Below are positions 1 to 45,156 of a stretch of DNA of 45,156 bases, piece by piece. The position numbers and the translations under genes were made by a program. The notes under the pieces are model-generated. The model saw nothing but the letters and a program-made list of their open reading frames with translations, was not told where the DNA came from and searched no databases. How positions within the stretch are numbered: position 1 is the first letter of the stretch; each line of letters begins with the position of its first letter. Origin of the DNA: a bacterium (GTDB taxonomy: Bacteria > UBA8248); NCBI GenBank assembly GCA_965213685.1, contig CBDBZY010000026.1, positions 1 through 45,156 on the forward strand, written 5' to 3'.

Positions 1-811
1 GCCCCAGGAGCCGCAGGGTGCCGTCCGAGAATTGCTCTTCCGTTTGCCAGGCGTCCTGCCCGCGCCAGTGCCGGTACTTGCCCCGCAGATGGGGCGTGCC
101 GAGGGGGTCGCGCCACAGCTCGATCTCCCCGAGTTGGGGAACGGCGACCTGGAGCGCTTTCTGTATGCGTTTCAGCCGCGCGTTGCGGGTCGGTGTCGGC
201 GTATTGATAACCCGCTCCAGGAAATCGCCGCCAAATGGGTCGTTCGTTCGCCCGACGGAGCGGTCGGGTTCGCGCACCAGTTGCGGAATGATATGCAGAT
301 AGCGGATGGATGCGAAAAAATCAACCAGGGCGCGAAACGGCTTGTTGACGCTCACCTGCTCCAGGTGGGTCTGCGTCAGGCGCGCGGGGTCCTCCGCATC
401 CTCCTTGTCGGGCCTGTCAACGAGCTTGGCGCCGTTGCGCGTCAGGTATTCTTTGCGGAGGCGCGGTCTCTTCTGGTTGTCCTGGTGAAAGACGATCCCG
501 TATCCCCACCTGTCCTCTTCTCCGCCCCCTCGCAACTCGACGTGGACCTCGACGTCCGGCCTTTTGCGCGCCGCCAGACATCGGATGGCGCCCACCCCGC
601 CGCGCCGGCGAACCGCATCTTCAAAGCCGCCGCCGGTGGAGGCGAGATCGCGCAGGAGGCGGAAAGCGTCCAGAAAATTGGATTTTCCCGATGCGTTGGG
701 ACCCACGAGAAAGACGCGATCCTCTATGGCGACGTCGACGTCGGCAAAGTTTTTCCAGTTGCGCAGGCGCAGCCTCCGAATTTTCAAACCGGCGGCCTTC
801 GGCTTTCTCAT
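1..811 (-). CDS. ABC/AAA_21-type (COG4637-like) ATPase, runs off the left edge
   Basis: Manual translation from ATG 811 (RBS GAGGAGGGG): MRKPKAAGLKIRRLRLRNWKNF..., Walker A GPNASGKS, ABC signature-like FSDGTLRLL at the edge. Absent from the ORF track because it has no stop in the window. Confidence 0.85.
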   Translation of the reverse strand, partial: MRKPKAAGLKIRRLRLRNWKNFADVDVAIEDRVFLVGPNASGKSNFLDAFRLLRDLASTGGGFEDAVRRRGGVGAIRCLAARKRPDVEVHVELRGGGEEDRWGYGIVFHQDNQKRPRLRKEYLTRNGAKLVDRPDKEDAEDPARLTQTHLEQVSVNKPFRALVDFFASIRYLHIIPQLVREPDRSVGRTNDPFGGDFLERVINTPTPTRNARLKRIQKALQVAVPQLGEIELWRDPLGTPHLRGKYRHWRGQDAWQTEEQFSDGTLRLLG

Positions 812-3800
812 GGCGCTCCCCTCCTCGTCCGCCGCCGCTTCTCCGACCGCGTCCAGGTCCAGCCAGTAGTGCTGCACCTTGGATACCTCATGCCACGGGA
901 GCCGGGCCGGGTTTTTGATGCGCCGGAGTTCGGGTGCCCCCGCGCAGTTGGTCACCACGTAGAGCCAGAAGCACTCGGGGCGGTCCTCGGCGACGCGCCG
1001 CTCGTTCGGCGTGAGGAAGACGCTGCCCGCAGGCTCGGCGAAGCCCTTCACCTCGATCAGCCGCAGATCGCCCGACGCGGGGTCGAGGCTGGTCACGTCG
1101 TAGCCGAGGTTTTCTTCGTGGACGTCCTCCACGTGGCGCCCCTGTGCGGCCTCATGCTCCATGGCCACCCGCATGGCCGTCATCTCGGTTTCGGGGTTCG
1201 GGCGCAGCCCCCGGGCGTCCAGCGCGCCGCGCTCGGGGGAGGGCAGGATGAGGGCGCTCGCGATTCGCTCGACCCCCTGCAGCGTGAGCTTCCGCTGCCG
1301 CGTCAGTTCCTCGCACCGGCGCGCGCGCCGCGCCTGCGCCTCGGCGTAGCGGATTTCGGCCTGCGCGAGACGTCCCTCGGCGCCGGTGACCTCCTGGGCC
1401 GCCTCCTCGGCTGCGCGGCCGATTTCCTTGTCGAGCCGATGGAGAACCTCCGTCAGGGAGAGCGCTACGTGCCTGCCGATTCGCTCGACCTCGGCCACCC
1501 GCTCCGCGCGAACCTCCTCGATGAAGGGCGCGAGGGCATGCTCGTTGAGCCAGGCGGTCGCCTCCGGGAGGGCGGCCGCGGGGGGCGGTTCATCGGGCGC
1601 GGCGGCCGGGCGCATGTCGCCGAGTATGTCGGGTTGGCGGAGGCGGGGGGAGGCGCCGCTCGTCAGCTCCGCCGTGAACAGCCGCTCCTGAATGACGCGC
1701 CCGAGGCCGTCCACGACCCGCGCCCGGTAGAAGTCGAGCCGCGCCGGCGCGTCATGGGCGAGGGAATGAAAGCAGGCGCCTCTGGCGAAGGCGTCCCCCG
1801 CGCGGTCGAGGCTGTGGCGGCGCAGCGCCTCGAACAGCGGATGCCCGGGCGTCACCCATTCCATGTGGTTCTCCTCCGCCGTCTCGCGGTCTGTGGAGAG
1901 GCGCGGATACTGGCTCGCCAGCTCCGCGAGCCTCCAGTCCGCCTCCCGCTCATACTTTTTCAGGGCGGACGGCGTCCGGCCCGGCCGGAACGCATGGGGC
2001 GTGCGGCGCACCGGCCGCAGCGTCAGGCCGGCGTCCCGGGCGCACTCCTGGATGAAGCGCGCGATCGTCTCGGGAACGACGCGCCGCTCCTGCGCCCGGG
2101 CGCGGCGCTTGAGGAGCATGTCGAGGTGGAGCCTCTTCGCGGCCAGTCCCTCCAGGGCCGTCTGGCAGATGGATCGGAAACGGCCTTCGTCCACGTCCCT
2201 CAGGAGCCGATCCTCCAGATCGGCGTCGCCCAGCTTGCCCGCGTAGTAGTCCCGCAGCACGCGCTCCACGTGGGCGGACGGCAAGACCTCGCCCACCACG
2301 TTGAACACCGCGTCGTCATCGAGGGCGTCGCGAATCTCCTGGAGCTTGTCCAGGAGGCGGAGGGAGCACCCGCCCTTCGATGGTGTTGGCGGCGACGAAG
2401 TTGAATATCAGGCAGTCGCGCCGTTGTCCGTAGCGGTGGATGCGGCCCATGCGCTGTTCGAGCCGGTTCGGGTTCCAGGGGATGTCGTAGTTGAACAGGA
2501 TGTGGCAGCACTGCAGGTTGATGCCCTCGCCCGCCGCCTCGGTCGCCACCAGAACCTGGATGGCACCCTCGCGGAACTGCTGTTCGGCGTGGAGCCGGCT
2601 TCCCGGTTCGTCGCGCGCGCCGGACTTCATGCCGCCGTGGATGCAGCCGACCCGAAAGCCCCAGTCTTTCATCCGCTCCACCAGGTGGTCGAGGGTGTCC
2701 CGGAATTCCGTGAAGAGCAGCAGCCGCTGGTCGGGACGGTCGAAGAACCCCTCCTCGCGCATGATTTCCCGCAGGCGCCCGAGTTTCGCCTCCCCGCCCG
2801 AGCCCTCGACCGCCTTCGCCTCCTCGGCCAGCCCCCGCAGTTCCGCGACCTCCGCACGCACCTGATCGGCGTTGCCGGCCAGCGTGACCGCCTCGAGCTG
2901 GCGCTCCAGGCGCTCGCGCTCGGCGTCCTCGAACTCATCGAGCTCCTCCCGGTCGGGCAGGCTCGGCGGCGCTTTCCGCAAAAGCTCCCGGGCGCGCTTG
3001 AGCCCCTCCTCGAGCCTGCGCGCGCGATTCTCCAGGGAGCGCCGCATGGCGTAGGCACTCGACGCGAGGCGACGCTGGTAGAGCGACATCAGGAAACCGA
3101 CCGCCCGGGCGCGCGGGTCGTCGCCCTGCGCCGCCGCGCGCGCGCTCTGTCGCTTCACGAACCGCGTGACCTCCTGGTAGAGCGCGAGCTCGGGGCCATC
3201 GATGTCAAAGTTGGCGGTGCGCGGGATGCGCCTGGTGAACACCGGCTGCGCGGCCCACGTCCCCGTCCGCCTGACGCTCCGGAAAGTAGACCATCGCCTC
3301 CTTGGTGCGGCGCAGGTAGAAGGGGGCCCGCCGTTTGTCCATGGCCTCGCGGATCGACTTCACGTCGGCGTAGGCGTCCCGGTCGAGCAGCTGCAGGAAC
3401 AGCGTGAAGTTCTGCGGGTCGCCCTTGTGGGGCGTGGCGGTGAGCAGGAGCACGTGATCGGCGCTGTCGCGCAGCAATTCCCCCAGCCTGTAGCGCTGGC
3501 TCTTGTGCGTCTCGTCGCGGGCCGACATGCGGTGCGCCTCATCCACGATCACCATATCCCAACGCGCCTGGCGCAGCCCGGGCAATATCTCGGTGCGCTT
3601 GGCGAGGTCGAGCGAGGTGATGATCTGCTTTTGATCCATCCACTGGTTGACCCCGAATTGCTCGCGGATGTCGCCGCCCTTCATCACACGGAACGTCTCG
3701 TCGAACTTCTCCTTGAGCTCCCGCTGCCACTGGAACGAGAGGTTGGCGGGGCAGACGACGAGAATCCGCTCGATGAGGCCCCGCAGCTTGAGCTCGCGGA

Positions 3801-4224
3801 CCAGGAGGCCGGCCATGATGGTCTTGCCCGCACCGGCGTCGTCGGCGAGCAGGAAGCGCACGCTGGGGAGCTTGAGCATGTGCTCATAGACCGCGTCGAG
3901 CTGGTGCGGCAGCGGGTCCACGCGCGAGATGGAAAGCCCGAAATAGGGGTCGAACTCATAGGCGATGCCGAGCGCGTAGGCCTGGAGGCCGATGCGCAGA
4001 AGCCGCCCGTCGCCGCCGTAGGAGAGGACGGAGTCGGCGATGGCGAGGTTCGATATGTCATCCGAGGTCAGCGTAACGCGCAGAAACCTCTCGGAGCGCT
4101 GGCCCACGAGCCCCGCGACCCAAACGCCCGGACCGTCTGGGCGGACGGTCTCCACGCGCATCGGTTCGCGGAACAGCGAGCCGCTCAGGACTTGCCCTTC
4201 GTGGATGGGCGCCTCAGCAGTCAA
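808..4224 (-). CDS. SNF2-family helicase with C-terminal DUF3883-like PD-(D/E)xK nuclease domain (split by homopolymer indels)
   Basis: Motifs LADDAGAGKT, DEAH, TATPH, VATEAAGEGINLQ, EQRMGRIHRYGQ; C-terminal GYDV...LIEVKG...LTPNE. Removing one base at 3261-3264 and one at 2362-2364 joins the three pieces. End at 808 assumes a third extra base at 818-821. Confidence 0.85.
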
Positions 4225-4373
4225 CGGCGTCCTCCCTGGCCGTCATCGACCCGCCCCTGCGTGATGAGGCCAAACCGGGGAAACACTAGTCTGTATATGG
4301 AGATCGACGCTTCCGGTCAATTCGGGGTTTCGCGCGCGCGAACGAGGCCTCCAGGCTGGACGCTTGGAAAAAG

Positions 4374-4448
4374 TGGCTCCGGCGGTAGGATTCGAACCTA
4401 CAACCCATCGGTTAACAGCCGATTGCTCTGCCGTTGAGCTACGCCGGA
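4374..4448 (-). tRNA. tRNA-Asn (GTT)
   Basis: TCCGGCGTAGCTCAACGGCAGAGCAATCGGCT-GTT-AACCGATGGGTTGTAGGTTCGAATCCTACCGCCGGAGCCA: 75 nt cloverleaf, GTTCGAATC T-loop, encoded CCA. Confidence 0.97.
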
Positions 4449-4498
4449 TCGACGGCCATTTTACGCGGGCCGGGCGCCCGCCTCCAAACGCAGGGTTT

Positions 4499-4528
4499 TT
4501 TATATGTAGGCGGGGGTGCGATTGTCAA
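4499..4528 (-). promoter_or_regulatory. sigma70-type promoter for tRNA-Asn
   Basis: TTGACA-N18-TATAAA about 50 nt upstream of the tRNA. Confidence 0.6.
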
Positions 4529-4547
4529 GACTGCCGGGCGGAGTCCG

Positions 4548-5366
4548 TCAAAATCCGTAATAGCGCGGGTAGCCCTGCTTCTCCCAAAAACCGCCCATGT
4601 CCTCGTTCGTGAAAAAGATGTAGCGCAGGAATTTGGCGCTTTTCCAGCCGATGTTTGTGGGCGAGGCGAGGCGCAGGGGCGCGCCGTGCATCATCGGCAG
4701 AGGCTCGCCGTTGTATTCATAAGCCAGAACGTTTTGCGGGTGCATCGCCTGCTGGAGGTCGAAGGTCACGCTGTAGCGCTCATGGCCGTTTGCGGTGGCG
4801 AGCAGGTCGTCGCACAGAAAGAAAACGTAGCGGCTCTCCGGCCGGAGCCGGTGCGCCTGGATAAAACGCGCGAGGTCCACGCCCCGCCAGTGGCATATGG
4901 CGCTCCAGCCCTCCACGCAGATGTGCTCGACCGTCTGCTCCAGGGCGGGCATCTCGCGCAACTGCGCCAGCGTGTAGTTCTGGACCCAGTGTCTTTTCAT
5001 CATCCGTTGCTCCCGCAAGCGGGCCTCTCCCACGATGAGCCGCCACTCTTCGGGGGGCGTCTGGATGAGCCGGGAATCGGGCGTGACCACCGATCCGTTG
5101 GGCCGCATCTGATCGGGCTGAACGGCGCTTCTCGGGTAGGTGCGCGCCAGTCGGTGATTGCTGTCCGCCGCGAGGCCCACCTTGTGGTTCAGGCGCTCAA
5201 ACCAGCTGAGGGCGGCCTGTGCCCAGGGCGCTTCGTTCAGGCGGGAACAGCCGGCCATGAAGGCGGACAGGGCGGCGAGGAGCATTTTCAGGAATCCCCG
5301 TCGAGACGCCCCCCGCCCATCTCCATTCCCTCCGACCTCCCGCTTTCGCGGTTCGTTTTTTCTCAT
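4548..5366 (-). CDS. Tat-exported molybdopterin-dependent oxidoreductase (sulfite oxidase/MsrP-like family)
   Basis: Tat motif SRRGFLK then lipobox-like FMAGC; Mo-ligand motif HICVEGWS; LAYEYNGEPLPMMHGAPLRL and GWKSAK motifs; ATGA overlap with the upstream gene. Confidence 0.88.
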   Translation of the reverse strand: MRKNEPRKREVGGNGDGRGASRRGFLKMLLAALSAFMAGCSRLNEAPWAQAALSWFERLNHKVGLAADSNHRLARTYPRSAVQPDQMRPNGSVVTPDSRLIQTPPEEWRLIVGEARLREQRMMKRHWVQNYTLAQLREMPALEQTVEHICVEGWSAICHWRGVDLARFIQAHRLRPESRYVFFLCDDLLATANGHERYSVTFDLQQAMHPQNVLAYEYNGEPLPMMHGAPLRLASPTNIGWKSAKFLRYIFFTNEDMGGFWEKQGYPRYYGF

Positions 5367-5656
5367 CTTCTCTCTCCCGGGGTCTCGTCCCGTGGTTTCA
5401 GCAGCCTGGCGACGATGGGCACCACCACCGGGACGACCAGGAGGAGGGAGGCGGGAAACAGGATGCCGGCCCAGCCCAGAAAGGTGAACTGAAACCGCGT
5501 CATCTCCGCCATCGCCCCGCTCAGCAGGTATGCGGCGAGGAGGGCGAAAAGGGCGTTGAAGCAAACGATGCACAAGACCAGTCTGCCCACGAAAAGCCTG
5601 CGCCTCGCCAGTCTGGTCGGCAGGGTGAAGCCCGCCCGATCTTCTGGTGCGCCCAT
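5363..5656 (-). CDS. small membrane protein, 2 predicted TM helices
   Basis: 97 aa with two hydrophobic stretches; fills the gap between cytochrome b and the Mo enzyme; ATGA overlap. Confidence 0.65.
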   Translation of the reverse strand: MGAPEDRAGFTLPTRLARRRLFVGRLVLCIVCFNALFALLAAYLLSGAMAEMTRFQFTFLGWAGILFPASLLLVVPVVVPIVARLLKPRDETPGERR

Positions 5657-5660
5657 CCGC

Positions 5661-6641
5661 TCAGCTCCCGACGCTTCGCGTCCGCCGGACGCGCCCGATG
5701 CGCCCTCCTCGCATGAGGCCCGCCCGAACGAACAGGTAGGCCAGCGCGCCGAACCACGCCCCCGAGGCTGTGCCGCCGAACAGCGCGTTCAGCATATCCG
5801 CGACGAGGCTTCCTGCCCAGAAGGAGACGGCGAGGATCATCCCCTCCGAGACGAGGCGCCCCAGGCGCCTGGCGAATTGTCTTTGCCTGGCCTGAAATGC
5901 GTCGCGCTCCGCCTTGACGCCGACGATCATGGGCGCCAGGCCGCGCCGCCATCCGTGGGACGCCACCATGAGCAGATGCCCGAGCGTGAAAAGGATGAGG
6001 AACAGCATGACGAGGAAGTGCAGGAACCTGCTCGACTGATACCCCCCGAACAGCCAGGTCAGCCACCCGAGCTGCACGGGCTTCAGGATGGCGAGCCCGG
6101 TGAGGACGGAGAGGACGCCGGCCAGTATGACGGCGTTGTACGCGAACTTCTGAATCGGGTGGAACTTTCCGTCCCCGGGCGGATGGTGAAAGGTTCGTAT
6201 GGGGTGAAGGAGCATCTGTTTCGCACCGGAGAAATCCTCCCGCGCGATGCGGTAGTGGCGCCCTTCCTCCGTGAGGAGAAGGGAGAGCAAGAAAACCAGG
6301 CCGTTGATGGTGTAGGGCCACATGAGGGCGAAGTGCCAGCGGAGGGCGCCCGCGAGCCATCCCCCGAGCCCGAACGTGTTCGCGAGGGACTGGACGAAAC
6401 TTCTGTAGTCAGCCCCGAGTTCGATGCCGCGCGCGTCGGCCTGGGCCTGCGTGCCCCGCACCGCCGCGAAGATGGTTTCCGGGTTGGGCCGGTCCGGCCC
6501 GAAGGCGGGATACGCCCACCATATCTGAAGCCCGCTCGCCATCATCAACAGCAGCAACGGGACGTTCAGCCAGTGGGTGATCCGCAACAGGGGGGAGTAG
6601 GCGTAGGCCGGTGCGCGCGGCGTTTTTTCCGTCTCCATCAT
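5661..6641 (-). CDS. b-type cytochrome membrane subunit (Ni/Fe-hydrogenase / thiosulfate reductase cyt b family) with extra C-terminal TM segments
   Basis: LRITHWLN, LRWHFALMW, KFHPIQKFAY, RFLHFLVM..GHLLMV heme-His motifs; ATG 6641 overlaps the upstream TGA. Confidence 0.85.
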   Translation of the reverse strand: MMETEKTPRAPAYAYSPLLRITHWLNVPLLLLMMASGLQIWWAYPAFGPDRPNPETIFAAVRGTQAQADARGIELGADYRSFVQSLANTFGLGGWLAGALRWHFALMWPYTINGLVFLLSLLLTEEGRHYRIAREDFSGAKQMLLHPIRTFHHPPGDGKFHPIQKFAYNAVILAGVLSVLTGLAILKPVQLGWLTWLFGGYQSSRFLHFLVMLFLILFTLGHLLMVASHGWRRGLAPMIVGVKAERDAFQARQRQFARRLGRLVSEGMILAVSFWAGSLVADMLNALFGGTASGAWFGALAYLFVRAGLMRGGRIGRVRRTRSVGS

Positions 6642-7177
6642 CGTTCGGCGAGCAGCTGCAGGATCATCGCTTCGGTGCGCGCGTGGTTGCCCTCGCCAAT
6701 CGTCTGGAATCGCACGATTCCCCTCTTGTCGATCAGGTATTTCGTCGGCCAGTAGCGGTTGCGGTAGGCGTTCCAGTTGGCGAACCGGTTGTCCATCACG
6801 ACGGGGTAGGGGATGCGGAGCCTGGCGATGGCGGCCTCTACGTTCTCTTTGCTCTTCTCGAAGCCGAACTCGGGCGCGTGGTTTCCGATGATGACCAGGC
6901 CCCGGTGCCTGTAGCGCTCGTGCCACGAACGCAGCGTGGGGAGCTCCCGCACGCAGTTGATTCAGCCGAACGTCCACATGTCGAGGAGCACGACCTTGCC
7001 GCGCAATTCCGCGAGCTGCAGCGGTGTATTGTTGTTGTCGCCGCCGCCCAGCCAGGGCCCGCCCCGCAGCTCGGGTGCGCGCGTTCCGGGTGCGAGCCCC
7101 GACGCGCGCGCCTGAGGGAGCGTCCAGAACATGGCGAGGAGCGCCGCGGCGCCGGCATAGGCCCAAGCGCGCTTCAT
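6638..7177 (-). CDS. secreted thioredoxin-fold (TlpA/DipZ C-terminal-like) selenoprotein, UxxC
   Basis: Track ORFs 6962-7243 and 6638-6952 are the same frame, joined across TGA 6962-6964: LRGKVVLLDMWTFG-U-INCVRELP...NHAPEF...YWPTKYLIDKRG. Signal peptide from ATG 7177, RBS AGGAG. Confidence 0.88.
6934..6954 (-). promoter_or_regulatory. putative bacterial SECIS hairpin
   Basis: GCGUG-C-GGG[AGCU]CCC-CACGC at +8..+28 after the UGA; loop G at +18. Confidence 0.6.
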
Positions 7178-7340
7178 CGTGGTCTCCTGTTGCGGGAAAG
7201 CCGCCTGCGCGGATACTTTAGGGAAATGATTGAACGGATGCAAATACTTCTATACGATGATCGGGCGGATTTTCCGACCTGTGGCGCTTCGCGGGTTTTG
7301 CCCAGTTGCGGGCAAGGAGACGGAAGAGGGGTATCCGGGG

Positions 7341-7697
7341 ATGAAACACTACCATTTCGAGGAGATGGAGCCGCACGACACCGGGGAGCGCGTCCAGCGG
7401 GTGGTGGCCGGCGAGCGCTTGACGGTGCTTCGCCAGACGATTCGCGCGGGCGTGGACATGTACAACCCCCATTCGCATCCGAACGAGCAGATGACGATCG
7501 TCCTTCAGGGAGAGGCGCGGTTCGAGTGCGGGGGCGAGGAGGTGGTGCTCGGGCCGGGCGGCGTGGTGGTGTTTCCGCCGCATCAGGAGCATTCCACCCG
7601 AAACGCGGGCGACGGAGAGCTCGTTCTGGAGGAGATATTCACGCCGGGCGTCGAGGCGCTGAACCGACTCGCGCGCGAGGGCGGGGCGGGCCGATGA
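7341..7697 (+). CDS. cupin-domain protein
   Basis: PHSHPNEQ...VFPPHQEHS cupin motifs. Confidence 0.85.
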   Translation: MKHYHFEEMEPHDTGERVQRVVAGERLTVLRQTIRAGVDMYNPHSHPNEQMTIVLQGEARFECGGEEVVLGPGGVVVFPPHQEHSTRNAGDGELVLEEIFTPGVEALNRLAREGGAGR

Positions 7698-7745
7698 GCG
7701 CCGCGTGGATGGCCTCGCCGGACGTTCCGTGGAGTGGGGAGAAGC

Positions 7746-8543
7746 GTGGGTCGTCTGACGATTGCGGGACTCAGCAAAGATTTTGAGGATGTGCGGGCAG
7801 TGGATAATCTCTCCCTCACGCTGGAGGAGGGGGAATTCATGGTGCTCGTCGGTCCCACCGGTTGCGGGAAATCGACCCTCCTGCGCCTGATCGCCGGCGT
7901 GGAGGATGCGGATGGCGGGCACATCTACCTGGACGGGGCGCGCGTCAACGACCTCCCCCCCGGCCAGCGCGGGGTTCAGCTCGTCTTCCAGAGCTACGCC
8001 CTCTGGCCGCACATGAAGGTGTTTGACGAGAGGGGATACTCCAACCTGGGCTTCGCGCTGAAAATTCGGCGGTGGCTCCCGGGCATCCTCAACGAGCGCG
8101 TCCAGGACGTGATGCGGCGCGTGGGAATCGCCAAGAGCTGGTCGGGCCGACACCCGCACCGGCTGAGTTCGGGTCAGCAGCAAAAAGTGGCGATTGGCCG
8201 GGCGATCGCCATCCCCCCGCGCGTTTTTCTGCTCGACGAGCCCTTGGCGAACATCGATCCGGTCGCCAGGCTCGAGGTGCGAAAGGAGTTGCGGAGGGTG
8301 CACGACGACATCGGGGCGATGAGCCTGCTGGTGACGCACGACCTGAACGATGCGTTCCAGATCGCGGATCGAATCGCCGTGATGCGCGACGGGGCAATCG
8401 TTCAGGTGGATACGCCGGAGTCCCTCATCCACCATCCGGCGAACGCCTTCGTCGAGGGATTTCTCTCGAGCGTGCACCACGAAAGGCTGCTGCGGGAGTT
8501 TCGGGCGAGGCGTCGGGTGCGAAAATCCGAAGCCGGCTCCTGA
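7746..8543 (+). CDS. ABC transporter ATP-binding protein (MalK/PotA-like)
   Basis: GPTGCGKS, VFQSYALWPH, LSSGQQQ, LLDEP, VTHD. Start could be GTG 7734 or 7746. Confidence 0.9.
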   Translation: MGRLTIAGLSKDFEDVRAVDNLSLTLEEGEFMVLVGPTGCGKSTLLRLIAGVEDADGGHIYLDGARVNDLPPGQRGVQLVFQSYALWPHMKVFDERGYSNLGFALKIRRWLPGILNERVQDVMRRVGIAKSWSGRHPHRLSSGQQQKVAIGRAIAIPPRVFLLDEPLANIDPVARLEVRKELRRVHDDIGAMSLLVTHDLNDAFQIADRIAVMRDGAIVQVDTPESLIHHPANAFVEGFLSSVHHERLLREFRARRRVRKSEAGS

Positions 8544-8544
8544 T

Positions 8545-9378
8545 TCACCCCGCCCCGGGGTTTTGCAGGAAGTCCCGCCATGCGTCCCAGTAGGTGGCGC
8601 CCCCGGCGAGGTATGTGTCGTTGTGGCCCGCCCCCCGGATGGTGAAAAAGCGTTTGTGGGGGGCGCGCGCCGCCTCGTAGAGTCGTTTTCCCTGGGCGTG
8701 GGGGACGATTCCGTCCCTGTCTCCATGCAGGATGAGCAAGGGCATCTCCACCTCGGGAATCATGGATGCGTTGTCGAATTTCTGGGAGATGAACCAGCCG
8801 ACCGGCAAAAAGGGAAACAGTTTTTTCCCCATGGCGATGATGTTCTCGAACGGGCTCTCCAGGATGAGGCCCCGCGCGCGCTTCCCCTCCACCGCGAGCC
8901 GGACGACCACGGCCGCGCCGATGGACCGGCCGAACAGAAAAACGCGCTCGTGCGGCATGCGCCCCGTGAGCCAGGCGTATGCGGCCCTCCCGTCGGCGTA
9001 GAGGCCCTCTTCGCTTGGCCTGCCCTCGCTTTTTCCATACCCCCGGTAGTCGAACAGGAATACCCCGGCGCCCAGTTCTTTTTGGATGAACGCAATGTTC
9101 TCCGCACGGTGCGAAAGGTTGCCGGCGTTGCCGTGTGCCCAGAGGAGAACCGGGCCGTTCGCCTCTTGGGGCGCGACGTACCAGCCGTGAATGCGCGCGC
9201 CGTCCTCGGTCTCGAGGTGGACGTTTTCGTAATCGACGCCATAGGTCCTGGGCGTCAGGTCGAGCTGCCGGTGGGGGTGGTAGAGGAGGAAGTTCTCGAG
9301 GAGGCCGATCATCCCTATCGCCAGCAATCCGCCAAGGGCGAGGAGTGCGTAGCGATGGAATTTCTGGGATAGGCGCAA
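8545..9378 (-). CDS. alpha/beta hydrolase (ABHD13/Bem46-like) with N-terminal TM anchor
   Basis: HGNAGN, DYRGYGKSEG, GRSIG nucleophile elbow, HGDRD, GAGHND. Confidence 0.9.
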   Translation of the reverse strand: MRLSQKFHRYALLALGGLLAIGMIGLLENFLLYHPHRQLDLTPRTYGVDYENVHLETEDGARIHGWYVAPQEANGPVLLWAHGNAGNLSHRAENIAFIQKELGAGVFLFDYRGYGKSEGRPSEEGLYADGRAAYAWLTGRMPHERVFLFGRSIGAAVVVRLAVEGKRARGLILESPFENIIAMGKKLFPFLPVGWFISQKFDNASMIPEVEMPLLILHGDRDGIVPHAQGKRLYEAARAPHKRFFTIRGAGHNDTYLAGGATYWDAWRDFLQNPGAG

Positions 9379-9388
9379 TGGTCCGTTC

Positions 9389-9805
9389 TCATTGAGGCGT
9401 TTCCGCCAGGCTCCGGTGCGCGACCTTGATGCAAAGGTTCTGGATGGCGGTGATTCCCGCATCCTCCAGGCGGCGGGCGGACGCCGGGTGGGAGATGCCC
9501 GCCTGCATCCAGAATGCGCCTGGCCGTTTTTTCAGCGCGTCGTCCACCAGAGGGGGGATTTGCGCGGGACGCCGGAACACGTTGACGATGTCGACGGGCG
9601 CCTCCACATCCCCCAGACGCGGATACGCCCTTTCGCCCAGGGAGCGTTCAATGCGGGGGTTGACGGGAATAATGCGATAGCCCGCTTCCTTCAGGTAGGC
9701 GGCGATGCGGTGGCTCGTCCGCGCGGAATCATCCGAGAGGCCGACCACGGCGATTGTCTTGGCCGCAGAAAGTATGGCGGCGATTTTCTGGTTCTCGATG
9801 CGCAT
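9389..9805 (-). CDS. CoA-binding protein (YccU-like)
   Basis: IAVVGLS, YRIIPVNP, VDIVNVFR, WMQAG, NLCIKV. Confidence 0.9.
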   Translation of the reverse strand: MRIENQKIAAILSAAKTIAVVGLSDDSARTSHRIAAYLKEAGYRIIPVNPRIERSLGERAYPRLGDVEAPVDIVNVFRRPAQIPPLVDDALKKRPGAFWMQAGISHPASARRLEDAGITAIQNLCIKVAHRSLAETPQ

Positions 9806-9996
9806 TCCCGCACCCTTCTCCTCTCTTCTTCCCATCCTTCCCACCCGGGGCGATCATAGCATAGACTGGAGAGAATGTGGCAGCCCGACGGCGCCCGGAA
9901 GCCGTTGCCCTGGATGGCGCCAGCCCGTAAGTCCAGGGGGGATGCGCGAGAGTCTTCCGGCGCGCACGAGAAAATATGCTTTCGGGAGGGGAGGGG

Positions 9997-10683
9997 ATGA
10001 TGCATATGCCGGTTGTGGAAATTTTCCATGAGTATCATTGACCGTGGGCATACCTGGCCGCGGCGCGGCTGGACAAGGTGATGCCCGGTTTTGAGGGAAA
10101 GCTGTTGCTGCGATGGCGCGCGTTTCCCCTGGAAGTCATCAACGACCGCCCGGCGCCGCGCCATATCGTGGATCAGGAGTGGCCGCTGGTGGCGGTCCAG
10201 GAGCCGCTCGCCCCGTGCAGAGGCTGGCCCCACGACGCGTATTTGCGGAGCACGATGCCCGCTTTTCAGGCCTACGCGAGTGCCTACGCGCAGGACCCGG
10301 AAAGGGCGCGCGCCTATGACTTGAGGCTGAGGCGCGGTTTTTTCTATGAGGGCAGGCGGGTGGACGAGGTTCTCGTTCTCGTCGAGATCGCGGCGGAGGC
10401 GGGCCTGGACCCTGCCCGTGTGCGCGCGGACCTCGAGTCGGGCAAATACGAGAAAGCCGTGATGGATGACTACAGGGAGGCCATGCGGCTGCGCGATGCG
10501 GAGGGATTGCCGATGACCAGCCCCACCCTGATCCTTCCGGGCGGGGAGGTCCTGCACAATCCCTATGCGTCCGAGAAGACGATAGAAGACGGGAGGCTGA
10601 CCGAGGTGCACGCACCGCCCGCTTACGGGGAGGCGGTGTATGCGGGGTTTCGGGAAATCCTGTCGAGAGCGGCGTCCGGGTGA
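9997..10683 (+). CDS. DsbA/FrnE-like thioredoxin-fold selenoprotein, UPWA motif
   Basis: RBS GGGAGGGG, then MMHMPVVEIFHEYH-U(TGA 10039-10041)-PWAYLAAARL, in frame with track ORF 10078-10683 (WRAFPLE, AAEAGLD, cis-Pro loop TSPTL). Confidence 0.82.
10054..10072 (+). promoter_or_regulatory. putative bacterial SECIS hairpin
   Basis: CUGGCCGC[GGC]GCGGCUGG, 8-bp stem with 2 G-U pairs; loop G at +21 from the UGA. Confidence 0.6.
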
Positions 10684-11291
10684 TTATGGCTGAGCACCAG
10701 CTTCGGATTTTATCTCTTGCTGGGCTTCTTTTTCCATTTTCTTTTTTCTCTCGGCCATTTGCTTTTTCAATCTCTCGTATTCCTCTTGGAGAGCGACGGA
10801 AGCAGAATCTTCAGGTTGCATGATAACATGGACGAGATTCGGGTATTCTTGTGCCGCGCCACTTACGGCGTCGACAAAAATTCCAACGCCTCCGCCGAGT
10901 ATGATGTTGCCCAAAAGTCGCGCCTACCAACGTCTCGTCAAATGCGTGTGTAGTTGTCTTGAAGCCTTTTTTTCTCACACGTGAGAACTATCGGCCCGTC
11001 TCCTTTATGGACTGTCGTGGCACTTGGAGTAGAGGCCCATGTATAGCTTCTCCCTCTTTTGTCGATTCCCTTGCACATCGCACCCTTCGCGTTGAGCACA
11101 TCCACGGTAATGGTTTGAGAGGTGCCCGAAACCAAAGTTGCGCAACCGGAGACGAGCAACGCCGAACAGGCGAGCAAAGGAGTTCCCATCATGCGCAGCA
11201 TGGCGGCCTTCCCTTTGCGCGCCATCGACCATGCTTCTCTCGTCCCGATCACTGCGGACAACGTGGCAACGACGATTGCGAACTTCTTCAT
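10684..11291 (-). CDS. putative lipoprotein with glycine-rich motif (two apparent +1 indels)
   Basis: Lipobox LVSGC, then ATLVSGTSQTITV ... GNIILGGGVGIFVDAVSGAAQEYP. Frame restored by dropping a base at 10967-10973 and at 10910-10916. Visibly more AT-rich than its neighbours. Confidence 0.65.
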
Positions 11292-11320
11292 GCGACAGCC
11301 CTCCCCTTGATGAAGGAATC

Positions 11321-11343
11321 CCCGGCCTTCCCGCAAGGCCGGG
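11321..11343. other. intergenic hairpin (possible terminator or stabiliser)
   Basis: CCCGGCCTT-CCCGC-AAGGCCGGG, perfect 9-bp stem, no clear U-tract. Confidence 0.4.
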
Positions 11344-11396
11344 TCGGTTGCCAAACGAACCCCGGAGGATAGGCGTCTCCGCCCGCCTTGGCCCGC

Positions 11397-11798
11397 TCAG
11401 GCGAGCGGGTACATCCGCGCGACGCGCAGCCTGGCGACGAGCCGTCTTTCGTCCTGCATCGCCTGCAGGTATTCCTCCACGTCGTCCGGCGCTTTTCCGG
11501 TGATGCGCCGATAGAGGTCGAGGTTCAGGAGTCCCTCCGGGTCTTTGACCAGCGCCGCCTCCCCCTCCGCGCAAAGGTAGGGATAGAAGCTGTCCTGCGG
11601 CAGCACGCAGAGCGTGGCCCTGGGGTCGCGCCTCAGGTTCTTGGCCTTCACGCGATCCCACGTCATGGAGAATTCCACCACCCCGCCGCGGTGATCGAAT
11701 ACGATGGGCGTGGGGTGCGGCCTGCCGTCCGCGAGCAGGGTGCTCAGGACGCCGTGGTGCTGCTCGTTCAGAAAAGCGGTCGCCTCATCGTGCGTCAT
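11397..11798 (-). CDS. PPOX-class (pyridoxamine 5'-phosphate oxidase-like, possibly F420-dependent) split-barrel protein
   Basis: GVLSTLLADGRPHPTPI, KAKNLRRDPRATLCV; RBS AAGGAG. Confidence 0.85.
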   Translation of the reverse strand: MTHDEATAFLNEQHHGVLSTLLADGRPHPTPIVFDHRGGVVEFSMTWDRVKAKNLRRDPRATLCVLPQDSFYPYLCAEGEAALVKDPEGLLNLDLYRRITGKAPDDVEEYLQAMQDERRLVARLRVARMYPLA

Positions 11799-12611
11799 GG
11801 GTTTCTCCTTGTGCATGCGCGTCGCTTACGGTGTCGATGAAAGCCTCGAACGCGGCGGAAAAAGCCTCGGGCGCCTCCTGCATCGGGTAATGGCCGCAGG
11901 CGGGAATCATCGTTCTGACGCAATCCGGAATCCGCGCCTCCAGCATCTCGCCGAACGCCATCGCCCCCGCGTCCCTCTCGCCCACGCACACCCAGGTGGG
12001 GGTGCGGATTTCGTGCAGCCGCGTCCTCATGTCGGGCGTCCGGAGGATGGCGTCTATCGCCGCGGCACAGCCGGCGGGCGTGTTCCGGAGGTATCGTTTC
12101 CGGAACGCCTCGGCGCCCTCTCCCTCCGTGTAGGCTTTGGGGAGCGTCGCCCCGCATCGCCTCGCTCGCCAGCATCGCCGCCACCCCCTCCTCCAGTGCG
12201 ATCTTGCGCAAAACGTTCCCATCGCTTTCGGGCCTCTCCTTCGGGGGCTGCGGCGGACGCGCCGACGAGGGTCAGGCTCTCCAGTTTTTCCGGGCGCTGC
12301 AGGGCGAACCACAGGGCGGTGCGCCCGCCCATGCTGTGTCCCATGAGGTGGACCCGGTCGAGCCCCCAGAAGTTCAGGAGGCCCAGCAGATCGTCGGCCA
12401 GGGCCGGGATGTCGTATGGCGCCTGCGGCGTCCCCGATGCGCCGTGGCCGCGATGATCGTATGCGAACACCTGGCAGCGTCTCGAGAGAGCGTCCATCAC
12501 CGGCTCCCACGTGTATGTGGAGTGCGCGAACCCGTGCATGGCGACCAGGGGCGTCCCCCGGCCCTTCACGACATACGCCAGGTTCACGCCGTTCACCGTC
12601 GCTATGGGCAT
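11785..12611 (-). CDS. alpha/beta fold hydrolase (PcaD/MenH-like; two apparent +1 indels)
   Basis: [31 protein letters not shown]. Frames join by removing a base at 12210-12213 and at 12150-12153. Confidence 0.82.
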
Positions 12612-12732
12612 CCTCCGCTCCTCCTTCCTCATGGGAAATATGCCGATCACCTTTGCCGCACCGCCAGAATACCCTATTATGGACTCTCGGGGAGAGCGAC
12701 CAGGTCCGACGAGCAGAGGCGGGAGAGTGCCC

Positions 12733-13423
12733 GTGGATGAGAAGGGAGCGGCCGTCGTCCTCCTGAGCGGGGGCATGGATTCCGCCGTCGTCCTGGCCAT
12801 CGCTAGGCGCGCGGGGTTTCGTTGCGAGGCGCTGAGTTTCGACTATGGCCAAAGGCATCGGCGCGAGCTGCTGGCCGCGAAAAACGTGGCGCGCCGCATG
12901 GGCGCGTCCGGCCACGTGACGTTGTCGGTCGACATGCGCGCGATAGGAGGGAGTGCGCTCACCGGGGACGTCGACGTGCCCAAGGGGCGCCACGACATAG
13001 GCGACGACATCCCCGTCACCTATGTGCCCGCGCGAAACACGATTTTCCTGAGCTACGCCCTCGCTCTGGCCGAAGTGCGGGGCGCGCGCGATATTTTTAT
13101 CGGGGTGAACGCGCTGGATTATTCCGGGTATCCCGATTGCCGCCCCGAATACATCGAAGCCTATGCGCGCATGGCGCGCCTCGCCACGAAGGCGGGGGGT
13201 GCGGGGCGCCCCCCTGCGGGTGCATGCGCCCCTGATCGAGATGGGCAAGTCGGACATCGTGCGCAAGGGACTGGAGCTGGGGGTGGATTTCGCTCTCACC
13301 CATACCTGCTACGACCCGATGGAGGATGGCGCGCCCTGCGGTGCGTGCGACGCCTGCATCCTGAGGCGAAGGGGGTTCGAGGAGATCGGCGAGCGGGATC
13401 CGCTCCCCTATCCCCATCCCTGA
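12733..13423 (+). CDS. queC: 7-cyano-7-deazaguanine synthase (one apparent +1 indel)
   Basis: [39 protein letters not shown]...CGACDAC; extra G at 13194-13199. Confidence 0.93.
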
Positions 13424-13439
13424 CGTTCGGGGGGAGATC

Positions 13440-15107
13440 GTGGAAGAAATACGCACGGACGTCCTGGTGATCGGCGGCGGCCTGGCCGGAACCTTGGCCG
13501 CCATGGCCGCGCGCGCGGAGGGGGCGGACGTTTGCGTCGCCATGAAGGGCGGGGTCGGCCGGACGGGCAATTCCGCGCGCGCCGGCGGCGTTTTCGCAAC
13601 GATACGGAAGGGCTTCTCCCTGCCCGATGATTCCGTGGAAATCATGGTGGCGGATACCTTTCGCAGCGGATGGTTCATGTCCGACCCCGCACTGGTGCGC
13701 GCGGTCGCGTCCGAGTCGGGCGCCGCGATAGGGCGCCTGCGCGACTACGCGGTCCCCTTCCTGGAGAAAAACGGCGCGATGACGCCCACGAAACTCCCCG
13801 GACACACCTATCCCCGGGGGCGCGGGTGCCGGGCGGCGGCCCCCGGATGATGGGCATCCTCGGAGAGAGGCTTGCGCGCAGCGGCGCGCGCACCCTGGAG
13901 TGCCTGGCCCTCGCCGGGTTGCTGCGCGACGGCAACGCGCGGGTCGTGGGGGCTGATTTTCAGGAGGAGAGCGGCGCGGGTCTGCTGCGGGTGCGTTCGC
14001 GCGCCACGATTTTGGCGATGGGCGGCCTGGGGGGGATGTACCCCGTCACGACGAACGCGCCGGGCGTCGCGGGAGTCGGCTACGGGGCGGCGCTGGAGGC
14101 CGGGGCGCGCTTGCGGGATATGGAGTTCGTGCAGTTCACGCCGACGGCGATGGCCCATCCGCCGCAGCTGAGAGGCAGAAACTCCGGGGGCATGGCCCTC
14201 TCCTTCCGGGAGGTGAGGATGCGGAACAGCCGGGGCGAGCGATTCATGTCCCGGTATGCGCCCGACGACATGGAGCACGCGAAGCGCGACGTTCTCGCCC
14301 GCGCGATGCACCGGGAGCTCCGCGCCGGACGCGGAACCGCGAACGGGGGCCTGTTTCTGGATTTGACGCGGGTGCCCTACGGGGCGCTGCGGGACGTGAT
14401 GGGGGAGATCATCGACGATTTCGAGGCGGCGGGCCTCGACGTGCGAAAAGAGCCGATAGAGATCGCTCCCGCCGCGCACTCTTGCATGGGCGGCGTCCGC
14501 ATCGACGCGGACGGGCGAACGGACGTGCGTGGCCTTCTCGCCGCCGGGGAGAACGGCGGGGGGCTGCACGGAGCGAATCGCCTGGCGAGCGGGGGGCCTC
14601 ACCGTGTGCGCCGTCATGGGGGAGCGGGCGGGTCGGGCCGCCGCCGGCATGGCGGGAGAAGGGGGGGCGCCCGAGGAGGACGGGGCGGGGGCGGCCCGCG
14701 CCGATGGCGCGACCGCGAGTCAACTGGCGGAAATCGAGGACAGCGTGCGCGCGGTCATGTTTTCTTCCGGCGGCATGGAGCGGGATTTGCCGACGCTGCG
14801 GGCGGGGGTCGAGAAAATGGCGGCTCTCAAACAGAGAATGGCGGCCAGGGCGCCCACGGGCTCCCTCCTCTCGCGGGGCGCCCAGGCGCGCTGGATGTGC
14901 CTGACGGCCGAGGCGATGCTGGGGGCGATGGCGATGCGCGCCGAAAGCCGGGGGGCGCATGTGCGGTCGGATTATCCCGAACGCGACGATGAGAACTGGC
15001 TCGCCAACATTCACGTATCGCTGGGCGATGACGGGGCGCCGATCCACCGGAGGGTCCCGATAGACGCCGGGCTGCGGGAGATGGCGCGTCGCCATGCGGG
15101 CGCTTGA
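13440..15107 (+). CDS. SdhA/FrdA/NadB-family FAD-binding flavoprotein (two apparent indels)
   Basis: [59 protein letters not shown]; frame breaks at 13812-13820 and 14591-14596. Confidence 0.85.
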
Positions 15108-15217
15108 GGGCTACGGGGCCGGTGGCGGACGGCGATTGACACCACAGGCCCGAGAGGATAACCAAGAAGGACGCATCCGCCATTCCGAGGATTGTTGCGC
15201 GACCCGCTGGAGGAGCC

Positions 15218-16402
15218 ATGCAATATCCATTCACCGAAGAACAACTGGCGCTGGCCGACCTGACCCGGGATTTCATGGAGCGCGAGGTGGCGCCCGTAGC
15301 CGCGGAAATGGACAGGCGGCCCGACCCGAAGGATTGCTATCCGGGCGAACTCCTCCACAAGGCGTCGAAGCTCGGCTTGCGCACCATGGCGGTTCCGGAG
15401 AAATACGGCGGCATCGGCGCCGACACGACGACAAAGGCCCTCTGCCTCTGGACGGGCGCGCAGATCGAAATCGGCGTCATCAAATGCCTGAGCCAGTGCT
15501 GGAAGATATCGGGCGCGCTGTTCAAGTGCGGAACGGAGGCGCAACTCGACAAGTGGGGCAGGATGTTCGTGGAGGATCACGATTGCGTAGGCTCGTTCGT
15601 GATGACGGAGCCGGACTACGGCGCGGACAATCTCTACCGGCAGCCCGACCCCAGGCTGGGCCTGAAAACCTCGGCGGTCAAGGATGGCGACCACTATGTC
15701 ATCAACGGGGCGAAGCGGTTCACCTCGCTCACGAGCTGGGCGAAGATTTTGCTGGTCTTCGCCAGAACGGACCCCAACGTTCCCGTGCATGACGGAACCA
15801 CCTGCTTTCTCGTGCGCGGCGACCAGGAGGGCGTGAGCTACGGCAACGTGCACGACAAGCTCGGCTACAGGCTGTATCCCAACGCGGAGAGCTTTTACGA
15901 CAACGTCCGCGTCCACCAGGACGACATCCTCGGCGAGGTCAACAAGGGCTTTCATACGTTCGCCTCGGTGTTTCGCGGCAGCGCCGAGCTGCCCGCCTGC
16001 AATACGGGCATCGCCCGGGGGATGTACAACTTCTGCCTCCAGCACGCGAAGGAGCGCATCCAGGGGGGCAAGCCCATCATCGAGCACCAGGTGATACGGC
16101 ATCAGCTCGCCGAGATGCTCATGAACATCGAGGTGGCCGAGCAGTTCATGTGGCGCATCTGCTGGGGCGTGGAGAACGACGAGGGCTTCAACACGCGCTT
16201 CACGCGCTACGGCAAGGTGTTCAGCGATCAGGTGGCGCTCAAGACGATTCGTTTCGCCACGGATATTCTCGGCGGCATCGGCATCATGAAGGAGACGCCG
16301 ACGGAGAAGATGATGCGCGACCTCATCACCTTCCTGCACGGCGACGGGACGGATTCGATGACGCTTCTGCGCGCCGCCCAGACGCTGGACGAGCCCGCTT
16401 AG
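15218..16402 (+). CDS. acyl-CoA dehydrogenase family protein
   Basis: VPEKYGG, MTEPDYG, YVINGAKRF, ERIQGGKPI, ILGGIGIMKE; RBS GGAGGAG. Confidence 0.92.
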   Translation: MQYPFTEEQLALADLTRDFMEREVAPVAAEMDRRPDPKDCYPGELLHKASKLGLRTMAVPEKYGGIGADTTTKALCLWTGAQIEIGVIKCLSQCWKISGALFKCGTEAQLDKWGRMFVEDHDCVGSFVMTEPDYGADNLYRQPDPRLGLKTSAVKDGDHYVINGAKRFTSLTSWAKILLVFARTDPNVPVHDGTTCFLVRGDQEGVSYGNVHDKLGYRLYPNAESFYDNVRVHQDDILGEVNKGFHTFASVFRGSAELPACNTGIARGMYNFCLQHAKERIQGGKPIIEHQVIRHQLAEMLMNIEVAEQFMWRICWGVENDEGFNTRFTRYGKVFSDQVALKTIRFATDILGGIGIMKETPTEKMMRDLITFLHGDGTDSMTLLRAAQTLDEPA

Positions 16403-16410
16403 GGACGCGG

Positions 16411-16437
16411 AAAACGCCGCGCGGGCGCTTTTTTTTT
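16411..16437 (+). terminator. possible intrinsic terminator
   Basis: Short GC stem (CGCC...GGCG) followed by a 9-T run just after the ACAD stop. Confidence 0.4.
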
Positions 16438-16489
16438 GGAGGGGAAGGGGCGCGTCGCCGCTCCCCCGCCCGGTTTCGGGAGGAGAGCG

Positions 16490-17263
16490 ATGGATTTGAT
16501 GCTCGCCGACAAGGTGGCGATGGTCTCCGGGGCCAGCCGCGGCATCGGCTTCCACATTGCGAAGGAGCTGGTGGGCGAGGGTTGCCACGTGGCGATCAGC
16601 GCGCGGGGGGAGGAGCGCGTGCGCCAGGCGGTGGAGGAGCTGAACGCGCCGGGCGGCGGCCGCGCCGTGGGCTTCGTGGGCGACGTGACGCGCGAAGGCG
16701 TGCCCGACGCTTTCTTGCGCAAGACGCTCGATGCGTTTGGCGGCGTCGACATTCTGGTGAACAACGTGGGGGGCAGCAATCCGAAGGCGTTTCTCGACGT
16801 CACGGACGCGGAATGGCGGGAGGGGTTTGATTTCAACCTGTATCATGCGGTGACGCTCTCGCGCCTCGTGATACCGCAGATGAAGAAAAGAGGCGGCGGC
16901 GCCATCCTGAACGTCGCCTCCATCTATGGCCGCGAATCCAGGGGCGCGATGACGTACAACGCCTCCAAGGCGGCGCTCATCAGCTTCTCCAAGGGCCTCG
17001 CCCAGCAGACGGCGAAGGACAACATCCGCGTGAATTCCATCGCCCCCGGCAGCATCCTCTTCCCGGGAGGCGTTTGGGAGCGCAGGATAAACGAGGCGCC
17101 CGACGGCCTGAAGGGTTTTATGGACGCGGAAATGCCCTTGGGCCGGTTCGGCCGGGTGGAGGAGATAGCCGCGGTGGCCGTTTTCATGGTGAGTCCGAGG
17201 GCGAGCCTGGTGCACGGGGCCTGCTGGAACGTGGACGGCTCGCAGAGTCGGTCGAACATCTAG
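16490..17263 (+). CDS. SDR family oxidoreductase
   Basis: SGASRGIG, ILVNNVG, YNASK, VNSIAPG. Confidence 0.93.
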   Translation: MDLMLADKVAMVSGASRGIGFHIAKELVGEGCHVAISARGEERVRQAVEELNAPGGGRAVGFVGDVTREGVPDAFLRKTLDAFGGVDILVNNVGGSNPKAFLDVTDAEWREGFDFNLYHAVTLSRLVIPQMKKRGGGAILNVASIYGRESRGAMTYNASKAALISFSKGLAQQTAKDNIRVNSIAPGSILFPGGVWERRINEAPDGLKGFMDAEMPLGRFGRVEEIAAVAVFMVSPRASLVHGACWNVDGSQSRSNI

Positions 17264-17343
17264 ACCGGACAGGGCACGGGGCCGTCGCTCCCAAGCGTCT
17301 ACAGCTCGCAGAATCGGCCGGACATCTCGCTCGGCAGGGATGT

Positions 17344-18315
17344 TTACGAAATTTTCTCCAGCGGCTCCCGCACGCGCGTGAGCCACTGCTGTTTCAGGGC
17401 GCTTTTGACGACGCGCGGGAGGCTGAACCCTATCGGTATCATGCGGGGTTCGACGAGTGGCCTGGACAATCTCGCCTCCTCGAGCGGCAGTCCCGCGAGG
17501 TCGATTTTGCCCAAATCCGTTTCGCCGAAGCCCGTCAATCGGGCGGCTTCGAGCGTCCGCAGCTTCTCGGGCGCAAGCCCGGACACCTCACAGGCGACGC
17601 GGTCGAGCGCCACCGGGTCGGCACTCGCCATGATGAGGCCCACCCGGCGGGGGCTTCCCTGTGCGGGCCCCTGGCCTTCCATCGCCCAGACGGCGTCCAG
17701 GACGGAGAGCCTCGCGCCCAGCAGCTGCGCCGTTTCGACGAGCATGAGCGGAAAATAGTCCTCGAACCCCCCCGCCTTGAAATGCCACCACGCCTTTCTT
17801 TTGCCGGCGACGCAGCCGAACAGGTTTTTGACCGCACCCGTCATATACAGCTGGCAGTGGGTCTTGAGCTTCGGGAGGTTGACGATTCCGTCCGCGCGCA
17901 CCGCCTCTTTCGCCACGGTGAGGTGCGCGTACACGGCCCCCTGCGGATTGGGAACCCTCGCCCCTTCCCGAAACGGGGCGAGGGGAATCCCCAGCGCATC
18001 GCATACACCCGACAGGCCGGCCTGTTTGGCGGCGGCGGCGAAGCTTCCCCATGCGGGGCTATCCCCCACGGTCAATTGGGGCGGCGGCGCGTCTGCGCCC
18101 AGCAGCTGCTCCGCCACCGCCCGGAGTATTTCGGGGTGGGTCGTCACCGCACTCTCCGGCGGCGCGCCCTTCAGGAGGTTGGGCTTGAGGAGGATTTTCT
18201 CGTCCGGGGACGCGAATCGCGCCGCACCGCCCAGTGCCTCGAACGCCTCGGCGACGGCGTCGCGCACCCGCTCTCTCTCATAGCTTTCGCACCGGACGAT
18301 CGCAACGCGGCTCAT
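17344..18315 (-). CDS. DUF362-domain protein
   Basis: LLKPNLL, VTTHP, NLPKLKTH, TGAVKNLFG, MEGQGP, DPVALD. Confidence 0.88.
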   Translation of the reverse strand: MSRVAIVRCESYERERVRDAVAEAFEALGGAARFASPDEKILLKPNLLKGAPPESAVTTHPEILRAVAEQLLGADAPPPQLTVGDSPAWGSFAAAAKQAGLSGVCDALGIPLAPFREGARVPNPQGAVYAHLTVAKEAVRADGIVNLPKLKTHCQLYMTGAVKNLFGCVAGKRKAWWHFKAGGFEDYFPLMLVETAQLLGARLSVLDAVWAMEGQGPAQGSPRRVGLIMASADPVALDRVACEVSGLAPEKLRTLEAARLTGFGETDLGKIDLAGLPLEEARLSRPLVEPRMIPIGFSLPRVVKSALKQQWLTRVREPLEKIS

Positions 18316-18322
18316 CCGTTCG

Positions 18323-18655
18323 TCAACTCTCTTTTTTCACGGCTTCTATTTCCGCGTCGCGCTGCGCCTCGAGTGCGGTGCGCTCGTTCCGAAACTTCTG
18401 GCGAAACGCGCGAACGGCCTCCCGGGCTTCCGGCTTCATCTGCGCCTCCACGGCTTCCAGAGGGGCGCCTCCCGTCATTCCCAACAATTCCTGCTGGTGG
18501 AGGACGTCCTTTTCGGCGATTTTGCCCTCATACACTTTCTTGATTTCCTCGATCCTCTCCCTTTGCTGGGGGGTGAGTTTTTCCAGCTCCTGCCGTGCTC
18601 TCTCCCCGATGGCGGAAGTCTTCTCCATCGCGATTTCCAGGGCGCTTTTCATCAT
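18323..18655 (-). CDS. hypothetical coiled-coil protein
   Basis: About 110 aa charged helical ORF (KSALEIAMEKT...) with RBS GGGAG and an upstream promoter; 7 nt from the DUF362 gene. Confidence 0.75.
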   Translation of the reverse strand: MMKSALEIAMEKTSAIGERARQELEKLTPQQRERIEEIKKVYEGKIAEKDVLHQQELLGMTGGAPLEAVEAQMKPEAREAVRAFRQKFRNERTALEAQRDAEIEAVKKES

Positions 18656-18690
18656 CACTCTCCCGACGGCCGCGTTATGTAGGAAGGGGC

Positions 18691-18719
18691 ATTCTAGGTT
18701 GCGGGACGCAGGGGGTCAA
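18691..18719 (-). promoter_or_regulatory. sigma70-type promoter
   Basis: TTGACC-N17-TAGAAT upstream of 18655. Confidence 0.65.
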
Positions 18720-18908
18720 CATCCGCAGTTTCCGGCGAACCCGGCGGAGGCGGCCGGCCGCCGGGCGCACAGGCGGGACGGGTGAGCCGACGCCCGCGTT
18801 TTCAGAGAGATGGGGAGAGTCTCCGTTTTCTCGTCTCCGAACGAATCTCCACACGGGAAATTTTGCTATAAGGACATGGAGGAGCTCCCCCCCTCTGCCG
18901 GAGGACGT

Positions 18909-19877
18909 ATGCGCGCGGTCACGTTCGATGACGTATTGCAGGCGCAAAAACGCATTGCCGCATACCTGCGCCCCACGCCCTTTCACGAGGTGGAGGTGCT
19001 CTCCGAGCGCATGGGGTGCCGGTATTTCCTGAAGTTCGATTCCATGCAGCCCGTCGGCGCCTTCAAGGTGCGCGGCGGCGTGAACCTCGTCTCCCAGCTG
19101 GCGCCGGAGGAGAAGAAAAAGGGGCTTATCACGGCGTCGACCGGCAACCACGGGCAGTCCATCGCCTATGCCGCCAGGATTTTCGGCGTCCGGGCGCTGG
19201 TGGCGGCCCCGCACGGGGCCAACCCGGACAAAATCTCGGCGATCCGCAGACTCGGGGCGGAGGTCGCATTCGCCGGGAAGGATTTTGACGAGGCCAGGGA
19301 GTGGTGCGAGGAGCAGCGCCACGCGCGGGGCATGCGCTACGTGCACTCGGCCAACGAGCCGCGCCTCATCGCGGGCGTGGCGACCCAGGCGCTGGAAATC
19401 ATGGCGCTCGAACCGGATCTGGACGTGCTCATCGTTCCCCTCGGCGGCGGCAGCGGGGTGTGCGGCGCCGCTCTCGCAGCCAAGCATATTCGCCCTGGAG
19501 TCCACGTGGTGGGCGTTCAGGCGCGCAACGCCCCCGCTTTCTACGAGAGTTTCTATGCGGGGGAGATGCTGCCGCAGCCGGCGGCGAACACCTTTGCGGA
19601 CGGCCTCGCGACGCGGGTGCCCTATGCGCTGACCTTCTCGATGATCCGGCAATATGTGGACGAGATCGTTCTGGTGAGCGAGGAGGAGTTGTGCGACGCC
19701 ATACGCCTGCTCCTCTCGGAGGTGCGCGTCATCGCCGAGGGCGCGGGGGCCGCCGCGACGGCGGCCGCCATGAAGATGGACCTGAAGCGCAAGCGGGTCG
19801 CCGGGGTCTTGAGCGGGCGGAACCTCACCCGCGCGCACCTGCAGGTCATCATGAATGGCGGGGTGCCCCGCCCGTGA
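18909..19877 (+). CDS. PLP-dependent threonine/serine dehydratase family protein
   Basis: GAFKVRG (PLP lysine), ASTGNHG, PLGGGSG, ADGL, EGAGA, LSGRN; no ACT domain. Confidence 0.92.
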   Translation: MRAVTFDDVLQAQKRIAAYLRPTPFHEVEVLSERMGCRYFLKFDSMQPVGAFKVRGGVNLVSQLAPEEKKKGLITASTGNHGQSIAYAARIFGVRALVAAPHGANPDKISAIRRLGAEVAFAGKDFDEAREWCEEQRHARGMRYVHSANEPRLIAGVATQALEIMALEPDLDVLIVPLGGGSGVCGAALAAKHIRPGVHVVGVQARNAPAFYESFYAGEMLPQPAANTFADGLATRVPYALTFSMIRQYVDEIVLVSEEELCDAIRLLLSEVRVIAEGAGAAATAAAMKMDLKRKRVAGVLSGRNLTRAHLQVIMNGGVPRP

Positions 19878-22450
19878 AATACGCGATCCGCAAAGGGGCT
19901 CCGCGAGCGGGCGAGCCGGACGAGCGCTATGTCGAGGTGGCTCTCAGCGTCCCGCACCTTCCTCCGCTCACCTACCGGGTGGCGGATGCGTTCGCGGAGC
20001 GGCTCGCGCCCGGGCTGCGCGTCCTGGTTCCACTGGGAAGGAGGAGACTGACGGGCTACGTGATCGGCCCGCTGGGGAAAAGTCCGCCCCCCGGGGTGGA
20101 GCCCGCCTCCATCAAGCCCGTTCTGGAGGTGATGGATGACGAGCCGCTGCTCGCGCCGGAGCTGCTGGAACTCACCAGGTGGGTGGCGGAGTATTATTGT
20201 TGCGGCTGGGGGGAGGCCCTCAAATTCGCGCTGCCGGCCCACAGGGAGAAGAAAACGGTGGAGCGCTATCGGCTCAGCGTGTTCGGGCGGCGCGAAGCCG
20301 ATCTGGAGGAGGGTGGCCTGGGCCTGCCCGGGCTCGGCTCCACACGGACAAGGGGAGGCCACAAGGCGAGAATTCTGGTCGCGCTGCGCGAGCGTCCGAG
20401 GACGATGCAGTCCCTCACGGCGTCGTTTGGGCGCGGGACGCGAGCGGAGGTCATGCGTCTTATCGAAGCGGGTTTCGTGGAGAGGGTCGTCGAGGCGGTG
20501 GGCGGGGCGGCGCGGCCCCGGAAGGCCAGGTATGCGCGCCTGCGCAAAAAACCGGTGGGGGATGCGCTGAAAGATTTGGAGAGTCGCGCGAGACGCCAGG
20601 CGGACGTTCTTCGTTTTTTGTCCGAAGCGGAAAACGGGCGGGTGCGGTTGCAAAAGCTGGAGGCGCTTTTCAAGGGCGCGCGCGCCGCTTGCGCGGCCCT
20701 GGAGAAAAAGGGGTGGCTCCTCGTGGAGGAGGACGCCGTCCCGGACGAGGCGGATGCTCCTCCCCGAAATCAACGGCCGGGGGCTCCGCCCCCCGCCCTC
20801 ACCGGGGAGCAGAAAAAAGCGTTTGAATCGGTAAAGGCGGACCTGCGGCGGCGGAGGTTTTCGGTCACCTTGCTTCACGGCGTCACGGGAAGCGGGAAAA
20901 CGGAAGTCTACATGCAACTGGCGCAAGCGGCCCTGGAGGAGGGCATGGGCGCGTTGATTCTGGTGCCGGAGATTGGCCTGACCTCCCAGCTGCTGGAGCG
21001 GTTTCGGGGGCGTTTCGGTCATTCGGTGGCCTGTCTGCACAGCGCGTATCCGGAGAGGGAGCGCATGTCCGCCTGGCGGCGCGTCAAGAACGGGGAGGCG
21101 CCCATCGTCGTGGGCACGCGGTCCGCCGTCTTTGCCCCCCTCCCGAATCTGGGGATGATCGCGGTGGATGAGGAGCATGACGGCTCCTACAAGCAGGAGG
21201 AGTCCCCGCGCTACCACGCCCGGGATACCGGGATCGTGCGCGCCCGGAATCTGGGCGTTCCGGTCGTGCTGGGCTCTGCGACGCCTTCGATGGAGAGCTA
21301 TACGCGCGCCAGAGGCGGGCGCTATCGACTCAGCGTTTTGCCGCATCGTCCCGCCGGGGGTGTCTTGCCAAAGGTGCGGTTGGTGGATTTGAGAAAAAAC
21401 ACCGGCCCGGACCCGAAAACGCCGGAGCTGCTGACGCGCGATTTGGCCGCAGCCATGCGCGAGCGCCTGGCGCGAGGCGAACAGACGCTGTTGTTCCTGA
21501 ATCGGCGCGGATTCTCCTCGGCGATTCTCTGCCGCGATTGCGGCGAGTCGATTCCATGTCCCCATTGCTCCATCCCTTTGACCTTTCACCGCGAGGGCGG
21601 GGGGAGGGTGCAATGCCATTGGTGCGACTACAGCGCGCGTGCGCCCCATCGGTGTCCGTCCTGCGGCAGTGAGCGCGTGGGTTATTTCGGGGTGGGAACG
21701 CAGCGCGTAGAGGAGGCCGTCCGGGCGCGGTTCCCGTCCGCGCGCGTCCAGCGCCTGGATCGCGACACCGCCCGCCGCGCCGGCGCGTACGACAGGATAT
21801 TCGGGGCGATGCGGGACGGGGAAATCGACATACTCATCGGCACGCAGATGGTGGCCAAGGGGCATGATTTTCCGCGACTGACGCTTGTGGGAGTCGTGGT
21901 GGCCGACGTGGGCCTCCACGTACCGGATTTCCGGGCGGGCGAGCGCACGTTTCAGTTGCTGACGCAGGTGGCCGGGCGGGCGGGCCGCGCCGATTTGCCG
22001 GGAGAGGTCATCATCCAGACGTTCCGGCCGGATCATGACGCGGTTCAGTGCGCTCGCGCGCACGATTATGTCGGCTTCTACAAGAGGGAGGCCCTCGCGC
22101 GGGATCGGATGGGGTACCCGCCATATCGGCGCCTGGCCAGGCTGCGCTTCGAGTCGAAGAACAAGCATCTCGCCGCCAAGTCGGCCGCCTGGGCGGCTTC
22201 CTGGCTGAGGGGCCGCCGCGCGCCGACAGCCGGGCGCGCAGCCGAAGCGGACGAAGTCGAGCACTTGGGGCCCGCACCGGCGCCCGTCCTGAGAATTCGC
22301 GGGATATGGCGATACCATATGATCCTGAAGGCGAAATCATCGAGACGCCTGGGCGAGGCCATCCGGTCGCTGGCGGCTGAGTTCGACGGCGAGGCGGCCT
22401 TCTCATCCGTTCATCTGGCCGTGGACGTGGACCCGATAAGTTTGATGTGA
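19874..22450 (+). CDS. priA: primosomal protein N' (replication restart helicase)
   Basis: GVTGSGKTEVY, DEEHD, LGSATPS, LNRRG, four CxxC, GTQMVAKGHDF, QVAGRAGR, VDVDP C-terminus; GTGA overlap. Confidence 0.96.
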   Translation: MKYAIRKGAPRAGEPDERYVEVALSVPHLPPLTYRVADAFAERLAPGLRVLVPLGRRRLTGYVIGPLGKSPPPGVEPASIKPVLEVMDDEPLLAPELLELTRWVAEYYCCGWGEALKFALPAHREKKTVERYRLSVFGRREADLEEGGLGLPGLGSTRTRGGHKARILVALRERPRTMQSLTASFGRGTRAEVMRLIEAGFVERVVEAVGGAARPRKARYARLRKKPVGDALKDLESRARRQADVLRFLSEAENGRVRLQKLEALFKGARAACAALEKKGWLLVEEDAVPDEADAPPRNQRPGAPPPALTGEQKKAFESVKADLRRRRFSVTLLHGVTGSGKTEVYMQLAQAALEEGMGALILVPEIGLTSQLLERFRGRFGHSVACLHSAYPERERMSAWRRVKNGEAPIVVGTRSAVFAPLPNLGMIAVDEEHDGSYKQEESPRYHARDTGIVRARNLGVPVVLGSATPSMESYTRARGGRYRLSVLPHRPAGGVLPKVRLVDLRKNTGPDPKTPELLTRDLAAAMRERLARGEQTLLFLNRRGFSSAILCRDCGESIPCPHCSIPLTFHREGGGRVQCHWCDYSARAPHRCPSCGSERVGYFGVGTQRVEEAVRARFPSARVQRLDRDTARRAGAYDRIFGAMRDGEIDILIGTQMVAKGHDFPRLTLVGVVVADVGLHVPDFRAGERTFQLLTQVAGRAGRADLPGEVIIQTFRPDHDAVQCARAHDYVGFYKREALARDRMGYPPYRRLARLRFESKNKHLAAKSAAWAASWLRGRRAPTAGRAAEADEVEHLGPAPAPVLRIRGIWRYHMILKAKSSRRLGEAIRSLAAEFDGEAAFSSVHLAVDVDPISLM

Positions 22451-22581
22451 CGCGGGGGACGCCGGCGGGAGCGCGCGGAAATGGCGGGAGGAAGCCGGCC
22501 GGGGGATGGCGGAGGAGACGGGGCGATATGCCGGGATGGGGATACGGGATTCTCGCCAGACGCCGGGAGGACGCCGTCCGC

Positions 22582-22656
22582 TGGTGGGCCGTACTGGATT
22601 TGAACCAGTGACTTCTGCCGTGTGAAGGCAGCGCTCTGCCGCTGAGCTAACGGCCC
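22582..22656 (-). tRNA. tRNA-Val (CAC)
   Basis: GGGCCGTTAGCTCAGCGGCAGAGCGCTGCCTT-CAC-ACGGCAGAAGTCACTGGTTCAAATCCAGTACGGCCCACCA: 75 nt, encoded CCA. Confidence 0.96.
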
Positions 22657-22909
22657 ATCGCTTCGGCGTGTATCACAGGCTGCGCATCGGGTCAAGAACG
22701 GGGCGGGTTTGTCGCCCGCAGCACCGGTCGCCGACCTCTTCGGCCTCACTTGCGCGCCGGCGGGGCGCGTCGGACGCGGATGGCCCACAACAAACCCAGG
22801 AAACCTCGGCTCCAACTTTGCGGCGATTCGCGCTATCCGCTATCATGCCGTGAGTGGAAATGGGCGCGCCCGAAATTTCGCCAGCTCTGGGAAGAGGGGA
22901 TAACCCGAG

Positions 22910-23134
22910 ATGAATCAAGTGACGAATAACGGGGTGAAATATCACCTCGAAGCCCGTGCGCACGATCTGTACGGATTCGGCGTCGACGTGTTTATGCTGG
23001 ATACGGACGGCGGCCAGCCCAGGGAGCCCATCGCGTTCATTCCGGGAAAAGACGAGAGCGCCGCGACGGTGCTGACGCGGCAGTGGCTCAAAATCGCCTT
23101 TCCGGCGGAATTGCCCAAGGGCAAGAGAAAATAG
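22910..23134 (+). CDS. hypothetical protein (74 aa)
   Basis: RBS GAGGGG, protein-like composition, no competing gene; no family recognised. Confidence 0.65.
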   Translation: MNQVTNNGVKYHLEARAHDLYGFGVDVFMLDTDGGQPREPIAFIPGKDESAATVLTRQWLKIAFPAELPKGKRK

Positions 23135-23207
23135 CGGCCGCGGGCGCGCGCTCAGGCGTCTCGCCGGAGAGTCTTTTCTTCTCAGCGCTCCGGTCCGTGG
23201 AGGTCTC

Positions 23208-23615
23208 TTGAAGTCGCCTCAAACCATTCAAACGAATCTGGCGCCCGCGCCCACCGGGCCGTTTGCGCAGGCGCGCCGGGCGGGGAATCTGCTGTTCATC
23301 GCCGGCCAGCGCGGCATCGACCCGGATTCAGGGGCGCTCGTTGCGGGAAATGTCGAGGCGCGCGCCAGGCGGACTTTGGAGAACCTGCGAGCCATCGCGG
23401 AGGCGGCGGGCGGGTCGCTGGCCACCTTCGTTTCCACCGTCGTCTATGTGCGGGACATGAACGCCCACCGCCCGGCCATCAACCGGCTGTATGAAGAATA
23501 CTTTGGCCCGAACCTGCCCACGCGCACCATCGTGGAGGTGAGCGGGTTGAACCAGGACGACATGGTGGAGATCGAGGCGGTCGTCATGATTCCCGGCGCC
23601 CGGGAATCGGCCTAG
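23208..23615 (+). CDS. RidA/YjgF family protein
   Basis: APAPTGPF, LFIAGQRGIDP, PTRTIVEV, VEIEAV. Confidence 0.92.
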   Translation: MKSPQTIQTNLAPAPTGPFAQARRAGNLLFIAGQRGIDPDSGALVAGNVEARARRTLENLRAIAEAAGGSLATFVSTVVYVRDMNAHRPAINRLYEEYFGPNLPTRTIVEVSGLNQDDMVEIEAVVMIPGARESA

Positions 23616-25204
23616 CCGGCGGGTGCCGCCGGAGCGGGAAGCGGCTCCCACCATTTTTCCAGCCCCGCGTCATCCGCTATCGCACCGGCCGCGTTATAGC
23701 CGGGCGCCCCGTTCAGGCCGCCCCCCTGGCAACTCGAGCTGCACAGGTAGAACCCTTCCAGCGGCGTCCGCATTCCGGAGAGCAATGGATGCGGTCTGTG
23801 TATCCCCAGCTGCTCGGGAACGTATGCCCCCATTCGTACGCCGCCTCGCACCATGTTTTCGTTTCCGCGCTCGATGTCGAGCGGGGTGTAGAGCTTGGCC
23901 GCGCGAACGTTCTCGGGGGTGAGGTTCGGAGCGTAGCGCCTCCACGCCTCCACCAGGTGCGCGGTGTATTCCTCCTTGATTTCGTCCCACCGTCCGGGCC
24001 CGCCGTCTTTCAGCTCGTAGGGTGCGCCCGGCCACCAGAAGGCGACGTGCCCGTCGGCGGGCGCATAGGAGGGGTCGTGTTGGCTGTTGCACGAGCCGTT
24101 GCCCATCGGACGGGAGGGGAGGGAGCCGTTTTTGCGCTCTTGCGCGTTTTGGGCCATCTCCTCGCCGGAGTCCGCGCCGAATATGATGTTGTACGCCCGG
24201 CCCACGTCCGGGTCGAAGTTCTGCGCGGCGTATCGCGGCGGGGCGGCCAGGGCGAGATGCAGCGTGCTGAGGGAGTGGAAGCCCCAGTCCCAGTTTCGCA
24301 CCTTTTCGTTGACCTCCTCGGGGAAAGCGTCTTCTCCCGCCAGGCGGACCGACGTCGGCGCATTGAGGCTGGAGGCGACAAACCGCTTCGCCGTCATTCT
24401 TTCGCCGTTGTCAAGAATGACGCCCGTCGCGCGTCCGGCGTCGCGCGTCACCTCCTGGACGCGGCTGTTTCTGAGGACGACGCCTCCGTGCCGGGTGACG
24501 ATGCGCTCGAGTGCCAGAGGCAGCTGGAGGGCACCCCCCACCGGAAGCCCGAGCGTCGTGTGGGTGGAGAACAGGCTGGGGAGAAAGATGCCCGTCCCCG
24601 GCGCGTTCTCCACCGTGATGGCGTGGGAGAACAGGAAGAACAGCGCCCGCATCTTGGGATGTTCGAAGTGGGATTCGATGGCCTCGAAGATCGAGGTTTT
24701 CGCAAATCCCAGAATATCGCGTCCCGCCTCGCTCTCCATCCGGGAGGCGATTTCGCCCGGAGGCAGCGGAGGATGGAACAGAAAGCTCCGCATCAAGGGG
24801 GCGAGCTCCACGGCGAATCGCCGGTGGAGGGCCAGATAGGACGCGGCGTCCTTGGGAGAGAATCTCGAGATGGACGCGGCGCTCCTGTTCGGATCCCGAT
24901 GCAGGAGGATGGCCGTGCCGTCCCGATACAGCGCGGCGTGCTGCGCGTCCGGCGTGAGCCACCGGAATCCGTATTTGTTCAGCTCCAGGTCCCTGACGAT
25001 GGGAAAATCATCCAGCCCGATGAAGAAATTCGCGTGCATGTTGGAGCGGTAGCCGGGCAGCAGGAAATCTTTCGTGCTCGAGCCGCCGCCGATTTCATGC
25101 TCGCTTTCCAGAACGGCGATTTTGAGGCCCGCCCGGGCGAGATAGGCAGCGCATACCAAGCCGTTGTGCCCGGCGCCGATCACGACACCATCGAATTGCG
25201 CCAT
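23612..25204 (-). CDS. phytoene dehydrogenase-like (COG1233) FAD oxidoreductase
   Basis: IGAGHNGLVCAAYLARAG, IGGG, YTPLDIE, RTPLEGFYLC, GAPGYNAA. Confidence 0.9.
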   Translation of the reverse strand: MAQFDGVVIGAGHNGLVCAAYLARAGLKIAVLESEHEIGGGSSTKDFLLPGYRSNMHANFFIGLDDFPIVRDLELNKYGFRWLTPDAQHAALYRDGTAILLHRDPNRSAASISRFSPKDAASYLALHRRFAVELAPLMRSFLFHPPLPPGEIASRMESEAGRDILGFAKTSIFEAIESHFEHPKMRALFFLFSHAITVENAPGTGIFLPSLFSTHTTLGLPVGGALQLPLALERIVTRHGGVVLRNSRVQEVTRDAGRATGVILDNGERMTAKRFVASSLNAPTSVRLAGEDAFPEEVNEKVRNWDWGFHSLSTLHLALAAPPRYAAQNFDPDVGRAYNIIFGADSGEEMAQNAQERKNGSLPSRPMGNGSCNSQHDPSYAPADGHVAFWWPGAPYELKDGGPGRWDEIKEEYTAHLVEAWRRYAPNLTPENVRAAKLYTPLDIERGNENMVRGGVRMGAYVPEQLGIHRPHPLLSGMRTPLEGFYLCSSSCQGGGLNGAPGYNAAGAIADDAGLEKWWEPLPAPAAPAG

Positions 25205-25358
25205 GGAGTTCTCTCCTCGATATGGGAATACGGAGAGGCCAGCTTACCGAACCGGGGAGGAAAGGGCAAAACAGACGGATGAGCGCACGCCCTGCCCGAG
25301 GCGGGCGGAGGTCTCCCCCATCCATCCATCCTTCTGGACGGGCCGGCCGCGCGCGCGA

Positions 25359-25991
25359 TCAGCTCTCCTCTTTCTCCTGCTCGAGGCGTTCTCGCCTGAC
25401 GCGGGCAACCTCCGCCCTGACGTCGTCGATCACGTCTTTGCCCCAGAAGCGCTTTCCCTCCACCACGAACGTGGGGATTCCAAAGATGCCCAGGCTCTTT
25501 CCCTGGGCGCGCTGGCTGTGGAGCGCGCCGATGTAGCGCTCCTCGGCAATGACGTTCTTGATTTCTTCTCCGTCCAGGCCGACGTCCTCGCCGAGCCGGG
25601 AGATGACGTCCGCATCCTCCAGATCCAGGTCTTCCACCCAGCGGGCCTGGTAGCAGCGATCCCGAAATTCCCGGAACTTTCCCTTGTCCCGGGCGTAATA
25701 GGTGGCCATATGAAGGCCGGTCGTGCGGTAGTCCGCTCCCGCCGGACGGATGGGGACGTTGTATTTCTCGGCGAGGGGCTTGTGGTTTGCCTCGTAGTTT
25801 TCTTTTTTCTGCTCGGGCGTGTAGCCGGCGAAGTCCTGGCCGGGCGGCCTCCCCTCCCAGCTCACCCATTCGACGACCACGTCAGGGTCCTCTTCAATCA
25901 CGGGCGTGCCACCGACGGTGGCGACATAGCAGAAAGGTCATGTGTAATCCGAGTATTTCACCACAACGATTGGTTCTTTCAACCCGCCCAT
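25359..25991 (-). CDS. DsbA/FrnE-like selenoprotein, UPFC motif
   Basis: MGGLKEPIVVVKYSDYT-U(TGA 25938-25940)-PFCYVA, in frame with track ORF 25359-25901 (GIFGIPTFVV..RFWG). Confidence 0.88.
25906..25925 (-). promoter_or_regulatory. putative bacterial SECIS hairpin
   Basis: GU-C-GCCACC[GUC]GGUGGC-AC; loop G at +22 from the UGA. Confidence 0.65.
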
Positions 25992-26058
25992 TGCGTTGCC
26001 TCCGTCTTGTTTTTGAGGAGAGAGGTCCGTGGCTGCGTCGCGCGCCGCACCGCTCGAT

Positions 26059-27495
26059 TTATACCACTTCCGCGCGGTCGTGGTCGATGGCGTCATGCCC
26101 CCCGGGGTCGACCCAGACGCCCATGTTCCGAAGTTCCGTCACCGCCCGCGAGATTTCTCGCGCGTCTCCGCGAAACGCGCATACCTGCCACCCCGAGTGG
26201 GCGTCGACCTCGCTTCTCAGGATGTGGATGGAGAAGGAATGCCGCTTGCCGAGCTCCCACAAGATGGGTTTGCCTACAAGATGTCCCGGAAGGGAGAGAA
26301 CCAGCCGGTCGCATCCCCGCGGTATCGGAGTCGCGTGGATGCCGACGGGTCCGCCGCTCTCCAGTCTGGCGAAAAAATCACCGACGATCTCGGTGAGCTT
26401 GTCGTACTGCACCAGGAACGCATCGTGCCCATAGGTGGACTCCACGGTGTGCAGCTCCGCCTCGCGCCCGAGTTTTTCGAGAATCCGGGCGATCTCCATG
26501 CTCCTCTCCGGCGGGAAGAGCCAATCGGATATGAAGCAGACGAGCATGCATTTGGTCGTCAGCCGCGATAGCGAGGCTTCGAGACTCTCGAAGCCTGCGG
26601 CGGCGTCGTAGAGGGCCATCATGCGGGATATGTACAGGTAGGAGTTCGCGTCAAAGCGCTCGACGAATTTGTCTCCCTGGTGGTCGAGGTAGCTCTCCAC
26701 CTCGAACCGGGAAGCGATGCCCTCCAGCATTTTGTCCTTGTCCCGAATCTCGCGGCCAAATTTCTCCCACATGACGCCCCGGCTCAGGTAGGTGATGTGG
26801 GCCAACATGCGCGCCGCGCTGAGGCCCTTGCGCGGCCCCCCGGACGAAGCGTAGTCGCCGTTTTCCCAGTCGCCGTCCGCCGTGATGGCCCGGCGGGCGA
26901 TTTTGTCCCAGGCGATTCCCATCGGGTCGAGGCGGGCGGCGCCCGCGACCGGTATCACGGAGTCGCAGAAATCGCTGTAGCGCAGCCCCCATTCCAGGCT
27001 TTGCATCCCGGCGAGGGAGCCGCCTATCACCGTTTTCAGGCGTTTGACGCCCAGGTGATCGAGGAGCAGCCTTTGGACGCGCACCGTGTCCCCCACCGTG
27101 ATGACGGGAAAGCCCATGTTGTAGGCGCTTCCGGTGGCGGGGTTGATGGAAGAGGGCCCCGTGGTGCCCGAGCATCCCCCCAGATTGTTGGAGGAGACGA
27201 CAAAGTATTTCTCCGTGTCGATGGCCTTGCCCGGGCCGATCATCGGGTCCCACCAGCCTGGCCGCGGATCGTCCCCGCTGTGGAAGCCGGCCGCGTGGGC
27301 GTCTCCCGTCAAGGCGTGAATGACCAAGACGGCGTTGTCCCCGCCGGGGGAGAGTTCGCCGTATGTCTCATAGCGCACCTGGACTTCGGGCAGCGTTTCG
27401 CCCGAATCGGTCCGGAACGGATCGGGGAGCGTGAACGTATGGGCTTGGACGAGGCCGACCGAGCCGGGGTCTTTCGTGAAATCTTTCTCGCTCAT
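26059..27495 (-). CDS. metX: homoserine O-acyltransferase MetX with C-terminal NIL-like domain
   Basis: HALTGDAH, NNLGGCSGTTGP, GGSLAG, RFDANSY, SDWLFP, GHDAFL; extra ~85 aa tail LSLPGHLVGKPILWEL...HILRSEV...GW...GVWVD. Confidence 0.92.
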   Translation of the reverse strand: MSEKDFTKDPGSVGLVQAHTFTLPDPFRTDSGETLPEVQVRYETYGELSPGGDNAVLVIHALTGDAHAAGFHSGDDPRPGWWDPMIGPGKAIDTEKYFVVSSNNLGGCSGTTGPSSINPATGSAYNMGFPVITVGDTVRVQRLLLDHLGVKRLKTVIGGSLAGMQSLEWGLRYSDFCDSVIPVAGAARLDPMGIAWDKIARRAITADGDWENGDYASSGGPRKGLSAARMLAHITYLSRGVMWEKFGREIRDKDKMLEGIASRFEVESYLDHQGDKFVERFDANSYLYISRMMALYDAAAGFESLEASLSRLTTKCMLVCFISDWLFPPERSMEIARILEKLGREAELHTVESTYGHDAFLVQYDKLTEIVGDFFARLESGGPVGIHATPIPRGCDRLVLSLPGHLVGKPILWELGKRHSFSIHILRSEVDAHSGWQVCAFRGDAREISRAVTELRNMGVWVDPGGHDAIDHDRAEVV

Positions 27496-27725
27496 GGTTT
27501 GGCGCGACTTCCTCATTTCAAAAACAAGAAGATATACTGGTTTGTAGCAAAATTGTGTGTTCGATACACGCCCGCTCCCGGGACGCCCGGTCTGCCCGGC
27601 GCCATCTTGTGGGACGCAATGGTGGTTGTTACATTTTTCGCGAGTGAAATACAATGCCCTGACGTTCTCCGCCCGGTGCGAGCCGGCGGATTGGCCGCAC
27701 CTTCGCCTCTGCGTGGGTACGCAGC

Positions 27726-28496
27726 ATGATAGTTCGTCCGCGAGACAATGCCGTGCGCCTCATCTGCCAGCATGATCATGCGAGGGCGGCGGGCACCATC
27801 GCGCGAAACTGGGCGGGGATAGGATCGCTGCCCCCGCCGCCGGAGGAGGTCCGCGAGGAGGTGCTGTTTGCCGTGGACAACCACGATGTGGGGTGGTGCC
27901 GCCCGGACGCAACCCCCCAACTCGATGAGATGACGAACCTGCCCTTCAGTTTTTTTGGCATAACGGCGGACAAGGTGATACGGATATGGACGGAGGGGAT
28001 CGATTCCTGCGCGTCTTTCCATCCATTTTCCGGGTATCTGGTCAGCCTCCATTTCGCCGCACTCGCCGCCGATGGAAAGAGGGGCGCTCCGCGAGAGGTT
28101 TCCAGGGTGCTCAACGGTTTCATCCATGCGGAATCGAAGCGGCGCGAGGGGCTGGGCGCCCTCATCGATCCGGAGCGGAGGGGGGCGATTGAAAGTTCCG
28201 CCCTGCTGCTCAAGGCTTGCGACACGCTGTCCCTGCTGGCGTGCCGGGCACCGGAGATCACCCCGCTCGACGGCGCCGTCCACCCGCTGGCGCAAAGCGA
28301 CCTGAGGGTGCGGACCCGGGGATCGGACGATATGGAGATATCCCCGTGGCCGTTCTCCTCGGGCTCCGTCAGACTGCGGATGCCGGGATTGATCATGCCG
28401 GGCGTCCGTTTCGCCGATGAAAGGGAGCTGGCGGAGGCGTTGTCGATGGCGGAGCCCATCGTGTTTTCCAGCATGCTCACGCGATTGTCGGAATGA
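27726..28496 (+). CDS. DUF3891-family protein
   Basis: MIVR..LICQHDHA..W..AVDNHDVGW, LVSLHF, CDTLSL, PWPF. Confidence 0.8.
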   Translation: MIVRPRDNAVRLICQHDHARAAGTIARNWAGIGSLPPPPEEVREEVLFAVDNHDVGWCRPDATPQLDEMTNLPFSFFGITADKVIRIWTEGIDSCASFHPFSGYLVSLHFAALAADGKRGAPREVSRVLNGFIHAESKRREGLGALIDPERRGAIESSALLLKACDTLSLLACRAPEITPLDGAVHPLAQSDLRVRTRGSDDMEISPWPFSSGSVRLRMPGLIMPGVRFADERELAEALSMAEPIVFSSMLTRLSE

Positions 28497-28538
28497 GGGC
28501 GCGACGGAGTGGTGCGGAGCGAGGCCCACGGATTGTGA

Positions 28539-30782
28539 ATGAGAGATGAAGCCGCGGTTCCGGAGTTGCGCGTCGTCGCTGGAATCATCTGGCGCGAGGG
28601 GCGCATCCTCGTTTGCCAGCGACCGGAGGGCGGGCATATGCCCGGTCTCTGGGAGTTTCCCGGCGGCAAAGTGGAGCGCGGCGAAAACGCCCGGGCGGCG
28701 CTGCGTCGGGAGATTGGCGAGGAGCTCGGCATCGAGGCGCGCGTCGGCCGCCTGCGCTGGGAGACGCGCCACCGCTATCCCGACAGGAGCGTTCACCTGC
28801 GCTTCTATGATTGCGCGTGGAAAAGCGGGGCGGCGCGGAATCTGGGGGTGGCCAGGCACGAGTGGGTGCGCCCCTCCGCGTTGGGGGATTTTGATTTCCT
28901 GCCCGCCGACGCGCGGCTGATAGATTCTCTCATGCGCCCCCGGAAAACGCGCGATTCCGGCAAAAACCCCCGAACCCGAAACGCTTCGGGAGATTTGCGC
29001 GTCGCCTATGATGCGTGTCTGGGAATCGCGGCCGGCCACTATGAGAATTTCCCCGTCGCCTCGCGGCTGCTGCCGGCGCGGGTGCGCCCGCATGTGGCCG
29101 CGGTCTACGCCTTCGCAAGAGGCGCGGACGACGTCGCCGACGGGGCCGGGCGCGCGGACGAGCGCCTCGCGCGTCTGGAGGAATGGGAAGAGAGGCTCCT
29201 GGCGGCGCGGAGGGGAATCGCGGAGTCGGACGTTTTCCGGGCGCTTTCGGACACGATGCGTCGTTTCGACTTGCCCCTGCGGCCTTTTCAGGATTTGCTC
29301 TCGGCGTTTCGGCAAGACGTCACGGTGACCCGATACCCGGACTACGAAGCCTTGCGCGACTATTGCCGCCGTTCCGCGAACCCGGTCGGGCGCGTGGTTC
29401 TCATGCTGCACGGCATACGCGACGCGGAGGCCCTGCGCGCGTCGGACGCCATATGCACGGCCTTGCAGATCGCGAATCACCTGCAGGACGTCAGGGGGGA
29501 CGCCGAGCGCGGCGTCGTCTATATGCCGCAGGACGAGATGGAGAGATTCGCCGTCTCCGAGGGAGATTTGACGCGGGATGCGGCGACGCCTCCGCTGCGC
29601 GCGTTTCTCGTTTTCCAGATACGAAGAACGAAGCGTCTTTTCCGGGAGGGGCTGCCGCTGTTGTACCGGACACGCGGCGCGCTCGGCCGCGAGCTTCGGG
29701 CGATCTGGCGCGGCGGCATCGCGGCACTCGACGCGATCTCCCGCGCCGGGTGGAACGTTTGCGCAGGCTCGCCCACCCTGAACCGCCGGGACAGGGCCGC
29801 GTTGTTTCTCGCGGCGCTTCGCCCGGTCTATCGGCTGGAGTCCCTGGTGGACCGGCGCGCGGAAGAAGAGTTGCGCCGCCGATATTGCCGCTGGCTCATC
29901 CGCGCGAGCCGCTCGAATTTTTCCCTCCCCTTTCTCGCCCTGCCGGCGGACAGGAGGCGCGCCCTCATGGCGGTGTATGCCTATTGCCGCATAGCGGACG
30001 ACATCGCCGACGCCCCGGGCGAGGAGACGGACCGCAAAAGAGCATCGCTGCGCTTCGAACGAACGTGTGGAGGAAGGGCGGATGAGCGGCGCGAGGAGAC
30101 GGACCGCAAAAAAATATCGCTGCGCGCGTGGCGGGAGGCGCTGGCGGGTTTGCGCGAGGCGGATCCACCCCACCCGATAATCGGGGAACTCGCGTGGGCG
30201 GCGCGAAAATATGATTTGCCGCCGGAACACCTTCAGGCGGTTTGCGACGGCGTGGCGATGGATTTGGAGGAGGAGGGGAGCCGCTTCGAGGGTCTTGCCG
30301 AGCTGGAAAATTATTGCGACAAGGTGGCCTCGGCGGTGGGGCTGGCGTGTTTGGGCATCTTTGGGGCGAAGTCGGAATCCGCGAAACATTACGCCACCTG
30401 TCTGGGCAGAGCGCTTCAGATGACGAATATCCTGCGCGACGTCTGGGAGGATGCGGCGCGCGGGCGGTGCTACATTCCGCAAGACGAGATGGAAAAATAC
30501 GGGGTGACGGCCTCCGATCTGGCGAGCGGGAGGCATACCCCCGAGGTGGTGCGTCTTCTGCGGCTTCAGGCGCGGCGGGCGCGCGGGTATTACGAGCGGG
30601 CGGATGCTGCGTTGCGCGAGGGGGAGAGGGGAGCCCTCTTCCCTGCGAGACTCATGGCCCGCATCTACCAGAGGCTTTTGCGGAAGATGGAAGCCGATCA
30701 TTTCCGGCACACGGACTATCGCCCCTCTGTCCCCTCCCGGGAAAAACTGCACGAAGCGCTCCGCTGCTTTCTGGAGCCATAG
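28539..30782 (+). CDS. Nudix (MutT-like)-HpnC-HpnD fusion protein
   Basis: One 747-aa ORF: Nudix box WEFPGGKVERGENARAALRREIGEELG; HpnC HYENFPVAS, ADDVAD, RSANPVGR, NHLQDV; HpnD SNF, YAYCRIADDIAD, VASAVG, TNILRDVWED. Confidence 0.85.
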   Translation: MRDEAAVPELRVVAGIIWREGRILVCQRPEGGHMPGLWEFPGGKVERGENARAALRREIGEELGIEARVGRLRWETRHRYPDRSVHLRFYDCAWKSGAARNLGVARHEWVRPSALGDFDFLPADARLIDSLMRPRKTRDSGKNPRTRNASGDLRVAYDACLGIAAGHYENFPVASRLLPARVRPHVAAVYAFARGADDVADGAGRADERLARLEEWEERLLAARRGIAESDVFRALSDTMRRFDLPLRPFQDLLSAFRQDVTVTRYPDYEALRDYCRRSANPVGRVVLMLHGIRDAEALRASDAICTALQIANHLQDVRGDAERGVVYMPQDEMERFAVSEGDLTRDAATPPLRAFLVFQIRRTKRLFREGLPLLYRTRGALGRELRAIWRGGIAALDAISRAGWNVCAGSPTLNRRDRAALFLAALRPVYRLESLVDRRAEEELRRRYCRWLIRASRSNFSLPFLALPADRRRALMAVYAYCRIADDIADAPGEETDRKRASLRFERTCGGRADERREETDRKKISLRAWREALAGLREADPPHPIIGELAWAARKYDLPPEHLQAVCDGVAMDLEEEGSRFEGLAELENYCDKVASAVGLACLGIFGAKSESAKHYATCLGRALQMTNILRDVWEDAARGRCYIPQDEMEKYGVTASDLASGRHTPEVVRLLRLQARRARGYYERADAALREGERGALFPARLMARIYQRLLRKMEADHFRHTDYRPSVPSREKLHEALRCFLEP
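30019..30125 (+). repeat. in-frame 35-nt direct repeat, 72-nt period, inside the HpnD domain
   Basis: 30019-30053 vs 30091-30125, 3 mismatches; EETDRKRASLR / EETDRKKISLR. Confidence 0.85.
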
Positions 30783-30785
30783 GCG

Positions 30786-32135
30786 ATGGCCCCGCCCGCG
30801 CGATGCGAGCAGCCGATCGTCGTCATCGGCGCCGGCGCCTCGGGACTGTCCGCCGCTTTGCGCCTTGCGGAGTCGGGCCTCAGGGTGGTGGTGCTCGAGG
30901 CGGGCGCCCTCCTCGGCGGCCGGGCGCGTTGCTTCGCCCACCGGGGCGCGGAGCTGGACTGGGGTCCGCACTTGTTGATGGCGGCGAATCCCTCGTTCCG
31001 CTCTTTGCTGGAGAGGACGGGAGCCGCCGCCGACGTTTTTTTCTATCCCTCGCTGGGGGTGAGCTACCGCGTTCGGGAAGCGGGACTCGTCCGGCGGACG
31101 CGATTGTCGCTTCCCGGGAGCGGGGGTGCCCCGGCGCAGGTTTGGGGCTTGCTGAAATGGCGGGGCCCGCGCTTCGGGGAGAAATGGCGCATTCTGCGCG
31201 GCCTTTCCAAAATCGTTTCCGGGTCAGCGGACGAGAGGCCGGACGAGTCGGTGCGCGAAATGCTCCGACGCTTTGGGCACGGGGAGGAGGCCGCGCACTG
31301 GTTTTGGGAGCCGTTCGCGCGCGCGGTGTTGAACCTGCCCCTGGAGCGGGCGAGTGCGAAGTTGTTCCGGACGGTCGTTCGCGAGGCCTTCGCCCATGGC
31401 CCCGGGGGGGCCGCCCTGGGCGTTCCGACGACGACCCTCGGCTCGGTATGGTCGGAGCGATGCGCGCGAAGGATCGAGCAACTGGGCGGGGAGGTGAGGT
31501 TGAAGTCGCCCGTGCTCGGCCTGGATGTCGGGCGTGCGGGAATGAGGGGCGTGATTCTCGACGGGCGGGAGGCTCTTCCCGCGCGCGCGGTCATATCCGC
31601 CGTGCCGCCCGACGCGCTTGGCAGGTTGGCGGAGGGGGAATTCGCGGAGCGAACGCTTTTCCCGAACCTGGGGAAACTCCGCCCGGGCCCCATCGCCAGC
31701 GCCTACTGCTGGCTGAAGAAACCGGATGCGGGGCCGCGCGTGGAGGCCATCCTGAACGAGGATTGGCATTGGCTGTTTCGTCCCGGGGCGGGCGGAGCGG
31801 ACGCTGAAAACCTGGTGTGCCTGCTGGCCGGAGCCGATGACTCCATCGCGGCCGGGAGTCGGCGCGCCATGAAGTCATCCGCGGCGGAATGTCTGAACCG
31901 CCTCATTCCCGGCAATGCCGTCCGGGATGTTCTGGTGGTGCGGGAGCGCGCGGCCACCTGGGCGAACGGGGTGGCGGAGCAGGATGGCCGGATGGACACG
32001 CGAACGCCCATCGCGGGTTTCTTTCTGGCTGGCGACTGGACTCGGACGGGCCTGCCGGCCACCGTGGAGGGGGCGGTGCGAAGCGGGGACAAGGCGGCGG
32101 AGGCGGTTTTGGAGGGCGTGCGCGCAGGCGGGTAA
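30786..32135 (+). CDS. hpnE: hydroxysqualene dehydroxylase HpnE
   Basis: IGAGASG, LGGRA, DWGPHLLM, ERAAT, AGDWTRTGLPATVEGAVRSG; directly after hpnCD. Confidence 0.87.
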   Translation: MAPPARCEQPIVVIGAGASGLSAALRLAESGLRVVVLEAGALLGGRARCFAHRGAELDWGPHLLMAANPSFRSLLERTGAAADVFFYPSLGVSYRVREAGLVRRTRLSLPGSGGAPAQVWGLLKWRGPRFGEKWRILRGLSKIVSGSADERPDESVREMLRRFGHGEEAAHWFWEPFARAVLNLPLERASAKLFRTVVREAFAHGPGGAALGVPTTTLGSVWSERCARRIEQLGGEVRLKSPVLGLDVGRAGMRGVILDGREALPARAVISAVPPDALGRLAEGEFAERTLFPNLGKLRPGPIASAYCWLKKPDAGPRVEAILNEDWHWLFRPGAGGADAENLVCLLAGADDSIAAGSRRAMKSSAAECLNRLIPGNAVRDVLVVRERAATWANGVAEQDGRMDTRTPIAGFFLAGDWTRTGLPATVEGAVRSGDKAAEAVLEGVRAGG

Positions 32136-32210
32136 CCTCTCGCAACAGGGGGTGCGACGTCGCAGCAAGGGACTCGATGGCGGGAAGGGGCAGTCTGCCT
32201 GCGCGTTGTG

Positions 32211-32417
32211 CTACATTCCCAGTTTCGTCACGTTCGCCGCCTGAAGCCCTTTCGGGCCTTGGGTCACATCGAACGCAACCCGTTCGCCTTCTTGCAGGGA
32301 TTTGAATCCATCTCCGACGATGGCCGAGAAATGAACGAAGATGTCTTCGCCGCCTTCACGAGAGATGAAACCATACCCTTTTTTGTCGCTGAACCACTTT
32401 ACGTTTCCTTCTGGCAC
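32211..32417 (-). CDS. cold-shock protein (CspA family)
   Basis: [34 protein letters not shown]; GTG start. Confidence 0.96.
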
Positions 32418-32547
32418 CTCCCATCCTCCCGAGCGAGACCCCGTTCCGGGGTCGAGGACCTCATGCCCAGACAAGTCCCTGCCTGGACGCTTGATTCACG
32501 GGGAAACGGAATTTAATTTCCCCGCCGAAAAGAGATCGTAGGCGAAC

Positions 32548-32576
32548 AGGATGCTTTGTTGGGGGCGTTGTGTCAA
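32548..32576 (-). promoter_or_regulatory. possible sigma70 promoter for the csp gene (long 5' UTR)
   Basis: TTGACA-N17-CATCCT about 130 nt upstream of the start codon. Confidence 0.45.
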
Positions 32577-32591
32577 GTTGCTGTATTTTCA

Positions 32592-34217
32592 TTATTCCGC
32601 CCGAACGTCTTTTGAGCCGACATAGCCGTCGGGATTGATGACGGCGTCGATGACCCACGGTTGAGGAGACGAGAATGCGCACCGGAGCGCAGCCTCCAGT
32701 TCCCGCTCGGTATGGACGCGCGCACCCGCACAGCCCAGGCCTTTCGCCACGGCGGAATAATCGGAGTCGCGAAACTCGGTGCCAAGACGCGGGAAAGATC
32801 GGTTGTCCTGCTTGATCTTGATCAGGTTCAGACACCTGTCGTTGAACACGACGACGACGAAGGGGACCTGCTCCCGAACGGCGACTTCCATGTCGCCAAT
32901 CCGCATGAGGAACCCCCCGTCTCCCGTCAGGCAGACGACGGGCGCGTCCGGCTCCGTCATTTTGGCCGCCATGGCGGCGGGTATGGCGACCGCCATCGAG
33001 CCGAGCCCGCTGGAGGTGAGATAGCCCCGGGGGCGTCTCGTCTCCCAGATGTCGTTGGCCAGGACTTTATGGCTTCCGGCGTCTGCGGTCATGATGCCGT
33101 TGTCGGGGAGACACGCCCGGGCGATCCGGATGACGGCACCGGGCATCAGGCCCTCTCCTGCGGGGAACAGCGCGGCCTGCCTCATTTTCTTGTAGGAATC
33201 CATCTCCTCGGTGTTCCAGGCGTGGCCGGAGGGGACGAGTGCGCTCAACTCTCTGAGGATGTCGGCGAGGTGGGCGACGACTTCCACCTCGGGACGAATC
33301 AAGTCGTCGAGATGGGCGACCTCGTCCAGATTGACCACCCGCTGCGGATAGTCCCAATACCCGGGGGCGAACACCTCCACCGTGTCGAAGCCCACCAGGA
33401 TGAGCAAATCCGACTTGTCTATCAATTCCCGCTCGGAGGGTGCCCCGCGGAAGGTTCCCATGGCGAGGGGGTGATTTTCCGGCAACACCCCCTTCGCCGC
33501 CGGCGAAGCGAGAACGGGTGCCCCGAGCCTCTCGGCGAAGCGGATGAATTGCGCTTCCGCCTCTCGTCCGGAGCGGTTGACCTGGAGGCCCGCTATCACT
33601 ATCGGGTTTTTCGACTCCGAGATCGCGGCGATGGCTGCGGCGACGCCCGGGTGGGCGGAGCCGATGCGTCCCGCATATCTCTGGGGATTTCCTTCCGGCG
33701 GAAAATCACGCTCCTCCGCGTCCGCCAGCATGACGTCGTATGGAAGGTCCACGTGCACCGGGCCCGGCCTTGCCTGCGTGGCCAGAGCGAGGGCGCGCCG
33801 GATGGTCGCCGCCGCGTTATCCCGCGCGAGCTGGAAGGTTCCTTTTGTGATGGGACGAAACAGGCGATCCTGCTCGAGCTTTTGCCGTCCCTGGCGGCGA
33901 AACTGCGCATCGGAGAAACGGTCGGTCAAAACGAGGCACGGCGCGCGTTCGAGGTGGTTGTTCGCCACGCCGTGGAGGACGGCCGCCGCCCCCGGGCCGA
34001 CTCCCGTGCTCACCACCCCCGGCCGTCCCGTCATGATGCCGTAGGTTCCCGCCTTGACGGCCGCGCTGCTCTCGTTGCTGCAAAGGACGTAGCGCAGGCC
34101 GCGCTTTCTGGCCGCCTCGATGAGCTCCACCGAGCTGAGGCTCCCGGGGACTCCGAAGATGCATTCAACGCCTGCGGCCTGAAGGGCGGCCGCCACGACA
34201 TCGGCATACGTGGCCAT
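32592..34217 (-). CDS. thiamine pyrophosphate-binding protein (acetolactate synthase large-subunit-like)
   Basis: FGVPG, NESSA, GPG, PGPVHVDLP, GLGSM, GDGGFLM...FND. Confidence 0.9.
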   Translation of the reverse strand: MATYADVVAAALQAAGVECIFGVPGSLSSVELIEAARKRGLRYVLCSNESSAAVKAGTYGIMTGRPGVVSTGVGPGAAAVLHGVANNHLERAPCLVLTDRFSDAQFRRQGRQKLEQDRLFRPITKGTFQLARDNAAATIRRALALATQARPGPVHVDLPYDVMLADAEERDFPPEGNPQRYAGRIGSAHPGVAAAIAAISESKNPIVIAGLQVNRSGREAEAQFIRFAERLGAPVLASPAAKGVLPENHPLAMGTFRGAPSERELIDKSDLLILVGFDTVEVFAPGYWDYPQRVVNLDEVAHLDDLIRPEVEVVAHLADILRELSALVPSGHAWNTEEMDSYKKMRQAALFPAGEGLMPGAVIRIARACLPDNGIMTADAGSHKVLANDIWETRRPRGYLTSSGLGSMAVAIPAAMAAKMTEPDAPVVCLTGDGGFLMRIGDMEVAVREQVPFVVVVFNDRCLNLIKIKQDNRSFPRLGTEFRDSDYSAVAKGLGCAGARVHTERELEAALRCAFSSPQPWVIDAVINPDGYVGSKDVRAE

Positions 34218-34318
34218 CGGGTTGTTCCTGTCGATGATAAATTGTGAATTCTGGAGAATCAGCATACCATAACCGGGGGGATGAAAAACGGGGAATCCAC
34301 AGGAAAAAGGACGCCGTT

Positions 34319-35161
34319 TTGCCTTTGAGCGACTCTCAGCTGGAAGCCGTTTGCGATCTGCTGGATGATGGTTCGCCGAGCGTGGCCGCGGTTTTGAACC
34401 GCCAGGTTTCAGGGTTCTCGGACGAGGAGCGGACGAAACTCTTCTTGATGTTGCAAAAGCGCGAGTCCCAGGGGGTGCTGCTGCCGCCATCGCTCAGGCG
34501 CTTCCATTACGCGCGGATCGAAGACGCTTTCTTGGACTGGTCTCTCTCCTCGGGGAAGGATGCGGATCTGGAGGATGCGTGCTTTATCCTGGCGTCCTTC
34601 GGCCACCCGCTGGAGGACATGAAGACGAGAAAGGACGAATTGCGGAACATGGAGGCGCATTTGCGCCAGCGTCTGGGGGGTCTCGCCGAAACGGACGCGG
34701 TTCTCGCCGAGGTGGTCGCGTATCTGCACGGAGACCTCCGGTTTGACGGGGATCGGGAAAATTACTATGACGCGCAAAACAGCTTTCTGAATCGCGTGCT
34801 GGATCGCAGGCGGGGCATTCCCATATCCCTCTCCGCCCTGTATCTGATTCTCGCCAGGCGGCTGCGGCTTCCGTTTCATGGCGTGGGGATGCCGGGACAT
34901 TTCATCGTCAGGTACCAGTCCGTGGAAGGCCCCATATTTCTGGACCCCTATGATCGGGGCAAACGCCTGAGCGTGGGGGATTGCGCGGAAATCGTCCGGG
35001 GGCTAGGCTATCATTTTGACATGCGGTTTTTGCAGGAAACCCCGCCTCGGCGCATCGTGGAGCGGATGCTCAACAATCTGATCGGCGTTTACAAGCGCGA
35101 CGGCGAGGATGAGAAGGCGACCTGTCTGCTCCGCTGTCGGGAACTGGCGCAGCGGGGATAA
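34319..35161 (+). CDS. SirB1 / transglutaminase-like domain protein
   Basis: YYDAQNSFLNRVLDRRRGIPISL, GVGMPGHF, LDPY, RMLNNL. Start codon uncertain. Confidence 0.85.
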   Translation: MPLSDSQLEAVCDLLDDGSPSVAAVLNRQVSGFSDEERTKLFLMLQKRESQGVLLPPSLRRFHYARIEDAFLDWSLSSGKDADLEDACFILASFGHPLEDMKTRKDELRNMEAHLRQRLGGLAETDAVLAEVVAYLHGDLRFDGDRENYYDAQNSFLNRVLDRRRGIPISLSALYLILARRLRLPFHGVGMPGHFIVRYQSVEGPIFLDPYDRGKRLSVGDCAEIVRGLGYHFDMRFLQETPPRRIVERMLNNLIGVYKRDGEDEKATCLLRCRELAQRG

Positions 35162-35186
35162 CCCCCTCACGCAAAAGGGATGCGGC

Positions 35187-35642
35187 ATGAACTATTTCGA
35201 GCTGGCGGAGAATCTGGCGTTCGGGGGTCAACCAAACCGCGAAGACATGGAGTCTCTCGCGCGGAGGGGAATAAAAACCCTGGTGAACTTGCGCCTGGCG
35301 GATGAAGGCGAGTCCGAGCTCCCGCCGGATGCGGAGGAAAAGGCGGCCCGGGAGCTGGGGATGGACTTCGTGCATATTCCCGTAAGCGTCAGCACCATGA
35401 ATGACGCCTTGTCCAAAGAAATCGGCGAGACGATTCGCGGGGCCAGAAAAGGCGGACCGGTGTTTGTCCACTGAAAGGGCATGGGGCGGGCCGGGATTTG
35501 CTCGCTGATGCATCTGGCGGAAGAGGAGGAGATGGGCACCGCCGAGGTGTTGCAGAAGGCGCGCGCACTGGGGCTGGACTGGCGGGCCTCCTCCATCGGG
35601 GGATATTTCCAGAAATTCGCGGACCAGAGAAAGAAGCCCTGA
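35187..35642 (+). CDS. DUF442 / PTP-fold (sulfurtransferase or phosphatase-like) putative selenoprotein, H-U-x5-R
   Basis: GGQP, GIKTLVNLR, GMDFVHIPV, GPVFVH-U(TGA 35472-35474)-KGMGRAG, then open to TGA 35640-35642 (151 aa). Confidence 0.85.
35484..35503 (+). promoter_or_regulatory. putative bacterial SECIS hairpin (weak)
   Basis: GGGCGGG[CCGGGA]UUUGCUC, 7 pairs of which 4 are G-U; loop Gs at +19..+21. Confidence 0.4.
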
Positions 35643-35663
35643 TATATCCGTCCCCGGGGATGA

Positions 35664-37355
35664 TCATTCGTCCGTGACGCACCCCTCCGATGCGGAAGAC
35701 ACGCATTGGGCGTATTTGTAGAGCGTGCCCCGGGTGGCCTTCAGCGCGGGTGCCCGCCAATTCTCGCGGCGTCTCTCTATCTCGGCGCAGGATACCCGGA
35801 GTTCCATGACGCGCCCCTGGGCGTCGATCAGAATGGTGTCGTCGTCTTCGATGAGGGCGATGAGGCCGCCGGCCTGGGCTTCGGGCGTGACGTGCCCGAC
35901 GACGAAGCCGTGGGTGCCGCCCGAGAATCTCCCGTCCGTGATGAGGGCCAGCGCGTCGCCGAGGCCGGCTCCCATGATGGCGGACGTCACCGTCAGCATC
36001 TCCCGCATTCCAGGCCCGCCCCGGGGGCCCTCGTAGCGGATGATGACGACGTCTCCCCTTTGAATCCTGTTCTCCTCCAGCCCCTTGAGGGCGTCTTCCT
36101 CCGAATCGAAGCAGCGCGCGGGTCCCTCGAAACGCTCCCCCTCTTTCCCGGTAATCTTGGCGACGGCGCCCTCCTCCGCGAGGTTTCCGTAGAGGATCTG
36201 GAGATGTCCGGTTTCCTTGATGGGGGATGAGAACGGGACGATAACCTTCTGCCCCGCGTGGAGATCGGGCAAATCCTCGATGTTCTCGGCAAGCGTCTTG
36301 CCCGTGACGGTGAGGCAGTCCCCGTGGAGCAGGCCTTCTTTCAGAAGGAGTTTCTGAACGCCCGGGACGCCGCCTACGTCGTGCAGGTCTTCCATGACGA
36401 ATTTTCCGCTGGGCTTCAAGTCCGCGATGTAGGGCGTTCGGTCGCTGATCTCCTGAAAATCGTCTATCGTGAGTTCGACCCCGACGGCTTTGGCGATGGC
36501 GATGTAGTGTATGACGGCGTTGGTGGAGCCCCCCAGAGCCATGATGATGGCAATCGCGTTCTCGAACGCCTCCCTCGTCATGATGTCGCGCGGTTTGATG
36601 TCGTTTTCGAGCAGATGGTAAATGGCTTTTCCCACGTCGAGGCACTCGTTTTTCTTGTCCTCGCTCATGGCGGGGTTCGACGCGCTGTACGGCAGGCTCA
36701 TGCCCAGCGTTTCGATGGACGAGGACATCGTGTTCGCCGTGTACATGCCCCCGCAGGCACCGCCGCTCGGGCAGGCGTTCCGGATGACGGACTGAAAGCG
36801 GGCCGCATCGATCTGGCCGGAGAAGTATTCCCCGTAGGCCTGGAAGGCGGAGACCACGTCCAGCTTGTCGCCGTTGAGGAATCCCGGGCTGATGGTGCCT
36901 CCGTAGACCATCAGGCCGGGCCGGTTGAGGCGCGCCATGGCGATGATGGAGCCGGGCATGTTCTTGTCGCATCCGGGGAGCGTGACCAGGGCGTCATACC
37001 ATTGCGCGGCAACGACGGTTTCTATGGAATCGGCGATGAGGTCCCGGGATTGCAGGGAGTACTTCATCCCCTCCGTGCCCATGGAGATGCCGTCGCTCAC
37101 GCCGATGGTGTTGAAAATGAGGCCCACCATTCGCTTGTCGGCGTTCACGCTGCGTTTGATGTATTCGGCGAGTCGGTTGAGATGAAAATTGCAGGAGTTT
37201 CCCTCCCACCACATGCTGGCGATGCCAACCTGCGGATTTTTCATGTCGATCTCATCCAGTCCCGCGCCGTAGAGCATGGCCTGGGAGGCGGCCTGGGAGG
37301 GCGGCTGGGTGACGCGCTGGCTGAACCGGTTCAACGCCGTTTTCTGCTCTGCCAT
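35664..37355 (-). CDS. ilvD: dihydroxy-acid dehydratase
   Basis: [56 protein letters not shown]. Confidence 0.97.
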
Positions 37356-37508
37356 GTTCTTCTCTCCTCGCTGCTCGGATGATGAAAACAATTTCCTTCA
37401 TTTCCATCGCCCTGCGATGATTTTTGGCGCTTCAGACAGAAATACCGCCATCGAATGCCCGCGCCCGCTTCGGGAGGCGGTGAGAATGCGCGAACATCAT
37501 GGACGACT

Positions 37509-38798
37509 CTACCACACTCTCAAAAAAATCAGGGACGGGAAGGCGCGCCGCTCATGCTCCCCGTGCCTTTTCTTCCCCGCAGGCACAGGCGGGTCGGCCG
37601 GGGGAGGTACCGCACCGCCCGGTTTTCCCGCTCGTTCGGGGTTTCCGGGGTTTTGCCGCGCAGAGGATACGGGAGAGGCGGGGGCCGGCGATGGCGGAGA
37701 ATTCGCCTTTGCGCGTTCCTGCGCGTCGGCTGTCTTTTTCACCGGGGACTGATTCGGCGGACTCCGCCGGACGATGCCCGCATCCTCGTTGCGGGTGGAC
37801 TCCCCCGGCGGCGCCCGGCGTGGGGGAGCGGCCGCTTTTGCCCGATGTTCCCGGGTTTCGGGGCGGGCGGGTGGACTCCTGCGCTGGCGCGCGACTCCGG
37901 GCTTTTTCTTGGCGGGGTCCACCCTTCCGGTGTTTTTTTGGGCCGGTTTGGCCGGCGATTCGGCGGGTCGTGGCCGCGTTTTCGGTTTTTGGGCCTTGCG
38001 GCGCCCTCCATGGCCGCGCGCCTGTTTTGCTTTCGGGGCCGGCGGCCGGATTTGCGTTCGGGGCGTCCGGACCCGGTGGCGGTTGTTGGCGCGCGCCCGT
38101 TTCCGTTGGCACTCGCGCCAGGAGCCTTGGAGACGCTGCGCGTCCAGGGGCCGGGAGCATGCGTCGCGCGCGTCGGCGTCATGGGCGACCTCTATGCCAT
38201 CGATGAATCCATCCCCGTCGCTATCGGCGAGGAGGGGGTTCAACTTGCGCGATATTTCCTCCCCGTCGCTCAGGAGGTCCCCGTCGGAATCCGCCCGCAG
38301 GGGGTCCGTGCGGTAGCGGCGGATCTCCAGGCTGTCGGAAACGTTGTCCCCGTCGGTGTCGGCGTCATCGGGTTTCGTGTGGTATTTCCGGTGCTCTTCG
38401 ATGTCGGTGAGGCCGTCGCCATCGTTGTCGACGCATTGTTTTTTGCGCATCCTCTCCTGTGCGTGCCGGATGGACGCGCGCGCGCGCCTCACGAAGCGGG
38501 CCAGTTGCGCCATGCTGGCGGTCCTCTTCTCCTCCACCGTCTGATACACGGCGAACCGCGCGATTCCGAAGCGCACGGGTGCGCAAAGCTCCAGGTCCCC
38601 TTTCTGGTCGAGGCGGTCGAACTCGCGGGTCAGCCTGGCGAACTCGGCGTGAATGGCGTCCTGGAGAATTTTCACCGAATCCGCCTTCGCCTTGGGAAGG
38701 TATGCAGCACAGCCGGACAAGCCCGTCCCGACGAGGAGCGTGGCGAGGAGTGCGCATGACGGGAGCGCGCGCTTTTTCGGGTCAGAGAAATTTCGCAT
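37509..38798 (-). CDS. lipoprotein with TSP3-like Ca-binding repeats and Pro/Ala/Lys-rich tail
   Basis: Lipobox LSGC; four repeats DNDGDGLTDIEE, DTDGDNVSDSLE, DSDGDLLSDGEE, DSDGDGFIDGIE. C-terminal frame uncertain. Confidence 0.75.
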   Translation of the reverse strand: MRNFSDPKKRALPSCALLATLLVGTGLSGCAAYLPKAKADSVKILQDAIHAEFARLTREFDRLDQKGDLELCAPVRFGIARFAVYQTVEEKRTASMAQLARFVRRARASIRHAQERMRKKQCVDNDGDGLTDIEEHRKYHTKPDDADTDGDNVSDSLEIRRYRTDPLRADSDGDLLSDGEEISRKLNPLLADSDGDGFIDGIEVAHDADARDACSRPLDAQRLQGSWRECQRKRARANNRHRVRTPRTQIRPPAPKAKQARGHGGRRKAQKPKTRPRPAESPAKPAQKNTGRVDPAKKKPGVARQRRSPPARPETREHRAKAAAPPRRAPPGESTRNEDAGIVRRSPPNQSPVKKTADAQERAKANSPPSPAPASPVSSARQNPGNPERAGKPGGAVPPPADPPVPAGKKRHGEHERRAFPSLIFLRVW

Positions 38799-38925
38799 GT
38801 CTCCACGCTCCATCGGTTCCGGCTTGCATGGCCCCGGCTCTTGCGTAACATACATCAATCGTCGGCCGCATTTCACGCCCGGGCGCCGGCATGGCCATCA
38901 TCCATCCCCATCTGGACGAGAACCG

Positions 38926-39700
38926 TTGCGCGACCCCCCGAGAGAACTCATCGAAAGAGCGGCGGCCTGGGTTTCGGAATCCCGCTCGACGGTGTGCCTG
39001 ACCGGTGCCGGAATCAGCACGGAAAGCGGCATTCCCGATTTTCGGTCCAAAGGCGGAATCTGGGATCGGTTCGACCCCGGGGATTTCGACATTCGCAGGT
39101 GGCTGGCCTCGGCGGAGATTCAAAAGCGTTACTGGGAAGTGGCCCAGGAAGGATACCAACTGGTTCAAAACGCCCCCCCTTCCGATGGGCATGTCGCCTT
39201 GGCGAGATTGTCGCTGCATGATCGCCTGACGCTGCTCGTGACGCAGAATACGGACGGGCTTCACCAGAAAGCGGGGCATGACCCGGCCAGGCTCGTGGAG
39301 CTGCACGGGACGAGTCATCGATGCGTCTGCGTGGGGTGCGGCGCCAGGCTCCCCCGCCACGAGGTGCACGCGCGGGTTCGGGGCGGGGAGGCCATTCCCA
39401 GGTGCCGGGGTTGCGGATGCCTGCTGAAGCCGGACGCGGTTTTCTTTGGAGAGGGGTTGTCGGCGGAAAAATTGTCTCGCGTCGTCGCGGCGTCCCGGGA
39501 GGCGGAGGTTTTTTCTCGTCGCCGGATCGTCGTTGGCGGTGAGGCCGGCGGGCGGCCTGCCCGAGCGTGCCCGAAGGGCGGGTGCGCGCCTCGTCATCGT
39601 CAACGAAGGCCCCACCCGTTTCGACGCCAGGGCGGATATACGGATTCGCGGAAGAACGGGCGACGTTTTGCCCGCCCTCGTGGATGCGGCGCTCGCGTGA
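38926..39700 (+). CDS. Sir2-family NAD-dependent deacylase (one apparent +1 indel)
   Basis: TGAGISTESGIPDFR, TQNTDGLHQKAG, ELHG, two CxxC, KPDAVFFGE, GSSL; extra T at 39509-39514. Start uncertain. Confidence 0.9.
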
Positions 39701-39873
39701 ATGCGCCCGACAGATGGATTTTTGATCTGCCGGGCACCGGGTGGTAGAGTCGATACCGCACTCGGGGCGCACCGCCGCGTTTTTTGGCCTCTCGCGGAGG
39801 TTGCCGGAATCCCTCGGGGGCGCGTCCGTCTCGTATATTCTGTGGGTCGCCATCATTCAGGGGAGGGCTGTTT

Positions 39874-40809
39874 TTGGCCACGCACGCACTCGATACCACT
39901 GCGGATACCTGCCACTGGGGCTTTTACGACGCGGCCCTCCCCCCTGTCATGACCATCGCCTCCGGCGATACCCTCGTCGTGCGGACCGAGTCGGGCCGGA
40001 AGGATTTTTTGAAAACGCATCCGGAGCGGCTTTCGGGAAATCTGAAGAGAATACTCGAGACGATGACGCCAAGCCCGGGTCCCCACATCATGACGGGGCC
40101 GGTGGCGGTGGAGGGAGCCGAGCCCGGCGATGCGCTGGAGGTGAAGGTGCGCGACGTCCAGCCCCGATATGACTGGGGCTACAACGGGTTCCGACCCCTG
40201 GTGGGCGGCTTGCCGGAGGATTTCCCGTATTCCAGAACCGTGCTCGTGGAGATAGACGAGGAGACGAACACCGGCGACTGGGGGGCGGGCGTACAGGTGC
40301 CGCTCGCGCCTTTTTTCGGAAACTTTGGCGTGGCTCCGGCACCGGGGCTGGGCCGCGTGCCCACCTTTCCGCCGGGGGTTTGGGGAGGAAACACGGATTG
40401 CAAGGAATTCGCCGCCGGCGCGACGGTCTACCTGCCCGTTTTCAACGAAGGTGCTCTGTTCTCCGTGGGGGACGGGCACGGCTGCCAGGGGGATGGCGAG
40501 GCGAACATCAACGGGATAGAGATGGGACTCATCGGCACGTTCGAGATGCGCGTTCGCAAGGGCATGCGCCTCCAGACGCCGCGCGCGGAGACGGAATCCC
40601 ACTATATCCTGATGGGCTTCGACCCGATTCTCGACAATGCGGCGAAGATGGCGCTGCGGGAGACGATTCGATTCCTCGGGGAGCTGCGCGGCATGGGCCG
40701 CGACGACGCCTACAGGCTGTGCAGCCTGGCGGTGGACCTGCGGGTCACGCAAATCGTGAACGGCACCAAGGGCGTTCACGCCATGCTGCCCAAATCCCTG
40801 TTTGCATGA
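39874..40809 (+). CDS. acetamidase/formamidase family protein, copy 1
   Basis: HWG, HIMTGP, GGNTD, GDGHGCQGDGE, TQIVN. Confidence 0.9.
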   Translation: MATHALDTTADTCHWGFYDAALPPVMTIASGDTLVVRTESGRKDFLKTHPERLSGNLKRILETMTPSPGPHIMTGPVAVEGAEPGDALEVKVRDVQPRYDWGYNGFRPLVGGLPEDFPYSRTVLVEIDEETNTGDWGAGVQVPLAPFFGNFGVAPAPGLGRVPTFPPGVWGGNTDCKEFAAGATVYLPVFNEGALFSVGDGHGCQGDGEANINGIEMGLIGTFEMRVRKGMRLQTPRAETESHYILMGFDPILDNAAKMALRETIRFLGELRGMGRDDAYRLCSLAVDLRVTQIVNGTKGVHAMLPKSLFA

Positions 40810-40834
40810 GTCTGGGCTTCCGGAAGGGGCGTCA

Positions 40835-41785
40835 TTGGCCGAGCACGTGATCACCCAAACCCCCGACAACGTCCAGTGGGGGCATTACGACGCCCGCCTG
40901 CCTCCGGCGCGCGCCGTGGCTTCGGGCGACGTGCTCGAGATTCACACCGAGCCGGGAGTCAGAACCCTGGAATCCCCGATTCGGGAAAGGGCGTCTGAAA
41001 ACCTGCGGGCTATCGTCGCGCGCGGGAGCAGGGACCTGGGCGGCCACATTCTCACGGGGCCCATCGCGGTGGAGGGCGCACTGGCGGGGGACGTCCTGGA
41101 GGTCAGGTTCCTGGATGTTCGGCCCCGCTACGATTGGGGCTTCAACGTTATTCGCCCGCTGGCGGGCGGCTTGCCCGAGGATTTTCCGTATTCCGGAACC
41201 GTGATCGTGGAGATAGACGAGGAGGCGAACGCGGGCGACTGGGGGGCGGGCGTGCGGGTGCCGCTTCGCCCCTTTTTCGGAAACTTTGGCGTGGCCCCGC
41301 CCGGTGCGCTTGGCCGCGTTCCCTCCACGCCGCCGGGGGTTTGGGGAGGAAACCTCGACAACAAGGAGCTCATCGCCGGCACCAGCACCTATCTCCCCGT
41401 ATTCCACGACGGCGCCTTGTTCGCCATCGGCGACGGGCACGGGTGCCAGGGGGACGGGGAAAGCTGCCTGTCGGCTCTCGAGTGCGGGATGTCGGGAAGA
41501 ATCATGCTCGTTGTCCGAAAGGACTTGCGCCTGAAAACGCCGCGGGCGGAGACGCCCACGCATCACATCCTCATGGGGTTCGACCCGATCCTGGACAACG
41601 CGGCCAAGATGGCGCTCCGCGAAACGATAGATTTTCTCGGGGAGTCGCGCGGCATGGGCAGGGACGACGCCTACACGCTGTGCAGCCTCGCCGTGGACTT
41701 GCGGGTCACGCAAATCGTCAACGGCGTGAAAGGGGTGCACGCCATGCTTCCCAAAGACATTCTGCCGGATGAAGGAGCGCTTTGA
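40835..41785 (+). CDS. acetamidase/formamidase family protein, copy 2
   Basis: HILTGP, GGNLD, GDGHGCQGDGE; TTG start chosen by alignment with the other copies. Confidence 0.9.
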   Translation: MAEHVITQTPDNVQWGHYDARLPPARAVASGDVLEIHTEPGVRTLESPIRERASENLRAIVARGSRDLGGHILTGPIAVEGALAGDVLEVRFLDVRPRYDWGFNVIRPLAGGLPEDFPYSGTVIVEIDEEANAGDWGAGVRVPLRPFFGNFGVAPPGALGRVPSTPPGVWGGNLDNKELIAGTSTYLPVFHDGALFAIGDGHGCQGDGESCLSALECGMSGRIMLVVRKDLRLKTPRAETPTHHILMGFDPILDNAAKMALRETIDFLGESRGMGRDDAYTLCSLAVDLRVTQIVNGVKGVHAMLPKDILPDEGAL

Positions 41786-42698
41786 TGGCGACGCATGAAC
41801 TGATTGCGAATCCCGATACCGTTCATTGGGGCTACTATGACGCCTCCCTGGAGCCCGTGATGCGGGTGCGCTCGGGCGACACGCTGGAGGTCCACACCGA
41901 ATCGGGCAGGGAGGAGTATCTGGCGGAGCTCGGGGACCGCGCGTCGCGGAATTTGCGGGACATCATCTCGCGCGTCCCCCAGGGCCCAGGCCCCCACATC
42001 ATGACGGGGCCCGTCGCCGTGGAGGACGCCCGGCCCGGGGACGTCCTGGAGGTTCGCATCCACGAGGTCAGGACGCGCTACGACTGGGGGTATAACGCCA
42101 TCCGTCCGATGCTGGGGGGCTTGCCGGAGGATTTTCCGTACACGCGCGCCGTCATCGTGAATCTGGACCTGGAGGCGCAGACGGGGGATTGGGGAGCGGG
42201 CGTCCGGGTGCCTCTGCGCCCGTATTTCGGGAACTTCGGGGTGGCGCCCCCGCCCTCCATGGGCCGCGTGGGGAGCTACCCCCCGGGCGCCTGGGGAGGA
42301 AACCTGGACAACAAGGAGCTCGTCTCGGGCGCGGTCGCCTATTTTCCGGTTTTCAACGAGGGCGCGCTGTTTTCCGTGGGCGACGGACATGGCTGCCAGG
42401 GGGACGGGGAGGCCTGCTTGACGGCCATTGAGACGGGTCTCTCCGGCAGGCTGGAGATCATCGTCCGAAAGGATTTGCGCCTGCGGAATCCAAGGGCGGA
42501 GACGCCTACGCATCACATCCTCATGGGGTTCGACCCCATCCTGGACAACGCGGCCAAGATGGCGCTCCGCGAAACGATAGATTTTCTCGGAGAGTCGCGC
42601 GGCATGGGCAGGGACGACGCCTACACGCTGTGCAGCCTCGCCGTGGACTTGCGGGTCACGCAAATCGTCAACGGCGTGAAAGGGGTACACGCCATGCT
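41544..42698 (+). repeat. 205-nt near-identical segment shared by copies 2 and 3
   Basis: 41544-41748 vs 42494-42698, 4 mismatches by eye. Confidence 0.85.
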
Positions 42699-42720
42699 GC
42701 CGAAGTCATTGTTTGCATAG
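41785..42720 (+). CDS. acetamidase/formamidase family protein, copy 3
   Basis: HIMTGP, GGNLD, GDGHGCQGDGE; TGATG overlap. Confidence 0.9.
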   Translation: MATHELIANPDTVHWGYYDASLEPVMRVRSGDTLEVHTESGREEYLAELGDRASRNLRDIISRVPQGPGPHIMTGPVAVEDARPGDVLEVRIHEVRTRYDWGYNAIRPMLGGLPEDFPYTRAVIVNLDLEAQTGDWGAGVRVPLRPYFGNFGVAPPPSMGRVGSYPPGAWGGNLDNKELVSGAVAYFPVFNEGALFSVGDGHGCQGDGEACLTAIETGLSGRLEIIVRKDLRLRNPRAETPTHHILMGFDPILDNAAKMALRETIDFLGESRGMGRDDAYTLCSLAVDLRVTQIVNGVKGVHAMLPKSLFA

Positions 42721-42756
42721 TCGGACATATCCGTATTTTCACGGGAGGGAGAAGGG

Positions 42757-43119
42757 GTGAGTCAAAATGCGTGGGCGGAGCGGCCAAAGTATATTCCGGG
42801 AACGCCCGAGGAGCTGGACGGCGTAATCGCGGCGCCCGAGAATCACGAAATCGTTTTTGAGAACGAGCGGGTTCGCGTGTTGCGGGTGACGATCCAGCCC
42901 GGCGAGCTGGAAAACCAGCATACGCACAAATGGGAGAGCGTGTTCACCATCACGAGCCTCCCGGAAATCACCTACTACAACGAGCGGGGGGAGGTTTGCG
43001 CCACCGGGCGCGGCCGCGCGGAGGGCGTCCCCTTCTGGTTGGGAAGAGAGGGGATGCACGCAGTGGAGAACCACGGAGACAAGCCCCTCGAGGCGATTCG
43101 CGTGGAGCTGAAAGACTAG
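42757..43119 (+). CDS. cupin-like protein
   Basis: FENERVRVL, HTH, HAVEN, IRVELK. Confidence 0.8.
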   Translation: MSQNAWAERPKYIPGTPEELDGVIAAPENHEIVFENERVRVLRVTIQPGELENQHTHKWESVFTITSLPEITYYNERGEVCATGRGRAEGVPFWLGREGMHAVENHGDKPLEAIRVELKD

Positions 43120-43230
43120 TTGGGGGCGGGCGGCGATTGTGCGCGGCCGCGCATGCTCTCCCGCCGAACCGGAAAATCACATCCAGGCGGGCTGCGTGAA
43201 AATCCGCACGTCCGCGGCGAGGAGCGAGGA

Positions 43231-44352
43231 ATGCGTACGGAGAACGGAGGCGGAGTGCCCATTGGCCTGGCCGTCGTCGGCTGCGGGAAGATCGGGAGAA
43301 TCCGGGCGGAATTCGCCCGCGACTACCCGGGCGTCGAATGGCTGGGCCTGTGCGACATTGACGAGAAGCTGGGGAGGAAACTCGCGGAGGAGACGAACGC
43401 CGATTTTTTCACCACGGACTACAAGGAGCTTCTCGCCCGACCGGAGGTGAACGCCTCGATCATCGCGACGGAGGAAAACGAGCACGTAGGCCCCATCCTG
43501 GCTTCCGTGGATGGTGGCCATTCCCTGTTCATCGAGAAGCCCCTGGCCACGAATGCGGCGGATTCCGCCCGCGTTCTCCAGGCTATCGAGGGCGCCGGGC
43601 TGGACGCGGTCGTCGGCTACACGCAGCGCTTCCGGCGGCGGTTCCTGGTGGCGAAAGAGAAGATTCGCACGGGCCAGCTCGGGGACGTGACCACGGTCGT
43701 CACGCGCGCTTTCATGAATCGCCTGGTGCCCATCGCCACGGTGGAGAAAACGGAATACCGCGGCATACTCACGCCGATGGTCGTCTCGGGGACGCACAGC
43801 CTCGACATCTGCATGTGGCTGATGGAGGGGAAAACGCCGGTGGAGGTATATGCGCGCTCCATGGACAAGGCTCTCGGCGCATCCTATGGCACGAAAGACG
43901 CCACCCTGGGCATCTTCACCTTCGAGGACGGCACGATATGGAGCATGAGCATCTCCTGGGCGTTGCCGACGGTGTGGCCCGGCTCCGTCTATAGCCTGGA
44001 AATCGGCATTGTGGGCACCGAGGGCGTTCTGACCATCGACGACACGCACCGGGACTTGGTGCTGGCCAGCGAGAATGCGCAGCCTGCGGGCTATACGCCC
44101 GAAGTGAAGCGGAACGTGGATTTTCTGACGAGTTATCCGCCCGGAGACATCGCCTTCGAGCAGCTCTGGGGGCCGATGCGGGAGGAGACCAACGCCTGGT
44201 TCGGGCGCGTGCACACGGGGCTCGATACGCCGCACGCCACGGTGCGGGACGGACACCGAAACCTGCTGCTCACGATGGCGATGGACGTTTCGGCGAACCG
44301 GAAAGCGCCCGTTTCCCTGCCCCTGGATATCCATGAATACGAGGAACGATAA
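43231..44352 (+). CDS. Gfo/Idh/MocA family oxidoreductase
   Basis: VGCGKIG, IEKPLA, VGYTQRF, GTHSLD. Confidence 0.92.
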   Translation: MRTENGGGVPIGLAVVGCGKIGRIRAEFARDYPGVEWLGLCDIDEKLGRKLAEETNADFFTTDYKELLARPEVNASIIATEENEHVGPILASVDGGHSLFIEKPLATNAADSARVLQAIEGAGLDAVVGYTQRFRRRFLVAKEKIRTGQLGDVTTVVTRAFMNRLVPIATVEKTEYRGILTPMVVSGTHSLDICMWLMEGKTPVEVYARSMDKALGASYGTKDATLGIFTFEDGTIWSMSISWALPTVWPGSVYSLEIGIVGTEGVLTIDDTHRDLVLASENAQPAGYTPEVKRNVDFLTSYPPGDIAFEQLWGPMREETNAWFGRVHTGLDTPHATVRDGHRNLLLTMAMDVSANRKAPVSLPLDIHEYEER

Positions 44353-44386
44353 CAGACAGTTCCCATAAACGGAGAGGGGAGCCCGA

Positions 44387-44785
44387 ATGCCCTTTTATGA
44401 AATCGAAGGAATGAAGGAGAGCACCAGCAGGACGAATCCCAACGTCCGGGCGAAAAGCGTCGCGGGCGAATTCATGAAGGTGGGCGTCGTCACGAAGCCG
44501 GAGGGGGAGGGCCCGCCCTTGCACATGCACCCGAACGAGGAGCAGTTCACGCTGATTCTGAGCGGCAGGCTGCACTACATACTGGGGGAGGAGGACAAAA
44601 TCGTCGAGTGCGGCGATTTGATTCATATCCCCAGGCATACGAACCACAGAAGCCGGGCGGTGGACGGCGAGGCCACTTTTTTCACCGTGAAATTCCCCGC
44701 CGGAACGGGGGATCTGGATGCGGATTACAACAGGGCGGAAGGGGCCGAGGAGGCGGAGAAAAAATATCCCGGAGCCGGGGAATGA
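44387..44785 (+). CDS. cupin-domain protein
   Basis: LHMHPNEEQ, GDLIHIPRHTNH. Confidence 0.85.
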   Translation: MPFYEIEGMKESTSRTNPNVRAKSVAGEFMKVGVVTKPEGEGPPLHMHPNEEQFTLILSGRLHYILGEEDKIVECGDLIHIPRHTNHRSRAVDGEATFFTVKFPAGTGDLDADYNRAEGAEEAEKKYPGAGE

Positions 44786-44814
44786 CATGACATGAAATGT
44801 GACGGGCGGTTTTG

Positions 44815-45156
44815 ATGAGAGAAAAGTATTTTGAGGATTTCCGGGTGGGCGAGAAGTTTCGGACGAAAGAGAAGACGCTCTCAGCGAAGGAAATCGTGGA
44901 ATTCGCCAGGTTGTATGACCCGCAGCCGTTCCACGTGGACGAGAAGGCGGCGGCGGAATCCCCGTATGGCGGCATTATCGCCAGCGGATTTCATACGATA
45001 GTGACGTCGTTTCGGCTGTTCCTCGATACGGGAGTCATCGGCACGACGGGCATGGGCTCGCCCGGGATGGATTCTGTCCGCTGGATGAAGCCCGTGCGCC
45101 CCGGAGACACCCTGGCCGTGGAGGCGGAAGTCATGGAGGCGAGAGCGTCCCGCTCG
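44815..45156 (+). CDS. MaoC-family dehydratase, runs off the right edge
   Basis: MREKYFEDFRVGE, FARLYDPQPFHVD, GIIASGFHT, PVRPGDTL. Confidence 0.9.
   Translation, partial: MREKYFEDFRVGEKFRTKEKTLSAKEIVEFARLYDPQPFHVDEKAAAESPYGGIIASGFHTIVTSFRLFLDTGVIGTTGMGSPGMDSVRWMKPVRPGDTLAVEAEVMEARASRS

Follow-up and report, generated by a model that had tools for sequence, protein, structure and literature searches.

Probable selenocysteine codons at the catalytic positions of four thioredoxin-, DsbA- and PTP-fold genes in a selenoprotein-rich bacterium

Four genes in a 45,156-nucleotide stretch of bacterial DNA (the whole of it here called the window) contain an in-frame TGA exactly where related proteins carry a nucleophilic Cys. 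Do these codons end the proteins, reflect errors in the assembly, or specify an amino acid, and if so which one? The TGAs, which had been put forward from inspection of the DNA letters as selenocysteine (Sec) codons, are all present at 6962–6964, 10039–10041, 25938–25940, and 35472–35474; the first and third lie on the minus strand and so read TCA on the plus strand. We conclude that all four are very probably Sec codons recoded by the standard bacterial pathway, a reading that rests on the codons themselves, their conservation as TGA, the occurrence of paired Sec and Cys forms, the Sec machinery, and conserved hairpins. The features are as follows.

5664..6614, minus strand: cytochrome b561-type membrane protein (Pfam Ni_hydr_CYTB, 3.9e-15)
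6638..7243, minus strand: gene 1, TlpA/ResA-like thiol-disulfide oxidoreductase, WTFG-U-INC (read-through translation; AhpC-TSA, Redoxin, and ResA matches across U94)
6962..6964, minus strand: probable Sec codon UGA of gene 1, replacing the first Cys of CxxC (translation, TGA conservation, run contigs)
6934..6954, minus strand: SECIS-like bulged hairpin of gene 1, GCGUG-C-GGG / AGCU loop / CCC-CACGC (MFE fold)
9997..10683, plus strand: gene 2, DsbA/FrnE-like protein, HEYH-U-PWAY (UxxA, lacking the resolving Cys; Pfam DSBA)
10039..10041, plus strand: probable Sec codon UGA of gene 2 (translation, conservation, run contigs)
10055..10071, plus strand: SECIS-like hairpin of gene 2, UGGCCGC / GGC loop / GCGGCUG (pairing in relatives)
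25359..26096, minus strand: gene 3, DsbA/FrnE-like protein, DYT-U-PFCY (UxxC; Pfam DSBA)
25938..25940, minus strand: probable Sec codon UGA of gene 3 (translation, conservation, run contigs)
25908..25922, minus strand: SECIS-like hairpin of gene 3, GCCACC / GUC loop / GGUGGC (pairing in relatives)
35187..35642, plus strand: gene 4, DUF442/TIGR01244-type PTP-fold protein of ~151 aa, P-loop VFVH-U-KGMG-R-AGICS (translation, Pfam, AF2 model)
35472..35474, plus strand: probable Sec codon UGA at the P-loop nucleophile of gene 4 (alignment with Cys of homologues)
35485..35506, plus strand: SECIS-like hairpin of gene 4, GGCGRGC / CGGGAUUU loop / GCUCGCU (conservation in relatives)

Catalytic motifs interrupted by TGA

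Read through the TGA, genes 1–4 give the peptides WTFG-U-INC, HEYH-U-PWAY, DYT-U-PFCY, and VFVH-U-KGMGRAG. The original prediction held that each fold continues on both sides of the TGA and that the codon occupies a redox or nucleophilic Cys position, and both points are borne out: a single Pfam domain spans every site, and each U falls at the nucleophilic Cys when aligned to homologues that have solved structures or contain Cys. Homologues have Cys rather than Trp at the four sites, the sole exception being a decayed copy of gene 4 (L152) with TGG and, in addition, a TAA stop. The same codon is TGA in 28 of 32 distinct loci from relatives for gene 1 (TGC in the other four, which are distant and read FWTYS-C-INC), in 34 of 34 for gene 2, in 32 of 34 for gene 3 (Ser in two distant paralogues of 28% identity), and in 28 of 29 for gene 4, and the loci that keep TGA include single-contig genomes. 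Orthologues with one internal TGA are found in all 22 same-genus genomes for genes 1–3 and in 20 of the 22 for gene 4.

The AhpC-TSA match of gene 1 covers residues 55–179 and spans U94 (46.2 bits), and a Redoxin match scores 32.2 bits, both above cut-offs; with a thioredoxin-fold domain and U at the first CxxC position (UINC), the protein falls among the TlpA/ResA-like redoxin UxxC selenoproteins. Its start is probably the ATG at 7177. The N-terminus that follows (MKRAWAYAGAAALLAMFWTLPQARA) appears by eye to be signal-peptide-like, and the product is probably exported. The cytochrome b561-type gene lies directly downstream and is a possible operon partner; their adjacency may point to a functional linkage.

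Genes 2 and 3 both match DSBA (PF01323), the former over residues 6–174 spanning U15 (52.1 bits) and the latter over residues 45–229 spanning U53 (94.1 bits). Gene 3 carries the motif UPFC, which makes it a UxxC member of PF01323, and its U lies opposite the leading Cys of both CPYC in 3gyk and CPWC in FrnE; its start is probably Met 25991, because orthologues match from residues 24–36 onward. Gene 2 has no resolving Cys three residues past U, the motif being UPWA in 32 of 32 orthologues and UPWC in only two paralogues (L116 and L117). Its Cys forms read YYCPWCY (P0227–P0229) and IGCPWAH (P0233), and for homologues at 66–71% identity the source records give the names ‘Nitrospinota bacterium’ or ‘Candidatus Tectomicrobia bacterium’.

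The reading frame of gene 4 is open from 35109, and its orthologues all begin at Met 35187. In the open frame, BLH_phosphatase (PF04273) matches residues 32–128 across U122 with 35.9 bits (cut-off 26.1), and the TIGR01244 score of 47.7 bits falls short of that model's cut-off (85.85). An AF2 model of the read-through protein is a single PTP domain (pLDDT 92, pTM 0.88) whose best PDB match is the DUF442 structure 3gxh (TM 0.76–0.79), and it places U96 between a strand (92–95) and a helix (100–113), the arrangement of a PTP-fold P-loop. In alignments with 3gxg, 2f46, and ShufPTP, the U takes the place of their Cys, with H-U-x4-R falling onto vhC...R in 3gxg, and an invariant Cys follows nine residues after U (H-U-x4-R-A-G-x-C-S). 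A homologue search at near lengths with E ≤ 1e-5 returned none, and the Cys homologues came from an exhaustive profile search; they include the full-length P0006 (VFVH-C-KAIGRAG, E 2e-55), P0011, and many proteins of ~150 aa. In other relatives (P0009 and P0012), the domain is fused to rhodanese and metallo-beta-lactamase domains.

These data bear on whether the TGAs are simply true stops in genes that are split or decaying, with downstream halves that are untranslated or separately translated. Gene callers treat them in this way, as had been expected of standard annotation: public gene calls end at or after the TGA, yielding 95-aa products that end in ...VFVH and N-truncated DsbA products of 199–211 aa, and one relative does hold a truly decayed gene 4 copy, the L152 locus mentioned above. 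We nonetheless regard termination as highly improbable, given that in every relative the downstream half remains an open frame with conserved protein sequence (35–85% identity), that in each of four unrelated genes the TGA falls precisely on the nucleophile of the catalytic motif, and that one continuous domain covers each site, with gene 4 giving a high-confidence single-domain model when read through.

The TGAs might themselves be sequencing or assembly errors in an error-prone long-read assembly, and the assembly does contain 1-nt homopolymer indels. Contigs of two runs of a single study, X1 and X2, from which the assembly itself may derive, carry TGA and not TGC or TGT at three of the sites (6962, 10039, and 25938), with 0 other letters over these codons; at gene 3 the coverage is by contigs of X1 (24169–26053) and X2 (16678–26100). 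Strain X4 has no change at 6962 or 10039 among the matches listed. The sole differences between the run contigs and the window are 1-nt indels, most of them in homopolymers, with six of the eight indel sites supported by run X1 falling in runs of at least four identical bases, which agrees with the earlier view that the other frame defects are homopolymer indels. Since the errors seen are indels and not substitutions, and the same TGAs recur in dozens of independently assembled genomes, substitution errors at four catalytic Cys codons are as implausible as originally argued, and this explanation has a negligible probability and is effectively refuted.

Hairpins 3′ of the UGA codons

Bacterial Sec insertion elements, by bSECISearch-type criteria, are stem-loops just 3′ of the UGA with an apical loop ~16–37 nt away and a G near the start of the loop. 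MFE folds place such a hairpin 3′ of each TGA in the window, with the loop G at +18, +21, +22, and +19..21, as had been described, so that genes 1–4 all have a stem-loop of this type, and SelB binding is predicted. In this 65% GC DNA, single-sequence fold energies did not differ significantly from those of shuffles (z = −1.67, −1.76, +0.65, and −0.92). The stems show almost no synonymous variation among relatives, and a hairpin of at least 5 bp without interruption occurs in 15 of 26 sequences related to gene 1, 32 of 33 for gene 2, 31 of 31 for gene 3, and 27 of 27 for gene 4.

The form of the hairpin differs from gene to gene. At gene 1, the genus form is bulged, and relatives keep a hairpin at the site whose stem sequences differ (e.g., CCGGG/AGAU/CCCGG); the 26 sequences split into three stem versions, and RNAalifold gave no consensus for all of them together. 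The gene 2 hairpin is paired in 93.9% of cells, against 29–58% when the partners are slid, and 28 sequences have G-C at pair 22–28 where 5 have U-A, a compensatory change that constitutes covariation at one pair in one clade; synonymous sites of codons +6..+10 are almost invariant. For gene 3, 94.6% of cells are paired, 34 of 500 shuffles performed equally well in the covariation comparison, and loop base 3 varies freely while the synonymous sites of the stem are frozen. The gene 4 hairpin is encoded by the P-loop codons themselves: 24 of 54 columns in the region are invariant among 27 sequences that share only 35–75% protein identity, and the sole variant in the stem is G/A opposite U.

A set-level comparison was made with a fixed definition (a perfect stem of at least 5 bp, a G at loop base 1 or 2, and a loop start at +16..+28). 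Such a hairpin is present in 28 of 41 Sec candidates from the genome; among the controls, 602 of 3589 Cys codons and 73 of 426 true TGA stops have one (Fisher 5e-13, a value that overstates the case because hairpins are inherited in common among paralogues). For the set of 41 genes, MFE was weakly lower than in controls (P = 0.035).

Sec machinery, genetic code, and host selenoproteome

The genes for Sec synthesis and insertion, a search for which the original prediction had proposed as a check, are all found in the same assembly on 65% GC contigs like the window. The tRNA-Sec scores 78.6 bits and is called by ARAGORN as SeC with anticodon tca; selA (564 bits) and selB (370 bits) are adjacent to each other on contig C5; and selD carries its own in-frame UGA (KAGG-U-GSK) together with at least three frameshifts, which lie at homopolymers and are tentatively attributed to errors of the assembly. 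In five of five single-contig relatives, selA and tRNA-Sec occur on the same chromosome as the orthologues of genes 1–4, and selB and selD are likewise present. An Rfam scan of the window itself returned nothing beyond two tRNAs.

A different possibility is that UGA is read as another residue, either as Cys through a tRNA-Sec-like tRNA and a SelB-like factor or through general reassignment of TGA to Trp or Gly. Cys-inserting tRNA-Sec-like systems exist in bacteria, and Cys is what homologues have at these sites, so that a Cys reading would give functional proteins. We consider this very improbable: the only tRNA with anticodon tca matches tRNA-Sec at the score given above, selA and a Sec-containing selD are present, and Trp occurs in no homologue other than the decayed copy. 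General reassignment is excluded because TGA ends 426 of 951 long coding ORFs of the genome and is its commonest true stop. Decoding of the four codons as Sec is the reading that we retain.

The host is a bacterium of ~3.1 Mb and 65% GC. A home-made scan of the bacterial portion of the assembly (3.07 Mb), which is blind to Sec codons close to N-termini and is not the BSepDB pipeline, gave 47 firm and 1 probable Sec genes, with one GATase candidate kept out of the count. Among the rejected candidates, ten of ten motif-less ones tested by Pfam were adjacent same-frame genes (e.g., L14/L24, LptF/LptG, and TctB/TctA), and six more (L172–L177) were false; the only other candidate in the window, the TGA at 41770, is a gene boundary.

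Proposed selenoprotein chemistry and comparison with known families

Actual selenium insertion into the products of genes 1–4, their chemistry, and their substrates are what we infer from these data. SelD would provide selenophosphate, SelA would convert Ser-tRNA(Sec), and SelB would bring it to the UGA and the mRNA hairpin. The products would be a probably exported TlpA/ResA-like UxxC protein, a pair of cytoplasmic DsbA/FrnE-like proteins (UxxC in gene 3 and single-selenol UxxA in gene 2), and the DUF442 PTP-fold protein. In all four, a selenolate would take the place of the attacking thiolate. The UxxC proteins of genes 1 and 3 could then form a selenenylsulfide with the resolving Cys, the UxxA protein of gene 2 a selenenylsulfide with an external thiol, and the gene 4 protein a covalent Se-S (or Se-P) intermediate.

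The genome had been called exceptionally selenoprotein-rich, and its ~48 genes in 3.07 Mb uphold that description. The novelty does not stand: three MAGs assigned to GTDB phylum UBA8248 (NCBI label Nitrospinota/Nitrospinae) appear in Table 2 of BSepDB (2026) with 54, 50, and 48 selenoprotein genes (PMC13326102), a number similar to that found here by a different counting pipeline, and the richness is less novel than first supposed because counts of 48–54 genes are on record for a lineage that is probably this one. The names of the gene 2 homologues suggest this lineage, and the kinship of the relatives, which passes straight from the same class to the same domain, would fit a small, isolated phylum. 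The present count of ~48 genes is an independent selenoproteome, checked by hand, of a lineage placed by this database among the richest bacteria. It also illustrates how badly routine annotation under-reports selenoproteins, as public collections hold only the short stubs or N-truncated products. We found no literature on selenoproteins of Tectomicrobia.

The TlpA-like and DsbA-like UxxC forms are already catalogued selenoprotein families. Gene 1 resembles the UxxC selenoproteins listed as thiol-disulfide isomerase-like (cd02966), Redoxin (PF08534), and Prx-like (PF00578) (PMC13188914, Table 1) in its thioredoxin fold, in Sec at the first Cys of CxxC, and in its AhpC-TSA, Redoxin, and ResA matches; it differs in lying below every NCBIfam cut-off (ResA, 58.6 vs 170 bits; the WAxxUGC selenoprotein model, 28.5 vs 300) and in its motif WTFGUINC, which parallels that of the FWTYSCINC Cys forms. 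Two forms of DsbA-like selenoproteins are tabulated, UxxC (form 1, PF01323) and DxxUP (PMC13188914). Genes 2 and 3 are like form 1, and like the Cys proteins FrnE (5cnw) and 7dk9, in their PF01323 match and in the alignment of U with the first Cys of CPWC. Gene 2 is unlike either form in having UPWA and no resolving Cys, for which the Cys counterparts are CPWA (P0233) and CPYA (7dk9).

The 119-family table, to which our comparison was confined, contains no PTP-fold/DUF442 family and no UPWA DsbA-like form (PMC13188914). A literature search linking DUF442, PF04273, or TIGR01244 to selenocysteine or selenoproteins found nothing, and the words phosphatase, sulfurtransferase, and UBA8248 are absent from the text of the deep-Sep paper. 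We put at roughly even chances that gene 4 and its paralogue form an uncatalogued PTP-fold Sec family (H-U-x4-R-A-G-x-C-S) and that the UPWA gene 2 is a second uncatalogued form; both are candidates for widening the selenoprotein catalogue. Beyond these candidates and the gene count, the mechanism is textbook bacterial Sec recoding.

Gene 4 shares with the DUF442/TIGR01244 ‘sulfur transferase’ proteins the same fold, a short C-x4-R P-loop, and a nucleophile after a beta strand; among the Cys forms are 3gxh, 2f46, and the N-terminal domain of Blh, a bifunctional sulfur transferase/dioxygenase. A sulfur transferase (or phosphatase) function may apply, going by the NCBIfam family names. If the reading is correct, gene 4 would be the first PTP-fold selenoenzyme, one in which sulfane sulfur or selenium is probably carried in the form of an Se-S or Se-Se intermediate, and a Sec-containing PTP-fold sulfurtransferase-like protein would be a natural test of selenium in P-loop nucleophile chemistry. 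It is set apart from the DUF442 Cys forms by having Sec as the nucleophile, and its functional analogue among known selenoproteins is the rhodanese-type Sec sulfurtransferases (UxxG).

Four in-frame TGA codons and their protein domains

The window is contig C26 of assembly G000 in its entirety. In-frame TGA codons lie in all four genes exactly where the original prediction had placed them, one per gene, and translation through them as selenocysteine (Sec, U) affords the following products:

Gene 1 (TlpA/ResA-like), TGA at 6964-6962, minus strand: ...LLDMWTFG-U-INCVRELP
Gene 2 (DsbA/FrnE-like), TGA at 10039-10041, plus strand: MMHMPVVEIFHEYH-U-PWAYLAAARLD
Gene 3 (DsbA/FrnE-like), TGA at 25940-25938, minus strand: ...VVKYSDYT-U-PFCYVATVGG
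Gene 4 (DUF442, PTP-fold), TGA at 35472-35474, plus strand: ...GGPVFVH-U-KGMGRAGICSL

The fold had been proposed to continue on both sides of each codon, and a single Pfam domain indeed spans all four. AhpC-TSA/Redoxin (residues 55-179) is unbroken across U94 of gene 1, DSBA across U15 of gene 2 (residues 6-174) and U53 of gene 3 (residues 45-229), and BLH_phosphatase/PTP-NADK (residues 32-129) across U122 of gene 4. NCBIfam searches returned ResA-like matches for gene 1 and TIGR01244/Blh 'sulfur transferase' matches for gene 4, with every score under the curated cut-off. A looser scan of the whole window yielded no further Sec candidate. The genes have the following neighbors, where the names metX and ilvD are our own reading of ORF translations:

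Directly after gene 1: cytochrome b561-type gene
Between genes 1 and 2: cupin, ABC ATPase, alpha/beta hydrolase and CoA-binding protein
Flanking gene 3: metX-like gene on one side, FAD amine-oxidase-like gene on the other
Flanking gene 4: transglutaminase-like gene before, ilvD after

The ~3 kb spacing of genes 1 and 2 is maintained in relatives. Just upstream of gene 2 (9898-9960), a related strain from sequencing run X4 carries 105 other letters in place of 61 bases, a replacement that reflects variation between strains in the 5' region. Elsewhere, positions 27750-32100 (plus strand) keep one coding frame over a long stretch, with a weak codon-usage score and no gene called by a simple caller.

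Contigs of other sequencing runs were compared with the window over 6600-26100, which takes in the TGA codons of genes 1-3. Those of run X1 have no differing letters over 6600-18813 and 24169-26053, and those of run X2 have neither differing letters nor gaps over 6821-10859 and 16678-26100; the TGA is thus supported at all three sites by two runs; these come from a single study, and the assembly itself may derive from them. The X4 strain differs at many sites, none of them at 6962-6964 or 10039-10041 among the first 40 listed (up to 11082; there are 240 more). Relative to the X1 contigs, the window has single-base indels at 10913, 10967, 12150, 12216, 13194, 13815, 14591, and 24435, six of the eight at runs of at least four identical bases, in agreement with the earlier attribution of frame defects to homopolymer indels. 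Those at 13194, 13815, and 14591 coincide with frame switches in the coding-frame map of 12.7-15 kb. At some of the eight sites the X2 contigs are the same as the window.

Conservation of the codons, cysteine counterparts and downstream hairpins

Each read-through protein was searched in 60 relatives and in its own genome, and the loci were then fetched and aligned; the protein downstream of the TGA is conserved for all four genes. For gene 1, the best match contains an internal TGA in 22/22 same-genus, 11/14 further family, and 6/7 class genomes. The aligned codon is TGA in 28 of 32 fetched loci and TGC in the four most distant (34-53% identity), which have FWTYS-C-INC and similar motifs. A one-TGA orthologue of gene 2 occurs in 36/36 family genomes, one of them split by a frame change, and all 34 fetched loci have the TGA, within UPWA in 32 and UPWC in two paralogues. 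Gene 3 is likewise present in 36/36 family genomes (contig ends cut two), with TGA in 32/34 fetched loci and Ser in two paralogues at 28% identity. Orthologues of gene 4 were found in 20/22 genus genomes, and 28 of 29 distinct fetched loci have the TGA; genus genome G019 has the paralogue alone. A second clade of gene 4 at 35-45% identity, which includes the own-genome paralogue at C31:176131, also carries TGA. In genome G009 the gene 4 orthologue (G009:C10:131282-131869) is a decayed copy: its P-loop has diverged, TGG stands in place of the Sec codon, and it contains a TAA stop; the G009 paralogue retains TGA.

The TGA codons had been assigned to catalytic Cys positions, and Cys occupies the aligned site in the TGC forms of gene 1 and in homologues of genes 2-4. 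Full-length gene 2 homologues have YYCPWCY (P0227-P0229, 37-43% identity) or IGCPWAH (P0233, 35%), and its PDB counterparts are CPYA in 7dk9 and CPWC in FrnE. The U of gene 3 aligns to the first Cys of CPYC in 3gyk (stretch E 9e-5) and to CPWC in FrnE, where the N-terminal stretch is weak by itself. The U of gene 4 aligns to the Cys of 3gxg, 2f46, and ShufPTP. A profile of 20 Sec forms of gene 4 retrieved 7975 proteins at E <= 1e-3, and among 26 matches examined the full-length ones (148-162 aa) have Cys, as in VFVH-C-KAIGRAGVCS of P0006 (E 2e-55).

Public gene calls for genes 2 and 4 include the stubs and N-truncated products expected if standard callers fragment such genes. Three proteins of 94-95 aa among the 26 gene 4 matches end exactly at ...VF[VI]H, and the P0007 cluster consists of five members, each 95 aa long; a word-indexed search gave no near-length homologue of gene 4. 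The 73 gene 2 homologues are mostly 199-211 aa and cover 87-91% of the query, and one (P0163) begins with MAAARLD, just past U.

Hairpins 3' of the TGA codons occur at the places originally described, although none is significant singly. As a class they exceed chance on three lines: set enrichment, synonymous sites, and pairing. The set test demanded a perfectly paired stem no shorter than 5 bp, a loop with G among its first two bases, and a loop start at +16 to +28 nt. Such hairpins follow 28/41 first-pass Sec genes versus 602/3589 Cys codons in coding ORFs and 73/426 true TGA stops; at 6 bp or more the counts are 22/41, 219/3589, and 30/426, respectively, and the P values overstate this enrichment because paralogues inherit common hairpins. 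Synonymous variation, measured as minor-allele fraction at third codon positions, is reduced in the stems:

Gene 2, stem codons +6 to +10: stems 0-0.09, flanks 0.3-0.7
Gene 3, stem codons +6, +7, +9, +10: stems 0-0.1, flanks about 0.3-0.5
Gene 4, stem codons +4, +6, +7, +9, +10: stems 0, flanks about 0.4-0.5

The loop codon +8 of gene 3 has a fraction of 0.33, and the sole variable site of the gene 4 stem is G/A opposite U. Pairing is kept in 93.9% of cells for gene 2, versus 29-58% with partners slid, and at pair 22-28 the G-C of 28 sequences is exchanged for U-A in five others, all from one clade. For gene 3 it is kept in 94.6% of cells, with a covariation score equalled by 34/500 shuffles. 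The stem of gene 1 is rebuilt from clade to clade (GUG-C-GGG/CCC-CAC versus CCGGG/CCCGG), and a single consensus structure across relatives was not found.

Sec machinery and the genome-wide selenoproteome

Assembly G000 is a mixture. Forty-nine contigs of at least 60% GC, the window among them, sum to 3.07 Mb, and 22 contigs of 33-54% GC (C2, C7, C16, C18, C41, C51, C64, and 15 others) sum to 4.9 Mb. The latter hold 199 tRNAs, ORFs of at least 150 aa make up just 34% of the sequence, and a search for EF-Tu in them found no match; they are non-bacterial in look, unrelated to the 65% GC bacterium, and possibly eukaryotic. Because of this, and because same-genus relatives measure 2.9-4.6 Mb (several as single contigs), the high-GC fraction is taken as the bacterium, and all genome-wide counts refer to it. 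A search for the Sec machinery located every component on contigs of 65-66% GC:

tRNA-Sec, C44:222261-222353: 78.6 bits versus a cut-off of 47; tRNA-SeC, anticodon tca, by ARAGORN
selA and selB, neighbors on C5: 564 and 370 bits
selD, C31:101342-102111: own TGA in KAGG-U-GSKLGPEDL

The SeC tRNA is the only one among 53 tRNAs. The selD gene changes frame at least three times, at C/G homopolymers (e.g., CCCCGGGGG and CCGGGGGGG), and assembly indels probably break its reading frame also. In five of five relatives assembled as single contigs, of which three share the genus, one the family, and one the class, both selA and tRNA-Sec score over cut-off. TGA is the commonest ordinary stop (426/951 long coding ORFs), so the genetic code is not reassigned.

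The genome was scanned by codon usage, with coding signal demanded on both sides of the TGA, and by paralogue searches and a looser scan; 40 read-through candidates were put through Pfam. A domain extends across U in 17/17 representatives of motif-bearing families, and the GRDB-like domain stops three residues short of it. All ten motif-less candidates proved to be adjacent genes in one frame. The 13 loose-scan candidates comprise six supported, six false, and one uncounted. The final list of 47 firm and one probable Sec genes, which bears out the claim of an exceptionally selenoprotein-rich genome, is a lower bound since the scan, which missed genes 2 and 3, overlooks Sec codons close to N-termini.

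Sec genes by family in the 3.07 Mb high-GC fraction
CMD/AhpD-like (CxxU): 13
UGSC: 6
OsmC-like: 5
DsbA-like: 4
GRDB-like (UxLCxRS): 3
Deiodinase-like: 2
Rhodanese: 2
AhpC/Prx-like: 2
DUF442: 2
Grx-like: 2
TlpA-like: 1
DUF3179: 1
MGMT: 1
Rdx/SelW-like: 1
ArsC: 1
SelD: 1
LysW-like zinc ribbon (CPGU): 1, probable

The CMD/AhpD-like CxxU expansion includes C31:45658, 120774, and 181418, C3:164806, C25:36811, and C38:38415, and many of the 13 copies have a common CUUGGUCAAG-type hairpin whose GGUC loop begins at +25. Two small candidates ~240 nt apart at C63:12342-12880 are glutaredoxin-like (ST-U-APC) and LysW-like, the latter with CPG-U in its first knuckle. Four Sec genes fall within 29 kb in two cases, C26 and C31:153042-181418, where ~0.13 such windows are expected (Poisson). 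This amounts to mild clustering of genes that are functionally unlinked.

The DUF442 protein and comparison with known selenoproteins

All 29 fetched gene 4 sequences, orthologues and paralogues, begin at the Met at 35187 or close to it, which gives a product of about 151 aa. An AF2 model from a 20-sequence alignment (pLDDT 92, pTM 0.88) places U96 between strand 92-95 (VFVH) and helix 100-113. Its best PDB matches are the DUF442 proteins 3gxh and 2f46, with TpbA, Tk-PTP, and SsoPTP next, and its U-x4-R loop resembles that of DUF442 structures, unlike the C-x5-R of classical PTPs. Residues R101, A102, G103, C105, S106, and L107 are invariant. Homologues P0009 and P0012 are fused to rhodanese and metallo-beta-lactamase domains, and the NCBIfam family is named sulfur transferase; these features favor a role in which gene 4 would transfer sulfane sulfur (or selenium) via an Se-S intermediate that C105 might resolve.

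Almost all Sec families of this genome are among the 119 in Table 1 of a 2026 review (PMC13188914), which has thiol-disulfide isomerase-like (cd02966), Redoxin, and Prx-like UxxC forms and DsbA-like forms 1 (UxxC) and 2 (DxxUP). That table has no UxxA DsbA form and no PTP-fold, DUF442, PF04273, or TIGR01244 entry, although the supplements or the BSepDB website might list a DUF442 form. The largest bacterial selenoproteomes given in the review belong to the Olavius Delta 1 symbiont, with 57 genes, and to a Methylomirabilota MAG, with 63; in the BSepDB top ten (Table 2 of PMC13326102) stand three MAGs of UBA8248, with 54, 50, and 48 genes. Homologues of gene 2 carry the source names 'Nitrospinota bacterium' and 'Candidatus Tectomicrobia bacterium', and the present genome is probably a member of the UBA8248 lineage. 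The original observation is confirmed and its Sec interpretation supported. Recoding here follows the usual bacterial Sec pathway, in a lineage recently documented as very rich in Sec genes, and a modest novelty lies in the DUF442-type and UPWA-type Sec forms.

Follow-up and report, generated by a model that had tools for sequence, protein, structure and literature searches.

An in-frame TGA in a gene between a SirB1-like gene and ilvD

The window, i.e. the entire 45,156-nt stretch of DNA analyzed here, carries on its forward strand a gene of 151 codons plus a terminal TGA (positions 35187..35642), which lies between a gene (34244..35161, forward strand) for a SirB1-like member of the transglutaminase-like superfamily (Transglut_core2) and the convergently oriented ilvD, encoding a dihydroxy-acid dehydratase (35664..37391, reverse strand; identified by PF00920 and PF24877). 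The gene opens with the ATG at 35187, a start that is backed by the N-termini of its orthologs (M[NDEH]YF) and is preceded, at a distance of ~7 nt, by the Shine-Dalgarno-like sequence AAGGGA. Codon 96 is a TGA (35472..35474, forward strand), and the open reading frame under translation table 11 ends here with ...GPVFVH. Our reading of the window bore out the initial annotation, according to which the frame stays open past this point: it continues as KGMGRAGICSLMHLA... (also given as KGMGRAGICSLMHLAEEEE...) for 55 codons to another TGA (35640..35642, forward strand), yielding a product of 151 residues.

On its own, an open frame behind a TGA carries little weight, because such frames are common at a G+C content of 60%: in the window, 216 TGA-spanning frames were listed. 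Besides, TGA is an ordinary stop codon in this organism, since ilvD itself ends in one (35664..35666).

Conservation of the TGA and selection on the codons behind it

Searching species-representative genomes by tblastn returned 16 orthologous loci that matched over residues 1-149/150, straight through the TGA, and all 16 were colinear with the window's gene over residues 1-150. In the window and these loci together, codon 96 was TGA throughout (17/17), and the terminal stop, reached within a few codons of the window's own, varied between TAA, TAG and TGA. Protein databases reflect the same site: among 5.8 billion proteins, a word-indexed search retrieved 25 matches, 21 of them exactly 95 residues long, and in the alignment of the protein matches 22 of 24 non-query rows ended in ...VH at one column. 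When the 51 genomes of the phylum were searched, 35 related genomes yielded 58 matches, with the in-frame TGA present in 57 and a short remnant carrying TAA as the sole exception. The codon also recurred at the aligned position of a second, paralogous set of loci (19/19 of those fetched) and in 18/18 loci from a metagenome scan, the latter being a biased sample, as its search pattern was drawn from the post-U sequence of the selenocysteine (Sec) clade itself. In the orthologous, second-set and metagenome loci, TGA thus occupies this site in every relative examined, contrary to the concern, voiced in the initial annotation, that no other genome might carry it, and it is kept in dozens of genomes down to ~40% protein identity. 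Nor did sequencing point to TGC, a further concern of that annotation: contigs of four public runs, all from one study that may include the window's source, show TGA here. One of these contigs comes from a strain variant of 97% identity; its 19 substitutions all lie outside 35425-35537, and its reading frame contains no indel.

Selection was assessed by the Nei-Gojobori method over 136 sequence pairs. The dN/dS ratio came to 0.114 over codons 1-95, compared with 0.175 over codons 111-149, indicating that the portion behind the TGA is under purifying selection, where the initial annotation had left room for its absence. In the alignment, codon 99 is not conserved as a start but reads ATG, GTG, TTG, GTT or CTC among the relatives.

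A conserved candidate SECIS built from catalytic-loop codons

A hairpin of 7 bp (35485..35506, forward strand) begins 10 nt after the UGA, within the coding sequence, and consists of a 5′ arm (35485-35491), an 8-nt loop (CGGGAUUU; 35492-35499) and a 3′ arm (35500-35506). The published model of bacterial SECIS elements (bSECIS) prescribes a loop of 3-9 nt with a G in its first two positions, a stem of 4-16 bp, a UGA-to-loop distance of 16-37 nt and a minimum free energy of at most -7.5 (PMC13188914), and with its 8-nt loop, 7-bp stem, 17 nt between UGA and loop and consensus energy of -11.3 kcal/mol the hairpin conforms to the published constraints. All seven pairs form in 30/30 sequences drawn from both paralog groups, the sole change being a G.U to A-U replacement at one pair. 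The longest invariant nucleotide run of the gene (17 nt, 35490-35506) ends with the hairpin, the next longest measuring 5 nt. Likewise, of 60 degenerate codons whose amino acid is invariant, only seven are invariant as codons, and five of these are the consecutive codons 102-106. In line with this, dS dropped to 0.25 over codons 97-110, as compared to 0.98-1.18 (~1.0-1.2) elsewhere in the gene.

Compensatory double changes were found at none of the seven pairs, shuffled alignments reached the observed covariation in most trials, and the folding energy was no better than that of shuffled sequence (z -0.83 and -0.90). Conservation is therefore what points to this hairpin as the candidate SECIS. 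The initial annotation had ranked it the weakest of four such candidates in the window; in terms of folding energy this holds (z -0.8 to -0.9), but in terms of conservation it does not, the hairpin being the best-conserved nucleotide stretch of the gene. A minimum-free-energy fold suggested a possible extension of the lower stem (35476..35515, forward strand) in the window's genome, which was not conserved across relatives, gave no covariation signal and scored no better than shuffles. No Rfam family reached its gathering score over the window, and nothing relevant appeared at E <= 10 over 35400-35620. The 5′ arm coincides with the codons of the catalytic Gly-Arg-Ala and the 3′ arm with those of Cys105-Ser106-Leu107, making this a clear case in which catalytic-loop codons themselves make up a putative SECIS.

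Selenocysteine machinery

The window belongs to a genome assembly of 8.0 Mb in 71 contigs, in which tRNA-SeC(tca) (78.6 bits), selB (370 bits) and selA (564 bits) all scored above their cut-offs. The coding sequence of selD, with a Sec codon within GGUGSK, is broken up across three or more reading frames in this assembly. The gene is intact with a single TGA in 8/8 genomes of the same genus, and we take the split to be an assembly fault or a recent lesion. Given the conserved TGA, the selection acting behind it, the invariant hairpin and the genes for tRNA-Sec, SelA and SelB, we are highly confident that the locus is a genuine selenoprotein gene.

A DUF442 protein with a predicted PTP-like fold

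The initial annotation had called the product DUF442-like, an assignment that Pfam confirmed: the 151-residue protein matched BLH_phosphatase/DUF442 (PF04273) with 36.6 bits against a cut-off of 26.1. PTP-NADK (36.7 bits) and the two DSP-PTPase families PF22741 and PF22785 also exceeded their cut-offs. Scores fell short for the TIGR01244 sulfur transferase (48.5 bits; cut-off 85.85) and for Blh (NF040641, 65.5 bits; cut-off 625), so the protein is related to Blh and TIGR01244 without belonging to those curated groups, and represents a divergent branch whose substrates may differ. Likewise below their cut-offs were DSPc (15.5 bits; cut-off 33.5) and rhodanese PF00581 (12.8 bits, E 0.17; cut-off 22.2), and none of the arsenate-reductase families in NCBIfam gave a match at E <= 1.

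An AlphaFold2 model based on a 67-row alignment attained a mean pLDDT of 94.6. Its top Foldseek hits were the DUF442 structures 3GXH/3GXG (Shewanella) and 2F46 (Neisseria NMA1982), with E values of 1e-8 to 1e-7 and TM scores of ~0.75, followed by many PTPs and dual-specificity phosphatases. A sequence search of the PDB returned the same three PDB sequence families, and these entries are its only close sequence matches; their Cys aligns with U96 in the same C-x4-R spacing. They differ from the present protein in being Cys enzymes of only 20-23% identity, deposited as putative phosphatases. By profile and model, the product is a member of DUF442/BLH_phosphatase with a predicted PTP-like alpha/beta fold.

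Searched exhaustively with HMMER, 1.84 billion representatives yielded 1870 homologs at E <= 0.001. Residues were counted in 101 of the best 150 of these 1870, namely those 135-175 residues long. The column under U96 held Cys in 93 of the 101, Ser in six, and Asp and Gly in one each. His95 was kept in 100/101 homologs and 33/34 Sec forms, and Arg101 in 96/101 and 34/34, respectively.

Distribution, a second copy and phylogeny

Within the phylum, 35/51 genomes contained a match, all 35 of them in one family-level group, of which 34/41 genomes matched (the window's genome not counted). In the window's genus, two copies per genome are the norm: a syntenic copy was present in 21/23 genomes (window's included) and a second copy, ~40-43% identical, in 22/23; the second copy of the window's own genome lies at G000:C31:175846-176292. 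At the 19/19 second-set loci that were fetched, U at the aligned position was accompanied by the same hairpin core. No Cys form was detected at E <= 1e-10 among the 51 genomes of the phylum. Six of the 16 orthologous loci stem from records labeled Nitrospinota or Nitrospinaceae MAGs.

A quick maximum-likelihood tree, computed from 135 rows with the U column treated as a gap, united the 34 Sec forms and P0027, which at 45% identity is the nearest Cys form, in one clade with an SH-aLRT of 100 and with P0027 in an ambiguous position at its base. This topology is compatible with a single Cys-to-Sec change. Distant copies that are linked to Transglut_core2 genes clustered with the second copy of the genus and not with that of the window. 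This branching suggests that, following a duplication, divergence was faster in the copy that stayed at the ancestral site.

A conserved SirB1-like neighbor

The SirB1-like gene ends in a TAA (35159-35161) 25 nt before the ATG at 35187, and no promoter-like site was found between the two. Its product of 280-305 residues matched PF13369 with 150.6 bits and, weakly, NF008188 (SirB1); as judged from the alignment, its true start probably lies near 34319. The gene sits directly upstream in 16/16 orthologous loci and in 6/9 distant metagenome loci, whose Sec protein is ~40% identical to that of the window, making it a likely operon partner. Located 21 nt away on the other side, ilvD adjoins in 16/16 orthologous and 6/9 distant loci, on either strand. 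No sulfide-oxidation gene was seen as a conserved neighbor. At the paralog's locus in the window's genome, a gene of the metallo-beta-lactamase fold is adjacent; as a functional neighbor it was rejected, since tblastn found it at 0/18 metagenome loci. For the Transglut_core2 SirB1-like family, the arrangement described here supplies a conserved enzymatic neighbor to test against.

Active-site loop and inferred sulfur-transfer chemistry

The homolog alignment puts Sec96 (35472..35474) at the position of the catalytic Cys and delimits a six-residue loop, U-K-G-M-G-R, which runs from Sec96 to Arg101 (35472..35489, forward strand) and is preceded by His95. The initial annotation had recognized an HCxxxxxR signature here and equated it with the C(x)5R loop of PTPs. 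Its placement of Arg five positions after U was correct, but the loop is a U-x4-R of the rhodanese/DUF442 type and not the C-x5-R(S/T) signature of PTPs, which spans seven residues. The rhodanese signature is likewise a six-residue loop, with Cys first and Arg or Thr last. Aligning the protein with ShufPTP required a one-residue gap in the query loop, and the general-acid Asp of ShufPTP fell on Val68, in a column that is non-acidic in the 101 homologs (commonest residues P, M, V, L, G and S). Classical PTPs and dual-specificity phosphatases (ShufPTP 9E9L, Tk-PTP, TpbA) share with the protein its fold and a nucleophile that starts the loop before a helix, but they have a C-x5-R loop longer by one residue and a general-acid Asp on the loop that follows the central strand, both of which are absent here. 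Of the two activities proposed at the outset, seleno-sulfurtransferase or seleno-phosphatase, the former is hence favored, because of the U-x4-R loop and the missing general-acid Asp.

Related domains have been studied elsewhere. The DUF442 domain fused to a sulfide:quinone oxidoreductase (SQR) of Cupriavidus has the loop CRTGTR and cannot transfer sulfane sulfur without its Cys94 and Arg99 (PMC8533005; PMC9163753). In Xylella Blh, the DUF442 domain uses thiosulfate as a sulfur donor, with cyanide or glutathione as the acceptor (PMC5823870). The DUF442 domains of Xylella/Agrobacterium Blh and of the Cupriavidus pinatubonensis SQR have in common with the present protein the Pfam family, the fold, a six-residue loop from nucleophile to Arg (CRTGTR versus UKGMGR) and a His before the nucleophile. 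Differences are that the nucleophile is Sec instead of Cys; that the protein stands alone with 151 residues, free of any dioxygenase or SQR fusion; that Gly occupies position 5 of the loop rather than position 4; and that it has the additional Cys105 and an operon context with a SirB1-like gene in place of sqr/pdo genes. A link to SQR is not apparent either, since the best match to the Sec-type SQR (NF049943) in the window's genome had 20.8 bits, the cut-off being 525.

Based on family membership, we favor a rhodanese-type seleno-sulfurtransferase that would carry sulfur as an Se-S adduct. According to this model, the UGA at codon 96 would be read by the ribosome as selenocysteine with the aid of the 7-bp hairpin with the loop CGGGAUUU, which starts 10 nt downstream and is presumed to bind SelB, to give a cytoplasmic DUF442/BLH_phosphatase protein of 151 residues with a PTP-like fold and the loop U-K-G-M-G-R. 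With thiosulfate, a persulfide or a polysulfide as donor, the selenolate of Sec96 would pick up a sulfane sulfur in a step assisted by Arg101, hold it as an Se-S(H) adduct and hand it on to a thiol or sulfite acceptor; Sec would be the better nucleophile and leaving group and would withstand over-oxidation. We put the probability of this overall reading, a Sec-decoded DUF442 protein acting as a transferase, at about 0.65. For the functional part taken separately, namely that the protein works like the tested Cys members (Blh and SQR-fused DUF442) as a rhodanese-type sulfane-sulfur transferase, analogy makes us lean towards it, with modest assurance. The recoding signals, the conservation, the fold and the match of Sec to the catalytic Cys in the alignment are what the analysis shows; the insertion of selenium itself, the substrates, and any roles of Cys105 and of the SirB1-like partner we infer.

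The alternative that survives best is a two-residue redox selenoenzyme, a possible though doubtful reading. Here, the target of Sec96 would be a persulfide or else an oxyanion, for instance arsenate; Cys105 would resolve the adduct as an Se-S bond, to be reduced by thioredoxin or glutaredoxin. Thiol-coupled arsenate reductases and most UxxC/CxxU selenoproteins follow such an attack-then-resolve logic. Position 105 (codon UGC, 35499..35501, forward strand) is Cys in 34/34 Sec forms and otherwise L, F or M in the 101 homologs, with the exception of two (P0027 and P0101), of which P0027 is the nearest Cys form; the invariance of Cys105 in the Sec clade is a hint of redox chemistry and not of simple transfer. 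The Sec clade moreover sits on a long branch (0.71), and a redox function with a partner Cys is the rule among catalogued selenoproteins (PMC13188914). Against this, the codon of Cys105 is part of the 3′ arm of the hairpin, and as the catalytic G-R-A codons fix the opposite arm, Cys-Ser-Leu may be imposed by the RNA; the arsenate-reductase families also went unmatched, as described above. Cys105 may either act as the resolving Cys, forming a selenenyl-sulfide with Sec96, or be a residue dictated by pairing of the SECIS 3′ arm with the fixed G-R-A codons.

A true PTP/DSP-type phosphatase operating through a seleno-phosphoryl intermediate is improbable. Its fold would fit, as Foldseek matched Tk-PTP, TpbA, SsoPTP and DUSPs with a probability of 1.0 and TM scores of 0.6-0.79, and so would the above-cut-off hits to the DSP-PTPase profiles PF22741 and PF22785; yet the loop is one residue short of C-x5-R, Val68 and a non-acidic column replace the general acid, and the tested DUF442 domains are sulfurtransferases. 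Least probable is that there is no selenoprotein at all and the TGA either terminates, leaving a 95-residue product or a pseudogene, or is read as an ordinary amino acid: gene callers and NCBI do annotate the 95-residue form, selD is fragmented in this assembly and the hairpin lacks covariation support, but a 95-residue product would be devoid of the catalytic loop and three helices, the 55 downstream codons are under purifying selection and colinear in all relatives, codon 99 offers no conserved start, the TGA persists across dozens of genomes down to ~40% identity, and TGA is the ordinary stop both of ilvD and of this gene.

Relation to catalogued selenoproteins

A 2026 catalog of prokaryotic selenoproteins comprises 119 families and subfamilies, all given with a domain accession (PMC13188914). 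The DUF442 family is absent from Table 1 of that catalog, and PF04273, TIGR01244, PF22741, Blh, DUF442, phosphatase and "sulfur transferase" are absent from the paper (PMC13188914). Full-text searches found no paper that pairs DUF442 with selenoprotein or selenocysteine, a further one on sulfur-transferase and phosphatase-like selenoproteins led only to the BSepDB report (PMC13326102), and no such entry was present in the available portions of a 2022 review (PMC9312934) and of the GOS survey (PMC2398784). This agrees with the earlier remark that the family is missing from the classic selenoprotein lists. As far as checked, the gene encodes a previously undescribed Sec variant of a known sulfurtransferase family, which the supplementary lists of BSepDB and other surveys may include.

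The catalog entries that come closest have other folds. In the rhodanese-like selenoproteins, forms 1-5 (PF00581, NF041203, NF045694; PMC13188914), Sec is predicted to occupy a sulfurtransferase-type active-site loop, which gives a precedent for sulfane sulfur borne on Sec, but fold and family are different and the motifs are UxxS, UxxG, CxU and UxxxxU, not H-U-x4-R. The arsenate-reductase selenoproteins (TIGR00014 with UxxS, and NF041106; PMC13188914) use Sec in lieu of the catalytic Cys for a thiol-coupled attack on an oxyanion; their folds differ, and the present protein does not match them in NCBIfam at E <= 1. The gene would extend the known selenoproteome by a family and, with the PTP fold, by a further fold class.

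Going further, one may speculate, with less conviction than for simple sulfur transfer and at odds that we consider long, that the protein is the first natural PTP-fold selenoenzyme, an uncatalogued family confined to one selenoprotein-rich lineage (records labeled Nitrospinota) with two Sec paralogs; that it would use a Sec96-Cys105 selenenyl-sulfide relay; and that it would form a fixed two-gene module with the SirB1-like protein beside the Fe-S enzyme IlvD, where it might serve cluster repair or the trafficking of selenium by mobilizing or reducing sulfane sulfur, or selenium. As to the lineage, MAGs labeled Nitrospinota with 48-54 selenoprotein genes are mentioned in the BSepDB report (PMC13326102).

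The Sec forms and their Cys homologs constitute a natural Sec/Cys pair for testing the effect of selenium on persulfide-carrier chemistry. Current annotation cuts members of the family to 95 residues, and consequently the catalytic half is missing from databases. One such truncated 95-residue member bears the NCBI name "sulfur transferase domain-containing protein".

Further predicted selenoprotein genes in the window and its genome

Besides the DUF442 gene at 35187..35642, whose Sec residue is encoded by TGA at 35472-35474, two more of the window's TGA-spanning reading frames are of note. The first (6641-7243, minus strand) encodes an AhpC/TSA-Redoxin (TlpA-like) protein with TGA at codon 94, placed within the motif FG-U-INC (UxxC). 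Its PF00578 match (residues 55-179) runs across this codon, and a hairpin begins ~7 nt 3′ of the UGA. The product is a predicted selenoprotein of an already known kind. The second (9976-10680, plus strand) encodes a DSBA-like protein with TGA at codon 22 in the motif H-U-P-W, again traversed by the domain match (PF01323, residues 13-181), and is a putative DsbA-like selenoprotein, likewise of known kind.

The window's own genome assembly (G000) also carries a second Sec-containing DUF442 paralogue (G000:C31:175846-176292, plus strand; positions 3001-3450 of fetched locus L052). The protein is 43% identical to that encoded in the window, with U at the equivalent position, and the hairpin core of the two genes is the same. 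Their gene neighbourhoods differ.

selD and the source assembly

The sole selD in this assembly (G000:C31:101342-102100, minus strand, locus L018) is broken up across three or more reading frames, although its pieces are all well conserved and its Sec motif, GGUGSK, is still in place. In eight of eight same-genus genomes, selD is intact and contains one TGA. The split may result from assembly indels or from a fresh lesion. The assembly comprises 8.0 Mb in 71 contigs, the 22 same-genus genomes spanning 2.9-4.6 Mb; despite this size, its contamination estimate is 3.7%.

Gene order and variant forms at the DUF442 locus

Across different genera, ilvD (35664..37391, minus strand in the window) adjoins the Sec gene on either strand: its orientation in loci L079, L080 and L087 contrasts with that in the window and in L074, L076 and L083, as though the inversion had involved only ilvD. 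Among same-genus genomes, one (locus L071, G025:C10:131441-131719) holds only a short, TAA-ended remnant of the syntenic copy, and the match search of related genomes found this copy to be absent altogether from G033. The 94-residue database protein P0023, in which family residue ~58 is fused in frame to residue ~117, lacks the Sec loop; it is a deletion variant or else a product of misassembly. Finally, a 97% identical strain variant from public sequencing run X4 has a GTG start at 35187 in place of ATG and a two-base insertion in the spacer behind 35161, with the TGA and hairpin identical to those in the window.
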